Source: Thecamonas trahens ATCC 50062 | Lineage: Eukaryota; Protista; Apusomonadida | Reading direction: 5' to 3' | Length of the DNA stretch: 64,000 nucleotides | Assembly (NCBI RefSeq): GCF_000142905.1 | Contig: NW_013657653.1 | Location: 62,001-126,000, forward strand | Part shown: positions 1 through 64,000 of the stretch, one piece after another | Numbering within the stretch: the stretch's first letter is position 1 | Layout: each line of letters opens with the position of its first letter | Position numbers and translations under genes: made by a program | Notes under the pieces: generated by a model | Told to the model about the DNA's origin: nothing | What the model saw: the letters and a program-made list of their open reading frames with translations, nothing else | Database searches by the model: none

Positions 1-64
1 ACCCAACGAGCACACGTGACGCATTTCGGGGCGGAAAAGGTGGCAAGGCGAAAAGCAAGAGTAT

Positions 65-1807
65 ATGTCGTCTGTGACTGGTGTCGAGGTGGACTTTATT
101 CCGGTGCTTGGTCTGCTTGGTGGGCTTGAGTATGTGCACACCTTTTGCGGACGGTTGCACTCGGCTATCTCAGCCACTCTGGCGCAGAGGGAAGTGGTGC
201 AGGATGCTCTGATCTTCCTCTCCTCGGCAGACATTCCCTACCGCTTCTCGCAAGCCACTCTCTGTCCGCCGTCTGGGCCGCCGCTTGTCACCGATCACAA
301 CACTGATAGCGACACCAACACCGATCACAGGCCCAACCACGACTCCGACTCTAACCCGCACCCCGATCCCAACTCATCCAACGCATCCAGCACATCCAAC
401 TTGTCCGCGCCTTTGGTCGCAATCCCACGCCCACCACCGGACACATCACTGCTGCACACCAAGGTGACGATCGCCAACGGAGAACTCCCCGAGGAGGAGC
501 AGCTCGATGAGGGCGGGCTCGCCGAGCTGTACGGCGACTTGCATCTACGCAACTTCTTTGCCCTCGCCAGCATCGACATTCCTCCGCATGTGGTACTTGC
601 CGAGGCGCAAAACCTTGAGTATGCGTTTCGCACAACTGTTGCCACTTCCAAGCCCGAGAGCGGCGGCACCCGGGTCGCCATCTCCACTGGCGCTGTCTTC
701 TCGGCCTTCTTTGCTGGCCAGTGGCTGCAAGCCTTCTTTGCCGCCCTCATCGCGCTCGCCTCGGATCCAACCGTCTCCAACGACGACATCCTCACTGCGC
801 TCCGCCTCCAGTTCCCCACCCTCACCATGGTGCTCACCAGGGTCATCGACGTGCCGAACATGACGTTCTTTGACGACAAGGTCGAGATCCGCGGCCCATC
901 CGCTGTTGTCCTTCCAGGCTCGCAGAATCCTGTCCCGGTCCGGAAGATCCGCATCACTGCCCCGTTTGACCACAAGGCCATGCGCAAGTTCTATCCGCAG
1001 CTCTCGCGGCTGCTCAAGTGGCTCGTCTCGCTCCGGGTGCGCGTGGTCGACAAGGCCGCCCCGAGCCAGCTAGCCTCGGTCTATGCCTTTGACTCGGCCA
1101 AGCAGGTATTCTCGTTTGAGGGCTATGTCGCCGGCGATCAGCTGCTATGGATAGAGACTGCCGGCGGGCCCGCTGTGGCGCCCGCCGATCCCGAGCCCCG
1201 TCTCGCCGCCTCGGGCACCGTCATTGCCAACGCCCGGTGCTTCGACCTTGCCTTTCCGCCACACCAGGAGCTCGCTCTGTTCATGGACATGCAGATGACT
1301 GTCTGGGGCTTCAACGTCCTCCAGCTTCCCGTCGTTGGTATGGAGCTTCTCACCTCGCCTGACAACCCCAGCTGCGCCGAGCTCACCGTCGTCTCGGTTA
1401 CCAACCCGACGTCGACGCTCAAGCTCTTCTCATGGCTCCTCTCACTCTCGGAGCTCTACGATGAGCTCATCCGCACCTTTTCCCTCCGCGTCTTTATCGG
1501 CAATCGGACGCTGCCGCCCAATATCACCGCCGTCACCAAGGCTTCCGACACCGCCAACGCCGCCGACGCCGCCAACGCCGCCGATGCGGCTTCGTCAGCG
1601 GCAACCGACGGGTGGATCGGCTTTGCCGGGCCGAACCAATTCGCCTTTCTCCTCACCGTCGCCTTCCCGCTCAAGCTCGTCACTCGGGTGCTCTCGCACA
1701 TTTGGGACAAGTTTGTCAAAAAGTACACGTGGGTCGACATCCTCGCCTTTGCGAGCGACACGCTCAACGCATTTGTTTCGGACCTCGGCGTGGTCATGGC
1801 CCTGTAG
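65..1807 (+). CDS. Hypothetical protein, 580 aa, no recognised domain
   Basis: Long ATG-initiated ORF with coding-like GC3 bias and globular-looking composition; convergent with the CNNM gene. Confidence 0.7.
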   Translation: MSSVTGVEVDFIPVLGLLGGLEYVHTFCGRLHSAISATLAQREVVQDALIFLSSADIPYRFSQATLCPPSGPPLVTDHNTDSDTNTDHRPNHDSDSNPHPDPNSSNASSTSNLSAPLVAIPRPPPDTSLLHTKVTIANGELPEEEQLDEGGLAELYGDLHLRNFFALASIDIPPHVVLAEAQNLEYAFRTTVATSKPESGGTRVAISTGAVFSAFFAGQWLQAFFAALIALASDPTVSNDDILTALRLQFPTLTMVLTRVIDVPNMTFFDDKVEIRGPSAVVLPGSQNPVPVRKIRITAPFDHKAMRKFYPQLSRLLKWLVSLRVRVVDKAAPSQLASVYAFDSAKQVFSFEGYVAGDQLLWIETAGGPAVAPADPEPRLAASGTVIANARCFDLAFPPHQELALFMDMQMTVWGFNVLQLPVVGMELLTSPDNPSCAELTVVSVTNPTSTLKLFSWLLSLSELYDELIRTFSLRVFIGNRTLPPNITAVTKASDTANAADAANAADAASSAATDGWIGFAGPNQFAFLLTVAFPLKLVTRVLSHIWDKFVKKYTWVDILAFASDTLNAFVSDLGVVMAL

Positions 1808-1859
1808 GCAGCGGCGGTGCGAGGCATTGCATGTGTGTTTGTTGCTTGCGCTGGCGCCA

Positions 1860-4107
1860 TCAGAACCGTACTCTGCGGACCTCGCCGCGCTCCGGATCGC
1901 CGACGCCGCCCGAGGCGAACTCGTCGAGCGGCAGCGTCGAGGCCAGCAGCTCGACGCCGACGTCGTCCGAGTTGATGGGCGAGCGGACGGCCGACGGTGC
2001 ATTCTCGTCACGCTCGAGTTCGGCGTGCATGTCATCGGAGCAGAGGTCCGACGACGACGAGTGCCCACCAAGCGGGGCGCTGATGGCAGCGGCCGCGGTG
2101 CCGCCGCCACCGTCGCCGCCGCTCGAGCCGTGCATCCGTGTCGCTTCGACCGCCCGCCGGTACTGCTCGCGGGTGATCTGCCAAATCTGGACGGTGTTGG
2201 TCGAGGGATAGGCGGTAAAGTTGGGGTCGAACATGCCCGCACGCAGCAGCGCACTGTCAGCGTCGTCCTCGTCCGAGCCCTCGGGGTCGTCGGCGGTGAG
2301 GAGCTCGATGCCGAGGACCGAGTAGGGGCCAGCAAAGGAGAGGAAGCCCTCGGCGCCGGCGTGGACCTCGAGCTTGCCCTGCAGTACGAGGGTGAAGCGC
2401 GTCGACGGCTCGCCGCGGAGGTAGACCGCCTTGCGGTCGGCGACGGTGGAGCCCTCGGTCGGCCCGTCGATGGTCGAGACGGTGCCCTGCGAGCAGAGCT
2501 TGCGGAGGATCGACGGCTCGATGTGGTCGGCGCCAAACGGCTCGACCATGGAGAGCAGGTACGCGTACAGGCCATCGAGCTGCTGCGGGGTTAGGTGCTG
2601 GGTCGCCGCCCGCTTGCGGCGGAGCATGGCAGCAAAGTTGGGCCGCTGCGAGTCCTGGACCGGGAGCAGACCCATGTTGTCGACGTAGACATCAGTCTCG
2701 TCGACAATCTCGTCCATGATCAGCTCCTCGATGACGTCCTCGAGCGTGACAATGCCGACCGTCTCGTAGAACGGGTCGCCAGGGCCGTCGTTGTTGACTC
2801 GCTGGACGAGTGCCAAGTTCGAGTGCCCGGCGCGCTTGAACTGATTGAGCGCCTTGTCAAGCGTGGTGTCGTCAAACATGCGCTGGACAGGCTTGCCATA
2901 GAACTGCAGAATGGTCCGGATCGGGGTCCGGTCCTCGGGCGAGAGCAGCGCGAGGTGCTTGACCACCAGAAGGTAGTCGATGTTGCGGTCCGGCCCATCA
3001 TGGACCGGGATCCGCGAGTAGCCCGACTCCATGATGGCCTCGAGCGTCTCGTAGTCGAACAGGGCGTCGGCCGAGATGGAGAACGCCTTGGCGATCGGGG
3101 TCATGACGTGCCGGATCGACTTGCGCGAAAAGTCGAGGACGCCCGAGAGCAGCTTGTGGTCTGCCGATGTGAGGTCTGAGTCGCGCTCGCGTGCATGGAT
3201 CAGCATCAGCTGCTTCAGCTGCGTCTTGGTGTAGATGGTGCCCACCTCGTGGCCGAGCACACGGTCCAAAACCTTGGAGATCGGCCAGGCCAGCGGCGCC
3301 ATGAGGAACATGAACACCTTGACGATCCACACCGTGTACGCGCCCACCATCAGTCCGTGTCGCGAGCACCCGGCCTGCGGCATGATCTCGCCAAAGATCA
3401 CAATAAGCACCGTCGACAGGAGGAAGCCCACCACGCCCGACGTCAGGTCAGCGAGCAGAATCGAGAGCAGCGCGTTGACAGCCACGTTGCCCAGCAGCAG
3501 CGTACACAACAAAAAGTTGCCCTTGACCCGGACAGGGTAGATCTTCTGCGCATACCGCTTCTCCTCGGGCGTCCCGGACGCCATCACAACTTCCAGCCCG
3601 ACCTTGTCGAGGCCCATCAGTCCGAGCGTCAGCCCCGAAAACAGCCCCGAGAGTACAATCAGAAACAGGATCGGCAGCAGCGAGATGTAGATGGGCAGTC
3701 CACCAGACTCTGTCATGTCCCGATCACCGACCACGATGCCGACCACGATGCCGACCACGATGCCGACCACGATGCCGACCACGATGCCGACCACGATGCC
3801 GACCACGACCACGACCATGATGCCGACCACAACAGCCATAAGTATGAAAAGTCCAGCAATGCCCAATCCCAAGCCCGCCATTCACACCACGACCCGAACC
3901 AGCACACCACCATGAGTCACAAGGAGGGGGGAGAGGGGGGAGAGGGGGGAGAGGGGGGGGGGGGGGGAGAAAGAGGAGGAGGGGGAAGAGGAGAAAGGGG
4001 GGAGTAGTAGAGGGGGTAGGTGGGCGGGGGGGGGGGAGGAAGATACGGTACGTACCGTCGGCAGCCGTCGGCAGGACACAGGTCGTGGCATTGATCACGG
4101 TCGCCAT
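1860..4107 (-). CDS. CNNM: CNNM/DUF21-CBS metal transporter; exons 4107-4056 and 3709-1860
   Basis: DUF21 motifs (SGLFSGLTLGLMGLD, LLCTLLLGNVAVN, FGEIMPQA), CBS pair (GYSRIPV, GIVTLEDVIEEL) and a cNMP-like C-terminal domain. A phase-1 GTACGT..ACAG intron joins MATVINATTCVLPTAAD-E-SGGLP in frame. Confidence 0.93.
3727..3830. repeat. 12-bp tandem repeat (CCGACCACGATG) x6 plus degenerate copies, inside the CNNM intron
   Basis: Seen directly; it explains the spurious (VVGI)n, (PTTM)n and (DHDA)n ORF translations. Confidence 0.95.
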
Positions 4108-5553
4108 GCGCCCACCTCGAGGCGTGACGGGGGGGAAGGGGGGTTGAGAGGAGGGAGGAGGGGGAAACGACTAGGTGTGCTACTCTCAAGAGCTTCCACA
4201 CACACAAAGACAAGAGACTGGTACTCTCCCGTGTCAAGTATGCCCCCCAGTCGTTGTCCCTCCTTCTGTCCCTGGTCGACTCCATTGGCTGTCTCGCTCG
4301 CCTGCCGTGATGGCCTTGCACCGGTTCCCAACCAATCGACGGGGCAGGCCATCCACCTGGATGATCGAACTGGCCGGCCATCCGCCTGGCTGATGCTGAT
4401 GATCTCGAAGGTGGCCTGGAGAAAGAGGATGAAGTGAGTGTCCTCCTGCCACATTGATAATTTACCTATCAAGCGAGGAGATCTGCTTGATTAGCTTGCC
4501 TGCACCCATCTCATGGGGATTCCCATGTCCAGACCTTGCCAAACTGGCACACTTCTGCCCCGCCCGGAGAGATACGCTGCTCTTTCCCAGACTTTGATCC
4601 CTACTACCTTTGTATCCTCAGACTGCAGAGGTGCGCTTGATGGTGTGGCGGTGCTAAACAGCATGTCCATCGCATCACCTGTGTCCAATGTCAACCACCA
4701 CCACCACCATCGCTATCATCATCCACCGCCATGCCGACCAAGATCGCCATCCCCAACGTGTAAATCAATTAATGATGTAGGCTAGAGGCTCCGCGCACCA
4801 GCCGAACATCTACTTTGGCCTGGCTCAGTTTGCGGCCCGTGCTCTTGGGCTTGGCTCCGTGGTATCACGTGGCGTGGACTTGAGTTGGGGCGGATGGTCG
4901 CCGTCGGCGTGGTCGAGGCCGACGGAGGAACTGGCTCCATGGTCCTCACAACGTCATGATGATCTCTGTCATGCTCTTGGCGGTTACCGGGCATAACGAG
5001 ATCAGGCGCCTCGCGGCTCCTGGCCTACTACGTCCCGAGGTGGATTGGGGAAGGGCTGGTGCGCCAAAATGGTGCGCGAAAAAGCCGCGCCGGCCTCGCC
5101 GACCTCCACGCACGACGTCAGCCAACGCCTCGACGAGGCGCTCGGCAGTCACGTCCTCGTCGGCAGACGCCACCCTCACCCTCCCTACCACAGCGGCCCA
5201 AGCGGGGCTCCATTCTTCCCCCCCTTCGCCTCGAACAGCTCCATCACGCTCGCCGCCTACTACCGATCGTGCTTGACCTTGATCTCTGCTCCAGCCCGTT
5301 GATCAGGGCGTGCGTTGGGGGGGAGGGGGGCATTGATACACGCACACACATGGAAACAAACACACACACATACACACATTGCCACCAGAACTATTATGAT
5401 CCCAAGTGTGCACACCCTCTGTCCCATTAGCCCCGGCCGGGCCCTACCCAGATCGTGCGATCCACGGACTCGCGCTCTCAACCACGTCGACCCACCCTCA
5501 TCCTGCCCAACCCCAAGTACGTACACACACACACACCTCTGCTCCATCATCGC

Positions 5554-5814
5554 ATGCCGACCCTTCCTGGCTCCAAGCTTCCTGTTGTGGCAGTTTGGGC
5601 CTTTGCAATGGCTGCAGTCAACGGAGGCATTGCCTACGCCATGTGGGGCGACCGCGGGGTGGCGCTGCGAGGCCGTATGCGCAAGATGATGGGCGTGCCT
5701 GATCCTCCGGGAACACGATCGCAGGGCCTGCCAACCACCTCATCGCCCTCTGCTCTCGCCAGCTCTGCCTCTACTCCGGCTGCTGAGTCCAGCTCGGATG
5801 GCGATGCTTCATGA
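5554..5814 (+). CDS. Putative 86-aa small protein with one hydrophobic segment
   Basis: ATG at 5554; MPTLPGSKLPVVAVWAFAMAAVNGGIAYAMWG followed by a basic stretch and a Ser-rich tail. No homology recognised. Confidence 0.4.
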   Translation: MPTLPGSKLPVVAVWAFAMAAVNGGIAYAMWGDRGVALRGRMRKMMGVPDPPGTRSQGLPTTSSPSALASSASTPAAESSSDGDAS

Positions 5815-5929
5815 GCAAGCGCTGCGTCTCCCCTCCTCCTTCTCGGCACAACCTGACTAAGCCTCACGATACAATGCTGCCATGCACCTCGCACCGCACC
5901 GCTACACGCTGGCCAAGCGCAATCATCAT

Positions 5930-6396
5930 TTACTCGGCGGCAGCATCGTCAAAGTTGCCCTCAAGGTCGGGGATGTCGTCATCCGAGTCGTCAGCGCCGC
6001 GTTGCCGGTCATGCCGTTGAGCGCGCCAGACTCAAGGAGGTTCTTGAGGAAGTTGCTGGCGTTCGGGCCGAGCTGGTGAAGGACATCGGGCATGAGCTCG
6101 GTGATGGTCTTGACCTGCGAGGTGCCGCGGACAGTAAAGGTGTTAGCCTGGAACGAGGCCTCCACCTTCGGGCGGGAGAAGTGAAGAACCGAGTTGTCCT
6201 CACGGAACATGTTGACCTCATCAACACCGGGGAGCGCCTGCTTGTTGACCTTGGCCAGCGTCGCCGACAGCTTCTTGGCCGTCGAGCCCGACGACTTCTG
6301 CACCTTGCGCACCTTGCGGCGCATCGAGCCCTTGCCGCCAGTCCGCGAGACCTTGGACATGCGCTTAAGCTTCTCAAGCTTGGCCTGGTTAACCAT
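5930..6396 (-). CDS. BTF3: NAC beta subunit (BTF3/EGD1), with an apparent 1-nt frameshift near 5997
   Basis: RTGGKGSMRRK motif and NAC domain (LPGVDEVNMFRED..LHFSRPKV.ASFQANTF). The canonical acidic tail ADDSDDDIPDLEGNFDDAAAE* lies in the -1 frame and ends at TAA 5932-5930. Confidence 0.95.
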
Positions 6397-6398
6397 GT

Positions 6399-7094
6399 CT
6401 ACTCACATCACATCAACAATACCACACCAACGGTTCCACAGTGTGAGTCATACACATCGCCATCCCCATCCCCGTCCCCGCCCCCTCCCCCCTCCCCCCG
6501 ACCCCGTCATGCTGGTCACAACTCGTTTCGAGTCATGCATACAAAAACAGAGGCTGTTCAGCGGCGCGCTTCCGCTCCCCAACAACAGCCCAGAGTGCAG
6601 CAATCAAGCCCATCTTTTCCAGACAGATGCATACAACATGGTACTTGAGCATGGCGTGGACGGTGGCTGAGGGTTCGTCTTCTCTTTGACTCCAGCCACG
6701 GGAACTCGATCGAGCCTCGCCCTGCCGGGGATGAATACATCGAAAACCAGAGGCTCACCGCCACCTCCCCGAGTCTCAAGAGCCTCGCATCGGAGCTACC
6801 ATAGAGCTATACACACATATTTCCCCTAAACTTTGAGCTATACCACACTCGCAACTCTCTACCGAGAAGCCCGAGCGTAGCTGCGCTATCTGGTCCGTGG
6901 GTGGCCTCGATACTTCGCCCGACCACGCCGACTCCAAAAATGGCTTCATCCCCCCCATCGTCCAGCATGGTGACCTCTTCGGAGGCCACAGCCATGGCGG
7001 GGACGGGGGAGAAGGGCATGCGAGGTGCTCGTATCTTCTAGCTCACATATGCATGGCTGGTTCACGTAGTCGTGCAAGTAATCATGTTACGTAC
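6399..7094 (-). other. Predicted 5'-UTR intron of BTF3
   Basis: GTACGT donor at 7094, GACTCAC at 6449-6443, TAG acceptor 2 nt before the ATG, and nested inverted arms 6635-6720 versus 7020-7088. Alternative GTATGC donors exist at 6542 and 6634. Confidence 0.5.
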
Positions 7095-7245
7095 TGGATA
7101 TATGGAGTGTGGTGGCCGTCGCTTCCGGCAGGAGGGCCCACTTCCCGCGCTCCGTTCCTCGCTCCGCCGGTTGCCGAGTCGCGGCCGAAACGGGCCGGCC
7201 AGCTCAGAGGGCTGGCCGGCAGCGGCCAACGCGCACTGCCGGCAA

Positions 7246-9120
7246 CTACGACTCGGCCAGCGGAGCCGCTGCCTTGAACTCCTTCTCAAATAGATTGACG
7301 ACGGTATCGTCGGCGGCCGCCGCAAGCTCACAAGCCATGTCGTCCAGCAGCTCCTCGACGAAATCGTCGGCTACGCCGGTAACTATGTCCCAAGGCGTCA
7401 GCGCAGACGCCGAGAACGCGGCACACTTCTCGGCGATACGCTCCAGGAACAGCTCGCGGTGGACTTCGATGTCAGCCACCGCGTGTGTAGAGAGCTGATA
7501 GGCTTGCTGCGCGCGGTGTGCAGCGCTGGCGCGAGCTTGCCGTGCGGGACTGGCTGCCGACGAGTCGGCCTCAAGCCCAAAGCGGCCGCCCGAGTCGATG
7601 CCCCACCGCGCTCGAATCGACGCCTCCTCGGCCTCCATCTGTCCCATAAGCCGAAGTGCCTTGTCAACACGTGCTGCCATCAGCTGTGCCTCAACCTGAG
7701 CATCTGGATCATGCTCCGGCATCGGCGACGAGTCCGGAACGGCGACGTGAGCCGGCGCAACATCATCTCGAGCCGGTGCCACAGCCGGAGCTGCCGGTTC
7801 GGACGCCTCCCTCCTCACTGCCGCCGCCACAGGCTTAGCACCCGAGTGCAGACAGCGGAGAACCTCTTCTGCGAGCTCGCGGGTGAGCAGAGCGCGGGCA
7901 TTCCCTGAGCAGTCGTCGGCTGCGCTGACGGCGGGAGCCGATGGCAGAGCCGGAGCCGCAGCCAGCGGCTCAGCCACCGACCCGGCCGCCACGTCCTCAC
8001 GCTGCGGCTCCGAGTCAAGTTCGAAGCTCTCTGACGGCAGCGTGCGGCGAACCCTGACTCGGGTCCGCTGACGGGTGCGGCGCAGATGGTGGCGAGGGTG
8101 GCCCCGGCCACGGCCGCGCCCGCCACGACCGCGCCCACGGCCGCGCCCACGGCCGCGTCCACGCGGGCGACCCCGAGCTCGCGGCGGGCGAAGCCGCGAC
8201 GGGCGGGCGGAGCGGTGGACTGGCGAGTCGAGATCGCCCGGCCTGGTGTCGGGCTCTTGCCACGGAGGGCGTGTGTCGCGAACGGCGTCGCGGGTCGGCG
8301 ATCGTGACTCCGCCAGCTGCTTGGCCTTGAGCCGGGCTTGCTCGGCCCGAAAGCGCTCCTGCTCCTCAGCGAGCTGGGCGCGCTCGGCCTCGAGCCGCTG
8401 GCGAGCATGCTCCAAGTGTTTGGCGTGTGCGCGCGCCCGGCGCGCATCTTCGCGGGCACGATCCTCGGCTTCGCGCGCAGCAAGTCGCGCCTTGTACTCT
8501 TCCATGGCTTTTCGCGACGAGAGCTGTGCCGCTTGGATGAACTCGACATCCTCGTGCGGGCCTGCGACGCCAAGCTTGGTCTTGACCACCGAGCTCGGCG
8601 GGCGGCGTGTGGCGGCGACCGCGGCGTTTGGCCCGGCAATCTGCGCCAGCGGCGTCCGTGCCGACTTTGTCTTGGACGGCAACGGGCGCGTTCGCCGTGC
8701 GCTAGCCGCCAACGTGTCGACCACGACTGCAGGTGACGAAGCGCCAACGTGTTGACGGTGACGTTGGTGCGAGGCGGGAGCCAGCGGCGCCGGCGGGTGG
8801 CGGGCACGGCCACGGCGAGTCGATGCCACCGCAGCCTTCATGTCGTTGCGGACAAGCGCCTGCGCAAAGGCCAGTCGATGCTTGTGCTTGACTAGATTGG
8901 CCATGTCGGCCTCGACCCCGGTCACATACTCGGTCCGGGCCACAGCTGCCGACGACGACGACTGGTGGCGGGTCGACGACCTGGCCGCCGCCACACCAGG
9001 CGCAGGCACCAGAGGCTCGTACACAATGGCAGGCGCAGGTGCACGGACAGGCTTCCCTGGGCCCTTGCTAGGACCTAGCCGGAATGCAAGCTGGGGACGT
9101 GTCCGCATGGCTCCACTCAT
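7246..9120 (-). CDS. KIAA0753: Moonraker (KIAA0753/OFIP)-like centriolar protein
   Basis: The C-terminus PWDIVTGVADDFVEELLDDMACELAAAADDTVVNLFEKEF resembles the Moonraker C-terminal motif as I recall it (PW.IAE....ELVDEAL..VAAEL..........F..EF). Additional blocks PQLAF, RLAFAQALVRNDMK and MGQMEAEEASIRARW occur in the expected order. Start codon uncertain (9120 or 9108). Confidence 0.7.
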   Translation of the reverse strand: MSGAMRTRPQLAFRLGPSKGPGKPVRAPAPAIVYEPLVPAPGVAAARSSTRHQSSSSAAVARTEYVTGVEADMANLVKHKHRLAFAQALVRNDMKAAVASTRRGRARHPPAPLAPASHQRHRQHVGASSPAVVVDTLAASARRTRPLPSKTKSARTPLAQIAGPNAAVAATRRPPSSVVKTKLGVAGPHEDVEFIQAAQLSSRKAMEEYKARLAAREAEDRAREDARRARAHAKHLEHARQRLEAERAQLAEEQERFRAEQARLKAKQLAESRSPTRDAVRDTRPPWQEPDTRPGDLDSPVHRSARPSRLRPPRARGRPRGRGRGRGRGRGRGGRGRGRGHPRHHLRRTRQRTRVRVRRTLPSESFELDSEPQREDVAAGSVAEPLAAAPALPSAPAVSAADDCSGNARALLTRELAEEVLRCLHSGAKPVAAAVRREASEPAAPAVAPARDDVAPAHVAVPDSSPMPEHDPDAQVEAQLMAARVDKALRLMGQMEAEEASIRARWGIDSGGRFGLEADSSAASPARQARASAAHRAQQAYQLSTHAVADIEVHRELFLERIAEKCAAFSASALTPWDIVTGVADDFVEELLDDMACELAAAADDTVVNLFEKEFKAAAPLAES

Positions 9121-9494
9121 GCCCTTCAAGTCGGGTGCTCCCTCCTCGCCAAAACCGCGCCCTTTTACTGAAAACGGCAAATGATCGCCGTCGCAATGAG
9201 AATCGCGGCTGTAGCTCTGCTTTGCACACCCACGGGGCAATACGGTGAGGCAGATGGAAAGACGCGCCAGGGCTAGCGGAAGGGAAAGAAGCGTGAGGCG
9301 AAGATGCGTAGCAGTTGCCATCGCGATCGCATGTACTTGTACGGAGGGAGCAGGAAGAGCGAGCAGGATGGCGGCTGGGCATGCCACCGTGCGTCGGGCA
9401 GCCGCGGACGGCGGCAGCGACAGCGGCAGCGACAGCGACAGCGACAGCGGGCAGGCAGGCGGCAAAGGTAGGAGTTAGACCTGACTCTTTGACC

Positions 9495-9874
9495 ATGACA
9501 ACGACAGCTACGTTGTCCGAGCTGAACAAGGTGCTGATGGGGCTTGAGAACGTGTCTACACGACTCGGTACGGAACGAAGGAGCGGCGGGAGTGCCGAGG
9601 GGAGGCGGCCCACGCCGTGTGAGGGTTGGCGGCTGGGGGTGTCGTCATGCTGGGCACAGGCACTCACACGTAGGCACAACCACGACGGGTGGTGTGTGGA
9701 AATGCGGTTTGCGCAGATGCAGTGGTGGAGGGGATGCAAGAGACAGAGCAGGTGCTGGCTACGGTTGTGGAGACACAAGAGGCTCTGTCAACAGTCGTGG
9801 GTGCTACCAGGGTGGCATGGGAGGGCATGCCGCCGCCGCCAACTCTGGCCTCATCGCGCACACAGGAGCTGTAG
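9495..9874 (+). CDS. 76-aa helical/coiled-coil microprotein; exons 9495-9567 and 9717-9874
   Basis: GTACGG donor, CACTCAC at 9661 and a GCGCAG acceptor give an in-frame join: MTTTATLSELNKVLMGLENVSTRLDAVVEGMQETEQVLATVVETQEALSTVVGATRVAWEGMPPPPTLASSRTQEL. Confidence 0.7.
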
Positions 9875-10189
9875 CGCGCAACATTGGGTGTCCACTCTTC
9901 TAGCGGCTCGCAGCAGCTCGCGTCCACTCATGCGGCAGCTGGTGGCATCTGCTACGACCATCAGCTACCGCCCGCACGAGCTGTGCCACCAACATCGACT
10001 GAATCGCTCACACAAGCTGGACTCGCCAGCTCTCGTCACGAGCTGGCCAAGAAGAAGAGGAACAGATGCGAATATGGGCGCAGTGACCGCGAGTATGTGC
10101 TCAGGGTGCGGGATTGCTGTTTGATGAGGGGAAGGAGAGAGGGAGGCCGTTGATGCAGTGGCGCCCCCCCGCGATAGGCGGGGGTCGCC

Positions 10190-10768
10190 TCAGGAGACAA
10201 AGTCGAGATGGGCGGTGCGAAGCCAGTCGAGACCCTCGTACAGGCCGTCTCCAGAGAGGCACGAGGTGGCCTGGATGTACCACGGGCGCGTCTCGGCGGC
10301 AAGGCCGAGGGCGGCGGCGATGTCGCTGACCGGCAGCGCGTACGGGAGATCCATCTTGTTGGCCATGATGAGGAGCGGGACGCCGGCGAGCTCGGGTGCG
10401 CCAAGCACGTTGTTGAGCTCGTCGCGGGCCTCGGAGAGGCGGTCGCGGTCGTTGGCATCGATGACGTAGATGAGGCCGCCGAGGTTCTTGTAGTAGTGGC
10501 GCCAGAGCGGGCGGATCTTGTCCTGACCTCCGACGTCCCAGCAGTTGAAGCGGACGCCCTTGAACTCGACCGTCTCGACGTTAAAGCCGATGGTTGGGAT
10601 GGTCGACACGATCTCGCCGAGGCGGAGCTTGTACAGCATGGTCGACTTGCCAGCGGCATCTAGGCCGATCATGGTGATGCGTGCGTCGCGGACGCCCCAC
10701 GACGTGTTGAACAGCTTGCCGATCTTGAGCTTGAACGAGCTGAACATGCGGGTGATCGAGTCAAACAT
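10190..10768 (-). CDS. ARF-family small GTPase (Arf1-like)
   Basis: [39 protein letters not shown] and [11 protein letters not shown] motifs. Confidence 0.95.
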
Positions 10769-11019
10769 TTTGCCTACGGAGTAAGAGTAGCTTGTTGGTT
10801 GTTGGTTGTGTGCCGGCTGGCAATGACGTGCGTGGCGGCGTCGAGGCGCCGGGTTTTGAGGAGATGGCTGAAAAAAAGGCAGCGGTCGGCGTCGTCGCTC
10901 GGCTGGTCTACACAACTGCGCCGAACACTGCTTCCTCAACAACCACATGGAAGCTCCGCCGCACCCGCGCAACCACAACACACAGCATCACACACAGAGG
11001 GTTCAAGTCAACGCACCGT

Positions 11020-12649
11020 TTAAAGGTTGATGACACGGGAGAGCTTCTGCACCCGGTTGAGGAGCAGGTCACCCTGCTTAATGGTCTGCTGGTAGAGCGA
11101 GTTCTTCGAGTCGGAGCGGGTGGTGTAGATGGTGCCCGAGACGGCGTCGATGGAGCAGTGGACCCGGCCCGACGCAACAAAGCGCGAGAGCTCACGGTCA
11201 ATAAACTCAGCGGTGACCCCAAACTGAGCCGCCATCGACTCCATGGTGACCGAGCGGTACGAGCGCAGGATCTGGTTGTAGGCGCGAATGCGCATCTCGC
11301 GACAGTAGAAGCGGGCGTGCTCGTGCATGTAGCGGTCCTTGGCAAGCTCGTCGCCGAGTGCGGCGAGCGCAACAAAGAACTCGGCGTACTTGCACTCATA
11401 GAGCGCATGGAGAAGGTCGCCGGCGGCGCCGAGCTCCTTCGACACCGACAGCACGTCGGGCGACTGCATGAGCTTGTCCTGCAGATCGACGCGCGGGAGC
11501 TGGAGCGAGCCCATGATGACCGCGTACCGGATGTACGTCGCAAACGGCGCAAGCTCGTACGACGTAAACGTCGCCAGCGTGTCTATATGCAGAGAAATGC
11601 GCGAGGTGAGTGGGGGTAAAGAAGGCAGCAGCACACAAGTACAAAGCCCAGGGGGGCGGAACCAAACCAAGATCAGCGGTTTTGGTAAATAAGATAGTGT
11701 CCTCAGAAACGTCGACAAACGTAATCAGCAGCAGATCTGATTAGTCATCATCTCAAGGTTGGTCCGCAAAAAAAAGTGTTGGGAAACAAAGCAAGTTCGT
11801 ACCAAGGAACAGCTGTGACGACTTGTCGAACGAACGAATCGACATGTTGTACACAGCCTGGTAGGCCATGAGCCTGTTGCGGCGCTCCCAGTCGCCGCCC
11901 TTCTCGGCGAGATCGGCAGCCTCGGGAAGCACACCCGCAAGCAGGACGTGGTCAAGGTAAAAGAGGCCTAGGCGGGCCTTGAGGAAGACAAGATCAAGCT
12001 TGAGGCCCGACCCGACCGTCTTCTCCATGGTGGCATCGATGGCCTCGAGCGAGGCCGTCCGGTCGCCCATGGCCACAAGGGCGAGTGCCTTGCGCTCCAT
12101 GTGGGCCCGGACCTCGACCTCACCCTCGGACTTTTCAGCCTCGGCGATGTCGGCGTCGATAGCCTCGAGCTTGGCCGCATTGGCCTTGGTCAGCGTCGCC
12201 ACCAGTTGGTCGTCCGCATCCCACCCGAGCCGCTCACACACATATGTGTAAAACGGCACCATGCCGTTCTTCTCCACCGCAGCCATGATTTTGGCCTTGG
12301 CCTCTTCATTGCCTGCATCCTGCTCGAGATCGAACAGAGCCTGCGGCAGCTGTACAATACTCGCCAGTTCGGTGTGGGTGAGTCAGAGAGGGGAGAGGAA
12401 AGGGGGGGGGGGCTTGGCCAAGGCGACCGACCGACAAAGAAAAATTCTGAGCGACGCGCCATTTTCATCAATTGATGGACGAAGGCGACCCGCTGCGGGA
12501 GAGCGGGGGGGGAAGGGCGGAGGGTAAGGAGAAGGAACAGCACCAACACCTAGTGGTAGCGGAGATGGGGGGAGGGGGAGGGGGAAGGGGGAGGGGGGGT
12601 TGCGTACGGTCAGGTCCGGGATGTACATCTCCGGAAGCAGCTCGTCCAT
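11020..12649 (-). CDS. PSMD6: 26S proteasome lid subunit RPN7; exons 12649-12608, 12349-11803, 11582-11020
   Basis: GGDWERRNRL, TFTSYEL, REMRIRAYNQIL.SY and KQGDLLLNRVQKL motifs; two GTACG..AG introns join in frame. Confidence 0.97.
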
Positions 12650-13114
12650 GGTTAAAAGGTCTCCTTCAAGCTCGCCGCAGCGATCGAGAAAATGGAGACG
12701 ATTGTTGCTCAGTGAAACTCTGATTGAACTCGAGAAGGTCGCCGCAAGTCAGTCATCGGTTGGATCGACTCATTCCGTCGGCAAAGTCCAGCCGAGTTTG
12801 GCCGAGTTGACACCGAGTTGGACTGAGTCGTCAGCTGCTGGGCTGGTGATGGCTATCATAGCCGGAGAGGACGATTACGTCCAAAAACCCGCTAAAGTGC
12901 TTGAGAAGGGAAGACGGAGAGAAAGAAGGGATGGGGAGGGCATTGGGATGATGGAAACTGCTCGGAGCCGTCCCATCATCACCGCCCAAACACGGCGGCA
13001 ACAGGCGCGACAGCGGGCACAGCGGGCAGGGCCAGGAGGAAGCCAGGACAGACGAGACCACTTGACCAAGTCTACCGCAGGTGGTGGAACCGGGCGAGGG
13101 AGAGAGGCAGGCGG

Positions 13115-16100
13115 ATGAGTGGGCGGCGGAGCAAGAGCAGGTCCCGCTCCAATACGGCCACGACCACGGGCAAGGCAAGGCGGAGCAGGTCCAAGACAAA
13201 GGCCTCGACCTCGGGCTCGAGGAAGATGACCAAGGCCAGCTTTGCGCTCTTTGACCATTCGTCCGACTCGGATGAAGTGGCCAACGATGACGACTTTGCG
13301 TCGTCAGACGATGACGGCCGTGCACCAGGCGGCGATGCCGATGACGATGACGACAGGAAAGGCAACTCATCATCGTCGTACGACGACGACGATGACGATG
13401 ACGGCTCGTTGGGATCAATCGACGACGACGACTCGGACTCGGAGTCCTCGTCAGCGGCCTCGTCGTCCACATCGTCCAGTACGGGGCAGAAAGGAAGAGG
13501 CGGTAGGCCGGCGAGGCTGGCGAGGTCAGGCAGGTCGGGACCCACCGAGTCGCTGGCGGCGGCGGCGGCGACAGCGGCGGCGGCGCGGCGCGGCGGATCG
13601 TGGGAAGCGACAATGGCGGCGAGAGCACAGCGCAAAGCGCGGCGGGCGCGGATTTTTGGCCGCGGTGCAGACGATGTGTACACACAGCGACGCATCGGGA
13701 GGGATGACTTTCGGATGCGTGGCGACGGCTCGGCCTCGGGCTCGATGAGTGACGACGAGAGCGGGAGCAACGACGAGATGGCGAGGGCGGTCGATTTGGA
13801 GAGCGAAATTCGAGGAATGAGCCGCCGCCAGCAGAGCCGGGCCCGGAACCAGGCTGCTGTGGGCTCCAAGCCCAAGTACAAGCCCGAGGTTGAGGCCAAG
13901 CTTGCCACCGCAAACGCCGCGTTTGGCGACGGGCGGTACGCCGATGCAGGCACGGCGCTGCAGCGAGCGATCCAGCTTGATCCCAAGTGCGTGACAGCAT
14001 ACACGTTGCTTGCGCTCGTCCGCGAGCATCTCGGCAAGCACGACCATGCTGCTCGTTTCTACATGCTTGCCGCCGACATCCAGAGCAACGACGCCAGCAT
14101 GTGGCTGCTCGCGGCGTCCAAGATGCAGGATGTGGCTCAGGGCATGGAGCCCGGCCCAGTCCGCACCGCCTTTCTGGAGCAGGCTGTCAATGCCTTTGCC
14201 ACCGCCGACGAGCTGGCCAGAAGCCACGAGCACCGGATGCACCGCGGCGCCATGCTCCACGAGATCGGAAACTCGCCGCGGCCGCCGACGTGCTGGCTGC
14301 CGAGTACGCTGACGTGGCGGCGTCCAGCGCCGACATCGCCAGCCACCTCACCGTCCTCTCGCTCCTTGTGCCGTCGCTGGAGCATGTCGGTGACTCGAGG
14401 CGGCTGGTGTCGGTGCTGGAGAAGTTTGCTGGCGTGCTGGCAAGCGCGGCAGCTCGCGGTGTAGCACCAGCCATGGCCTCGTCATACCTGACCAAGCTTG
14501 TGCTCCTCTACGTCCGCCAGAGCCGGTTTGCCGACGCGCGAGCCATTCTCCGCGACCATCTCGACACGCCGAGCCATATCGGTGGCCTCGAGTCACGTCC
14601 GCTCGAGCTGCGAGTTGTGGCTGGCATTGTGGCGCTGTTTGAGGGCGAGCGTGCAAGCGCCGAGCAGGAGTTTACCGCCCTGCTCGAGCGCGACGCCGCC
14701 GACTATGCCGACCTTTACCAACTTGTCGCCGATGCCTTCTTTGACCTCAAGATGTTCGCCGAGGCCGCGAAAGTGTACTCGAAGCTCGTCGACGTGGTCA
14801 TGGACGAGAGCGAGGACCCGACGTCGCAGCACATCTTTACACGACACGCCGAGTCGCTGGCGCGGGTGGCGACTACCGTCAACGACGCCATCTCAGTCTA
14901 CCATGGCCTCCATCAGCGCCAGCCAGACAATGTCAACGTAGCTGTCTCGCTCGTCGAATTGCTCCGCAACGCGGCGGCCAACGCCGCCGCTGCCGAGTCG
15001 GGCGAGTCGAGCGATGACGATGATGACGCCGCCGACGTTCTGCTTGCGCGCGCAACCGCAGTCATCGACAAGGTCCTCCGCACGCGGCGCGCAGCCCAGT
15101 TCCGGGCCAACCGGCTCGGCACCGGCATGAGCACCGGGACCGGCGCTGCAGCCGACGACGACCCGAGCACACTGCGCAAGTCGATGCTCCAGCACGTGCG
15201 GCTGTTGCTGCACAAGGCCGAGCTCGACCTCACTGCCGGGCGCCACCACGAGTACAACGGCATGCTGCGCCCGATCCTTGCGACGGCGCTCAAGCACGAC
15301 CCACTGTTTGGATTTCCCAGCGAGGCTACCGGGCACGGCGGCGGAAGCACGGTCCGCGGCGGCGACGACTCGGTCTTTGCCACGCTGGAGACGTTTGCCA
15401 ACTCGGAGCTGTTGGTCCGGCAGGGCCCGCCGCGGGTGGTAGCGCCGATTTCGGACATTTGCCCGCCGGTTCAGATCATGGAGCACGTGACCAACGTGGC
15501 CAAGCTTCTGTTCAACGAGTACCTCGCCTCACAAGAGGGCGCAGTGCTGAAGGAGGCCTTTGCCATGGTCTTGGTCCTCCTCGGAGCGGAATCGCGGCTG
15601 CGGACCAAGGCGCTGTCGACAGCGCGCGACGGGAGTCTGGCAAGCGGAGAGGCCAGCGGCGACGGCGAGGCCATCTTTGACAAGCTCATCGACCGGCTCC
15701 GGGTCTTGCTTATCACGCTCGGTGGCATGCTCGATGAGCACGCAGCGGTGGCGGCGCAGGCGCGGACGCTGGTGTCATCGCGGCCAACGGTGACGGGGCA
15801 AATTTGGGATCAGTACCTGGTGGCAGCGCTGCGGTCGGGTGAATTCTTCACCCTCTGCAGCGACCTGCGCATCCTGGCGCAGGTTGTCCCGGATCATGTG
15901 CCGCTCCACCTCGCGCACGCGCACACACTGATGGCGGCTGGCGATGTGGCCAAGGCGGCGTCAGCGTATCTCTCGACCCGTGCCGTGTGGGAGCACGGCG
16001 CAGACTCGGACCCAAAGGCCCAGACTGTGCTTGACCTCTGCACCGCTGCGTCAATGGTCCAGCTCGCCGTCCTGCCGGAGACGTCAGACCCGGCGACGGC

Positions 16101-16491
16101 GATGGTGATGGCGACCGCGTATCTGCGGTCGTACTACGAGCGAGAGCGGATGGCGCCGGACCCGATGGGCGCGCGCTTTGTCGAGGCTGCCTACAACATC
16201 GGCCGCGCTTTTCACCACGTTCAGCTGTACTCGCTCGCCCTGCCGGCGTACGAGGCTGCCCTTGAGCCTCTCACCATCCTTCTCGACTGGCTCGATAGCG
16301 TCGACACCGAGGCTGTCTGCGGCGATGTGGCCGCCATTCACGCCAACGCCTTCCGTGCACGGCTTTGGACTCTTCGGAGGAAGACCGGTCTCAACATCTG
16401 CGCTGTTCACGAGTCGCTCCACAACCCGGCCCTTGCCCGGGCCGTCTTTGCCCGCCACTGCCTCATCAGGCCAGGATCGTCCGTGCTCTAG
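13115..16491 (+). CDS. GTF3C3: TFIIIC 102-kDa TPR subunit (Tfc4), with a frameshift near 14270
   Basis: Acidic N-terminus, TPR array, and C-terminal EAAYNIGRAFHH...LRRKTGLN......NPALARAV...HCLI typical of Tfc4. Two overlapping ORFs join after HEIG (GGAAAC) by a -1 shift. Confidence 0.82.
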
Positions 16492-16715
16492 CCCACCTCC
16501 CACCCACAAGAGCAACGTAACTGTCATTCCCTTAACTACACGAGTAGGCAAACGCATCTGACTGATTTGATTGTCATCCATCTGACCAACCAGTCGGCGG
16601 TGGCCTTCGTTTCGTCGGCCGATGGGGTCACGGCCCGTCAAGCCAGCCAAAGACCAAGCCAGCCGGGTAGCCACCGACACCAACAGCGGCACTCGTCGCG
16701 CTCACTCTGCCCACC

Positions 16716-17978
16716 ATGGTACGCAACACAAGCCAGAGTAGCCTAACCTTCCCCGCACAATCTTTCCCATAGTGCTATGACATACGGCATAATAATGAGG
16801 GTACGAGACGGGANNNNNNNNNNNNNNNNNNNNNNNNNNNNNNNNNNNNNNNNNNNNNNNNNNNNNNNNNNNNNNNNNNNNNNNNNNNNNNNNNNNNNNN
16901 NNNNNNNNNNNNNNNNNNNNNNNNNNNNNNNNNNNNNNNNNNNNNNNNNNNNNNNNNNNNNNNNNNNNNNNNNNNNNNNNNNNNNNNNNNNNNNNNNNNN
17001 NNNNNNNNNNNNNNNNNNNNNNNNNNNNNNNNNNNNNNNNNNNNNNNNNNNNNNNNNNNNNNNNNNNNNNNNNNTCCCCACCTCCCTTCCTCGTCCTCTC
17101 TCCCCCTCCCCCTCCCCTCCCTCCTCTCTCTCTCTCTCTCTCTCTCCCTCTCTCCCTCTCCCCCTTCCGTCCTCCCTACGGCCGCATTGTCCCCCTTCCC
17201 CCTCCCTCCCCTTCCTCCCTCCCCGCATCACTCACATGGTGTGGCCACTCTATGACAGAGCATCATGACGTACAATGGCGCCGCCATCATCGCCATGAAG
17301 TACGTGAACAGGACGATGATAAGGGTGTGAGGGTGGGGGGAGGAGAAGGTGATAGTGTGCGGGGGGTGACTCATCATGTGTGGCGTGGTGCGCAGGGGCA
17401 AGGACTGCGTGGCGATCGCGTCGGATACCCGGCTGGGCATCCAGGCAATGACGGTGGCGACGGACTTCCAGAAGGTCTTCAAAATCCACGACTACCTGTA
17501 TCTGGGCATGGCCGGGCTTGCGACGGACGTGCAGACGCTGGACGCACTGTTCCAGTTCAAACACAACATGTTTGCGCTCCGGGAGAACCGCAACATGTCG
17601 CCGTCAGCCTTTCTGGCGATGGTCTCTTCGACGCTGTACTCGAAGCGGTTTGGCCCGTACTTTGTGGAGCCTGTTGTGGCCGGCCTCACGGTCAAGCCTG
17701 ACGGAAGCGTGGAGCCGTACGTGGGCGGCACCGACCTGATCGGCTGCATCTCATCACCGGATGGCTTTGCCGTCTCGGGCACCATGTCCGAGGCCCTCTA
17801 CGGTCCGTGCGAGTCGATGTACAAGCCCGATCTCGAGCCTGAGGACCTGTTCGAGACCATCTCGCAGTGCATGCTCGCCGGCGTCGACCGCGACGCTGTC
17901 TCGGGCTGGGGCGTCGTCGTCCACATCATCACCAAGGACGAGGTCATCACACGCCACCTCAAGAACCGCATGGACTAG
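16716..17978 (+). CDS. PSMB3: 20S proteasome beta-3; exons 16716-16718 (ATG only), 17259-17299, 17396-17978
   Basis: The spliced product [53 protein letters not shown] matches beta-3. ccaccATG|GTACGC supplies the start; an alternative in-frame ATGAGG|GTACGA exists at about 16795. Confidence 0.96.
16814..17074. other. Assembly gap inside PSMB3 intron 1
   Basis: Run of N flanked by low-complexity C-rich sequence. Confidence 1.
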
Positions 17979-18174
17979 ACATGGCTGACGCACTGCTGCG
18001 CGATGAAATGAACTCTGATTGGCGTTAGACTGGCAAGGACCTCGCCTTGGGGGTGTGGGAGGTAGGGAGAGCACGGATCGTCGGAGCCAGCGAGTCTCTA
18101 CACAATACAGAGCGGGTGTGTGTGGAGCCGATTGCGTTGCGTGCGTGGGATCTCTTGATTCCGTTGGACTTTAC

Positions 18175-19417
18175 TCAGATGTTCGACGGGAAGAGCATGA
18201 CGCGGACGGGGGCGCCGAACGAGCGGGGCGGGAGGTTGCGCTTGAACTTGGCGCGGACAAGGCCAGAGTTGCCGTGCGGGCGGGTGATCTTGCCCCAGAT
18301 GTAGCGGGTGGTCGAGCCCTTGAGGTCCTTCTTCTCGCCCTTGTAGACGTACGCGACGCGCTTGCCAACGTAGAAGTTGGTGGCCTTGCGGGTGTTGCAG
18401 CCCTCAAGCTTGAGGAGCGAGGTGTGCGGGTAGTGGACAACCTTGGACCTACAGTAACCATGCCAATGCCAGCGTATGCGTGAGTGTGGCTCGTGTGGTA
18501 GGCGGGGGGGAGGGGGGGGGGACGGGGCGGGGGAGGAGGTGAAAATGACAAAGTGGGGGAACGGGTGATCACCAGCTGGCCAATGGTGAGCCTCGGTCGA
18601 GTGGGAAGGGGGGGGGGGCCGGGTCGGCACGCGCTGGCGCGACGAGAGAGAGCAAGACGGAGCGAGGACAGCAGATGGGGGAGGCAATGGGCATAAACAC
18701 TGGGTTGACGAGTACAATGACCACAGCAGCGGCGTGTGGTAGAGGGAGGAAGTAGCGAGGGAGAGCGGGAGAGAGAGGGGAGGAGAAGGAGGGGAAGGGG
18801 GGAGGACAAAGTCATACAAAAATGGGAGGGGGAAGAAGGGACGTACCGCTTGTAGCCAACGTGGACAGCCTTGACGTAAGTGCTGTAGTGGGGTAGCACG
18901 GACATAGAGCAATGATGTGAGTCTGTTCGATGGTCTGTATCTCTTCTCCCTTGCCCATACCAGCTGTGTATGAGCCCCCTAGGCGGTGGTCGGTGATGGC
19001 CGAACACCCAAATTAATGGTCGGGTCGAGGCCGAGGCCAGGCCGACTTTGGGAGCGGAGCACAGGGGGGACAGACACTCTTACACGAGCACCAGAAGGTC
19101 AACGATGTGCGCACCAAGCGTAGACACCTCATATACCCTACTGGAGCGTGCTCGCTCACTTGTGCTTCGCTGTGGCGAGGCCGAGAGGATGGCGGACGAG
19201 CCGACAAAGGCAGTCCTCAGCCCATTTTCTCTCCCTCGCTCCCATCCCACCGCCACCCCCAAGGAGACGAGGACTACCTTGGAGGCAACCAAGCACAAGC
19301 TAAGATATCAAGCGCATGCGTGGGTACCTCCAGTACGATAGGCACTCATACTACTTGGTCGTGGCTGCTGTCAACTCTCTCACTCCCTTTGTCTCATCCT
19401 CTCACGTACCGCGGCAT
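18175..19417 (-). CDS. RPL35A: 60S ribosomal protein eL33/L35a; exons 19417-19410, 18882-18847, 18448-18175
   Basis: The spliced product is [60 protein letters not shown] (105 aa). Confidence 0.96.
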
Positions 19418-20165
19418 TGTGTGTGCTGTGTGAAGTGTTGCGATGGTCGGTTCATTCGCCAGCGAACGAAAGACCGAACGATTTCCTCCCGCCAACTCAA
19501 ACGCCACCGCCGCCAACCCGCTCACTGACCTCGAGTCGAACAAGGTAAAGGGCGGCGAGGCGTCCGATTCTACGCTCAAGGTCTGCAGTCTGTGCGAGTA
19601 CTTGTAGTTGAGGATGCGATCATTAGCTCGCTCCACCTGCAGCAGTGTATGCGATCGTGCAAGCTTCCACAGCTGGTGATCATGGCTAAGAGCATGCCAC
19701 TGGCGCCTGTGTCGCCTTTGCCTGGCGTGCCAGACGCACCATGGCGCGAGCATGATGCGTTTCCCAGGCAACTACTATGGCTGCACACCTCATTTCCGAG
19801 TTGTATGCGTGTGACGGGCGGCGGAATAATGATTAGAGGTCATTGATGCGAAGAGCCATGCACAGCGATGGTGTGGGGAGTTGGGCCGGGCGGGACGGGA
19901 GGGGTCCGCAGCTGGGCCTAGATGCCGAACCCCGATGCCACCAAGGTCCGCTCATGATTGGCAGCAGGACAGGTGATGAACATGTTCGGATATAGATGGT
20001 GGTTGGTGGTGGGCTATGATGGGAAGCGTGGATGGCAGCGATGATGCTAAAGTGTCCCCCAGCAAGTACGGTGCTTGATGGTGGGGGGGAGGCGGAGTCG
20101 GCGCGAGCTAGAGTGGACAAAGGCGACGGCGAGGGCAACACCCGACTCTTTGAGGCATACGTATC

Positions 20166-22049
20166 ATGGCGGCGTCCTACGAAGCTGTGAAGGAGACGTT
20201 TGAGCGTGCCAATGCCGAGAAGGAGATCAACCCAGCTGCGGCTGTGACCAAGTACCGTTCGCTCCTTGAGCTTAATCCCAGTACGTGATGATGGTGATGA
20301 TGGTGGTGGTAGAAGGGGGTGGAAGGGTGGGTAGGGTGGGTAGGGCGGGTAGGGGGTAGGCAGGGGGTAGGGATGGGGGACTGGGATGAGAAGATAGACA
20401 GAGAGAGGAAGGGAGAGGGTGTGTATGTATGATATAGAAGTGGTGAATATAGCTGGTTTGTGTGTGGGAGACTGGGGGTGGGGAGGTGGTGGAGGTCGGT
20501 GGAGGTAAAGGTGCCTGTGGTTGGCTTGGTCGGTGGTCAAGGCGACCTGTGCCCGGCCCCGCCCCGCCCCCCCCCCCCCCCCACCCCGGCCACCCAAACT
20601 CGCCAGCTCCAACCCCCACCAAGCCACACACTCTGCCTTTCACTACCTCCCACATACTACACACATACCCTCCATTTCTTCTGCTGTCACATACGTCATG
20701 CATGGACACGTGGTGGACATGGTGGTCTCCTGTGGTCGGTGCTGGTGGGAAGCGGCAAATTCCTCCAGGCGCGCACTCGTCGGCAGGAAGGGTATGGCGG
20801 AGAGAAAGAGAGGGACACTCACGTGATACCGAGTCGATCTGTGGCTGTGGCTGTGGAACGTGCATGCGAACGGATAGAGGACGATCCGGAGAAGATTGCT
20901 GAGCAGGCGCTGGTTGCGCTGGGCGAGGTGCTCGTGGCTCAGGGCGATGCCGGAGCCATTGTGGAGCTGTTTGAAGTGGTCAAGGGCATGGCAGAGATGA
21001 TGTCCAAGGCGCGGACGGCAAAGATTGTGCGAATGATGCTGACGGTGCTGGGCAAGGTCGACGAGGGCTCTGTGCTCTCTGTCTCTGTCGCAGAGGGTCT
21101 CATCGAGTGGGCCAAGGAGACAGGACGCAAGTTCCTGCGGCAGCGGCTGGAGGCGTCGCTGGCAGGCATGTACGCAGACGCCGGCGAGTACTCCAAGTCG
21201 CTGACGCTTCTGGCGCCGGTGCTCAAGGAGGTGAAGAAGCTGGAGGACAAGCTGCTCCTCGTGGAGCTGCACCTTGTGGAGTCTCGGGTCCACCACGCGC
21301 TGCGCAACCTGCCCAAGGCCAAGGCTTCGCTGACGTCTGCGCGGACGTCGTCGACAGCGGTCTTTTGCCCGCCGCTCATGCAGGCGCAGATCGAGTCGCA
21401 GGCCGGCGTGCTCCAGGCCGAGGAGAAGGACTACAAGACGGCGTACTCGTACTTTTTCGAGGCCTTTGAGGGCTACGCCTCGCTGGCAGCCATGCCCGAG
21501 CTCAACACCGAGCCGCTGGCTGTCGCTTCGCTCAAGTACATGCTGCTGTGCAAGGTGATGATGGACAAGCCACAGGAGGTGACCTCGGTCGTCAACAACA
21601 AGGCCGTCCTCAAGTTCTCAGGCGACCACGTGACGGCCATGCAGGCCATCGCCGCCGCCGCTATCGACCGCTCGCTGCACAAGTTCCAGGCCGCCATCGA
21701 TGAGTACCCGTCCCACCTGGCCGAAGACCCAGTCATTGCCGCACACCTCAAGACCCTCTACGACTCGCTGTTCGAGGCTAACCTCCTCCGCATCATCGAG
21801 CCGTACACCTCGGTCCAGGTCGCTCACATCGCACAGACCATCGCCCTCCCGCTCGACGTTGTCGAGTCCAAGCTCTCCAAGATGATCCTCGACGGTAAGC
21901 TCTCGGGCGTCCTCGACCAGGACGTCGACGCCCTCATCGTCTACGACGAGCCCAAGCAGGACAAGGCCCTGGCCGCCTCGCTCGACGTCATCGACAACAT
22001 GTCGCAGGTTGTCGACTCGCTCTTCAACAAGGTCAACAACCTGTCATAG
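20166..22049 (+). CDS. PSMD11: 26S proteasome lid subunit RPN6; exons 20166-20280 and 20878-22049
   Basis: KARTAKIVR, FLRQRLE, EKDYKTAYSYFFEAFEG, LKYMLLCK and a PCI domain; phase-1 GTACGT..TAG intron. Confidence 0.97.
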
Positions 22050-22285
22050 ACTCCTACCATCCGCTTCACACGCTTTAAGCGGCCCGCCGCCATCTCGGCT
22101 CTCCTCTACTCTGCTCCTCCCAATGAAGCATCTGCGCTCCCCTCCCCCTCCCACCCCCCCTTCCATTGCCGTCGTCGCCTCGGAATCGATTGGAAGTGTC
22201 TTTTCGTTCGCAAGAGCAAAACGCCAGACTTTGCTCGCCGGTTGCCATCCACTTTCACGACGGCATACCCCACGTCGATCTTCAC

Positions 22286-22534
22286 GTACGTATGCCATGA
22301 ACATGGAGTACCCCCCCCCTCCCCCTCCCCCACCACCACCACCCCTACCACACACACACACAATACTAGTGCCATGTACTCTGTGCAGAGTGGTTACCTC
22401 GGCAAGGAGGTGGTCAATGAGCTGCAAGTGCAAGGAGAACAGCAGGGAGGGTGCCCGCTGTTGTTGATGAGATATTTTTGGGTGTGTTTTTTGTCTGACT
22501 CACACACAAGTTGCTCATGGTGATGTGGATACAG
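22286..22534 (+). other. Predicted 5'-UTR intron of RPLP0
   Basis: GTACGT at 22286, GACTCAC at 22497 and the first downstream CAG at 22534, 62 nt before the ATG. Confidence 0.65.
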
Positions 22535-22596
22535 AGGCCGACCCACCCCCCTTAACACGTCCTTGAAATCTATCTAGGCCCCTTTCATCACTCAAA

Positions 22597-23556
22597 ATGG
22601 AATCGGGAGGACGCGCTGCCAAGTTTGCCAAGAAGGCTGCCTACTACGACAAGGTTGTCGCCCTCTTCCAGGAGTACTCCAAGGTCATCCTGGTTGATGC
22701 TGACAATGTCGGTTCGTCGCAGATGCAGCAGATCCGCATTGCCCTCCGCGGCAAGGCTACTCTGCTCATGGGCAAGAACACCATGATCCGCCGTGCTCTT
22801 CGCGCCATCGCCGAGGAGGACGAGAAGATCGAGCGCATCCTGCCGCTCATCGTCGGCAACGTCGGCCTCGTCTTCACCCACGAGGAGCCGGCCGAGATCC
22901 GCGCCCTCATCGGTGCCAACCGTGTCGGTGCCCCGGCCAAGGCTGGTGCCATCGCCCCGTGCGACGTCGACGTCCCTGCCGGCCCGACTGGCATGGAGCC
23001 CGGTCTGACTGCCTTCTTCCAGGCTCTCAACATTGCCACCAAGATTGCTCGTGGCCAGATTGAGATCGTGGCGGACATCAAGCTCATCACTAAGGGCGAC
23101 AAGGTCTCGGCCTCCGAGGCTGTGCTTCTCCAGAAGCTTGGCATCAAGCCGTTCTCGTACGGTCTTGAGGCCAAGACCATCTACGACGACGGTGTCGTCT
23201 ACGATGCTGCCGTCCTCGACCTCACCTCGGAGGACATCGGCGCCATGCTCGCCAACGCCGCCAAGGACATCGGTGCCATCTCGCTGGCCATCGACTACCC
23301 GACCGTCGTCTCGGTGCCGCACTCGATCCTCAACGGCTTCAAGAACGTCATGTTCGTCTCGCTCGGCTCCGAGTACACCATCAAGGAGATCGCCGAGCTC
23401 AAGGCTCTGCTCGACGACCCGGAGGCCCTCGCCGCCGCCCAGGCTGCCGCTGCCGCCTCTGGTGACGCTGCCGACGCCGCCGCCGCCGCCGCCGACGACT
23501 CGGGCAACGACGACTCGTCGTCCGAGATGTCGGGCATGTTCGACATGTTCGGTTAA
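22597..23556 (+). CDS. RPLP0: 60S acidic ribosomal protein P0 (uL10)
   Basis: DNVGSSQMQQIRIALRG, MGKNTMIRRA, GPTGMEP and an acidic/Ala-rich tail ending MFDMFG. Confidence 0.98.
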   Translation: MESGGRAAKFAKKAAYYDKVVALFQEYSKVILVDADNVGSSQMQQIRIALRGKATLLMGKNTMIRRALRAIAEEDEKIERILPLIVGNVGLVFTHEEPAEIRALIGANRVGAPAKAGAIAPCDVDVPAGPTGMEPGLTAFFQALNIATKIARGQIEIVADIKLITKGDKVSASEAVLLQKLGIKPFSYGLEAKTIYDDGVVYDAAVLDLTSEDIGAMLANAAKDIGAISLAIDYPTVVSVPHSILNGFKNVMFVSLGSEYTIKEIAELKALLDDPEALAAAQAAAAASGDAADAAAAAADDSGNDDSSSEMSGMFDMFG

Positions 23557-23741
23557 GCAACTGCTCTGCTAGCCTACCCAATTTTGGAGCCATCGCTCTC
23601 TGCCCACCGCAGCCGACGGGTTCCTATCCGAGACTGCTGTTGATAAAGCGCAAACTTGGCCAGTATCGATTGCTACGTCGAAGATGGCCTTGATGGTGTG
23701 AGACCTCTCGAGTGCGACACACTTGACGCCTCCAATCGACC

Positions 23742-25572
23742 ATGTCTGCGTACTCGTCTGAGATTGAGTATGAGACAGCTGTAGTCATTGACAACGGGAC
23801 CGGCCGTATCAAGGCCGGCTTTGCCGGAGAGGATGCCCCATCCCTTGTCTTCCCTGCCGTCATTGGTACGTATCCTTGTCGACCTGGTCCTCCCGCTGCC
23901 CCCCATGCCCATACCCGTCCGTAGTGACCTACCCGCACGCAGGACGCAGTCGACCACCACCTTCCCCCCCCCCCCCCCACACACACACAAACACATATAC
24001 ACCCCCTACACCACCACCACTATCCCCCCATACACACACACACACATACCATCTTCCCCTTCCCCTTTCCTTCCCCTCCTTCCACCCCTTTCCCTTCCCC
24101 CCACACTCACCCGCACCCCCCCCCCTTCTTCCCCCCCACACACACACACACACATACACATACACAGGCTCCCCGCAAGAGGGCCTGGAGGACGAGCTGG
24201 ATGAGTACTACATTGGCAATGCTGCGGAAGAGATGCGCGGACAGCTGGACCTTCGGTATGTGTGGGTGGGTGAGGGTGGGAGGGCGAGGCAATGGCACTG
24301 CTTGCGCTTGGGCGTGCAGGAAATGTTGGCCAGGTGGCTTGGGGGGGATAGATACGGTGGGAGGTAGAGGTGAAGGTGGAGGTGGAGGGGAGGAGGGGGG
24401 GGGAGGGGGGGGGGGGGGGGGACGAGAAAGAGGGAATGGACTCATGGGTTATGGTGTGGTGATGGATGGATATGGATGGTTTGATGGGGTTGGGGTCGTC
24501 GTCGTTGCTGTCGTTGTCGTCGTGTTGGTTGGTGCGTGGATGGACTGGTGGTGCACGGACTGGGGACTCTCTGCTTGACACCTCGCTATGTGGCGGCTTC
24601 ATGTGGCGACGGTATCGTGTGACGAACAGCTACCCGATGATCCACGGCAAGGTGGAGAACTGGGACGACATGGAGAAGATGTGGGAGTACATTTTCTTCG
24701 AGGGCCTCGACGACGTTGACCCGGAGAACCAGCCTGTGCTCCTCACCGAGGCACCGCTCAACCCCCTGAAGAACCGTGAGAAGATGGCGGAGATCATGTT
24801 TGAGACCTTTGGGGTGCCTGCGCTCAACATTGCGCTGCAAGCGGTGCTTGCTCTGTACGCGTCCGGGCGGACGACCGGCGTGGTGCTTGACTGCGGCGAG
24901 GGCGTGACGCATGTGGTGCCTGTTGTCGAGGGCTACGCCATTCCGCGGGCTATTCACCGGCTCGACATGGCCGGGCGCGACCTGACGGCCCGCATGCTCT
25001 CGCTCCTCACCGACAAGGGCCACGAACTCGAGGATGACGCGACGACAATGGAGGCCGTCAAGAGCTTGAAGGAGAAGGTCTGCCAGGTCTCACTCGACTA
25101 CGACACCGACGTTGCCGCCGCCTCGCCCTCAGAGTACGAAATGAGCAACGGCCTCAAGGTCTCGCTCGGCCCCGAGGTGTACTCGGTCCCCGAGGTTCTC
25201 TTCAACCCGTCGATGATTGGGTTTGAGAAGGCGACTGCCTTTGGCCTGCCCAAGCTTGTCTACGAGACCATCCAGAAGACCGAAATCGACCTCCGCAAGG
25301 AGCTGTACGAGAACATCATCCTCTCCGGCGGCTCCACTCTCTTCCCGGGCCTGGAGGACCGCCTCACCCGCGACCTTGAGGCCCTCATCCCCGAGTCGAT
25401 GCGCATCCGTGTCATCGCCCCGCCCGAGCGCGCCTACTCGGTCTGGATTGGTGGCTCTATCTCGGCAGACCTCTCGCAGCAGACCTGGATCTCGCGCTTC
25501 GACTACGACGAGGAGGGCCCGGCCATCCTGCACCGCAACTCAGCCGACGGCCGCCACACCATGGGTGTGTAG
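23742..25572 (+). CDS. Divergent actin / actin-related protein; exons 23742-23865, 24168-24255, 24630-25572
   Basis: [63 protein letters not shown] and YSVWIGGSI motifs. Confidence 0.93.
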
Positions 25573-25715
25573 CAAGCTTGTGTCTCGAATAACATGAGCG
25601 CATGCCGCAGCGTCATACTACAAGTTGCTTGAGTTTAGCGACTGGAGGGCAAGCGGGAGCAAAGGGGAAGGGGGAAGAGGGAGGAAGAAGGTAGAAGGGG
25701 CTGGCGCACTGCGCC

Positions 25716-27114
25716 TCACAGCAGAACGCAGAATCCCTTCTTGGTCGACTTGGGCGGGTCCCAGTGGCGGAAGACCTTGATGATCTCGTGAAAGACCTCG
25801 GTGACGTTGTGGTTGGTCAGCGCCGAGGCCTCAAGGAACCGCGCCTGCTCATTGAGCTTGGACGCGTAGGCCTCGCCCTGGTCGGTCGGCACCTCGCGTT
25901 GATCGTCCAGATCGCACTTGTTGCCCACAACCACTAGCGGGACAGAAGCAAAGCTCTCACCCTTGACCTCGCGGATGAGATCGACAAAGCCATCGAGCGC
26001 CGCCGTAAACGTCGTGTCGTCAGTAATAGAGTAGACGAGGATGAACCCGTCGCGGTCCTCAACCCACTGCCTCCGAAGCACCACAAAGTCCTCCTGCCCA
26101 GCAGTATCCAGAATGTCAAGAAGGACCGGGAAGCCATCAAGCGTCAGGTGCCGATGAAATGAGTCCTCGATCGTCGGATCGTACACATCCACAAACGTCG
26201 ATCTGCAGAACCGCATCGTCAGACACGACTTACCCACACCTCCCGAGCCCAGAACAGCAATCTTGTGCACCGCAACGGCCGTGCCCTTCTTGGCCTTCTT
26301 GCCCTTGGACTCGCGGAAGAACGGCTCCGAGCCCTCGGCCACATAAAGCACATCATCATTCGAGATGAGCCCCACATCCTCTACCCTCGCTCCGTTCTCG
26401 GTGTAGATGCTGCCCGCCGCCGCCAGTCCGAGCTTCTGCCCGCACTTTTCCAGCATTGCTTCCATCGTATCCGGCACCGCAATCAGCTGCACGCACATTC
26501 ATAACAAGTCGAGCGAGGCCATCGACCACGTACCGCGATGACCGGCAGCCGAACGACCACCGCGACCACCCGCGACCACCGGCGACCACCACAACCACCA
26601 CGACCAGCATGACCAGACACCACCCAATACCGACACCCATGATGATGACGAGTGAGTGAGACCATACCACACAAGACCACACCAGATCGACTGGCGCCGC
26701 CTCCAACCCAACCCCTCCACACACACACCCACACACCCACACACCTATACACAATACCATCACAACGTTGCCCTCCACTCAAAGGTGGGGGGAGGGAGGG
26801 GGGGGGGGGAGGGAAGCAGATGGGAGAGATTCGGAGCAGGTGCGGGAGCAGGTGCGGGAGCAGGGTGGTGTCTTTGCCTCAATATCTGGCACGGCCGAGA
26901 CCGAGACCACACGCCCCCCCTCTAGAAATTGGGGCTCCCCCCCCCGGCGAACCCAATATTATCGGGGCCCCGAGACAAGAATTCCTGAAAATCTGGGGGG
27001 GGGGGGGGGGGAGGGAGGGAGGGGAGGTATGGCTAATGTGTGGTAAATGCGTACATGTCCAGAACCGCAGTTCTCAGAGTTGATAAACACCGTGCATCGC
27101 ACCCTCGCCGCCAT
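25716..27114 (-). CDS. Ras-family GTPase with an N-terminal KHA (KCTD9-type) domain; exons 27114-27055 and 26486-25716
   Basis: Ras motifs GSGGVGKS, YDPTIED, DTAGQE, NKCD and CaaX CVLL. The N-terminus RCTVFIN..GHLIAVPDTMEAMLEKCGQKLG...IYTENGARVEDVGLISNDDVLYVAEGSEPF follows the KHA pattern. Confidence 0.9.
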
Positions 27115-27530
27115 GCTCCCGGTGCCTGCAGAGGAGTGTCAACTTCTGGTGAGACGGTCGTCAGTTTCACCGTTCACCGGTGCTGAGAGTCCCCACACTC
27201 TTGCCGGCCACAGCTCAGTACAGCATACCCAAGCTGAGTGCGGTCAGTCAGTTGGTTGCATAGCGGTGTACGGGCCGAGTCCGCACCGATGGCACGGATG
27301 GGTAGCCTCCATCACAACGTGCGCTAGTACCATCTATCAACTAAGGATCAACGGCTCACATCGCCTCGCACTACCTGCATCCTAGCCAGAGTAGGCACGC
27401 ACACTCGCCTTCTCCACCTCCCTCATCTTCCCCCTCTCGCTTCTCTCCATGTCTGCATCTCAGTCCGGTACGCTGATGGAGGTGTGTATTGATAGACGCG
27501 CGCGGCAAGGTCGCCGAGCTGGGACACGAC

Positions 27531-28257
27531 TCAATGGTACTTCTTCTGCTGCTCGTGGGCTGTATCACACGTTGGTCATCCATTCCTCGCTCTCTCTGTG
27601 AGTCATGTTTTCGATGCCGCGCGATGGCAGCTGCAACAGATGCAGCCGGTAGATGACAGCGTGGCCGGCTGCAGGCTGGTTTGGTTGGCCAGCTGGCGAG
27701 CTGTCGCCCCCCCAAAAATTCAACGCGTCGCCCTCGTCCAAGCGCAAGCCCAACCCAGGCCGTAGAAAGCAGCAATCAAGCCACAACTTGAGGATGTTGT
27801 CGGTGACATGGTGCTGTGGTTATGTGCTTCACGTTGTGAAACTGACTGCAATGCTGTCGCCGTGGGAGGTGCTGGCGACCGACCCGCCGCCAGCGGGAAC
27901 AAGTTGGGCCAAAGTCATCCTCCGTCCCACACCAGGGTGAAGGGAAGGCGGAGGGGAGGGCGGGGGGCGCGGCGACAGCACTGGCAATGGAAGAGGCATG
28001 GAGGGGCATGGGTAAAGGGAGAGAGTGGATGTGTGGAACGTACCCATGAGGTGCGGGATCTCAAGGATGTAGCCAATGGCCATGGCGCCGACCATGAGGT
28101 GCATGACCGGAGCGGCGAGGTTGCCCGGGCGGGCCATGAACTTGGACGCATAGCTGCGCATGGCACGGTTGGCAATGCCAGACACGCCGCCGTTGGCACG
28201 GACCCACTTGTCCATCTCGGACAGGCGCACAGACGAGAACGACGAGTTGGAGGCCAT
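27531..28257 (-). CDS. ATP5MF: Mitochondrial ATP synthase subunit f, 80 aa; exons 28257-28044 and 27559-27531
   Basis: VRLSEMDKWV resembles VKLGELPSWI; a TM segment ends GYILEIPHL; the spliced tail AHEQQKKYH* resembles KHERLRKYH. Confidence 0.85.
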
Positions 28258-28868
28258 AGTGTTCAGAGTTGAGTGTTGTCCGAACCAAGGCATACGCCTA
28301 CACCATAGACGGTGCTGATCTGCCCGACACCCGACGCCCGCCGACGGCCAGGCCGCCCAACCATCTTGCCCACATCAATGACCCACATCAATGACTCACA
28401 CCTTACATTGCCACACCAGTAGATGGCCATCAATGTCAGTAAACACCAAACGTTATCCAAGCCGTACGGATTGATCAGATCCATATTCTGAGAGCGTTAT
28501 AGGCTGCTTGCCTGACGCACACAATAGGCTCCGCGCCACACCCGCCCGCCTCCCCGGCCGCGCCCGACTCATCCAAGAGCAACTCCTCATTCCCCTTCCT
28601 TCCTTCCTTGATCATAGCCCACCGGGCTACCCCCGATACGATCAGCAGCCAATAAAGACGCATGCCCATACGCACGCTTTCCAGCACCTGCTCCACCACA
28701 CCCGGATGGCTTGGACACTCGATGGATAATCATTGAGTAGCCATCATTTTAGCGGTGGAGAGAGTGAAAGGCAGGCGGTGGAAGAAGCAGCAGCAGCACA
28801 GGCACGTCAAGCCTTGGCCAACCACCCATCTCCATCAAGCGAAGCTCCCGGTCTTCCTCCTAAAAGAC

Positions 28869-29502
28869 GTACGTACCTCAGCTAGCCCAGTTTCTATACA
28901 TGATGATCATGTCTGATGTCTGTTATAATGCCTGGTTTCATGCCACACCTCGACCTGGCCACACCCCCCCGCCCCTTCTGTCGTGTCCGGTGGTGGCGCA
29001 GATGGTGGATGGAGTGGCACGACACGCCTGCGGGGACGGCGCTTTCTTTACAAGCCTCATGCCGTACAAGGTTTCATATACCAACCATCGCCAAGCTTGA
29101 TATCTTTGTGGGCGACTTGAGCTTGTGATCAGTGTCTCTTGGTATCAAACCTTGCAGTTTTCTCGTGGTTACCTTCTCCGCGCAGCACCTCGGCTCTCTT
29201 GGCCGCCGGCTGCTGTCCATCCGACGCCATCCCGCACACTCGCCGAGCACTCCCGCCAGAGGCCACCCACTGTGATAATGGAGTCGTGACAACTCGTCAA
29301 CCACATGATGTGGATGATGGATACCATGTCTTGTGGTTGTACTCCTGGTGTGGCAAGATGCTGAGGCATGAGCATGGTATAGGTGGTAAGAGTGAGGAGA
29401 GGCCGTCAGAAGCGGCCCACGTGTCGGCAGTCCCGGCGAAATGCAAACGTTTTCACTCACATTTTTTAACCCGCTATCACTTCTCGCTCTACACCCGCAC
29501 AG
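28869..29502 (+). other. Predicted 5'-UTR intron of the Mei2-like gene
   Basis: GTACGT at 28869, CACTCAC at 29454 and CAG at 29502 (18 nt before the ATG); the interior is a nested inverted repeat. Confidence 0.65.
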
Positions 29503-29520
29503 CTACCCCCTTCGTCTTGG

Positions 29521-31560
29521 ATGGCCATGCCGCTTTCACACCACGAACCGTACGGGTTCGAGTCGGACGAGTCCGACAGTGGCCTGTCGCCGCTGCTCGA
29601 CCTCGACCCCGAGCCTGGTGCATCATCCATGGCCTCGTCACCGGTCTTGAGAGCACTCGATGGCGGCCACCCGCCGGTCGCGGCCAGCCTCTCGGCCTGG
29701 TCGTCAGGCGAGACGCTCGCCAGCTCGCCCGGTGACGATGCCAGGACGCTCAACTCGGCCACACGATCGGTGCCGGAGCTGGGATCCGGAAACTTGACCA
29801 GCGGCCGCTCGCGACCAGTCTTTGTCCCGCACATGGCGGCTGCCAGCTCGTTTGCAGTCGCATCGTCGCTCCCGGACGATCGGCTTGTGCCACTGATGTG
29901 CATTCCGTCGCTCTCGTCGTCGCTCTCGTCGCAGGCGGTGTCGATGGAGGCCGGACTCCTTGCACAGGCGCAGCGTGCCTCGCGTGGAGCACGGTTGCAG
30001 CCATCGCGCATGCTCATCATCTCGGGCCTGCGCCGCAACGCTCCTCGGTCACCACTGATGTCGATGCTGGAGGAGGCCGGCCAGCTCCGGGCGCTCGACT
30101 CTGCCTCTGACGACGGCACCATGATGGTGGCGTCGTTCTACGATCTCCGCCACGCGCTTGCCGCGCAAGAGCGGCTCGACGGCTCCGTCTTTGACGGGCG
30201 AACAATTGCGGTGCGGTTTGCGCCGCCTGGTGCGCCCGAGCGCGAGCTTGTTGCCGCCGACGTCGACCAGGACTCACTCATTATTGTCTTTAACGTCCTG
30301 CCCTCGGTCTCGTTGACGCACATGGTCTCGCTCTTTAGCCCGTACGGCGACATCCGGCGAGTCTCGCACGTCGCCGCTAAGCGGCACAAGGTCTTCCGCT
30401 TTGTCGAGTTCTACGACGCGCGTGCCGCCGCCGCCGCCGTCGCCGATCCGCCGCATCCAGACGCCAGCGGCGTCGGTGAGCTGCCCATGCTAGTGGAGCG
30501 GGCGCGGTCGAAGCCCGGAACGCACGGTGTTCAGTGGGAGGTCGGCACGCCGAGTAACTCGCCGATGTCGTCGCCTATGGCGCACTCGCCGCCGCGCTCG
30601 CGCTCGCGCTCAACATCGTGCTCGGTCCTCCCGCCGGACGCCGCCGTCAATGTGGTCAAGCACGTCTCGTCACCATCACGTCCGCCGCGCGCAGTCCCGG
30701 AGCCTGGCTCTGACTACCTGGCGCCGATCTCGGGCCTGATGAATGCACCGCTCTCGTCGAGCAAGCGCTCCAACTCTCTGCCGTCGGCCAACCAGGACTC
30801 AGACGCCTCGTGCTCGCCACCGCTCAACAGACCGTCACTGCTGTCGGCCTCGCTGGCGGAGAGCAAGCCGACCGGACACAGCTTGTGGAGCTCAGCGTCG
30901 GCGTCGCGCTCGCGCTCCCGCACACGGACCCGCTCCAAGACCCGCTCCAAGACCCGCTCGTCGTCACGGACTCACTCGCGCTCATCGCGCTCGTCGCGCT
31001 CGTCATCACGCGACAGCTCAACGTCGCGCAAGCCGCGCCGCCGTCAGCCAGACCCGGCGTGCGTCATCTCGGTCGACGCCCTTGAGGTCGGCGACGAGAC
31101 GCGGACAACTGCCATGATCCGCAACATCCCCAACCGCTACCGCCGCGACGATCTGCTCGCCGCACTCACCGACGCGCACCTCAGCGGGCAGTTCGACTTT
31201 GTATACCTTCCCGTCGACGCCCACCACAAGGCCAACGTCGGCTACGCCTTTGTTAACTTTGTTTCTCCAGCCGCGCTCGCCCAGGCCTACCGCGCCCTGC
31301 ACGGCGCCTCTTGGCGCCGGTACAACTCGGACAAGGTCTGCCGCCTTGCCTTTGCCCACGTTCAGGGCCAAGCCAATCTCATCTCGCACTTTCGGGCCAA
31401 GGGCAAGTACTTTTCCGATCCGGACGCCTCGCCCCTGGCCATCTGCCGCGACACCGCGCCCGACGGCGCCCGCGCCGCACTCGGAAGCCGCGGCACTCGC
31501 GCCGCCGGTGCCAGCCGCGTCCCGCCGCCGCCTGCCCGCTCGCTCCGCGTCTTCCAGTAG
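29521..31560 (+). CDS. mei2: Mei2-like RNA-binding protein (two degenerate RRMs plus a Mei2-type RRM3)
   Basis: SFYDLRHA and FVEFYDARAA; RTTAMIRNIPNRY..FDFVYLPVD....NVGYAFVNF..W..YNSDKVC.LAFA.VQG. Confidence 0.92.
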   Translation: MAMPLSHHEPYGFESDESDSGLSPLLDLDPEPGASSMASSPVLRALDGGHPPVAASLSAWSSGETLASSPGDDARTLNSATRSVPELGSGNLTSGRSRPVFVPHMAAASSFAVASSLPDDRLVPLMCIPSLSSSLSSQAVSMEAGLLAQAQRASRGARLQPSRMLIISGLRRNAPRSPLMSMLEEAGQLRALDSASDDGTMMVASFYDLRHALAAQERLDGSVFDGRTIAVRFAPPGAPERELVAADVDQDSLIIVFNVLPSVSLTHMVSLFSPYGDIRRVSHVAAKRHKVFRFVEFYDARAAAAAVADPPHPDASGVGELPMLVERARSKPGTHGVQWEVGTPSNSPMSSPMAHSPPRSRSRSTSCSVLPPDAAVNVVKHVSSPSRPPRAVPEPGSDYLAPISGLMNAPLSSSKRSNSLPSANQDSDASCSPPLNRPSLLSASLAESKPTGHSLWSSASASRSRSRTRTRSKTRSKTRSSSRTHSRSSRSSRSSSRDSSTSRKPRRRQPDPACVISVDALEVGDETRTTAMIRNIPNRYRRDDLLAALTDAHLSGQFDFVYLPVDAHHKANVGYAFVNFVSPAALAQAYRALHGASWRRYNSDKVCRLAFAHVQGQANLISHFRAKGKYFSDPDASPLAICRDTAPDGARAALGSRGTRAAGASRVPPPPARSLRVFQ

Positions 31561-31577
31561 CCCGAGACGACGCACCT

Positions 31578-34500
31578 TTACTCGGCAAACTTGAGCGGGC
31601 CGCCTGATGTCCGGGCAGCCCACGTGGTAAAGTCGAATGTGGCAGACATGTTCTGCATCGGCGTCAGCGACGAGTCGTTCTGCACAAGCGTGACGCCCGC
31701 CGGCAGTGCAGGCGTGCGCCGCACAGCGAGCACCCCAGCCATGCCTCCGCTCCCCTGTCCATCAGGCCCATGAGCTGGTGGGCCCGAGAACGCCGAGTAG
31801 CGGCTGAGCGACGGAAAGGCCATGCCGTAGCCGCCGCGCGAGGTGGTTGCCAGAACCGTCGTGCCGGCCTCGGACTCGGACTCGTCGAGCTCGGACGAGC
31901 CGCCGAGAGCGAGTGCCGCGGTCGACTGCCCCACCAGCGCGTCAGAAGCCGCAGTCTCGACGTCGCCGAGAAGAATTGCGGCACGGTCAAGCCGGGCGCC
32001 GCGAGTTGCGGCGCAGGATGCCGCCATCGCGTCGTGCGACTGGTGGAGGGCAACCGAGACCGGCATCGACGCCGAGCGGGCGTCGGGTGGCGCTGCGAGC
32101 GAGGCACCGTCGCGGAACATGTCAGCAAAGAGCTCGACGTCCGACGCGGCAAGATCGTTGCGCCGCGCGGCCGAGTCGAGCCCGGCCTCCTTGGCGGCCT
32201 TGTGCAGCGAGGTAAACATGCCGGCCATGGCGGCAAGCTTGTGGAAGAGATGCTGCTTGTGCTTGCGCCGCGCGAGAATGGTCTGGTGCTCCTTGGCAAT
32301 CTGCGCAGACGACCAACCCGAGTCGAGGACTTGCTCCACGTTGATGTCGGCGTCGCGGATGACGTCGGCAGAGAGGAGGCACGAGACCACAACCTCCTTC
32401 TCAAACAGCGGTGGCACAATCGGGTCGATGGCGCGGGCGGCTGCGCGGGCGCGCCGCGACTTGCGCTTGCGTCGCGACCGCCGGCCTTCGCTCCCGCGTG
32501 GCGAGGCCTCCGAGTCGGAGCCCGATCCACCGCCGGCCGCCGCCAGAAAGTCTTCCAAAACCGTGACGACGTGCGCTGGATACTTGGAGGTCTCGGTAGC
32601 GAGGTAGAGGCGGGCAGCGTCGCCGGCGTCGGCGTCAAGTGCAACGTACGGGCAGATGAGCCCGGCGGTGGAGCGGGCAGCAGCGACACGGTCAACGTGG
32701 TCGACAAGCTCGGCCGACTGGACTCGCTCGCCGAGCGCGCGGAGGTAGCCGCCGATAAAGGTGTGGACCGAAGAGGCCAGTGGCGGAGGGAGCGTCGAGG
32801 CCTTTTCCTGCAGCTTGAACAGCATCGGCACGGTCTGCGCAACCTCATCGACGAGCGCGGTCCGCAGGAGGACAGCAAGGGTCTCAGCCATGGCTGCAAG
32901 GTCACACGGGTGAACGACAATACGCCGCTGGGTGATGAGAAAGTACATGGCGTAACGGACTTGCGAGCCGTACTTGGCTTCAAAGCCCTGGTTCTCGGCC
33001 GCAACCGAGAACAGGTGGGCGTAGACCTTGTGGACGCGGACGCGGTTGGCGGTCGACGGCGCCGACGCTGCAACCGTGAGCGCGTCGAGGAGCGGCTCGA
33101 GGAAGGCGATCTTGGCGGGCGCGATGGCGGCCAGCGTCGACGCGACCGCGGTGGCGGCGTCGAGGAGCGGGACAGCGGCTTCGTCGGCGGCGCAGAACGA
33201 GAGCTTCGAGCCGAGGAACAGCAGGAGCTCCAGCCGCTCCGACGACGTCGGCAGCGCTTGCGCAAGGGTGAGGACGCCGTTGACAATAGCCTTGCGCAGC
33301 TCGCCGCGAGCGCCCGCAAGAGTGGCTACAAGCTGGTTGAGGACTTGCAGCGCAGTCGAGGTGTCCAGCGGGACCCGCGAGGTGGCAAGGAGCGAGCAGG
33401 CCAGGTCGACAATCCGCGCCTTGGTCGCTGTGTGCGGAACAGCTGGAAGGTACTCGAGCGCAGACTGGACCGGGACGTAGCGGTAGGAGACGCCGACGGC
33501 CGCCATGAGAATGCGCATGACCTTGCCAATAAAGACGCCCGACTCGGTCCACATCTCGCCGGTGGTAAAGTAGTCCAGCAGCGTGCGGATGATGGTGCGG
33601 AGCGTGCTTGAGTTGGCATGTGCACCCATCTCGTAGAGCGCAAGGCCAGCGAGCTCGGCCTCGGTCAGCTCGTCGATGCGCTCGCGCGAGAGGTCAACGC
33701 CGACTGCCGAGAGCGCCACGTCGTCCAGGCTGACGTCGGACGCGCTGGCGTCTGACCCGGCAGCATCCGACCGCGAGGTCGTGCCCGAGCCGGCGGCGTC
33801 GCGCGATGCCGTTGCCGACGACCACGATGACGACGATGACGGCTTATCGACGCTCACCATCGAGTCGTCGTCACGCTTGCTGGCCTGCCGCCGGCGCCGG
33901 CGGCGCTTGCCCCGACGGCCCCCACCACCGCCTGCTCTGCCCGACCGCCGCCGCCCGCCTCGCCCGCCGCCCGACCGCCGCCGACGCACCGCGCCTGACA
34001 CAAACGGATGCGCCGCCAGCAGCTCGTCAGGCAGCGTCGAGTCGTTGCGCGACATGTTTGATACAATGGCCGGCACAATCGAAGAGAGCACGTCGACAAG
34101 TTCAGTGTCGAGAATGGCCGACTGCGAGATGACAGCCCGGAGGCCGAGGAGACCCGGGCGGACTAGCGGTGAGCCGGTCGCGAGCTGCTTCCAGCACATG
34201 GCAGAAAAGTACTCCACAAAGGTGGTCCACTTGTGGCGCGAGTACAGCTCGGCGTCCAGGTGCGAAGCGTAGGTGACAAACACCGCCGCGCCCTTGGACT
34301 GCAGCTCGTACACGTTACTCTCGAGCATCATCTCGATCACAGCCACCACATCGGCTGCAAACAGCGCCAGATGCTGCGGCAGTTCTGCAACGAGCACCTC
34401 GAGCACAGAGGCGGCGAGAACAACCCAACTGTATTGCAAAAACATGTGAGTTTGGCATGGACGCCCTTGGCCGCCGACGGACCGATACTTCTTCATGACC

Positions 34501-35384
34501 AGCAGACCCTTGCCCCTCCGCGCCCCCCCCCCCCCCCCGCGCCCCCTGCTCCTTTCCCGAGATCCAGACAAACACACACATGCACATGATCGCCATGCAA
34601 CTCTCATGGCCATCACCAGTGCCATGATTCCAGACCTCCACTCAGCCCGTCGACCAGACGACTACACGGAGCCAGCAATGCGACAGGAGACTGGCAGCGA
34701 GTGGCCAGGGGTGGGGGGGTGGGGGGGGTGGGGGGTGGTCCTAGGAGGACAAAACTAACAAAACGANNNNNNNNNNNNNNNNNNNNNNNNNNNNNNNNNN
34801 NNNNNNNNNNNNNNNNNNNNNNNNNNNNNNNNNNNNNNNNNNNNNNNNNNNNNNNNNNNNNNNNNNNNNNNNNNNNNNNNNNNNNNNNNNNNNNNNNNNN
34901 NNNNNNNNNNNNNNNNNNNNNNNNNNNNNNNNNNNNNNNNNNNNNNNNNNNNNNNNNNNNNNNNNNNNNNNNNNNNNNNNNNNNNNNNNNNNNNNNNNNN
35001 NNNNNNNNNNNNNNNNNNNNNNNNNNNNNNNNNNNNNNNNNNNNNNNNNNNNNNNNNNNNNNNNNNNNNNNNNNNNNNNNNNNAGGAGGAGAGGGATTAA
35101 GGGGATGAGAGGGAGGAAGGAAGGGAGAAGGGAGAGGGGGGAGGAGGGGGAGGAGGCGGGGAGGGGGGTACGTACGGAGTTCTGCTTGTGGCTAGGTCCT
35201 TGACAGCACGCTTGCGTAGGGCTTGGGAGATGGGCGAGAGTTTCTTGGGGAACTCCTCAGCGTAGTCGACGAGGTTACTCACGGCTTTAGTCGGCATACT
35301 TCCATCTTCAGACTTGTTATACACAGCATTGACAAGCCGTGTATGCATCCGCCGAGGTCGGCAGAACCCACAGCATCCCACCAT
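31578..35384 (-). CDS. EFR3: EFR3 homolog (plasma-membrane anchor of PI4KIIIa); exons 35384-35176 and 34428-31578
   Basis: N-terminal Cys cluster MVGCCGFC, RLVNAVY and LVDYAEEFPKKLSPI, followed by ARM-like helices; phase-2 GTACGT..CAG join. Confidence 0.85.
34767..35083. other. Assembly gap inside the EFR3 intron
   Basis: Run of N flanked by G-rich tracts. Confidence 1.
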
Positions 35385-35552
35385 GCTCCACGACAAGTCT
35401 GCTCCAGCTGCTATGCTTTGGCTCTCTGGCCACACCGCTAGCCGGCCCAGCGGACGATGACCATCACGATCACGATCACGAACACGATCACGATCACCTC
35501 GCCCACAAACCCGGACAGTCAACCTCTACCACTTGACTGCACACCACTACCT
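35385..35552. promoter_or_regulatory. 168-bp divergent promoter/UTR region between EFR3 and eIF3b, with an (ACGATC)n repeat at about 35462-35496
   Basis: Head-to-head ATGs at 35384 (-) and 35553 (+); the hexamer repeat is seen directly. Confidence 0.6.
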
Positions 35553-38078
35553 ATGGTTTCCATTGCTGATCCGCGTGGCTACCAGTCGACGCTCCGGAAG
35601 AACGAGTGGGAGGACCTTGAGGACACCGAGTCGGATGAGGAGGAGCCGCTGCCCGAGCTGCCCGTCCTTGACGAGTCCAAGGACGCCCTGCTGCTGGTGA
35701 CCAACCTGCCGGCTGAGAAGGCCAAAAAGTTTGCCAAGCTCGACAAGGTACGTACTCGGTCGTACCAGGCTGCCCTGTCCACGAGCACTCCCCCCTCCCA
35801 TCCTACAACCTCAGCCACATGTTGTGCTTGTCTCTCCCCTTTTCTCGCCCCTCTCCGCGCCGCTGTGCCTCCCTTCTCGCCCCGCTCGTAGGAAAAGGTC
35901 GTGCGAGTGCGATCCGCTGGGATTGATCGAGGCTGGCTCCATCCCGGGTTCTGGCAAAGGGATGGGGGGGGGGGGGGGGGGAACGATGGCGCTACCATGG
36001 AGAGAGGCGAGGGCTGTGCCTCGCGAGCAGGCTGCGGATGGATGCAGGAATGGCAGTAGAGCAGAGAATGTGGCTGGGTGGGTGGGAGCCTGGCTGGCTG
36101 GGGAAGCTGGGCTCCACCTGGGTGGCCGGGGTGAGAGGCGAGGACTCACACAGAGTGTGCGGGGTCGCTGTGAGGGGAGCAGTACGTCAAGAAGCAACTG
36201 AAGAAGGCGCTCAACACACCATACAACCCGCTGACAGACTACGAGCTGTGCGTGGACGATGATGGCAACACGACGGGCCATCTGCTGCTCTCGTTTATCT
36301 CGGACGACGAGGCTGCGTTTGCCAAGGCCAAGCTCGACGGGTACAAGTTTGACAAGAAACACGTGCTCAACGCGTACTCGTTTGCGGACCTGGACCGTGT
36401 TGCCGAGTACCCGGACGAGTACGTTCCGCCGACGGAGGACGAGCTCGAGGCGAACCTCCCGCCTGGGATGAACGAGAACCTCCGGTCGTGGACGACGGAT
36501 CCGCTTGGCCGCGAGCAGTTTGTGATGAAGTACGAGGACCAGGTACAGCTTGCATGGGCGGAGCGCGACCGCGAGCCGGAGACGATCGACGTGCGGACAA
36601 ACTGGTCGGAGACGTACCTCACGTGGTCGCCGCTCGGGTCGTACCTGGCGACGTTCCATTCGGACGGCGAGGTGCCTGTGGGCGTGGCGCTGTGGGGTGG
36701 CAGCGACATGAAGCGGATTCGGCGGTTCCCGCACCGCGGCGTCAAGCTCGTGCAGTTCTCGCCGCAGGAGAACTACCTCATCACGTGGTCGTCGCTGCCT
36801 GTGGACCCGCAGGATGTGGAGAACACGCAGCCGATCATGGTGTGGGAGGTGCTGACCGGCAAGCGGCTTTACACCTCTGCGCCCAAGATCCCCAAGGAGG
36901 CCTTCTCGTGGCCGCTCTTCCAGTGGGCCGGCGACGACTCGGCGTTTGCGCGCATTGCGTCGGACGGCTCGGGCATCCGCCTCATCAACATGCCGGACAT
37001 GACCAAGTCGAAGATCGACATCAAGGGCATCAAGTCGTTTGCCATGTCGCCGACGGACTCGCTGCTCTCGGCATGGGTGCCCGAGGTGGAGAACCAGCCT
37101 GCGCGGGTGGTGCTGGTCAACTCGCGGACGGGCGAGATGATCCGCCACAAGAACCTGGTCCAGGTCGTCAACATCGACATGTTCTGGCAGAAGTCTGGCG
37201 ACAACCTGTGCGTCAAGGTCGACCGTGTCTCCAAGTCTGGTAAGACTTTCTTTGTCAACCTCGAGTTCTTCCGCATCCGCATCAAGGACGTGCCTGTGGA
37301 GACGCTCAAGCTCGACACGCGAGTCATCCGCTTCTCGTGGGAGCCGACTGGCACCCACTTTGCCATCATCCACGGCGCCGACATCGACGTTCCGCGCCCG
37401 GACGTCTCGTTCTACAACCTCCAGCCGAACAAGGTCGAGCACATCAAGACGACCGAGGGCAAGGCCGCCAACGAGCTGTTCTGGTCGCCGCAGGGCAAGC
37501 ACATTGTGGTGGCTGGCCTCCGCGAGCTCAATGGCAAGCTCGAGTTCTGGTCGGTCAACCCGCCGGAGCAGATGGCCATCTGCGAGCACCTCAAGGCCAC
37601 GACCGTCGAGTGGGACCCGACCGGCCGCTACGTCGCCACCTCGATCTCGGCCTGGTCGTCGTCAATCGAGAACGGGTACACTCTGTGGAACTTTGCTGGC
37701 CAGCAGCTCCGCCGTGTGCTCAAGGAGAAGTTCTACCAGTTCCTCTGGCGCCCGCGGCCCAAGTCGCTGCTCTCCAAGTCGCAGGTCAAGAAGATCAAGA
37801 AGAACCTTCGCCACAAGTCGATCGAGTACGACCGCATCGACACCGTCCGCTCGTCATCGCTCGACTCTGCTAAGCGCGCCGAGCGCAACGCCCTCCTCCA
37901 GGAGTACCGCGACCTGTGCACGCGCATGGAGGCCGACGCCGCCGCCATGGCCGACGCCCGCAACGCCCTCATTCTCTCCGCCGCCCCGGCTGGCTACAAC
38001 CCGGACGACGATTGGGAGGAGGTCGAGGTCGAGACCGAGGAGCTGGTCAAGGAGCATGTTGTCCAGGTGAAGGAGTAG
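35553..38078 (+). CDS. EIF3B: Translation initiation factor eIF3b; exons 35553-35747 and 36183-38078
   Basis: RRM (LDGYKFDKKHVL), NWSETYLTWSPLGSYL.T.H..GVALWGG, EWDPTGRY and FYQFLWRPRP motifs. Confidence 0.97.
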
Positions 38079-38119
38079 ATGTCAAGATAGAAGCAAACGC
38101 CTTTGTGTTCAAGAGTGTG

Positions 38120-39972
38120 TTATGACTTGTCCGAGTTGTCGGTCGTTGAGCCAGACGCTGAGCCTGTTGTGTCAAAGTCAACAAAGTCGGTTCGGTACGA
38201 CGAGTTGCCGTCAAAGTACTCAAAGTCGGTCGAGTACAGCTCGGCATCGTGCCACGAGCGGTTGTGTTGGGATGAGGAGGAGGCGGACGAGTAGGAGGAG
38301 GACCCGGCGTCGGGCTTGGCTGTGTCGCGCGATGCCGATCGGGACGCCGACCGCGTGTCAAAGGCCACAAAGTCGGTGACGTAGGCGTGAGAGGCGGAGG
38401 CGTGAGAGGGTGTCGAGTCGGCAGACACGGATGAGTTGTGGCTAGCGGCCGACAAGCTTTCGGGCACAGCGCCCTGAGCATCGTCGGATGCCGAGAGAAC
38501 CTTGGCCTCGCTGTGAGAAGGCGGATAGTGGCGGACGATGTGGGACGACCACTCGTACGACGCCGAACCAGAGCCAGAGCCAGAGCCGGCCAACCGAGAT
38601 GCCTCGGCTGGCGGAGAGGACTCGGGCGACGGAGATGACTCGGACTCAGACTTGGGCGACGGAGATGCCTCGGACTCAGACTCGGGCTCTGTGGCAGAGT
38701 CTGAGAGCTGGACAGAGGCCAGATCGTACTCGGACGGGAGATTGTCCAGCTCTTCAACGGGCACGTTCATGTACGAGAACGAATACTCGTACTCGTAGGT
38801 AAACGACGGCGAGCCCTTGCCCTTGCCCTTTCTCTTACCCTTTCTCTTACCCTTGCCCTTGCTTGTGCGCTTGCGCTTGCGCTTACCCTTGGACGCCTTG
38901 GCCGATCCCGAGCTGCTGGTAGTGGCAGCAGCACGCTCGGCGGCCTTGTTGGCGGAGTCGGCCTCGTCACGAGCGGCCGCCAGCTCCTTCTCCAGCTTTT
39001 TGATCCGCTTCTTCATGGCCTTGGAGTTGTCGGCCTCAGCCTGGGCCTCAGCCAGTTTGTCGGCCACCTGGTCGTAGGCAGCCTCCAGCTCGGCGATGCG
39101 GGCAGCGTGGTGCGACGACGACTTGGACGACGACGACGATGACGAGCCTGATGACGACGAGCCCGACGCCGACGAGCCTGACGAGGAGGCAGAAGAGGAG
39201 GCGCTCGAGACCGACTCGGAGACGATGATGTACTTGGGCACCCTCCGCCTACGCTTGCGCGGCAGCGGCTTGCCTGCAGCTGCGCCGGCGGCAAAGGTGG
39301 GATCATAGCCGTCAACGGCGTAGTTCCCGACATTGCCATACGTCCCGTAGACACCGTACGTGCCGTACGCCGGTGCATGTGGCTTCCGCCGCCGGACCCG
39401 CTTGCGGCGCTTGATCTTCCGCACGTGGGCGTGCTCGTGAACGAGCGAGCCATCGCTGGCACCATGCTTGCGGTGGCTGCTGTGCCGATGAGATGAGCGC
39501 CGCGAAACGCGGTACGAGTCCTTGGACCGGGACCGTCCCGGTTCGACGCGATACGAATCCTTGGAGTGTTTGCGCTTGCCTGTTGCCCCCATCACGCCAC
39601 CAAAGCGACGGCCACCACGACCGATGAGACGACGGCCACCACGACCGATGAGACGACGGCCACCACGACCAATGAGACGACAGCAACCATCGCAACCGAG
39701 CAAAGCGATGCGATTACGATAGCAGCCATATCCATAGATGCGACAGCAGCCACCACGACCGATGCAACGAAGGTAACCGCGACCGATGCGATGAACGCCA
39801 TCGGGCCATCGCCCGCACCAAGCCGACACCAACAAGTCATAGAGGACACATGCGATGATTTTCATGACCACGACAAGCAGCAGACGGTCCACCACCAACA
39901 AGCACGCCATCCATATCACCACCGATGATTGACATGAGTCACCCTTCCACGACCACAGCAAGCCAAGCCCAC

Positions 39973-40004
<32 letters not shown>

Positions 40005-40088
40005 CACGCGCGCCGCACACGCCACACATGCCACAAGGTGGCAGACACACCCATGCACACGATGAAAGAGCGTACTTGAACTACCCAT
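38120..40088 (-). CDS. Hypothetical basic/Ser-rich low-complexity protein with a coiled coil; exons 40088-40076 and 39579-38120
   Basis: A GTACGC..GACTCAT..CAG intron gives MGSSSKRKHSKDSYRV, a possible N-myristoylation site. The protein has polybasic tracts, a heptad region and YEYEYSFSY. Confidence 0.7.
39606..39677. repeat. 24-bp tandem repeat x3 (CGACGGCCACCACGACCGATGAGA), intronic
   Basis: Seen directly; the third copy has one substitution. Confidence 0.9.
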
Positions 40089-40222
40089 GTTGTGCCTTCC
40101 TCACAGTCACAAGAGGGCGAGGAATGGTGGTCAGAGTGAGTTGTGGCAGACCTGGTGCGGTTGGGCGGGAAGGAGGGAGGGGAGGGGGGGAGAAGGCGCC
40201 ATGAACCAACGATTAAGTGCAA

Positions 40223-40455
40223 GGAGAAACAATTGATGAACACGTTTTGGCTCCGCACACACCACACACAGCATGCACACATGCATGAGACACACTGTTG
40301 TATTGATCAGTATGTTCTCTTAGATAAAATGGGATTTGTTTTGCCATCTACGTCCTGTGCTCAGAGATCGTGGGCACAAGTGTAGGGAGAAACAGTTGAT
40401 GGACACGTTCTGGCTCCGCACACACCACACACAACATGCACACATACATGAGACA
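40223..40455. repeat. 70-bp direct repeat (40223-40292 and 40386-40455), part of a roughly 163-bp tandem duplication
   Basis: The two copies differ by 5 transitions; degenerate similarity continues in the flanks. Confidence 0.9.
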
Positions 40456-40606
40456 TGCCACGGGCTAGATCACTTTGTTCTCTTTAGTCTTTGGTTATGA
40501 CGTTATCTGTATTCCTATCTACTGCCTGCATTCAGATATCGTGGGCATTGTCGCGCAACTCCGCCTCTCCACACCCCATCCACTCCCCCGCAGATCACGA
40601 CAGCAA

Positions 40607-41902
40607 TCATGGAACAAACAAGGCATCCAGAGAGCAGTCGGCAACCGTCGGATTGGCCACAACCTGGTGGATCTGCTGGTTGTACGCTATCGACGACACC
40701 TCGTCCGACGCGCGATCGACTTGGCCAGCGCCATGCGCCCGTGCCCGGAGCGCCCGCATATCAAACCGACTCGGATCCTCGCTGTACTGCACGTAGCACT
40801 GCGAGCAGAGGCGCTTAAACCGTGTCTTGCCCTGAAACTGCAGACACGAGATGCACGGTGTTGAAATTATCTCCTCCTGCCACACAAGCTCCGGATTGCG
40901 CTCCAGATACGTCGCCTCCACCGCCTTGAACAGATCCGCAAGCGTCGTTGTGGCCAGCGCAGCCTCGCGGGCTGCCGCGTCGAGGAGCTCGAACCAGATC
41001 GGAAAGAGGCCCACAATCGACGACTCCATCTCACCTGACGACGTCATCCCGTACAGCGGCCACGTGCTGACTCCGTGGTACCGCCGGTACGACTCCCGCG
41101 AGAGGAACTTAGTCATCCCGCCCGACCCGCAAAAGTTGTACAGCGCCACAATCGGCCGGTTCGGCCGGTCTGCAATCAGCGCCGCGTACGTTTCAAACAG
41201 CTGCTGAAAGTACAAGTACTTGAGCGCATGCGGCATGTGCGAGTGCGAGACCGCCCCGTAGGCCTCGTCGTCCGGCGAAGCGTACGGCATGTGAGCATAG
41301 AACTCGCGTGTGAGCGTCGATGAGTGCTCGTGATTGTATGTCAACTCGGGCATGTGCACGTCCCCACACAGATCGCATGGCGTCGTCGCTAGGAGCGTGC
41401 TCAGTGCCGGATCGTCCTTCTCCATCACGTAGTGCGACCATCCGTGCGAGTAGATGGCAAACAAGACCGATCGCCCGCCTTCCAGCCCACGCAGCACGTT
41501 CAACACCGTCTGCGGATTGACATCTTGTCCGTCATAGTTTGCGCCTCCCTCTGCCATGAGCATCTCGACAGCCTCGGCCATATCGGCCTCACGCTCAGCC
41601 CATCGCGACGCCGATCTCGCCTCGTCCATCGACGGCGAGAAGAGTGGCAGGCCCGTGCTCGCCGCCTTGTTCAACCACGCCATCGTCTCCTTTGCCTGCG
41701 CAATGACCACGATTCGATCTCGAGGAAGCAGCTTCCGCAGCGTAGTGTATGCCCTTCCGATGTACGCTAACGAGACATGGGCACCCATGGTCCCTCCCTC
41801 GCCCACAATCGAATGATGCTCGCCAGCCACCAACACAGCCCACGGCAGCTCATTGCTCACATCCAGCCCTCCCGGAAACGCCACCATCTCGCCTGCCGCC
41901 AT
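40607..41902 (-). CDS. Divergent peptidase C13 (legumain/GPI8-like, clan CD)
   Basis: WAVLVAG, NYDGQDVNPQTVLNVLRG, FAIYSHG (catalytic His), YNFCGSGGM (catalytic Cys) and YGMTSSGEMESS appear in legumain order. Confidence 0.75.
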   Translation of the reverse strand: MAAGEMVAFPGGLDVSNELPWAVLVAGEHHSIVGEGGTMGAHVSLAYIGRAYTTLRKLLPRDRIVVIAQAKETMAWLNKAASTGLPLFSPSMDEARSASRWAEREADMAEAVEMLMAEGGANYDGQDVNPQTVLNVLRGLEGGRSVLFAIYSHGWSHYVMEKDDPALSTLLATTPCDLCGDVHMPELTYNHEHSSTLTREFYAHMPYASPDDEAYGAVSHSHMPHALKYLYFQQLFETYAALIADRPNRPIVALYNFCGSGGMTKFLSRESYRRYHGVSTWPLYGMTSSGEMESSIVGLFPIWFELLDAAAREAALATTTLADLFKAVEATYLERNPELVWQEEIISTPCISCLQFQGKTRFKRLCSQCYVQYSEDPSRFDMRALRARAHGAGQVDRASDEVSSIAYNQQIHQVVANPTVADCSLDALFVP

Positions 41903-42149
41903 CTTCCTCCTCTACTGGTCGACAAGTACCTCCTCACCTGCTTCCCACCACCACCCCGTCCCCCCTCTGCATTTCTGCCTACCACTCACTGTGTCGCAAT
42001 CGGCCCGAACAGTGGCGAAGGAATGCTGCGAAGGAATTGCCACCGCCATGCTCCACCTCGCTGCAAACTATATTCAATGCTCTGATGGAGAGCCCAGCTG
42101 GCATTCTGTGCGATACCTCTCGCGCCCATCGGCTTCCATCCACGTGCTA

Positions 42150-45047
42150 CTACTGCCACTCGTGTTGAGCCTTGCTCTCCTCCTCAAGCTTGCCCACATT
42201 GAGAAACACGTCCTCCAGCGTCGTCTGCGAGACACCCCAGTCAGAGATGAGATTCGGAACGGTCTCGATCCAGGCAAAGACGTGCGGGACCGAGGCCACC
42301 GCAGCCTCGGACTGAAAAGCAAAGTTGACTTTGCGCCCGCGGACCGAGCCGACCGTTGCAAGCGGCGCTACCTCGCCCATCGCCTCAGTAATCTCGCTCA
42401 CGGCCTCGGGCGCCGCCGCAATGATCGCAATCGAGTACCCCGAGCCGTACGCGTTCTTGAGGTGGAGCGAGTCGCCGACGCACGACAGTCGCCCTGCAGT
42501 CATGATGGCAATCTTGTCGCCGAGCGTGTCGCATTCGAGCATCGAGTGCGAAGTGACCAGCACAATCCGCCCAGCCTTCAGCCGCTGGATCATCCGCCAC
42601 ACATGCTGCCGGTTGACCACGTCCATGCCGGTCGTCGGCTCGTCCAGCACCACAAACCGCACGTCGCCAATCGTTGCAATCGCCACAGACAGCCGCCGCC
42701 GCATCCCGCCCGAGTACGTCCCGGCCGGTCGCGAGCCAACGTTGGTCAGTCGGACTGCCTCGAGCTTCTCCTCGACCATCGCCTCAACTTTGCTCCACGG
42801 CACGCCACGGATGTGCGCAAACAGCCGCAGATGCTGCCGCGCAGAAAGCTCCGGCCACAGGATGTCGTGCTGTGGGCAGACGCCCGTCACCGCACGCACA
42901 CGCGCCGCTTGGCTCTGCGTTGAGAGACCAAACACAGATATCGAACCCTGGCTCGGTGCCACGAGCGAGAGCATCGCCTTGATCGTCGACGACTTGCCGG
43001 CTCCGTTGTGGCCCAGCAGCGCCAGGATCTCACCCTCGCGCATGTGCAGCGACAACCCGCGCACCGCTGCAAAAGATGCCTTATTGCGCCGGCACCTGAG
43101 CAGCGTACAGCAGCAGCAGAGCATCTTGGTCAGCAACCTTGATCCCCCGTACTCGACGTGCAGATCATGGACTACCACGGGGGAACTCTCCGGGAACGAC
43201 GCCGCCATCGCGGTTTCACCAGCCACGTCGGCCGCCATCTGCGCTCGCTGTGCCTCAAACTCGCTCGAGTACGGCCCGCTCGGCCTGCCTTGCCCACCCT
43301 CGTCCTCTAGCGCTGCCTCTCGCCGTGGACTGCCTCCGGTGCAGCAGCCCCAGTACGACGGGGCGCAGCAGAAGCACACCCCCAGGCGCATCCCAGTCTC
43401 TGACGGCATCACCTCGTCCAAGTACCATGTCGCTACTAGATAGAACACAAAGTTGACACCAAACATGATGAGGTTGACCATCGGCGGCGCAACGTCCACA
43501 GAGTCGTTGGTGGCATACGCCTCTGGCTCCTTGCCCATGTCACTCCACGAGAAGCCCGGTCCGGTCTCGTACTTGTTCGTCGCGTAGTTGAACGTCGAGT
43601 AGGTCTTGGGCGCAATGTCGGTGTAGATCTTACCAAAGTTGTACAGCGGCAGCAAAGCCGAGAGCAGCGTCGTCACCACGTTGGGCACCGAGTCGTCATA
43701 CAGCAGATACACCACCTGCGCCGCAAACAGGATTGATGTGAGGAGGAGACCAAAGACAAAGAGCACAATGCCCGCAAAGACCGCAGACTTGGTCGTCTGC
43801 AGCATCGTCGAAAGCGCAAACGCAAACGGGATGAGCGCTGCTCCAAAGCCGAAAAAGAGCGCAAAGGTGAGCGAGACCGGGACCGTGCGGAAGAAGGCAA
43901 AGCCAAGCGCCCATCCCGTGCCCACCACAAGCACCGCACCGATTGCGGCCAGCACGAGCTCAGTCACTAGCCATGAGATCCAGAAGACGGACGATGGCAG
44001 TCCCATCGTGAGAAGGCCTGACCGCAGCTGCTTCTCCTTCTCGGACACCAGCGCAACTAGAAGGAGAATGAAACCAAACATCATGGCGCAGTAAAAGAAG
44101 ACTGTGCCGGCCGTCACCGCGATCTCATCTGGGCTCGCTCCGGTTGGAACCGACGGGAACGCCTTCCACTTGACAGAGAGACCCGAGAAGCTTCGCGGCG
44201 TCGGAGATGGCGTCACCGTCACGCCATACTTGAGCAGAGCGCGATCAAACGCCAGCTGCAACCGCACCGCCGACAGCCCGATCTCCGGGCGGCTTCGCCC
44301 ACTCTGCTCCTGCTCCTGCTGGCGCCGCTCGGTTGGATCTTCGGACAGCTCGAGTGAGGAATTGTACCAGATCTGGTACCGGGTAATAAAGTCGAGCGAG
44401 GTGTTGGCCGCCACGAACCGGCGCTGGAATCCGTTGGCGGCGTCGCCGTCCCAGGTATATTCGGTGTCGAGGACGAGGACGGCGTTGGTTGTGTTGCGAT
44501 GATCAATGACAAAGGCGAAGACCTCATCCACTGAGGCCATCCCCCACACATCTGCATCATATGAGCCATTCCTTGGTGAGGAGGAGAACGACAACGACGG
44601 TGTGTTGGACACGGCCAAGTCGGCCATGATGGCATTGAGGGCAGGATTGGTGTTGGGAGCATAGATGAGTGTAGCGCATCCAGGAGCAGGTGATCTTGTC
44701 ACACACCTCGGCAGCGAGAAATCTAAACCCTGCGCCACCGGATGTAGGACTCCGCTCCCCTTTGATGCCGTCAATCCCACGGCCAGAGCGTAGAGTCCGA
44801 TAACAAAGACCAATGGCGCCGTGGTCTTGACAAGAGTGGAGAGAGGCCGCTTGGTAAGAAGAATCACATTCTTGGTCACAACAGCAAACAACTGCCGCCA
44901 AAACAGACCTCGGCACATACTGCACCGCCCACACCTCCTTCCCACGAGCTCTGGATGTAATGGGTCAAATGTATCTCTCTTCCCAGCTCGTCCCCTATCC
45001 TCCCCCCCCTCCGCCCGTGTCACTCGCTTACTCTGCGCTTTCCGCAT
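42150..45047 (-). CDS. ABCA-family half transporter A (TMD-NBD)
   Basis: VSEKEKQLR..MGL, GHNGAGKSS, GVCPQHDILW, YSGGMRRRLS, LDEPTTGMD and TTLEDVFL motifs. Start codon uncertain. Confidence 0.93.
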   Translation of the reverse strand: MRKAQSKRVTRAEGGEDRGRAGKRDTFDPLHPELVGRRCGRCSMCRGLFWRQLFAVVTKNVILLTKRPLSTLVKTTAPLVFVIGLYALAVGLTASKGSGVLHPVAQGLDFSLPRCVTRSPAPGCATLIYAPNTNPALNAIMADLAVSNTPSLSFSSSPRNGSYDADVWGMASVDEVFAFVIDHRNTTNAVLVLDTEYTWDGDAANGFQRRFVAANTSLDFITRYQIWYNSSLELSEDPTERRQQEQEQSGRSRPEIGLSAVRLQLAFDRALLKYGVTVTPSPTPRSFSGLSVKWKAFPSVPTGASPDEIAVTAGTVFFYCAMMFGFILLLVALVSEKEKQLRSGLLTMGLPSSVFWISWLVTELVLAAIGAVLVVGTGWALGFAFFRTVPVSLTFALFFGFGAALIPFAFALSTMLQTTKSAVFAGIVLFVFGLLLTSILFAAQVVYLLYDDSVPNVVTTLLSALLPLYNFGKIYTDIAPKTYSTFNYATNKYETGPGFSWSDMGKEPEAYATNDSVDVAPPMVNLIMFGVNFVFYLVATWYLDEVMPSETGMRLGVCFCCAPSYWGCCTGGSPRREAALEDEGGQGRPSGPYSSEFEAQRAQMAADVAGETAMAASFPESSPVVVHDLHVEYGGSRLLTKMLCCCCTLLRCRRNKASFAAVRGLSLHMREGEILALLGHNGAGKSSTIKAMLSLVAPSQGSISVFGLSTQSQAARVRAVTGVCPQHDILWPELSARQHLRLFAHIRGVPWSKVEAMVEEKLEAVRLTNVGSRPAGTYSGGMRRRLSVAIATIGDVRFVVLDEPTTGMDVVNRQHVWRMIQRLKAGRIVLVTSHSMLECDTLGDKIAIMTAGRLSCVGDSLHLKNAYGSGYSIAIIAAAPEAVSEITEAMGEVAPLATVGSVRGRKVNFAFQSEAAVASVPHVFAWIETVPNLISDWGVSQTTLEDVFLNVGKLEEESKAQHEWQ

Positions 45048-45521
45048 TTCGCCATTTCCAGCCTTTTTCGGCAACCGCCTTTGTCGTACTGATCCGCCTT
45101 GATCTCGCCTGTCTTTGGTGTGCTGGCAGTAAAGACTTGTACAAGTGGTATGTATGTAGTAGCAATGGTGTAGGTTGGGTGAGTGGACTGGATGTGGCTT
45201 TGGTGTACGATGAGAACGATGATCGAGGAAGATGATGTTCCATGGAACATCAGTGCAGTGATCACCCCATCTGTCAACCATGTCTACTCTCGTCGCCACC
45301 CTCAAGTTATTCTATCCACGGATGTAGGCCAAAAACAGCATCAACAAGCATCACTACTTTACCAAATTCATACCAAAGTTGTGGAGATGTAGCTAACGTA
45401 TCCAGCTCATACAAGTTCCAGAAGTGTTGTTACGCCGCTCTTCGACTGCACGCGCCTGTTCTTTCGTCAGTGACGACCGTAGAGATGACCAGCGAGTTGG
45501 CACAGACTTGACGCCACCCAG

Positions 45522-48500
45522 ATGGCCCTCAAGGGCTACCAAGTCGATTTCTCGACGTCTTTGTCCTCGTCAAGCTCTACACCACCACTACCCCCAACGA
45601 CATCTCCACCAAGTGGGTCTCATGCACATACCACGCCCGCGACCGCACCACCGCCTTTGCCGCCCACGACTGGCGACAGTTCGGAAGCGGGCGACTCGAC
45701 CGACAGTCCGACGTCTTCTGCTGACTCTGATGTCGTGTTCAAAGATCACAAGCCCCCACCGCCGCCATCACACCCACCGCCGCCATCGCACAAGAGCGCA
45801 ATCTCGCTCGACTATGAGTCCGAGTCCGAGTCTGAGTCACCACCGTCCTTTGGCATGGAACATGCAAAGGAGATGGGCCATGGCAAGCAGAACTCAGGAT
45901 CATACTCATCGTCATACTCGAGTGATGCGAGTCCAGCCGCGGGTGTGCCGAGCATCCCGCCGCCATCGCATGCACGCAACGACGTGGAGATGGATGTGAT
46001 GCCCAAGCATGCGCCTTCATCAAAGCCGGCAGAGACACAACCCAGATTGCGGGCGCATGGCGCGCGGACGTCCAACTCGTTCCGGGCGCTGGTGCGGAAG
46101 AATGCAAGCATGCAGCTCGCTCAGCGAAAGACTAACATCTGCCAGATCTGTACTCCGGTGGTCATGGTCTCACTCGTCGGCATCATGTCGCTGATCATCA
46201 ACGCGCTCATCAAAGCGCCGACAGTCGACCCGAACAACATCATCAACTTGCTACCGGAAGAGTATACCTTTCCGCCACGCGGCCCGACCGCAGTGGTCAA
46301 CCTCATTCCGACATCACCGTCGTCGACGGTGGTCGGCGAACGCTTTCGCGATGGCTCGGGCTATGGAATGCTCGCTTGGGCGCCGTTTTCCGACATCAAC
46401 AACGCGTCGGGACAAGTCGAGTACTCGGCGCCGAACACACGCGGGTTTGCATCGGCCGACGCCGCCGATCTCGCGCTCGCGACCCAGTTTGCCGATGAAG
46501 CGAACCGAGTTGAGGCCTTTGAGCGCGCCACCGGGTACAGCATCAAGGACGTGACCAAGACGTTGCATCAGGGCTGTCCCGACTATTCGGGAGAATCGTC
46601 GCCAGACACGTTTTTGGCGCAGTGTACGCCTGCACAGCGCGAGGTATTTCTCTTTCAGCTCGCGCAGGAGAAGCGGGTCATTCCGGCTGGACTGATCTTC
46701 GACAATGTCCTCAACGGAACCGACAACGCACTCGAGTACACTATCCAGGGCGGGAATTTGGTGGATCCGGACAACACCAACGCTTTTCGCATCAACGACG
46801 CAGTGCCGTCGTGGGAACGCGCCGGGCGCAAGTTTGCGTACTACGTGTACATGATCCATAACGCGTTCATCCGGTTCACTCTCTCGCCTGACGCGCGGCT
46901 GATTGCCACCTTCAAGCCACTCCCCGAGCGCGAGTACGACGACTCGGCTGACTTTGACGCTGTTGCGTTTCTCTCGTCGTTGCTCTTCCCGTTTGCCACC
47001 TCTTTTCTCCTGCCGGTCTTTGTCTACACGCCCCTCTATGAGAAGGAGTCACGGTTGCGGGGCTTGATGGCCATGATGGGCCTCTCGTCGCGAGTGTACT
47101 GGGCGGTCAACTACGTGTATGACTACATTCTGCACACACTCTCATGTGCGGCGTTTATTGGGATCGGGCTCGTGTGGCAAATTCCGTTCTTTCTCCGCAC
47201 GCCGCCCCTCATCTACATCGGGGTGCTCTTTCTCTGGGGCCACGCGCAGATTGGGCTTGCCTTTGTCATGGCGGTGGTCTTCCGCAAGTCGCGGCCAGCG
47301 GTTGTCATCTCGTATCTCGTCATTGTGCTATCTGTTGCGGTTGCCCAGAACATCAACAACTTGCTGTACGCACCGCCAAAGCGTGCGTCTGTCGTCATGC
47401 TCGGCGTCTGGCCACTCTTTGCATACTATCGCTGCCTCTTTCTCATCGCGCAGTCGATTTCGCGCGACGCGCCTATGACTTTGAGCGGCGTCTTGCGACA
47501 CTCGCTCAGCAAGTCAAGCACGTACGAGTATGAGGTCGGAACTGCGGCTGGCTGCCTGCTGTTCCAGGCGTTGGTGCTTCTTGGCATCGCCGCATACCTC
47601 GACAACGTGCTGCCGCAGCAGTTTGGTGCCCAAGTCACTGTGCTTTTGCTGCCGGCCGATGGTTGCGCGCTGCCGTCGTCAGCGGCACGACGCTGGCGAC
47701 GACGAAGAAGATGCGCGCGCTGGCCATGGCGCGCTCCTCGGTGACGATGATCTAGCCGACTTGCTCGAGCAGGAAGAGGGTGAGGACGATGATGTGCTTC
47801 GGGAGCGCGAGTACGTGCAGTCGTTGCTGAGCGCAACCGGGCCGGGCATCGACGATCACGCAGTAGTGGTCTCGAACATCCGCAAGCGGTACGCCAACGG
47901 CAAGGTGGCCAACAAGTCGCTCACCTTTGCCATCCGGCACGGCGAGACGTTTGGCTTGCTTGGAGCCAACGGCGCCGGAAAGTCGACGCTCATCTCAATC
48001 CTCACCGGGCTTTATCCGCCGTCGTCGGGCAAGGCCTGGATTGCGGGCCACGACATCACGACGTCGATGGACGCGGTTCACCACGCCATCGGCGTTTGTC
48101 CGCAGCACGACACGCTGTGGGACCAGCTGACGGTGAGGCAGCATCTATTGTTTTATGCCCGGGTCAAGGGCGTACCGGCCGCGGACGAGGCGGCGCATGT
48201 CGAGGAGAACATGGCACTACTGGGACTGGAGCCGTTTGCTAACCGCAAGGCGTCCCAGCTGTCGGGAGGCATGCAGCGGCGGCTATCAGTGGCGATTGCC
48301 GCGACTGGTGACTCGGTGGTAGTCTTTCTGGACGAACCGTCATCAGGCGTCGACCCTGCGACGCGGCAGGATCTGTGGGCCGCAATCACCAAGCTGCAGG
48401 ACCAGGGGCGCTGCATCGTGCTCACGACGCACGCCTTGGAGGAGGCTGACACGCTCTCGACCCGGATCGGAATCATGACCAAGGGTCGCATGCGGGTGGT

Positions 48501-48813
48501 CGGCACCAATGACCACCTCAAGGCCCGCTACGGCGGTGGAGTCAAGATCGAACTTGCTTGCGTCGATGAGGCAGTGACAGAGCCGGCCAAGGCGCTGGTA
48601 GCGGAGCTCCTCCCATCGGCGCAGCTCATCTCAGAGTTTGCTGGGCGCCTCGCCTTTGAGGTCGACAAGGCCTCTGTTCGTGTCTCGACCCTCTTTGCCG
48701 CCTTTGAGGCCCGCAAAGTCGATGCCGGCGTCCGTGACTGGGGCATCTCCACAACTTCACTCGACGATGTCTTTCTCCGCGTTGTCACCGAAGACGAAGC
48801 CGATGACTCGTAG
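45522..48813 (+). CDS. ABCA-family half transporter B (TMD-NBD), with a frameshift near 47625
   Basis: YEKESRLR.LM..MGL and YLDNVLP in ORF1; VPKSLCFC, GANGAGKST, LSGGMQRRLS, LDEPSSG and TSLDDVFL in ORF2. Confidence 0.92.
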
Positions 48814-49069
48814 TCCCCCCCCCCCACCCCACCACCTTAATCCGCTGGCACCCGCCCCAATTTCTTCCACTTCCACTGCCGCTGCAACCAACCTTCCATG
48901 CTTCCTTCCCACTTGCCGTCATTCCTTCCGACAACATTCCAACTTTCCACCACTACCAGCAATCGACACTTTACCCACGCACCCCCCCCCCCTCCCCCTC
49001 CCCTCCCCCTCTCCCCCTTCCGACCGGCTACCCCCTCTCCCCCGAAATTCAACCAGACACTACCTCATC

Positions 49070-51087
49070 ATGTCTAGCACACCAGGCAGACATGGCAACA
49101 ACCGGCGGCGGTATCGTCATACGAAAAAGCTGGTAGAGTGCCGCTTCGGAGCACGTTGCTCGCGCAGGCACATGGGTAGCCACAGTGCAAAGTTCTCCCA
49201 TCCGTGTCCAAAGGGCAATCGATGCCGCAAGTTCCAGATGGGCTCCAAGAGCCATTGCTCTGCCTACACACATCACGGCTCACAGGTTGCTGATCGCTCT
49301 CTCCATGATGATGATAATGATGATGATGATGATGATGAGCTTGTCTTGAACAAGATCGATGCGACAGAGATCGATGCTGGAGAGTCCGAATCATCGTCAA
49401 CCGTGCTCGGCTTGGACAAGAAACGGTCTTGGCAACCCTCCGCCGGTGTCGGTTTAGCAGGCGGTGCAAGAATCGTGGTGCTCGTCACTTTTCCAAGTTC
49501 TCCCATCCGTGCCAAAGAGGGATAGAGTGCACTGTCGATCATCCGGTCCATCGCCAGATGTACACCCACATGTCGCCGCCAGCAAAGAGCGGCTGTCGTG
49601 CGGACCTGTATGATGTTGCTCCAATCTTCTGTGTTTCATGTGAGCGCTACATGGATCGTAAGGCCTTCCTGCCCATCAAGATCACGGACAAAGTCGACCA
49701 GCCGCGGATATGCAAGCCGTGCCTCAAGAACGGGCCAAGTTGGCGGACCGGACCCGAGATCGCCGACGCTGTGGCCCGGCTGTGTGACAATCTCCTGCCG
49801 CGCGCGCTGAAGGACACCAATGTCGTTGTTGCCAACATTGCCGGTACCGGCATCGCGCAGCAGTCCTCATTCTACGGTGACACCGATCAGTACCCAGCCG
49901 GCAATGCGCTATCACGCAGCTCGGCTTATTCCTCAACAGCTGCAATGCCGAACTCATCGTGGTTGCTTGGCTTCTCCAGCCCGGTCTTCTTTCACCGCAT
50001 CACCCTCGTCAACCGCAGCCGGTGCAAAGACCGGCTCCGCGACATCACAGTCTCGATTAGTACTGCCGACGGCAAGCAGGTGTGGAAATCCGAGGTGCTC
50101 AACCCGGGCAACGAGCTTGGCTCGCCCGACCACATTGTCGTGCCGGTCACTAGCGCTTGCGCCATTGGAACAGTGCTTGTCGTCTCACGCGCGCCGGATC
50201 CGGACCTTATCGGCTGCGCCTCTGAAAACGGAAACGACGACGATCGGTTTGTGCTCTCGTTGCGCCAGGTCATTGTCAACGCCGTCGAGCCAGCACAACT
50301 GTTCGCCAAGGCGCGTGCCATCGCTCGCGATGAGGGGCTTGCTCGCAACGGCAGCTCGGTTGACCTGGGCCTGATCGAGAATCTCGCGAGCGGCTCGTCA
50401 CCGCTCGCTGCCCTGGCCAAGCTGGTCGAGCTCGCCCATTTGCCGCCAAGCCAGATGGAGCTGGCGTCGCCCGAGCTCCGCCGCGAGGCCGAGGCTGCGC
50501 TGGCCGGCGAAGACTCCTTTGCTAAGGTGTTGTCCCCGTTTAAGGCGCGGATGACTGCATTGGCGTCGGAGCTCAAGGAGCGAGAGACGAGACTCGCATG
50601 CCTCGATGCCGCCATCGAAGACCGTCTCGCGGATGTCTGGCTTGCCGACAGTGCTATCATTGACGTCTCCTTTGTCGACCGGTCGGGCGCGGTTGTTGCC
50701 ACCCTGGCAATCCCGGCTAGCGAGACATTTACCTCGCTCTACACGCTGTACTTTGGACATATGGCGCCCGAGACCCGCGGCTGGGCCGAGTATGCCGATG
50801 CTGGGCGGGGCGTCCAGCTCTCGTCGTATCCGATGCTCCTCGCAGTGCCTCCGCAGCCAAGCGGACGTTGCCTCCTCCACTCCGCGGCGACGGCGTCGGA
50901 GAAGGGCAAAGACGAGAGTGCTGCCAATGAGAGGGTACCCCTTCAGTGGGACTCGGCATTGGCGACACTCTTCCCGCACCATGTTGCGCGGCTCGGCATC
51001 GAGTTTGTGCACCTCGATGTGGACGATGAGAACGCGTTTTGCGTCGTGGCATGCCGGCGGGCAAGCCCGCTCCCGTCGTCTCTATGA
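49070..51087 (+). CDS. Protein with four PBZ-like CCHH fingers, a C4 finger and an F-type-lectin-like domain; frameshift near 49421
   Basis: CRFGARC..H..KFSH, CPKGNRC..H..YTH, CRFSRRC..HF.KFSH and CQRGIEC..H..YTH; CVSC..CKPC; NIA..G.A.QSS.Y...A..A..NRSRCKDRLRDI..LSLRQV. Confidence 0.7.
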
Positions 51088-51169
51088 TGGCCTCTGCTGG
51101 GGTGAAGATTGAATCGGTCACAGACTTGGCAGCACTCCTCAGCGAATCAGGTTACAGTGTGTATTGCGG

Positions 51170-54100
51170 TTAGGCACGGAGACGCTTGCCACCAACAGCA
51201 ACGGCAGTGGTCGCGGCAGAAGCCTTGGCGCGGGAAGACGTTGACGACGATGACGCGGCCTTGTCGAGCTCGCCAACCAGTTGGGTGGCAAACGAGCCGT
51301 TGGAGGCGCGGACAGTCCGGGTCACCGCCGACACGCCGTCGACAAACTTGGTGCGGAAGAGGACGTTGGCGTTCGAGTGGCAGCCCTGGCGGAGCGAGAC
51401 GAGGATGAACTGCGAGCCGCCGTGGGCCGAGCCTTCGCGGTGCGAAAAGTGCTTGGCGATGACGGTGCCAAGCGCGGCGGTGTGGTTGGCATCAAGGGCG
51501 GCGTCGACCTCGTCAAGAATCATGAACGGCGCCGGCTTGAACAGCATCTGAGCCAGGATGAGCGAGAGGGCAAGCAGCGAGCGCTGGCCGCCGGAGAGCT
51601 CCGAGAGCGATTCCTTCCACACCGTGCCAAAGGCAACGCGGACACAGAGGCCATCGAGCACTGTCTTGCCCTCGGGCGGCTCGAGCTTGGCGGTCGTGCC
51701 GGGGAGGAAGGTGGAGAAGATCGAGCCAAAGTCGGCGTTGACCTGGACCCAGGTCTTGTGAAGGGCCTCGTTCTTGCGCTCATCGAGCTCGGCGATGACC
51801 TTCTCGATCTTAGCCTTGTCGTTCTCAATGATGCGCTTCTTCCGCTTGAGGTCCTGGTACTCTTGCTCGGCCTGCTCAAACATGTTCATGACCTTCTTGT
51901 TGATCGACTTGTTGAGCACGTCCTGCTCGGAGCGCAGGGCCTTGACCCGCTTGGTCAGCTTGCGCGGGTTGTGGGCTTCAAAGTCAAAGTCGGAGCCCGG
52001 CTCGCCAAACAGGTGCGCCTCGGCGGCGAGCCACTCGTGCTTGCGCTCCATCCGACTCTTGGTCGCCAGCAGCTCCTTGGCCTTTTTGTCAAAGTTCTTG
52101 AGCCCGGTCTCGGCCTTGCGAATGGCAAGCTGGACCTTGTCCGACTTGGTCGCCGCCTTGGCCCGGGCCTTGGTCAGCGAGGCCAGCTTCTTGTCTGCCG
52201 CCGCCAGCCGCTGCGTCTGCTCATCGAGCTCGTCCTTGCGGTCACCGTACTTGGCCTTGGCCGTCTCGAGCGCTGCCGCCGATGCCGCTGCGGCCTCCTC
52301 AGCCGCCGCAATCTCGGACTCAAGCGTCGGAATCTGGGCCTCGAGCTCGGCGGCCTCGTTGACAAGCTCGAGCGCCTCGTGCTGGAGCGCCTCGCCGGCT
52401 TGGCTGACGGCGCGGAACTTCTTGGTCGCCTTTGCGGCTGCCTTCTTCGCCGCCTTGACCTCAGCCTCGATTGCTGCAAGCTTGGCCTCGCGGTTGTCGG
52501 CAAACTCCGCCATGGCGGCCTCAATCGATGCCACCTTGGCCTCGGACTCGGCAATGGTTGCCTCCGCCGCGGTGATGACACCCTGCGCCTCGGCAACCTG
52601 GGCCTCGAGCTCAGCAATGTCGTCAAAGAGCTGCTGCTGTGGCGAGCCAGCCGCGGCGGACTTGGCCAGCTTGAGCTCGTGCTCCTTGAGCGCGACAGCA
52701 TTGGCCAGCGCTGCGGCCTGCGCCTGACGCGACCGGGCTGCCGCGAGGTCGGCTGCCGCCTGGGCCAGCTCGTTCTCCTTGGCCGCCACATTTGCGCGTG
52801 CCGCTGAGAGCTCGGCCAGCGCGGCGAGAATCGACGACGACGCTCGGCGCGACGAGCCGCCGGTGAGCGTGCCGGCCGGGTCAAACACGTCACCCTCGAG
52901 GGTGACTGACTTGGTGCGGATGGCCTTGTCAAAAGTAACCTTCTTGGCCGCGACCATGTCCGAGACGACAAACGACTTGCCAAAGACGTACTTCATAGCC
53001 GCGTCAACCTCCGAATCGTAGCCGACCAGCGAGAGTGCAGGCGTGACGTTGTCGGCGCCGACCAGCGCCTCGGCCTTGGACACAACGTCGGCCGAGAGCG
53101 ACGAGCCGGAGATCTTGTTGAGCGGGATGATGGTGACCCGCCGCCTGAGCTTGCCCTTCTTGAGCAGTGCCGAGCCGGTGCGCTCGGTGTCGACGACGAC
53201 GTTGAACAGCTTGCCGCCGGCGGTAACCTCGAGTGCGGTCATGGCCTCGGGCGTGTTGACTGAAATGAGCTCGCCGACCAGGCCCTTGACCTTGGAGCGA
53301 TCAAAACCGCGCTCGGGGTCGGCGTACTCAAACGAGAACCGCGCGAGCTTGGACTCGAGGATCGAGAGTGCGTCGCGCATCGGCGCCAGCTCGCCCTCGA
53401 GCTCGTTCACTGTTGCCTCGGCCGACGACACCTCCTCCTCGGAGAACGCCAGGGCGTTCAGCTGTGCCTGCGCAACCTCAACGGCCTCGCGCCCCGCCTC
53501 GAGCTGGGTGTGCAGGTTGGCAAGCTCGGCCGACGACGACTCGAGCTGCGGCCGCTTGACCGCCAGCTGGGCCTGGAGCGCATCAATCTTGACCTTGGCC
53601 TGATCGATGGCTGACGCAGCCTTGCCGGCCGCAGCCTTGGCTGCACCAATCTGAGCGGTGAACGAGTTGGCGCCCACACCCTCGTCGCCCGACCCGCCCG
53701 AGAGCGCAGCACCGGCGCCCTGCAGCTGCGCCTCGAGGTTGGCCACCTTGGCGGCAGCCGCATCGCGCTCGGCCTGTGCGGCCTCGACAGCCTGCGCGTG
53801 GTTCTTGGCCTCCTCCTCCTTGGCCGCGTGTGCAGTCTTGGCCTCATCGATGGAAGCCTGAACTTTGGCCAACGCAGCCTTGGCCTCGGCCACAGCCTCA
53901 GCCTTGTGGTCACCATCGGTCGAGGCCTTGACCAGGGCCTTGGAAAGCTCGCGAACTGTTGCCTCCAGCTCCTTGTACTCGCCCTCCATCTCGGCCTGCC
54001 GCGCTGACCGCAGCTCCTTGATGAGCGCGTCGTACTCGGCCACGGCCTCGGCCGCAGACGTCGCCTCCGAGTTAAGCTCCTCGGCCGCCGCCATCATCTG

Positions 54101-55083
54101 CGCCTGCTTCTCCTCCGACGTGGCAATCGACTTGACCAGCTCTGAGTACTCGTAGGCAATGACAAACCGCTCGCACCGCTCGAGCTCGGTCTTGTTCTGC
54201 GACCACTGGATGTATGCTTTGCGTTCCTTGCGCAGCTTCTCCAGCGTCGGCGAAATGTCTTCGTCGATGATCTTCTGGATCTCGTCGACCTTGCGCGCCT
54301 TCTTGGAGATAGTGTCGAGCGCAGCAGACTTCTTGGCCTCAAACATCGACGTTCCGGCTGTCTCCTCGATCATCTTGAGGATCTGCTTGGGCTTGGCGTT
54401 GAGCACCTTGGTAATCATACCCTGCATGACCAGGAACGTCGGCGTCTGCATGTTGAGCCCCACAGAGTGGAACATGTTCTGCACCCGGCTGCTCTCCACT
54501 CCTCGTCCGTCGCATGAGTCGCGCACGCACTACAATCTGATGTGTCCTCTGTGCGCAAGAGTCAGCGGCCGCTCTGGGGAAGGAGTGCGGGCAGAAAGGG
54601 CGCCAAAAACCAAAATTTCAAACACAGGCAGGGAGAGGCACGGCTGAGAGCATAGGCAGGCAGGGGGGGGGGGGGGGGGAAAGTAGGGAGGGAAAGGGGG
54701 AAGAAAGCGTACGCGAGGTTGGCCTGCCGTCCATTGATGATGTACTTGGAGCGGCCGCCGAGGGCGAGCTGGCGGGTGACGGTGATCTGGTTGAACTGCT
54801 CGTAGCCGACGGGCGACTGCTCCGGGTCGGTGTTGTCGAAGACAATGGTGACCGAGGCCTTGGTGACACCGGCCTGGCCGGACTTGTAGATGAGCGCATT
54901 GAGATTCTCTGCACGGAGCGAGCCCGGCGATGAGGAGAGGACAAAGAGAATGGCGTCGAGGATGTTACTCTTGCCCGACCCGTTCTTGCCCGTAATGGCA
55001 TTGAATGACCGGTCGAAGCCAGAGATCACCGTCCGCGTCGCGTACGACTTGAACCCATCCAGAATGAGCTCAAGAATGTACAT
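51170..55083 (-). CDS. SMC2: Condensin subunit SMC2; exons 55083-54713 and 54488-51170
   Basis: [36 protein letters not shown], the hinge [23 protein letters not shown] and [10 protein letters not shown]. Confidence 0.98.
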
Positions 55084-55225
55084 TGTTTCTCCCTCTTCTG
55101 TTACTGCTCCTGCAAAGTTCTCCAGAGAGAAGGGTTGGCCTTGCTGTTCACCCGTCGCTGGTCGGCCTGTCGCAGCTTGGCGCCAAAAAAGCCATCGATC
55201 GCGCCGGGTGCTGTGCGAACGAGCC

Positions 55226-55316
55226 AACGAGAGTTTATCGACATCAATCAACTGAACGAGAGTTTATCGTAGCATCGATCAACTGAATGAGAGTTTATCG
55301 TAGCATCGCTCAACGG
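55226..55316. repeat. 29-31-bp tandem repeat x3 (AACGAGAGTTTATCGTAGCATCGATCAACTG) in the SMC2/REEP divergent spacer
   Basis: Seen directly; AT-richer than its flanks. Confidence 0.9.
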
Positions 55317-55445
55317 AACAACAGCACTCGATTATTAATCTCCCAACGAACAACAAGCAACCGCTTTCAATGGCGACCTCGACCCGTCGCAGACGCCACA
55401 CTTGTCGTGCACTGTGCACACCCGTACACCTCCGATCGCACCGCG

Positions 55446-56554
55446 ATGATCGGGTATTACCTTGCCTACGTGCTCTCACTCGTCATTGGAATCATGTTCC
55501 CTGGTACGCAGTGAAGAAGGGCCGAGCGTTGAGCGGGGTAGGGAGTGAGTGGGGAGGGAGAGGAGGAGCGAGGCGCGTTTGTTCAAACTTTGCGAACGTT
55601 CCTTCCCTCGGCAGCCGGGGTGGGACATACGGGTGGATGAGGAGCTAGGATGAGAGAAGAGAATACTCACTCGCAGAGATGATACTTGTGTGTGCATACT
55701 ACGGCGGTATGCGGTGTGTGTGTGTGTGTGTGTGTGTGGTATGTGGCGGTGGGACGTGGGGACCCATGTTGTGAACGGCGCGTGCGACGGCTTGGACGAC
55801 TTGTTGGTGGCTGGCGAGGCCGACAGCTTATCACTCGTTCAAGGCGCTGGAGGCGCAGTCTCTTGACGGATGCGAGCAGTGGCTGACGTACTGGGTCTGC
55901 TTTGCGGCGTTCTCGCTCATGCCGTCGTTCCTCATCTCGTGGGTCCCGCTCTACTACGAGGGCGAGGTTCTCTTCCTCCTCTGGCTCCAGCTGCCGCAGA
56001 CACAGGGCGCTCACTGGCTCTTCCATCGGTACATCCGCCCGCACCTCAAGCACAACGAGGAGCACATCGACCGCCACCTCGCCGAGCTCTCGACCAAGGG
56101 CATCGAGAAGGTCCGCTCGCTCTCGGCGTCGTACATCCCCACCATGTCGAGCATCATCATCAACGGCGTCACCTACGCCCAAAAGGTGGCCACGTCGTCG
56201 CTGGCGGCTGACGCCCGCGCCCAGGCCGCCGCCGCTGCTGCAGCCGCCGCGCCCGCTGAGGATGCTCCCGCCGCCGATGAGGACGACGGCGACGACGCTG
56301 GTGTCGCGCTTCCGCCCCCGGCTTCTCCTACTCCCCTCACCCCGCCGCCGGCCTCAGCGTCCGTTGCTGCCGTGACGGATGAAAACGCCGCCACCGATGC
56401 GGCCGACGAGATCGTCATCAACGGCATGGTCTACACCCGCACGGCCTCGCTTCCGGCCAAGACCTCCGTCTCGCCCGAGGCCCGCCATGGTGCTGCCAAG
56501 CCGCGCACCATCTCCTCCATGTTCCGTCGCCACCCTACCCTGCCGCGGGCATGA
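55446..56554 (+). CDS. REEP/HVA22 (TB2/DP1) ER-shaping protein; exons 55446-55503 and 55827-56554
   Basis: The spliced product reads FPAYHSFKALE..QWLTYWV..WVPLYYE....FLLWL..PQTQGA..LF..YIRP. Confidence 0.92.
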
Positions 56555-56714
56555 CTCCACCGTGTGGAATCTTCGATTGGCATCTGCACCTTGCAGCTCG
56601 CGCAAGTCGACAGCGTCAAAACCAAAGGCATAAATCGGTATCCTCCTCGGTCCTCACCCCCCCCACCCCACACCTCTCGCCCCCCGCAACACAAGCTCGT
56701 CCACCTCATCTTCC

Positions 56715-57773
56715 ATGTCTGTCACCGAAATACGCTACATCGAGCCGTCTTCCTGGCCGCCAGGCGCGTCCGAGCCGTCGGCCGAGTCGAGTGAGCCGTC
56801 GGGCAAGTCCGAGCCGGCGCCATCGCCGGACGCTGCGATGAGGACAACGACCTCGATTATCCTCGGCTGCTTCAACACGCTCCGTCGGCATTACCGCTTC
56901 TGCAACAATCCGTGGGTCCTCCCTGAGCACCGTGATTGGGAGCATCGCTTCCCGCTCGTCGCCGACATTGTCCGCACCTCGGCCGCCGATGTGCTTGCTC
57001 TCGAAGAGGCCGAGCTCCCTACCTTTGACGCCGACTATGCTCCATTGCTCGAGGAGTGCGGCTACGCATGGGTGTGTGCCAAGGCCAAGACCAAGTCGGA
57101 CCGCGAGGCTCATGGTCATACCAAGCCGTGCCTCGCCTGGAACGTCGACCGCTTTGCTCTCCTCTGGTCCATCCGCCGGACACGGACTGTCGCCGTCGCG
57201 CTCCGCGAGCTGGTCCCCAGCGACTCGCCCGCCGAGCCGCGACTGCTTGTCGCCGTTGCCGTTCATCTGCAGGGCGGCTCCGGTGAGGACGCGCAGCGTA
57301 CGTTCCAGATGCGATCGGTGCTGACCAAGGTCCGGACTCGGCTAGAGAGCGACGGCCTGGCCGATCGCGCGTCGGTGGCTGTCATGGGCGACTTCAATGC
57401 TTCTGCAGACGAACAAGTCTACGAGTACATGCTGGGCGACAGCCATGGCCTTTCCATCGCCTGCGATCTTACTGCTGCTGCCGCAGCCAGCATCCCTGCA
57501 CTGGGCGGGGAGCGGCCGGCGACCTTCAAGTGGGGCACCCACATTGGTACTGGCAACACGCCCGGAGACCTTCAGAGCATCGACAACGTGCTCACATCCC
57601 CCGATCTCACCCCAACTGCCCTCCGCATGGCACTCCCATCCGACACTTTGGCTCAAGTCGTTACAGGGCCGGTCGGTCTGCCCAACGCACACCATCCCTC
57701 AGATCATCTCCCGCTCTTTGCCAGCTACGACTGGACGTGGAGAGCGCCGTCGGCTCTCGACCCTCACGCGTGA
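56715..57773 (+). CDS. EEP-superfamily nuclease/phosphatase (CCR4/nocturnin/angel-like)
   Basis: FNTL, ADVLALEE, VHL, MGDFNA, IDNVL and PSDHLPL catalytic motifs. Confidence 0.88.
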   Translation: MSVTEIRYIEPSSWPPGASEPSAESSEPSGKSEPAPSPDAAMRTTTSIILGCFNTLRRHYRFCNNPWVLPEHRDWEHRFPLVADIVRTSAADVLALEEAELPTFDADYAPLLEECGYAWVCAKAKTKSDREAHGHTKPCLAWNVDRFALLWSIRRTRTVAVALRELVPSDSPAEPRLLVAVAVHLQGGSGEDAQRTFQMRSVLTKVRTRLESDGLADRASVAVMGDFNASADEQVYEYMLGDSHGLSIACDLTAAAAASIPALGGERPATFKWGTHIGTGNTPGDLQSIDNVLTSPDLTPTALRMALPSDTLAQVVTGPVGLPNAHHPSDHLPLFASYDWTWRAPSALDPHA

Positions 57774-57885
57774 TCTTGTAGCGTCTTGACTGTAAAGCCG
57801 CGATCGGGTCCCGGCCTGCGGGCTGGGCTGCACGTCCAGCCTGAACCGAGCCGAGCAGAACAATCGAGTGTCACTACTCATCGCC

Positions 57886-59388
57886 ATGGCGCGCCGGTCG
57901 AGTAGCAAGGGCAAACGGCGGTCGTACGCCGCGAGCGGCGGCAAAGGGTCAAGGAGTGGCGAGCGGGACGACAAAAGAGCTGCAGGTGGAGGGGGCAAGG
58001 GGCGACGGAGGCGGTCGAGCAAGGCTGGCGCTGGTGATGGTCGTAGCCGTGGCCGCCGTGGTGGCGGGAAAACCAGTCGGCGGGCGGAGCGAAGGGCGGC
58101 AAAGCAGGATCTGCGAAAACGAGTCGAGGAGAAGCATCGCGAGCGCAAGGACCGCTTGGCGGAGCTGTCATCGCTGGGCAAGTTCTACTACAAGTCTTTG
58201 CATGCATCGTCGCTGGAGATCCGAGCTGACGCCATCTCCAAAGCCTTTCGCACCACAGAGCTCTCATCGGTGGATGATGCCGAGTATGAGCTGGCTGCCA
58301 AGCGTCTCGGCTTGAAGCACATCCTAGTCTTTGTCGTTTTTGTCGGAAGACTTGTCCTCAACCCTGGTGTTGCTCTCCTCAACTTTGTCCGCAGGCCCGA
58401 GCGCGATCCGGACGTCCAGTACAACTTCTCCCAGATTGTCCTCATCTACCTCGAATTTGGCCTCCTCTCGCTCATTGTCATCTTCACGTTCTGCCACTCG
58501 ATCGCGGCTGTCATCCGGCGACGGCGCGCGCGTCGCCGCGGTGAACCTGCCATCCGCCTGCTGGCATCCAACTCGCTGCTGACGGCGTACAACTGGCTGC
58601 AGCGCGCGGCATCGTTCTCGCTCCTCAAGTTCATTCCCTCGGTGACCAAGGTCATGATGTGGATCCAGACGCTGTCGCAGTTTATGCGTCTCGCTCGGCT
58701 CAAGCGCAAAGTCATGATCAGCTCAAGCGGGCCGTCGACTCGTGCCAGGGCGCGCGCGCGGAACAGGACCCGCCGCAATCGGGATGCCGGTGGCGAGAGC
58801 TCCGACTGCTGCACATCGTGCATGGGCAACTTGTACTTTGTTGGCATGATTCTCGGCTACCTGCTTCTAGGCACATTGCTTGTTGTGCTCGGCGTCTTTG
58901 CCGTCTTTATCAAGATCTCGATGCTCTCGCACATCATGGAGCGGTATGTGTGGGAGTGGACCTGGCAGAACTGGGTCCTCTTCGCCGGCTTTACAAACAA
59001 CGTGGCGTCGATTGTGGACGTTGCCACCGTCGAACGCGAGGCCGCCTTTCGCATCATTTGCTCCTCGGCCTTTGCTGGCATGCCCAAGGCTGCCTACCTC
59101 GCCGAGTGGTCGCTGCACTCGCTCCATCTCCGCCTTCTCGACTCGCTCATCACCCACCGCGGCTACATTGCAGGCTTCATCATCTTCTCCCAGCTTCATC
59201 TCTCACGCATTGCCCGAGCTCTCTTCCAGCCCAAGGACGCCGCATATCTCGCGCAGCTCAATGACGACGTTGTGATCTCGTCCACTGATGACGACTCAGA
59301 GTACGGCTACGGCTATGCCGACGTGTCCGACTCGGGTGAGTACGAGTACGCATACGAGTCTTCGGTCTTGCTCGCCCTCTCGTCATAG
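57886..59388 (+). CDS. Hypothetical multi-pass membrane protein
   Basis: About 500-aa ORF with a basic N-terminus, several hydrophobic helices and an acidic Tyr-rich tail. Confidence 0.7.
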   Translation: MARRSSSKGKRRSYAASGGKGSRSGERDDKRAAGGGGKGRRRRSSKAGAGDGRSRGRRGGGKTSRRAERRAAKQDLRKRVEEKHRERKDRLAELSSLGKFYYKSLHASSLEIRADAISKAFRTTELSSVDDAEYELAAKRLGLKHILVFVVFVGRLVLNPGVALLNFVRRPERDPDVQYNFSQIVLIYLEFGLLSLIVIFTFCHSIAAVIRRRRARRRGEPAIRLLASNSLLTAYNWLQRAASFSLLKFIPSVTKVMMWIQTLSQFMRLARLKRKVMISSSGPSTRARARARNRTRRNRDAGGESSDCCTSCMGNLYFVGMILGYLLLGTLLVVLGVFAVFIKISMLSHIMERYVWEWTWQNWVLFAGFTNNVASIVDVATVEREAAFRIICSSAFAGMPKAAYLAEWSLHSLHLRLLDSLITHRGYIAGFIIFSQLHLSRIARALFQPKDAAYLAQLNDDVVISSTDDDSEYGYGYADVSDSGEYEYAYESSVLLALSS

Positions 59389-59480
59389 ATCCCCCATACT
59401 TTCCCTCGCATCGACGCCTTGTTGATTCTGGTTGCTGTAAACGCTCACCTATTCATCCTCTTCCTCCTCCTCCATCGGTG

Positions 59481-61217
59481 CTACGCTCGAACCAGCTGGC
59501 ATGACATGCCGCGCCGCCTGCGCCACCTTGACCGCAATCTCTGCCGGATCGGGCGGCGGTGGCATTGCCACGTTTCCTCGGGCCCGCGGCCTCGAGAGAA
59601 CTCCAGCCATGAGCCCTCCACCTCCTCGGGAGGGTTATCGGGTGATTGACTCCCAACCGAGTCGCTGTCGTCGTCAAAGCTCGCCGCTGTCTCCTCGTCC
59701 TCGTCCTCATCCTCGTCTTCGTCCTCGTCCACGTTTGACATACTGGTAGCGAGCTCGGCGATGCCGGCAGTGTCATCGAGCCCTTCAAGATCGCCAAACA
59801 GGCTGGCAAGCTCGTTGCTGCTCAGAGGCGGTGGCGACACCGCCACCTGCCTCACCTGCTCGTCATCGTCGTTCTCGCCCTCAGTGGGCAGAGATGAGGT
59901 GACAGCAGCATACTCCCGGCCGTCAAATGTGATCGGGCCAAACAGGTTACCACGCTCGTGGGCCTCAAGCAGGGCGGCTTCCACCAGATCCGGCCGCAAC
60001 AGCTGGTCCTCGGCCGAGAAGCCGAGCCGCTCGATGTCAAAGGCATGCAGGGCACGCGCGACAACACGCTTCGAGACCTCACCCGACTCTGGGGCCACCA
60101 GCAAGAGTCGATGCATGATCTTACGCAAGAACGACGTCGCCGACGATGCGGCGAGGCAGACTGCCATGGGCGAGATCGCCACCGGTGCCACCCGCGGCTG
60201 GCCGGGAATGTGCGGGACAAATGCGGCGTCTGGATCGGCCTCGCGCCGCCGCATCCACCGCAGTACAGCGTTGATGGCGTCATACCGCAGCAGCGTATGG
60301 TCCCAAAACGCAAGCTCCTCGCCACGCAGTGGCTCATCCTCCCACAAAGCATCAGCCTCGGCAGCAAGCTCCTTGGCGGCCTTCGCCTCCTCGCGGCGGA
60401 GTGACGAAGGGCGCGTGACTTGGGCGGAGCTGGAGCGATAGCTCAACCGCGGTTGATCGCGCGGCCCAGCGCCATACAGCCGCATCGTGTCGATTGTCTG
60501 CTCCATCCGAAGGCGGAAGCGGAGCAGCTGGAGCTCGTTGAGCCCGTCACGGCAAGGTTCGACATGGCGGGCGTTGCGCGGATCGACAGCCCGATCAATC
60601 GTCGAGTGCAACTTGCGGTAGTCCATTTTGGAGAAGCTACCCAGCTCCTCATGACGGTCGAGGATGACGCCGTTGGTCCCAGCAGCACGCCGGGTGGCCA
60701 CCAGCCGGCGGGCGTGCCACAGCGGCAGGACGTGCTGCGCGCGACGATCGCGATGAACATGCATTCGCCTGCGGATCTCCACGTGGCCCTCGGCGACTCG
60801 CTTCACCTCGTCTCTATCCAAGCCGACAGGCTCTTTTTGGACCGTGATATCCCGCTCTCGGCTCCGTGATCGTGACCGCGAGCGGGACTTTGATCGCGAG
60901 CCGCGCCGACTTGCAGCCTCTTGGACCGATCTGAGTGCCGATGCCGATGCCGCCGCCTCCACCGCTGCCATTGCCTCCTTCATAGCCTTTGCCTCGTCCT
61001 CAGCAGACCAGACCGGGCGAGCAGTAGCAGCCGAGGTAGCTGTCGATGAGGTTGACGAGACGGCAGGGCGGCCATCGCCGGTCAGTCCCATCTCACCACT
61101 CGCAGCCAAGGGGACCGACAAGGGCGGCTGCACGGGTTGAGAGTCATGCAGCACACTCTCTGATGGTGACGACAGAGAGTACTCAGTCTCGCACCCACTC
61201 CAGCTCCCACTGGACAT
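59481..61217 (-). CDS. Hypothetical protein, 578 aa
   Basis: Long ATG ORF with an SR tract, a globular-looking core and an acidic tail. Confidence 0.65.
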   Translation of the reverse strand: MSSGSWSGCETEYSLSSPSESVLHDSQPVQPPLSVPLAASGEMGLTGDGRPAVSSTSSTATSAATARPVWSAEDEAKAMKEAMAAVEAAASASALRSVQEAASRRGSRSKSRSRSRSRSRERDITVQKEPVGLDRDEVKRVAEGHVEIRRRMHVHRDRRAQHVLPLWHARRLVATRRAAGTNGVILDRHEELGSFSKMDYRKLHSTIDRAVDPRNARHVEPCRDGLNELQLLRFRLRMEQTIDTMRLYGAGPRDQPRLSYRSSSAQVTRPSSLRREEAKAAKELAAEADALWEDEPLRGEELAFWDHTLLRYDAINAVLRWMRRREADPDAAFVPHIPGQPRVAPVAISPMAVCLAASSATSFLRKIMHRLLLVAPESGEVSKRVVARALHAFDIERLGFSAEDQLLRPDLVEAALLEAHERGNLFGPITFDGREYAAVTSSLPTEGENDDDEQVRQVAVSPPPLSSNELASLFGDLEGLDDTAGIAELATSMSNVDEDEDEDEDEDEETAASFDDDSDSVGSQSPDNPPEEVEGSWLEFSRGRGPEETWQCHRRPIRQRLRSRWRRRRGMSCQLVRA

Positions 61218-61772
61218 CCTCCGTAACAGAAATCCCGTGTGTGGAGTGGAGCGGGATGTTGCTGAGTTTGTTGTGCCCCGTCTCCGAGCTCCAGCCGTGG
61301 CTCTCCCACTCGTCGGGCCAATGCTCGATTTCGAACCGGAAAGGTCGTGGTTGGGACATGCCGAAGAAGGCAGGGGGGGGTAGGGGGGTAGGGGGGGGGA
61401 GGGGGGATGGTGGTGAAATCAGAGACAGACACAGGATGAGGATGTAGTTGCAGATCGAGGCCAGATCCGATCTCGGGGGTGACGGCTCTTGGATGGCCCA
61501 TCACCAGCTGTCCGGCGCAATGGTTGCTGCGATCCAACCACGCGCGCGTGCAAAGCCACCGACAGCGCATGGAAGCCAAGCCCACATAAACACACACACA
61601 CACCATGGGTTTATTAGACAGTGGAGGAAGAGGAGGGCGATGCCGCAAGCGCGCCTTTCTCTTGCCCACTGCCACTGCCCGCCATCCCCCAAAAAGGTCG
61701 TAGAGCATGGCGCAGTGGACGCCGCCGCTTTCCTGCCTCACCGCCACCACTTCTCGCCAGGCTTAGCAGACA

Positions 61773-62765
61773 ATGGCCACGGGACTGCAAGGAGCGGTGG
61801 AGGAGGCATTGGATCGTATGCAGCAGATGGTGGGTCATGTGCGGATGCTCAAGGCTGAACTAGCCCGGGTGGCGGTGGGCGGAAACGGGTGCAGCGACGA
61901 CGACGACAAGGACGGCGAGGCGATGCGAGTGCCTGATCTACCGGGAGCAGGAGCGGCGTCAAGGGGGATGACGGCAGAGACACAGGCAATTATGGTGGGA
62001 GTGACAAAGTCGCTGCCGCTGGCATTGGCAAGCGGCGTGGCCAAGCCTGCGGACATGGCGGGCGTGATTGAGGACATGAAAAGCCTGCTTGCGGCCGTCC
62101 AGGTCTTTCTCGGCGCTGTCTCGGGCGCCCTTGCCGCCATCACCCGCTCAGAAGCCCACGAGAGAGGCATTGCTACCGACGACTCGGCTGTCGAGGCGGC
62201 GGCGGCAGAGGAGCTTCGCGCCCGGAAGGCGACAGAGAAGGCCAAGGCCAAGGCAGAGCGCAAGCGGGCAAAGGCGCTGAAGAAGGCGAAGAAGAAGGGC
62301 AAGGGTGGATACGCCGCTCTTGCCACCGATGACCACGGCGACCTTGGCACTGGTCTGGAAGCACGCGATGATGCTGCGGGACCGTCGCTCCTGATGTCGT
62401 ACGCCGAGGCCTCGGCGACTGCCACCCATCGCCGTGTCGCGGTCTGGCGCAAGGTACAGCACCTCTCGTGGACGGTCTTACACCCGGCTGTTGCACGCAT
62501 GGCGACGTCGCTGCTTGCGCTGAGCGGAGCGATGCGTGACGAGGCACTAGCACCGCGCCCGCAGCTGGCGCGCTATCTCGCCGCCGCATCGCCGTATCCA
62601 GCGGATGCCGACGACTCGTTCATTGTTGTCGAGGACCCGGACCTCGACTTGGACACCGAGTCGGAGGTCGGGATTGTCGAGGTCCAGGAGCGCCGGCGCG
62701 CGCCGTCGCTCTCGGCGTCCTCTAGCTCACTCTCGGCTTCATCGTTTTCGTCCGATGACGGATGA
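61773..62765 (+). CDS. Hypothetical helical protein, 330 aa
   Basis: ATG ORF with coding-like bias and a Lys-rich coiled coil. Confidence 0.62.
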   Translation: MATGLQGAVEEALDRMQQMVGHVRMLKAELARVAVGGNGCSDDDDKDGEAMRVPDLPGAGAASRGMTAETQAIMVGVTKSLPLALASGVAKPADMAGVIEDMKSLLAAVQVFLGAVSGALAAITRSEAHERGIATDDSAVEAAAAEELRARKATEKAKAKAERKRAKALKKAKKKGKGGYAALATDDHGDLGTGLEARDDAAGPSLLMSYAEASATATHRRVAVWRKVQHLSWTVLHPAVARMATSLLALSGAMRDEALAPRPQLARYLAAASPYPADADDSFIVVEDPDLDLDTESEVGIVEVQERRRAPSLSASSSSLSASSFSSDDG

Positions 62766-62840
62766 GGTGTGGAGCAGGTCGTTTACAGAGACATGCGTCA
62801 AGGAATACAAAGTGGTGGTCGCGCTCGGCTGGCTGGGCGG

Positions 62841-63410
62841 TCAGAGAATGGCGCACCGCTTCTTGGGCTTGATCTTGCTGATGTCCTTGCCGGCGGCCTT
62901 GGCCCGGGCATCGCGCATGGCACGGACAAGAGCGGCAAAGGTCTCGTGGATGTTGACATCGTCCTTAGCCGAGGTCTCGAAGAACGCGGCGCCGACTGAC
63001 TTTGCAAAGTCGGCACCCTCCGAGGTGCCGACCGCTCGCTGGTCTTCGAGGTCGGCCTTGTTGCCGACGATGACGGTGGGGACGCTGTCGGCGTCCTTCA
63101 CCCGCAGGGTGCGGGCCTGGATCTCGCGGGCCTCCTCGAGCGACTTGGTGTCGGTGATGGTGTACGCGATGATGAATCCCTCGCCGGAGCGGATCCACTG
63201 CGAGGAGAGGGCAGAGAACTCCTCCTGCCCGGCCGTGTCGAGGATGTCGAGGAGGCAGACGTCCGAGTCGATGACCACCTGCTTGCGGTACGAGTCCTCG
63301 ATTGTCGGGTCGTACTGGAGAATAAAGTGGTTGTGCAGGTAGCGCATAGTGATGGCAGACTTGCCGGCGCCACCGGAGCCCAGAACGACAATGTGGTACT
63401 CGGTAGCCAT
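62841..63410 (-). CDS. Ras GTPase (Ras subfamily)
   Basis: MATEYHIVVLGSGGAGKS, YDPTIEDSYRKQ, LDTAGQEEF, NKAD, ETSAK and CaaX CAIL. Confidence 0.97.
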   Translation of the reverse strand: MATEYHIVVLGSGGAGKSAITMRYLHNHFILQYDPTIEDSYRKQVVIDSDVCLLDILDTAGQEEFSALSSQWIRSGEGFIIAYTITDTKSLEEAREIQARTLRVKDADSVPTVIVGNKADLEDQRAVGTSEGADFAKSVGAAFFETSAKDDVNIHETFAALVRAMRDARAKAAGKDISKIKPKKRCAIL

Positions 63411-63615
63411 GATGCTGATGCTGATGTTGTTTTGATGATGGTTGTGTGGAGGCCCATGTCAGCCAAGAACGGGAAAACAATCATTGGTTTTATTGTTGAC
63501 ACGAGTTGCCCCCAAACGGGGCCGTGCCCCAAACGGGGCCGCTGCGCGCCGCTTTCGATGGCAGACGAGGAAAACGAAAGAACGAAAGAACGACACAACG
63601 CCCCGATGTTGTCTT

Positions 63616-64000
63616 CTAGTTGGACGAGTTGTAGTCGGGATGCTCGGGGTCGGTGGGGAGGATGTAGTCGCCGAGGTCGTCGCGGAGCTGGCGCTTGAGG
63701 ACCTTGCCGGTTGCGGTGTAGGGCAGAGCGTCAACAAAGACAACGTCGTCCGGGATCTGCCACTTGGCGACCTTGGTCGTCATATGCTTGGCGATGTTGG
63801 CCTTGATCTCCTCGTCCGACTTGCCAGCCTTGACGGCAGCCGGCGAGCGGATGGCGACCATGAGCGGGCGCTCTTCCCACTTGGAGTGCTTGACGCCGAT
63901 GACGGCCACCTCGGACACATCCGGATGGCCCATGGCAGCGTTCTCCAGCTCGATGGACGAGATCCACTCGCCGCCCGACTTGACGAGCGACGCACCATTG
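63616..64000 (-). CDS. C-terminal part of an AMP-forming acyl-CoA ligase (AlkK/DmdB-like); truncated by the window edge
   Basis: [14 protein letters not shown]...[36 protein letters not shown]. Confidence 0.88.

What the first reader, a model, noticed from the sequence alone, without database searches (positions are those of the whole stretch)
3710..55826. Near-invariant splice code: GTACG donor, ACTCAY branch motif, first downstream YAG, often no polypyrimidine tract
Seen: 17 of the 18 reconstructed coding introns begin GTACG and one begins GTATGT. All 18 contain ACTCA(C/T), for example at 9661, 11612, 12384, 17229, 17368, 18486, 18923, 20816, 24104, 34452, 36143 and 54520. The acceptor used is the first CAG/TAG more than about 10 nt downstream, with GAGs skipped. 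Many acceptors are purine-rich (GGGGAGCAG, GGAGAGCAG, AACGGATAG, GGGGCAACAG). Known: strong branch and donor consensus evolves in intron-poor lineages (yeast GTATGT/TACTAAC); U2 GUAGUA pairs with the branch site and U6 ACAGAGA reads donor +4 to +6. Inference: this is a lineage-specific branch-point-anchored code with +4C and CTCAY in place of CTAAC, possibly with co-evolved U1/U2/U6, SF1/BBP or reduced dependence on U2AF65. I do not know of a description of it but could not search the literature.
Basis: partly seen in the sequence, partly recalled or inferred. Interest (0 to 1): 0.85.

Follow-up and report, generated by a model that had tools for sequence, protein, structure and literature searches.

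The report
Strict splice signals in Thecamonas introns
Introns of the marine protist Thecamonas trahens nearly all start with GTACG, carry one ACTCAY branch motif and end at the first CAG/TAG after it. The odd start was already published, but the branch motif breaks the CTRAY rule of other strict-signal organisms, and its partner RNA (U2) could not be found.

Summary
The genome is Thecamonas trahens ATCC 50062 (exact protein matches). I reconstructed 21 introns in the window. Twenty begin GTACG and one GTATG. Each holds exactly one ACTCAY, against about 2.5 expected in all. Each ends at the first YAG lying 18-355 nt after the branch A. Nearer YAGs (7 nt or less) and all AAG/GAG are skipped. 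There is no polypyrimidine tract.

Thirteen junctions have support that does not use the motifs: one RNA contig, plus Pfam or PDB residue continuity. Both assembly gaps lie inside introns and break no reading frame. In an unbiased hexamer scan of the window plus 200 kb of another contig, ACTCAC ranked first. ACTGAY and ACTAAY showed no signal.

The +4C donor and an unchanged U1 were already reported (Roy & Bowser 2022), and I reproduced the standard U1. The only U6-like gene keeps ACAGAGA. SF1, a U2AF65-like protein, a METTL16-family protein and SNRNP27K are all present.

What appears new is a pyrimidine just before the branch A. This violates the WCTRAYN consensus of all other strong-branch lineages. 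No U2 was detectable, so U2 co-evolution stays open. Other first-stage notes in this scan report the same signals elsewhere in this genome.

The parts
3710..4055 (-). Possible first intron of the CNNM-type transporter gene (GTACGTAC donor; ACTCAT, branch A at 3913; 203 nt to CAG)
   Evidence: Rests on the motifs only. Splicing joins a short exon (MATVINATTCVLPTAAD) to the main ORF in frame. An in-frame ATG 7 nt before the acceptor makes the intron dispensable for the ORF.
6399..7094 (-). 5'UTR intron of the NAC-beta gene (GTACGTAA; ACTCAC, A at 6444; 45 nt to TAG)
   Evidence: The start codon lies 2 nt after the acceptor. The ORF carries a NAC domain.
9568..9716 (+). Candidate intron (GTACGGAA; ACTCAC, A at 9666; 50 nt to CAG; a TAG 7 nt after the A is skipped)
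   Evidence: Frame-compatible, but the flanking coding scores are weak and there is no Pfam hit. Low confidence.
11583..11802 (-). RPN7 intron 2 (GTACGAAC; ACTCAC, A at 11607; 24 nt to TAG)
   Evidence: Exon 2 ends at RPN7 profile position 137 and exon 3 starts at 139, so only the junction codon lies between. It is also the top candidate in a scan that used coding score alone and no motif.
12350..12607 (-). RPN7 intron 1 (GTACGCAA; ACTCAC, A at 12379; 29 nt to CAG)
   Evidence: In-frame join of a 14-codon first exon to exon 2, with coding scores 7.5 and 9.1. Exon 2 carries the RPN7 domain.
16719..17258 (+). Proteasome beta-3 intron 1, directly after the ATG; spans the assembly gap 16814-17074 (GTACGCAA; ACTCAC, A at 17234; 24 nt to CAG)
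   Evidence: Sequence. Exon 3 residue 1 aligns to residue 16 of solved beta-3 chains. This leaves exactly the 15 residues that ATG, the 41-nt exon 2 and the junction codon supply.
17300..17395 (+). Proteasome beta-3 intron 2 (GTACGTGA; ACTCAT, A at 17373; 22 nt to CAG)
   Evidence: residue count is continuous with PDB beta-3 numbering.
18449..18846 (-). Ribosomal protein eL33 intron 2 (GTACGTCC; ACTCAC, A at 18481; 32 nt to TAG)
   Evidence: Exon 3 residue 1 aligns to residue 18/19 of yeast eL33. The upstream exons supply the N-terminus in register.
18883..19409 (-). Ribosomal protein eL33 intron 1 (GTACGTGA; ACTCAC, A at 18918; 35 nt to CAG); followed by a 36-nt exon (18847-18882)
20281..20877 (+). 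RPN6 intron (GTACGTGA; ACTCAC, A at 20821; 56 nt to TAG; purine-rich 3' end)
   Evidence: Best-coding of the three possible donors. Exon 2 starts at RPN6_N profile position 32.
22286..22534 (+). 5'UTR intron of RPLP0 (GTACGTAT; ACTCAC, A at 22502; 32 nt to CAG; an AAG is skipped)
   Evidence: RNA evidence. Metatranscriptome contigs in runs X1 and X2 start matching at 22535. They carry 10 unmatched letters that equal window 22276-22285, the bases just before the donor.
23866..24167 (+). Actin-related protein intron 1 (GTACGTAT; ACTCAC, A at 24109; 58 nt to CAG)
   Evidence: Exon 1 ends at Actin profile position 34 at its last residue. Exon 3 starts at position 63 at its first residue. The 30 residues between are supplied by exon 2.
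24256..24629 (+). Actin-related protein intron 2, the single GTATGT donor (ACTCAT, A at 24444; 185 nt without any YAG before the CAG)
   Evidence: P(no YAG) is 0.011 in shuffles of the tract.
26487..27054 (-). Intron of a KHA-Ras GTPase gene (GTACGCAT; ACTCAC, A at 26653; 166 nt to CAG)
   Evidence: Exon 2 residue 1 aligns to KHA profile position 20. The 20-codon exon 1 supplies positions 1-19.
27560..28043 (-). Candidate last intron of the ATP synthase subunit f gene (GTACGTTC; ACTCAC, A at 27599; 39 nt to CAG), before an 8-codon terminal exon
   Evidence: WRW profile 27-94 of 102 in the upstream exon. Weak.
28869..29502 (+). Probable 5'UTR intron of an RRM protein gene (GTACGTAC; ACTCAC, A at 29459; 43 nt to CAG)
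   Evidence: Motifs, plus coding that begins just after the acceptor.
34429..35175 (-). EFR3-like gene intron 1; spans the assembly gap 34767-35083 (GTACGTAC; ACTCAC, A at 34447; 18 nt to CAG)
   Evidence: By my reading of the sequence (not tool-tested), exon 1 encodes a Cys-rich EFR3-type N-terminus. Exon 2 continues in the frame of the ORF that carries EFR3_ARM.
35748..36182 (+). Intron of the eIF3B/eIF2A-like (RRM + WD40) gene (GTACGTAC; ACTCAC, A at 36148; 34 nt to CAG; a CAG 5 nt after the A and three RAG are skipped)
   Evidence: Top candidate by coding score alone. By eye, the RRM start (LLLVTNLP) lies in exon 1. Exon 2 starts at RRM_1 profile position 13.
39580..40075 (-). Candidate intron after a 4-codon first exon (GTACGCTC; ACTCAT, A at 39935; 355 nt without YAG before the CAG)
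   Evidence: Motifs and frame only. P(no YAG) is 0.001 in shuffles. Low to moderate confidence.
54489..54712 (-). SMC2 intron (GTACGCTT; ACTCAT, A at 54515; 26 nt to CAG; pyrimidine share 0.18; four RAG skipped)
   Evidence: Exon 1 residues 1-122 align to SMC2 chain 9f5w_A residues 1-123. Exon 2 residue 1 aligns to residue 126. Also the top candidate by coding score alone.
55504..55826 (+). Intron of a TB2/DP1/HVA22 (REEP) gene (GTACGCAG; ACTCAC, A at 55669; a CAG 7 nt after the A is skipped; 157 nt to the CAG used)
   Evidence: Exon 2 residue 1 aligns to profile position 3 of TB2_DP1_HVA22. In-frame junction.

Best explanation
These are ordinary GT-AG (major-type) spliceosomal introns of Thecamonas trahens that obey an unusually strict, lineage-specific set of signals.

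DONOR. The 5' splice site is GTACG(Y). It pairs with an unchanged U1 5' end at five of six positions, with a mismatch at +4.

BRANCH SITE. Each intron has one ACTCAY (more rarely ACTTAY). Its second A is most likely the branch adenosine.

ACCEPTOR. The second step uses the first CAG or TAG, usually preceded by a purine, that lies beyond a dead zone after that A. The dead zone covers at least 7 nt; the nearest acceptor actually used is 18 nt away. The distance can reach several hundred bases. No polypyrimidine tract is needed.

This is the yeast-like way of choosing a 3' splice site: branch-anchored, first usable AG.

SHOWN: the motifs, their counts, the junctions, the standard U1, and the presence of SF1, U2AF65-like, METTL16-family and SNRNP27K genes. 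INFERRED: that the A of ACTCAY is the branch point, and that the 3' site is found by scanning or diffusion from it.
For: - Species: exact matches to T. trahens ATCC 50062 proteins on the same assembly.
- 21 introns: 20 GTACG and 1 GTATG; exactly one ACTCAY each, against about 2.5 expected in total.
- Junction support independent of the motifs: RNA contig for RPLP0; PDB residue continuity for SMC2, proteasome beta-3 and eL33; Pfam profile continuity for RPN7, KHA-Ras, the actin-related protein, REEP and the eIF3B-like gene.
- Coding score alone picks the GTACG/ACTCAY candidate as best in three of three clear cases.
- Unbiased scan of all hexamers for 'the first YAG downstream is a coding onset': ACTCAC ranks first (24/131 against a 4.3% background, z 7.9) and ACTCAT fourth.
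- The scan replicates in the separate 200 kb alone (17/103, z 6.3).
- Base before the branch A: ACTCAY 39/219, ACTTAY 7/28, ACTAAY 2/26, ACTGAY 2/103.
- TACGT is the most enriched of all 1024 pentamers upstream of such motifs (27/46 against 49/201, p 1e-5).
- YAG-free tracts: about 30 YAG expected, none seen beyond 8 nt. For the independently fixed acceptors the joint probability is about 5e-7 (my product of its rows).
- 14 of the 21 introns contain no CTRAY anywhere.
- The introns share no sequence apart from low-complexity stretches.
Against: - Only one junction has direct RNA support, and that is a 10-letter overhang of an assembled contig. No lariat data exist, so the branch nucleotide is inferred.
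- Four of the 21 introns rest mainly on the motifs themselves.
- Introns lacking the motifs would be under-detected by my reconstruction. I found none, but I did not annotate every gene.
- For the long-distance cases (157-355 nt), a cryptic branch nearer the 3' end cannot be excluded.
- The sample is 264 kb of a 28.7 Mb genome.
Confidence: 0.85

Rival explanations
1. The branch motif co-evolved with U2 snRNA. T. trahens U2 would carry a changed branch-binding sequence, for example a G where other eukaryotes have the conserved (pseudo)uridine of GUAGUA. That G would pair with C and wobble with U at the base before the branch A, and would exclude purines there.
For: - The base before the branch A is C, less often T, and never the usual A/G. 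This is the pattern a U-to-G change at that U2 position would predict.
- No U2 was found with the Rfam model.
- No U2 was found with patterns for five conserved U2 segments: (up to 3 mismatches); 77-79; 94-96.
- A human-identical 18S 28-mer is visible in the served genome.
- The only U6-like gene is itself very divergent (26 bits, CGC in place of the AGC triad).
- U4 is undetectable.
Against: - Absence from a search is weak evidence. The genome tool scores only a subset of first-look candidates, and snRNA genes are often missing from draft assemblies.
- An earlier agent of this scan reported a box C/D guide that fits the standard U2 A30 region (I could not re-find it).
- U1 did not co-evolve with the donor. 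In other lineages, transformed signals mostly lack snRNA compensation (Roy & Bowser).
Confidence: 0.2
2. ACTCAY is not the branch site. It would instead be a binding site for some other intronic factor, with the real branch points being weak, variable sites nearer the 3' splice site.
For: In five introns the motif lies 157-355 nt from the acceptor, far for a branch point. Loose A-containing sites exist near some of those acceptors (my reading).
Against: - The motif fits the general yUnAy branch consensus.
- It occurs exactly once per intron, and 16 of 21 copies lie 18-58 nt from the acceptor.
- YAGs are purged between the motif and the acceptor, but not upstream of it, where they run at 1.9 per 100 nt. 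A branch-anchored search predicts exactly this.
- YAGs within 7 nt are skipped, as expected from the known steric minimum after a branch.
- 14 of 21 introns have no CTRAY at all.
Confidence: 0.08
3. The uniform signals are inherited from a recently multiplied mobile intron family (introners) and are not imposed by the splicing machinery.
For: The signals are near-identical in many introns, at about 0.7 introns per gene in this window (my count of roughly 30 genes). Low-complexity and short TTCG-type repeats are enriched in the introns.
Against: All-against-all BLAST of the 21 introns, and of the introns against 200 kb of another contig, finds only short low-complexity matches. Lengths range from 96 to about 750 nt. 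By my reading, positions are biased toward the 5' ends of conserved housekeeping genes, as in intron-poor lineages shaped by intron loss.
Confidence: 0.04
4. The pattern is an ascertainment artefact. The introns were reconstructed by looking for the motifs, so their uniformity is circular.
For: GTACG is common by chance (about 1.2 per kb per strand). Open frames are long in this 62% G+C genome. Motif-guided scans give many false candidates. Two candidates I examined were false (26094-26533 and 13072-13381).
Against: - Thirteen junctions are fixed by RNA or by residue continuity with homologues.
- Coding-only scoring recovers the same junctions.
- The hexamer and pentamer scans were motif-blind and replicate on a separate contig.
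- The published +4C logo is independent.
Confidence: 0.03

Closest known systems
T. trahens donor preference reported by Roy & Bowser 2022 (bioRxiv 10.1101/2022.06.08.495308)
   Same: Same organism and assembly. They report a preference for C at intron position 4 and a single U1 candidate with the standard pairing sequence, so no compensating change. I reproduced both.
   Different: In the text I could read, they describe the branch motifs of this species only as 'canonical' and common. The text does not mention ACTCAY, the pyrimidine before the branch A, the first-YAG rule, the long YAG-free tracts, or the state of U2, U6, SF1 or U2AF.
Hemiascomycete yeast introns (Saccharomyces cerevisiae: GTATGT, TACTAAC, first AG after the branch; established knowledge and Irimia & Roy 2008, PMC2483917)
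   Same: Near-invariant six-base donor with a pyrimidine at +4 that mismatches U1. Near-invariant branch hexamer. The 3' splice site is chosen as the first usable AG after the branch, with no requirement for a pyrimidine tract. Occasional long branch-to-acceptor distances. Introns concentrated near 5' ends and in ribosomal and proteasome genes.
   Different: +4 is C, not U. The base before the branch A is C/T, not A. Intron density here is about 0.7 per gene in the window (my gene count), against about 0.05 in yeast (recalled value). The genome is G+C-rich.
Strong-branch-point intron-poor lineages surveyed by Irimia & Roy 2008 (yeasts, Cyanidioschyzon, Trichomonas, Giardia, Encephalitozoon)
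   Same: A single dominant branch hexamer of the form A-C-T-x-A-C.
   Different: The paper states that all such lineages conform to WCTRAYN. Here the R position is a pyrimidine, and ACTGAY/ACTAAY show no signal. [quoted passage not shown]
Mamiellales green algae (Micromonas, Ostreococcus: GYGCGY donors, ACTGAC branch) and Entamoeba (GTTTGT)
   Same: Transformed, homogeneous donor signals at moderate intron numbers. In Mamiellales, U1 is unchanged.
   Different: Their branch motifs keep the purine (ACTGAC). Entamoeba has a near-fixed branch-to-acceptor distance, whereas here the distance ranges from 18 to 355 nt.

Membership tests
Major (U2-type) spliceosomal introns | GT...AG termini | tested here: met
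   21 of 21 introns.
Major (U2-type) spliceosomal introns | Donor complementary to the U1 snRNA 5' end | tested here: met
   U1 at G000 C10:232060-232228 has ACUUACCU. GUACGU pairs at +1, +2, +3, +5 and +6 and mismatches at +4.
Major (U2-type) spliceosomal introns | [quoted passage not shown] | tested here: met
   CUCAY is present in all 21 introns, 18-355 nt from the AG.
Major (U2-type) spliceosomal introns | Branch motif pairs with the GUAGUA of U2 snRNA | tested here: inconclusive
   No U2 gene was found. Against a canonical U2, the base before the branch A would be a C-U mismatch.
Major (U2-type) spliceosomal introns | Lariat formed at the branch adenosine | not testable with these tools
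   Needs lariat sequencing or primer extension.
Strict-signal ('transformed') intron-poor lineages, as defined by Irimia & Roy 2008 | The same branch hexamer in more than 50% of introns | tested here: met
   ACTCAC in 16 of 21 and ACTCAY in 21 of 21 window introns. Motif-blind enrichment on a second contig.
Strict-signal ('transformed') intron-poor lineages, as defined by Irimia & Roy 2008 | Branch motif conforms to WCTRAYN | tested here: not met
   The R position is C (minor T). ACTGAY 2/103 and ACTAAY 2/26 sit at background level. 14 of 21 introns have no CTRAY at all.
Strict-signal ('transformed') intron-poor lineages, as defined by Irimia & Roy 2008 | About 0.1-0.15 or fewer introns per gene | tested here: not met
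   21 introns in roughly 30 genes of this window, about 0.7 per gene. The gene count is my own, and covers one window only.
Minor (U12-type) introns | RTATCCTT donor and TCCTTRAY branch motif | tested here: not met
   No donor or branch of this form among the 21 introns.
Introner-type mobile introns | Sequence similarity between copies beyond the splice signals | tested here: not met
   Only short low-complexity matches.

The most novel reading that the evidence does not exclude
Thecamonas trahens has a remodelled catalytic snRNA core. U2 would be so changed, including its branch-binding GUAGUA, that standard models and conserved-segment patterns miss it, and it would have co-evolved with an ACUCAY branch site. 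U6 would carry CGC in place of the AGC triad. If so, this would be the first eukaryote known to have a compensating change in the U2 branch-recognition sequence.
Probability: 0.2. Interest if true: 0.85.

Novelty: new variant of a known kind. Interest (0 to 1): 0.55.

Why it matters
Strict splice signals have been tied to extreme intron poverty, and until now always to a CTRAY-type branch site that pairs with the invariant GUAGUA of U2.

Here a free-living relative of animals and fungi appears to keep introns in about half of the genes in this window, all held to a near-invariant donor and branch motif. The branch motif puts a pyrimidine opposite the conserved pseudouridine of U2.

That gives a concrete test of how far branch-site recognition can drift without, or with, a change in U2. 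It also bears on whether strict signals can be kept across a large set of introns; extrapolating this window suggests thousands, but I did not count them genome-wide.

In practice, the code (GTACG, then ACTYAY, then the first YAG) is sharp enough to correct gene models in this genome. The public annotation has been flagged for many non-canonical introns (PMC11347168).

Tried and rejected
RNA EVIDENCE.
- One read-laying run on 19201-25200 with four metatranscriptome runs covered only RPLP0 fully. RPN6 and the actin-related gene were covered in part, with no contig crossing their junctions.
- The listed 'joints' come from other organisms' conserved genes.
- Only the RPLP0 5'UTR junction could be read, from a loose end.

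PUBLIC GENE MODELS. An exact look-up of a window protein is blocked for the window's own genome.

FETCHING MORE GENOME.

WEAK STATISTICS I ABANDONED.
- K-mers downstream of all GTACG, swamped by chance GTACG and low-complexity sequence.
- Donor spectrum at coding drops, confounded by stop codons.
- Donor/branch order within 700 nt, saturated.
- Strict two-flank coding filter (12 hits against 0-8 for control motifs), which loses the many 5'-terminal introns.

FALSE OR UNNEEDED INTRONS.
- 26094-26533 is false: its 'acceptor' is the DTAGQE motif inside a Ras ORF.
- 13072-13381 is false.
- The break in the ABC transporter near 47626-47632 looks like a 1-nt frameshift, not an intron.
- 10196-10987 is a separate Arf gene, not a further RPN7 exon.

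U2 HUNT.
- Rfam RF00004 found nothing.
- Patterns for U2 nt 20-46 and 25-46 with up to 3 mismatches found nothing.
- I listed hits to AGATCAAGT (first 100 of 194 shown) and all hits to AGATCAAGTG, each with downstream sequence.
- The stem-loop IV loop gave 7 hits, none U2 by cmscan.
- The stem IIa region gave no U2.
- Look-alikes were chance: C9:351726 is coding sequence; C16:347970 is a tandem coding repeat; C4:125963 lies inside an intron and is not structured.
- A snoRNA-guide route to read the U2 sequence indirectly hit only coding sequence.
- The snRNA-like element noted earlier in the COX6A intron matches no Rfam family.

OTHER BLANKS. U4 (RF00015) was not found. A canonical U6 39-mer with up to 3 mismatches was absent.

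STEP LEFT OUT. 

Full report
WHAT THE WINDOW IS

The window is 62% G+C, densely packed eukaryotic DNA. It has long ORFs for housekeeping proteins: RPLP0, RPN6, an actin-related protein, SMC2, ABC transporters and an eIF3B-like protein. It is contig 27 (62001-126000) of a 28.7 Mb assembly in 131 contigs. Earlier agents of this scan named the genome Thecamonas trahens. I checked this independently. Three complete ORFs from contig 1 of the same assembly are exact matches to proteins of T. trahens ATCC 50062 (AMSG_00017, Tsr1, cruzipain), recorded on a contig of the same length, 716,227 nt.

THE ASSEMBLY GAPS

I tested the gaps first, as asked. Both lie inside introns.

In the proteasome beta-3 gene the start codon (16716-18) is followed directly by a GTACGC donor at 16719. 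The gap (16814-17074) sits in C/T-rich intron sequence. ACTCAC follows at 17230 and the acceptor CAG at 17256-58.

In the EFR3-like gene (minus strand), exon 1 (35384-35176) ends at a GTACGTAC donor at 35175. The gap follows, then ACTCAC at 34451 and the acceptor ending at 34429. Exon 2 continues in the frame of the long ORF.

No reading frame depends on the unread letters. Only these two intron lengths are uncertain.

THE INTRONS

I reconstructed 21 introns (table; listed under parts). Support that does not use the motifs is as follows.

- RNA. Assembled metatranscriptome contigs from two runs of one study match RPLP0 from 22535 onward. They carry ten extra 5' letters that are identical to window 22276-22285, the ten bases just before a GTACGT at 22286. 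This defines a 249-nt 5'UTR intron with ACTCAC 32 nt before its CAG.
- Solved structures. SMC2 exon 1 aligns to residues 1-123 of chain 9f5w_A and exon 2 starts at residue 126. Proteasome beta-3 exon 3 starts at residue 16, which leaves exactly the 15 residues given by ATG, a 41-nt exon and the junction codon. eL33 exon 3 starts at yeast residue 18/19, in register with a 36-nt micro-exon and a 5-nt coding first exon.
- Pfam profile coordinates. RPN7 runs 1-137 then 139-174 across the junction. KHA starts at position 20 at the first residue of exon 2. Actin runs 3-34, then exon 2, then 63-408. TB2/DP1/HVA22 starts at position 3 at the first residue of exon 2. RRM_1 starts at position 13 near the start of exon 2 of the eIF3B-like gene.
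- Coding score alone. A scan that ignored extended motifs ranked the GTACG/ACTCAY combination first for RPN7, the eIF3B-like gene and SMC2.

Four introns rest mainly on the motifs and frame compatibility, and I mark them weak: 3710-4055, 9568-9716, 27560-28043 and 39580-40075. 

THE SIGNALS

- Donor: GTACG in 20 introns and GTATG in 1. Position +6 is T 13, C 6, A 1, G 1.
- Branch motif: exactly one ACTCAY in each intron (C 16, T 5 at the last position), against about 2.5 expected in all intron sequence.
- Acceptor: CAG 17 and TAG 4, with a purine at -4 in 20 of 21.
- Branch A to AG: 18-355 nt, median 39.
- Between the motif and the acceptor there is no YAG beyond 8 nt. Composition-matched shuffles expect about 30.
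- Restricting to the 12 acceptors fixed by RNA or homology, about 13 are expected and the joint probability of none is about 5e-7 (my arithmetic on the rows).
- Upstream of the motif, YAG occurs at 1.9 per 100 nt.
- Three YAGs within 7 nt of the A are skipped. So are 17 AAG/GAG.
- The pyrimidine share between branch and acceptor averages 0.48 and is as low as 0.18, so there is no polypyrimidine tract.

IS IT MORE THAN ASCERTAINMENT?

For every hexamer in the window plus 200 kb of contig 1, I asked how often the first YAG at least 7 nt downstream coincides with a coding onset.

- ACTCAC ranked first of all hexamers (24/131 against a 4.3% background, z 7.9). CACTCA ranked third and ACTCAT fourth. 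The other high scorers were low-complexity intron sequence.
- The result holds on contig 1 alone (17/103, z 6.3).
- Varying single positions shows the base before the branch A: ACTCAY 39/219, ACTTAY 7/28, ACTAAY 2/26, ACTGAY 2/103. Some ACTTAY cases look like real introns with GTACG donors.
- Upstream of such motifs, TACGT is the most enriched of all 1024 pentamers (p 1e-5).
- 14 of the 21 introns contain no CTRAY anywhere.
- The introns share no sequence apart from low-complexity stretches, so they are not copies of a mobile element.

THE MACHINERY

- U1: one gene (C10:232060-232228, 52 bits). It has the standard ACUUACCU 5' end, the U1-70K and U1A loop motifs and an Sm site. GUACGU pairs with it everywhere except +4.
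- U6: the only hit (C7:485429-485533, 26 bits, below Rfam's threshold) has a 5' hairpin, an intact ACAGAGA, an ISL-like hairpin with a pentaloop and a T-run terminator. It reads CGC where U6 has its AGC triad. A canonical U6 39-mer with up to 3 mismatches is absent.
- U2 and U4: not detected. Six further pattern searches for conserved U2 segments gave only chance matches. Limited sensitivity of the tool's first look, or an incomplete assembly, may explain it.
- Proteins: SF1 with its helix-hairpin domain (98.8 bits; the KH GPRG loop and QUA2 helix are visible in the ORF by eye), a U2AF65-like protein (250 bits over the three RRMs), a METTL16-family methyltransferase and SNRNP27K are all encoded.
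U2 remains open.

WHAT IS KNOWN

- Roy & Bowser (2022 preprint) list T. trahens among six lineages with massive intron loss and a donor that does not fit U1. They report its preference for C at position 4 and a single U1 candidate with standard pairing. That half of the finding is therefore already described.
- They refer to the branch motifs of this species only as canonical.
- The T. trahens motif departs from both rules. It has a pyrimidine at the R position, and intron density is about 0.7 per gene in this window (my count of roughly 30 genes).
- In established models the R position pairs with the first U, a conserved pseudouridine, of the U2 GUAGUA. A C there is a mismatch unless U2 has changed. 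This rests on my own knowledge of U2-branch pairing.
- I found no paper that names ACTCAC or ACUCAC as a branch consensus.
- Two other first-stage notes of this scan report the same donor and branch motifs on other pieces of this genome.

VERDICT

It works like the yeast system, with a strict donor, a strict branch site and the first usable AG, and it belongs to the major spliceosomal class. It is a new variant of the known 'transformed splice signal' kind. The donor part is published. The branch-site departure from CTRAY, the long YAG-free tracts and the apparent absence of recognisable U2 and U4 genes are the parts worth following up.

Noticed in passing
L001:1501-1605 (G000 C7:485429-485533, + strand): The only U6-like gene found. 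It has a 5' hairpin, an intact ACAGAGA, an ISL-like hairpin and a T-run. It reads CGC where U6 has the AGC catalytic triad, and scores only 26 bits. From memory (not checked here), CGC is the triad variant of group IIC introns.
   Followed up: partly
whole genome G000: No U2 or U4 snRNA gene was detectable with Rfam models or conserved-segment patterns, although U1 is found and rRNA segments identical to human are visible.
   Followed up: partly
window 47600-47760 (+): The ABC transporter reading frame shifts by one base near 47626-47632, between the membrane domain and the ATPase domain. There is no room for an intron. It looks like a homopolymer sequencing error or a real frameshift.
   Followed up: partly
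window 18847-18882 (-) and 16716-17299 (+): Very small exons. There is a 36-nt internal exon in the eL33 gene. In the proteasome beta-3 gene, the coding part of the first exon is the ATG alone, followed by a 41-nt second exon.
   Followed up: yes
window 24450-24626, 55675-55823, 39583-39930, 26490-26650, 3713-3910: Long tracts (about 150-350 nt) between the branch motif and the acceptor that contain no CAG or TAG at all. Those I read (for example 24450-24626) are mostly G/T-rich. This implies selection against any earlier acceptor.
   Followed up: partly
window, all 21 acceptors: The base before the YAG is a purine in 20 of 21 introns (A 13, G 7), giving an RYAG acceptor.
   Followed up: no
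window 22535-23660: RPLP0 mRNA nearly identical to this strain (3 differences in 1126 nt) is present in subsurface and marine metatranscriptomes from two studies, so close relatives of the sequenced strain are active in nature.
   Followed up: no
L040:1501-1514 (G000 C4:125963): A 14-nt match to the U2 region AGAUCAAGUGUAGU, probably the one noted earlier in this scan. It lies inside an intron (GTACGT donor at L040:1354, ACTCAC near 1665) and is not significantly structured, so it is most likely chance.
   Followed up: yes
introns of the window and of L003-L022: Short TTCG/AACG-type repeats (TTCGTT, GTTCGT, ACGAAC) are strongly enriched upstream of branch motifs (z up to 14), along with C-rich and TG-repeat tracts.
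   Followed up: no
window 13025-16488 (+): Two strongly coding segments in different frames overlap at 14272-14314. This is a possible further frameshift or an unusual junction.
   Followed up: no
window 4055, 28869, 35175, 35748 and 5517/5524: The donor is often the 8-base palindrome GTACGTAC (4 of the 21 introns). At 5517/5524 the same palindrome reads as a donor on both strands.
   Followed up: no
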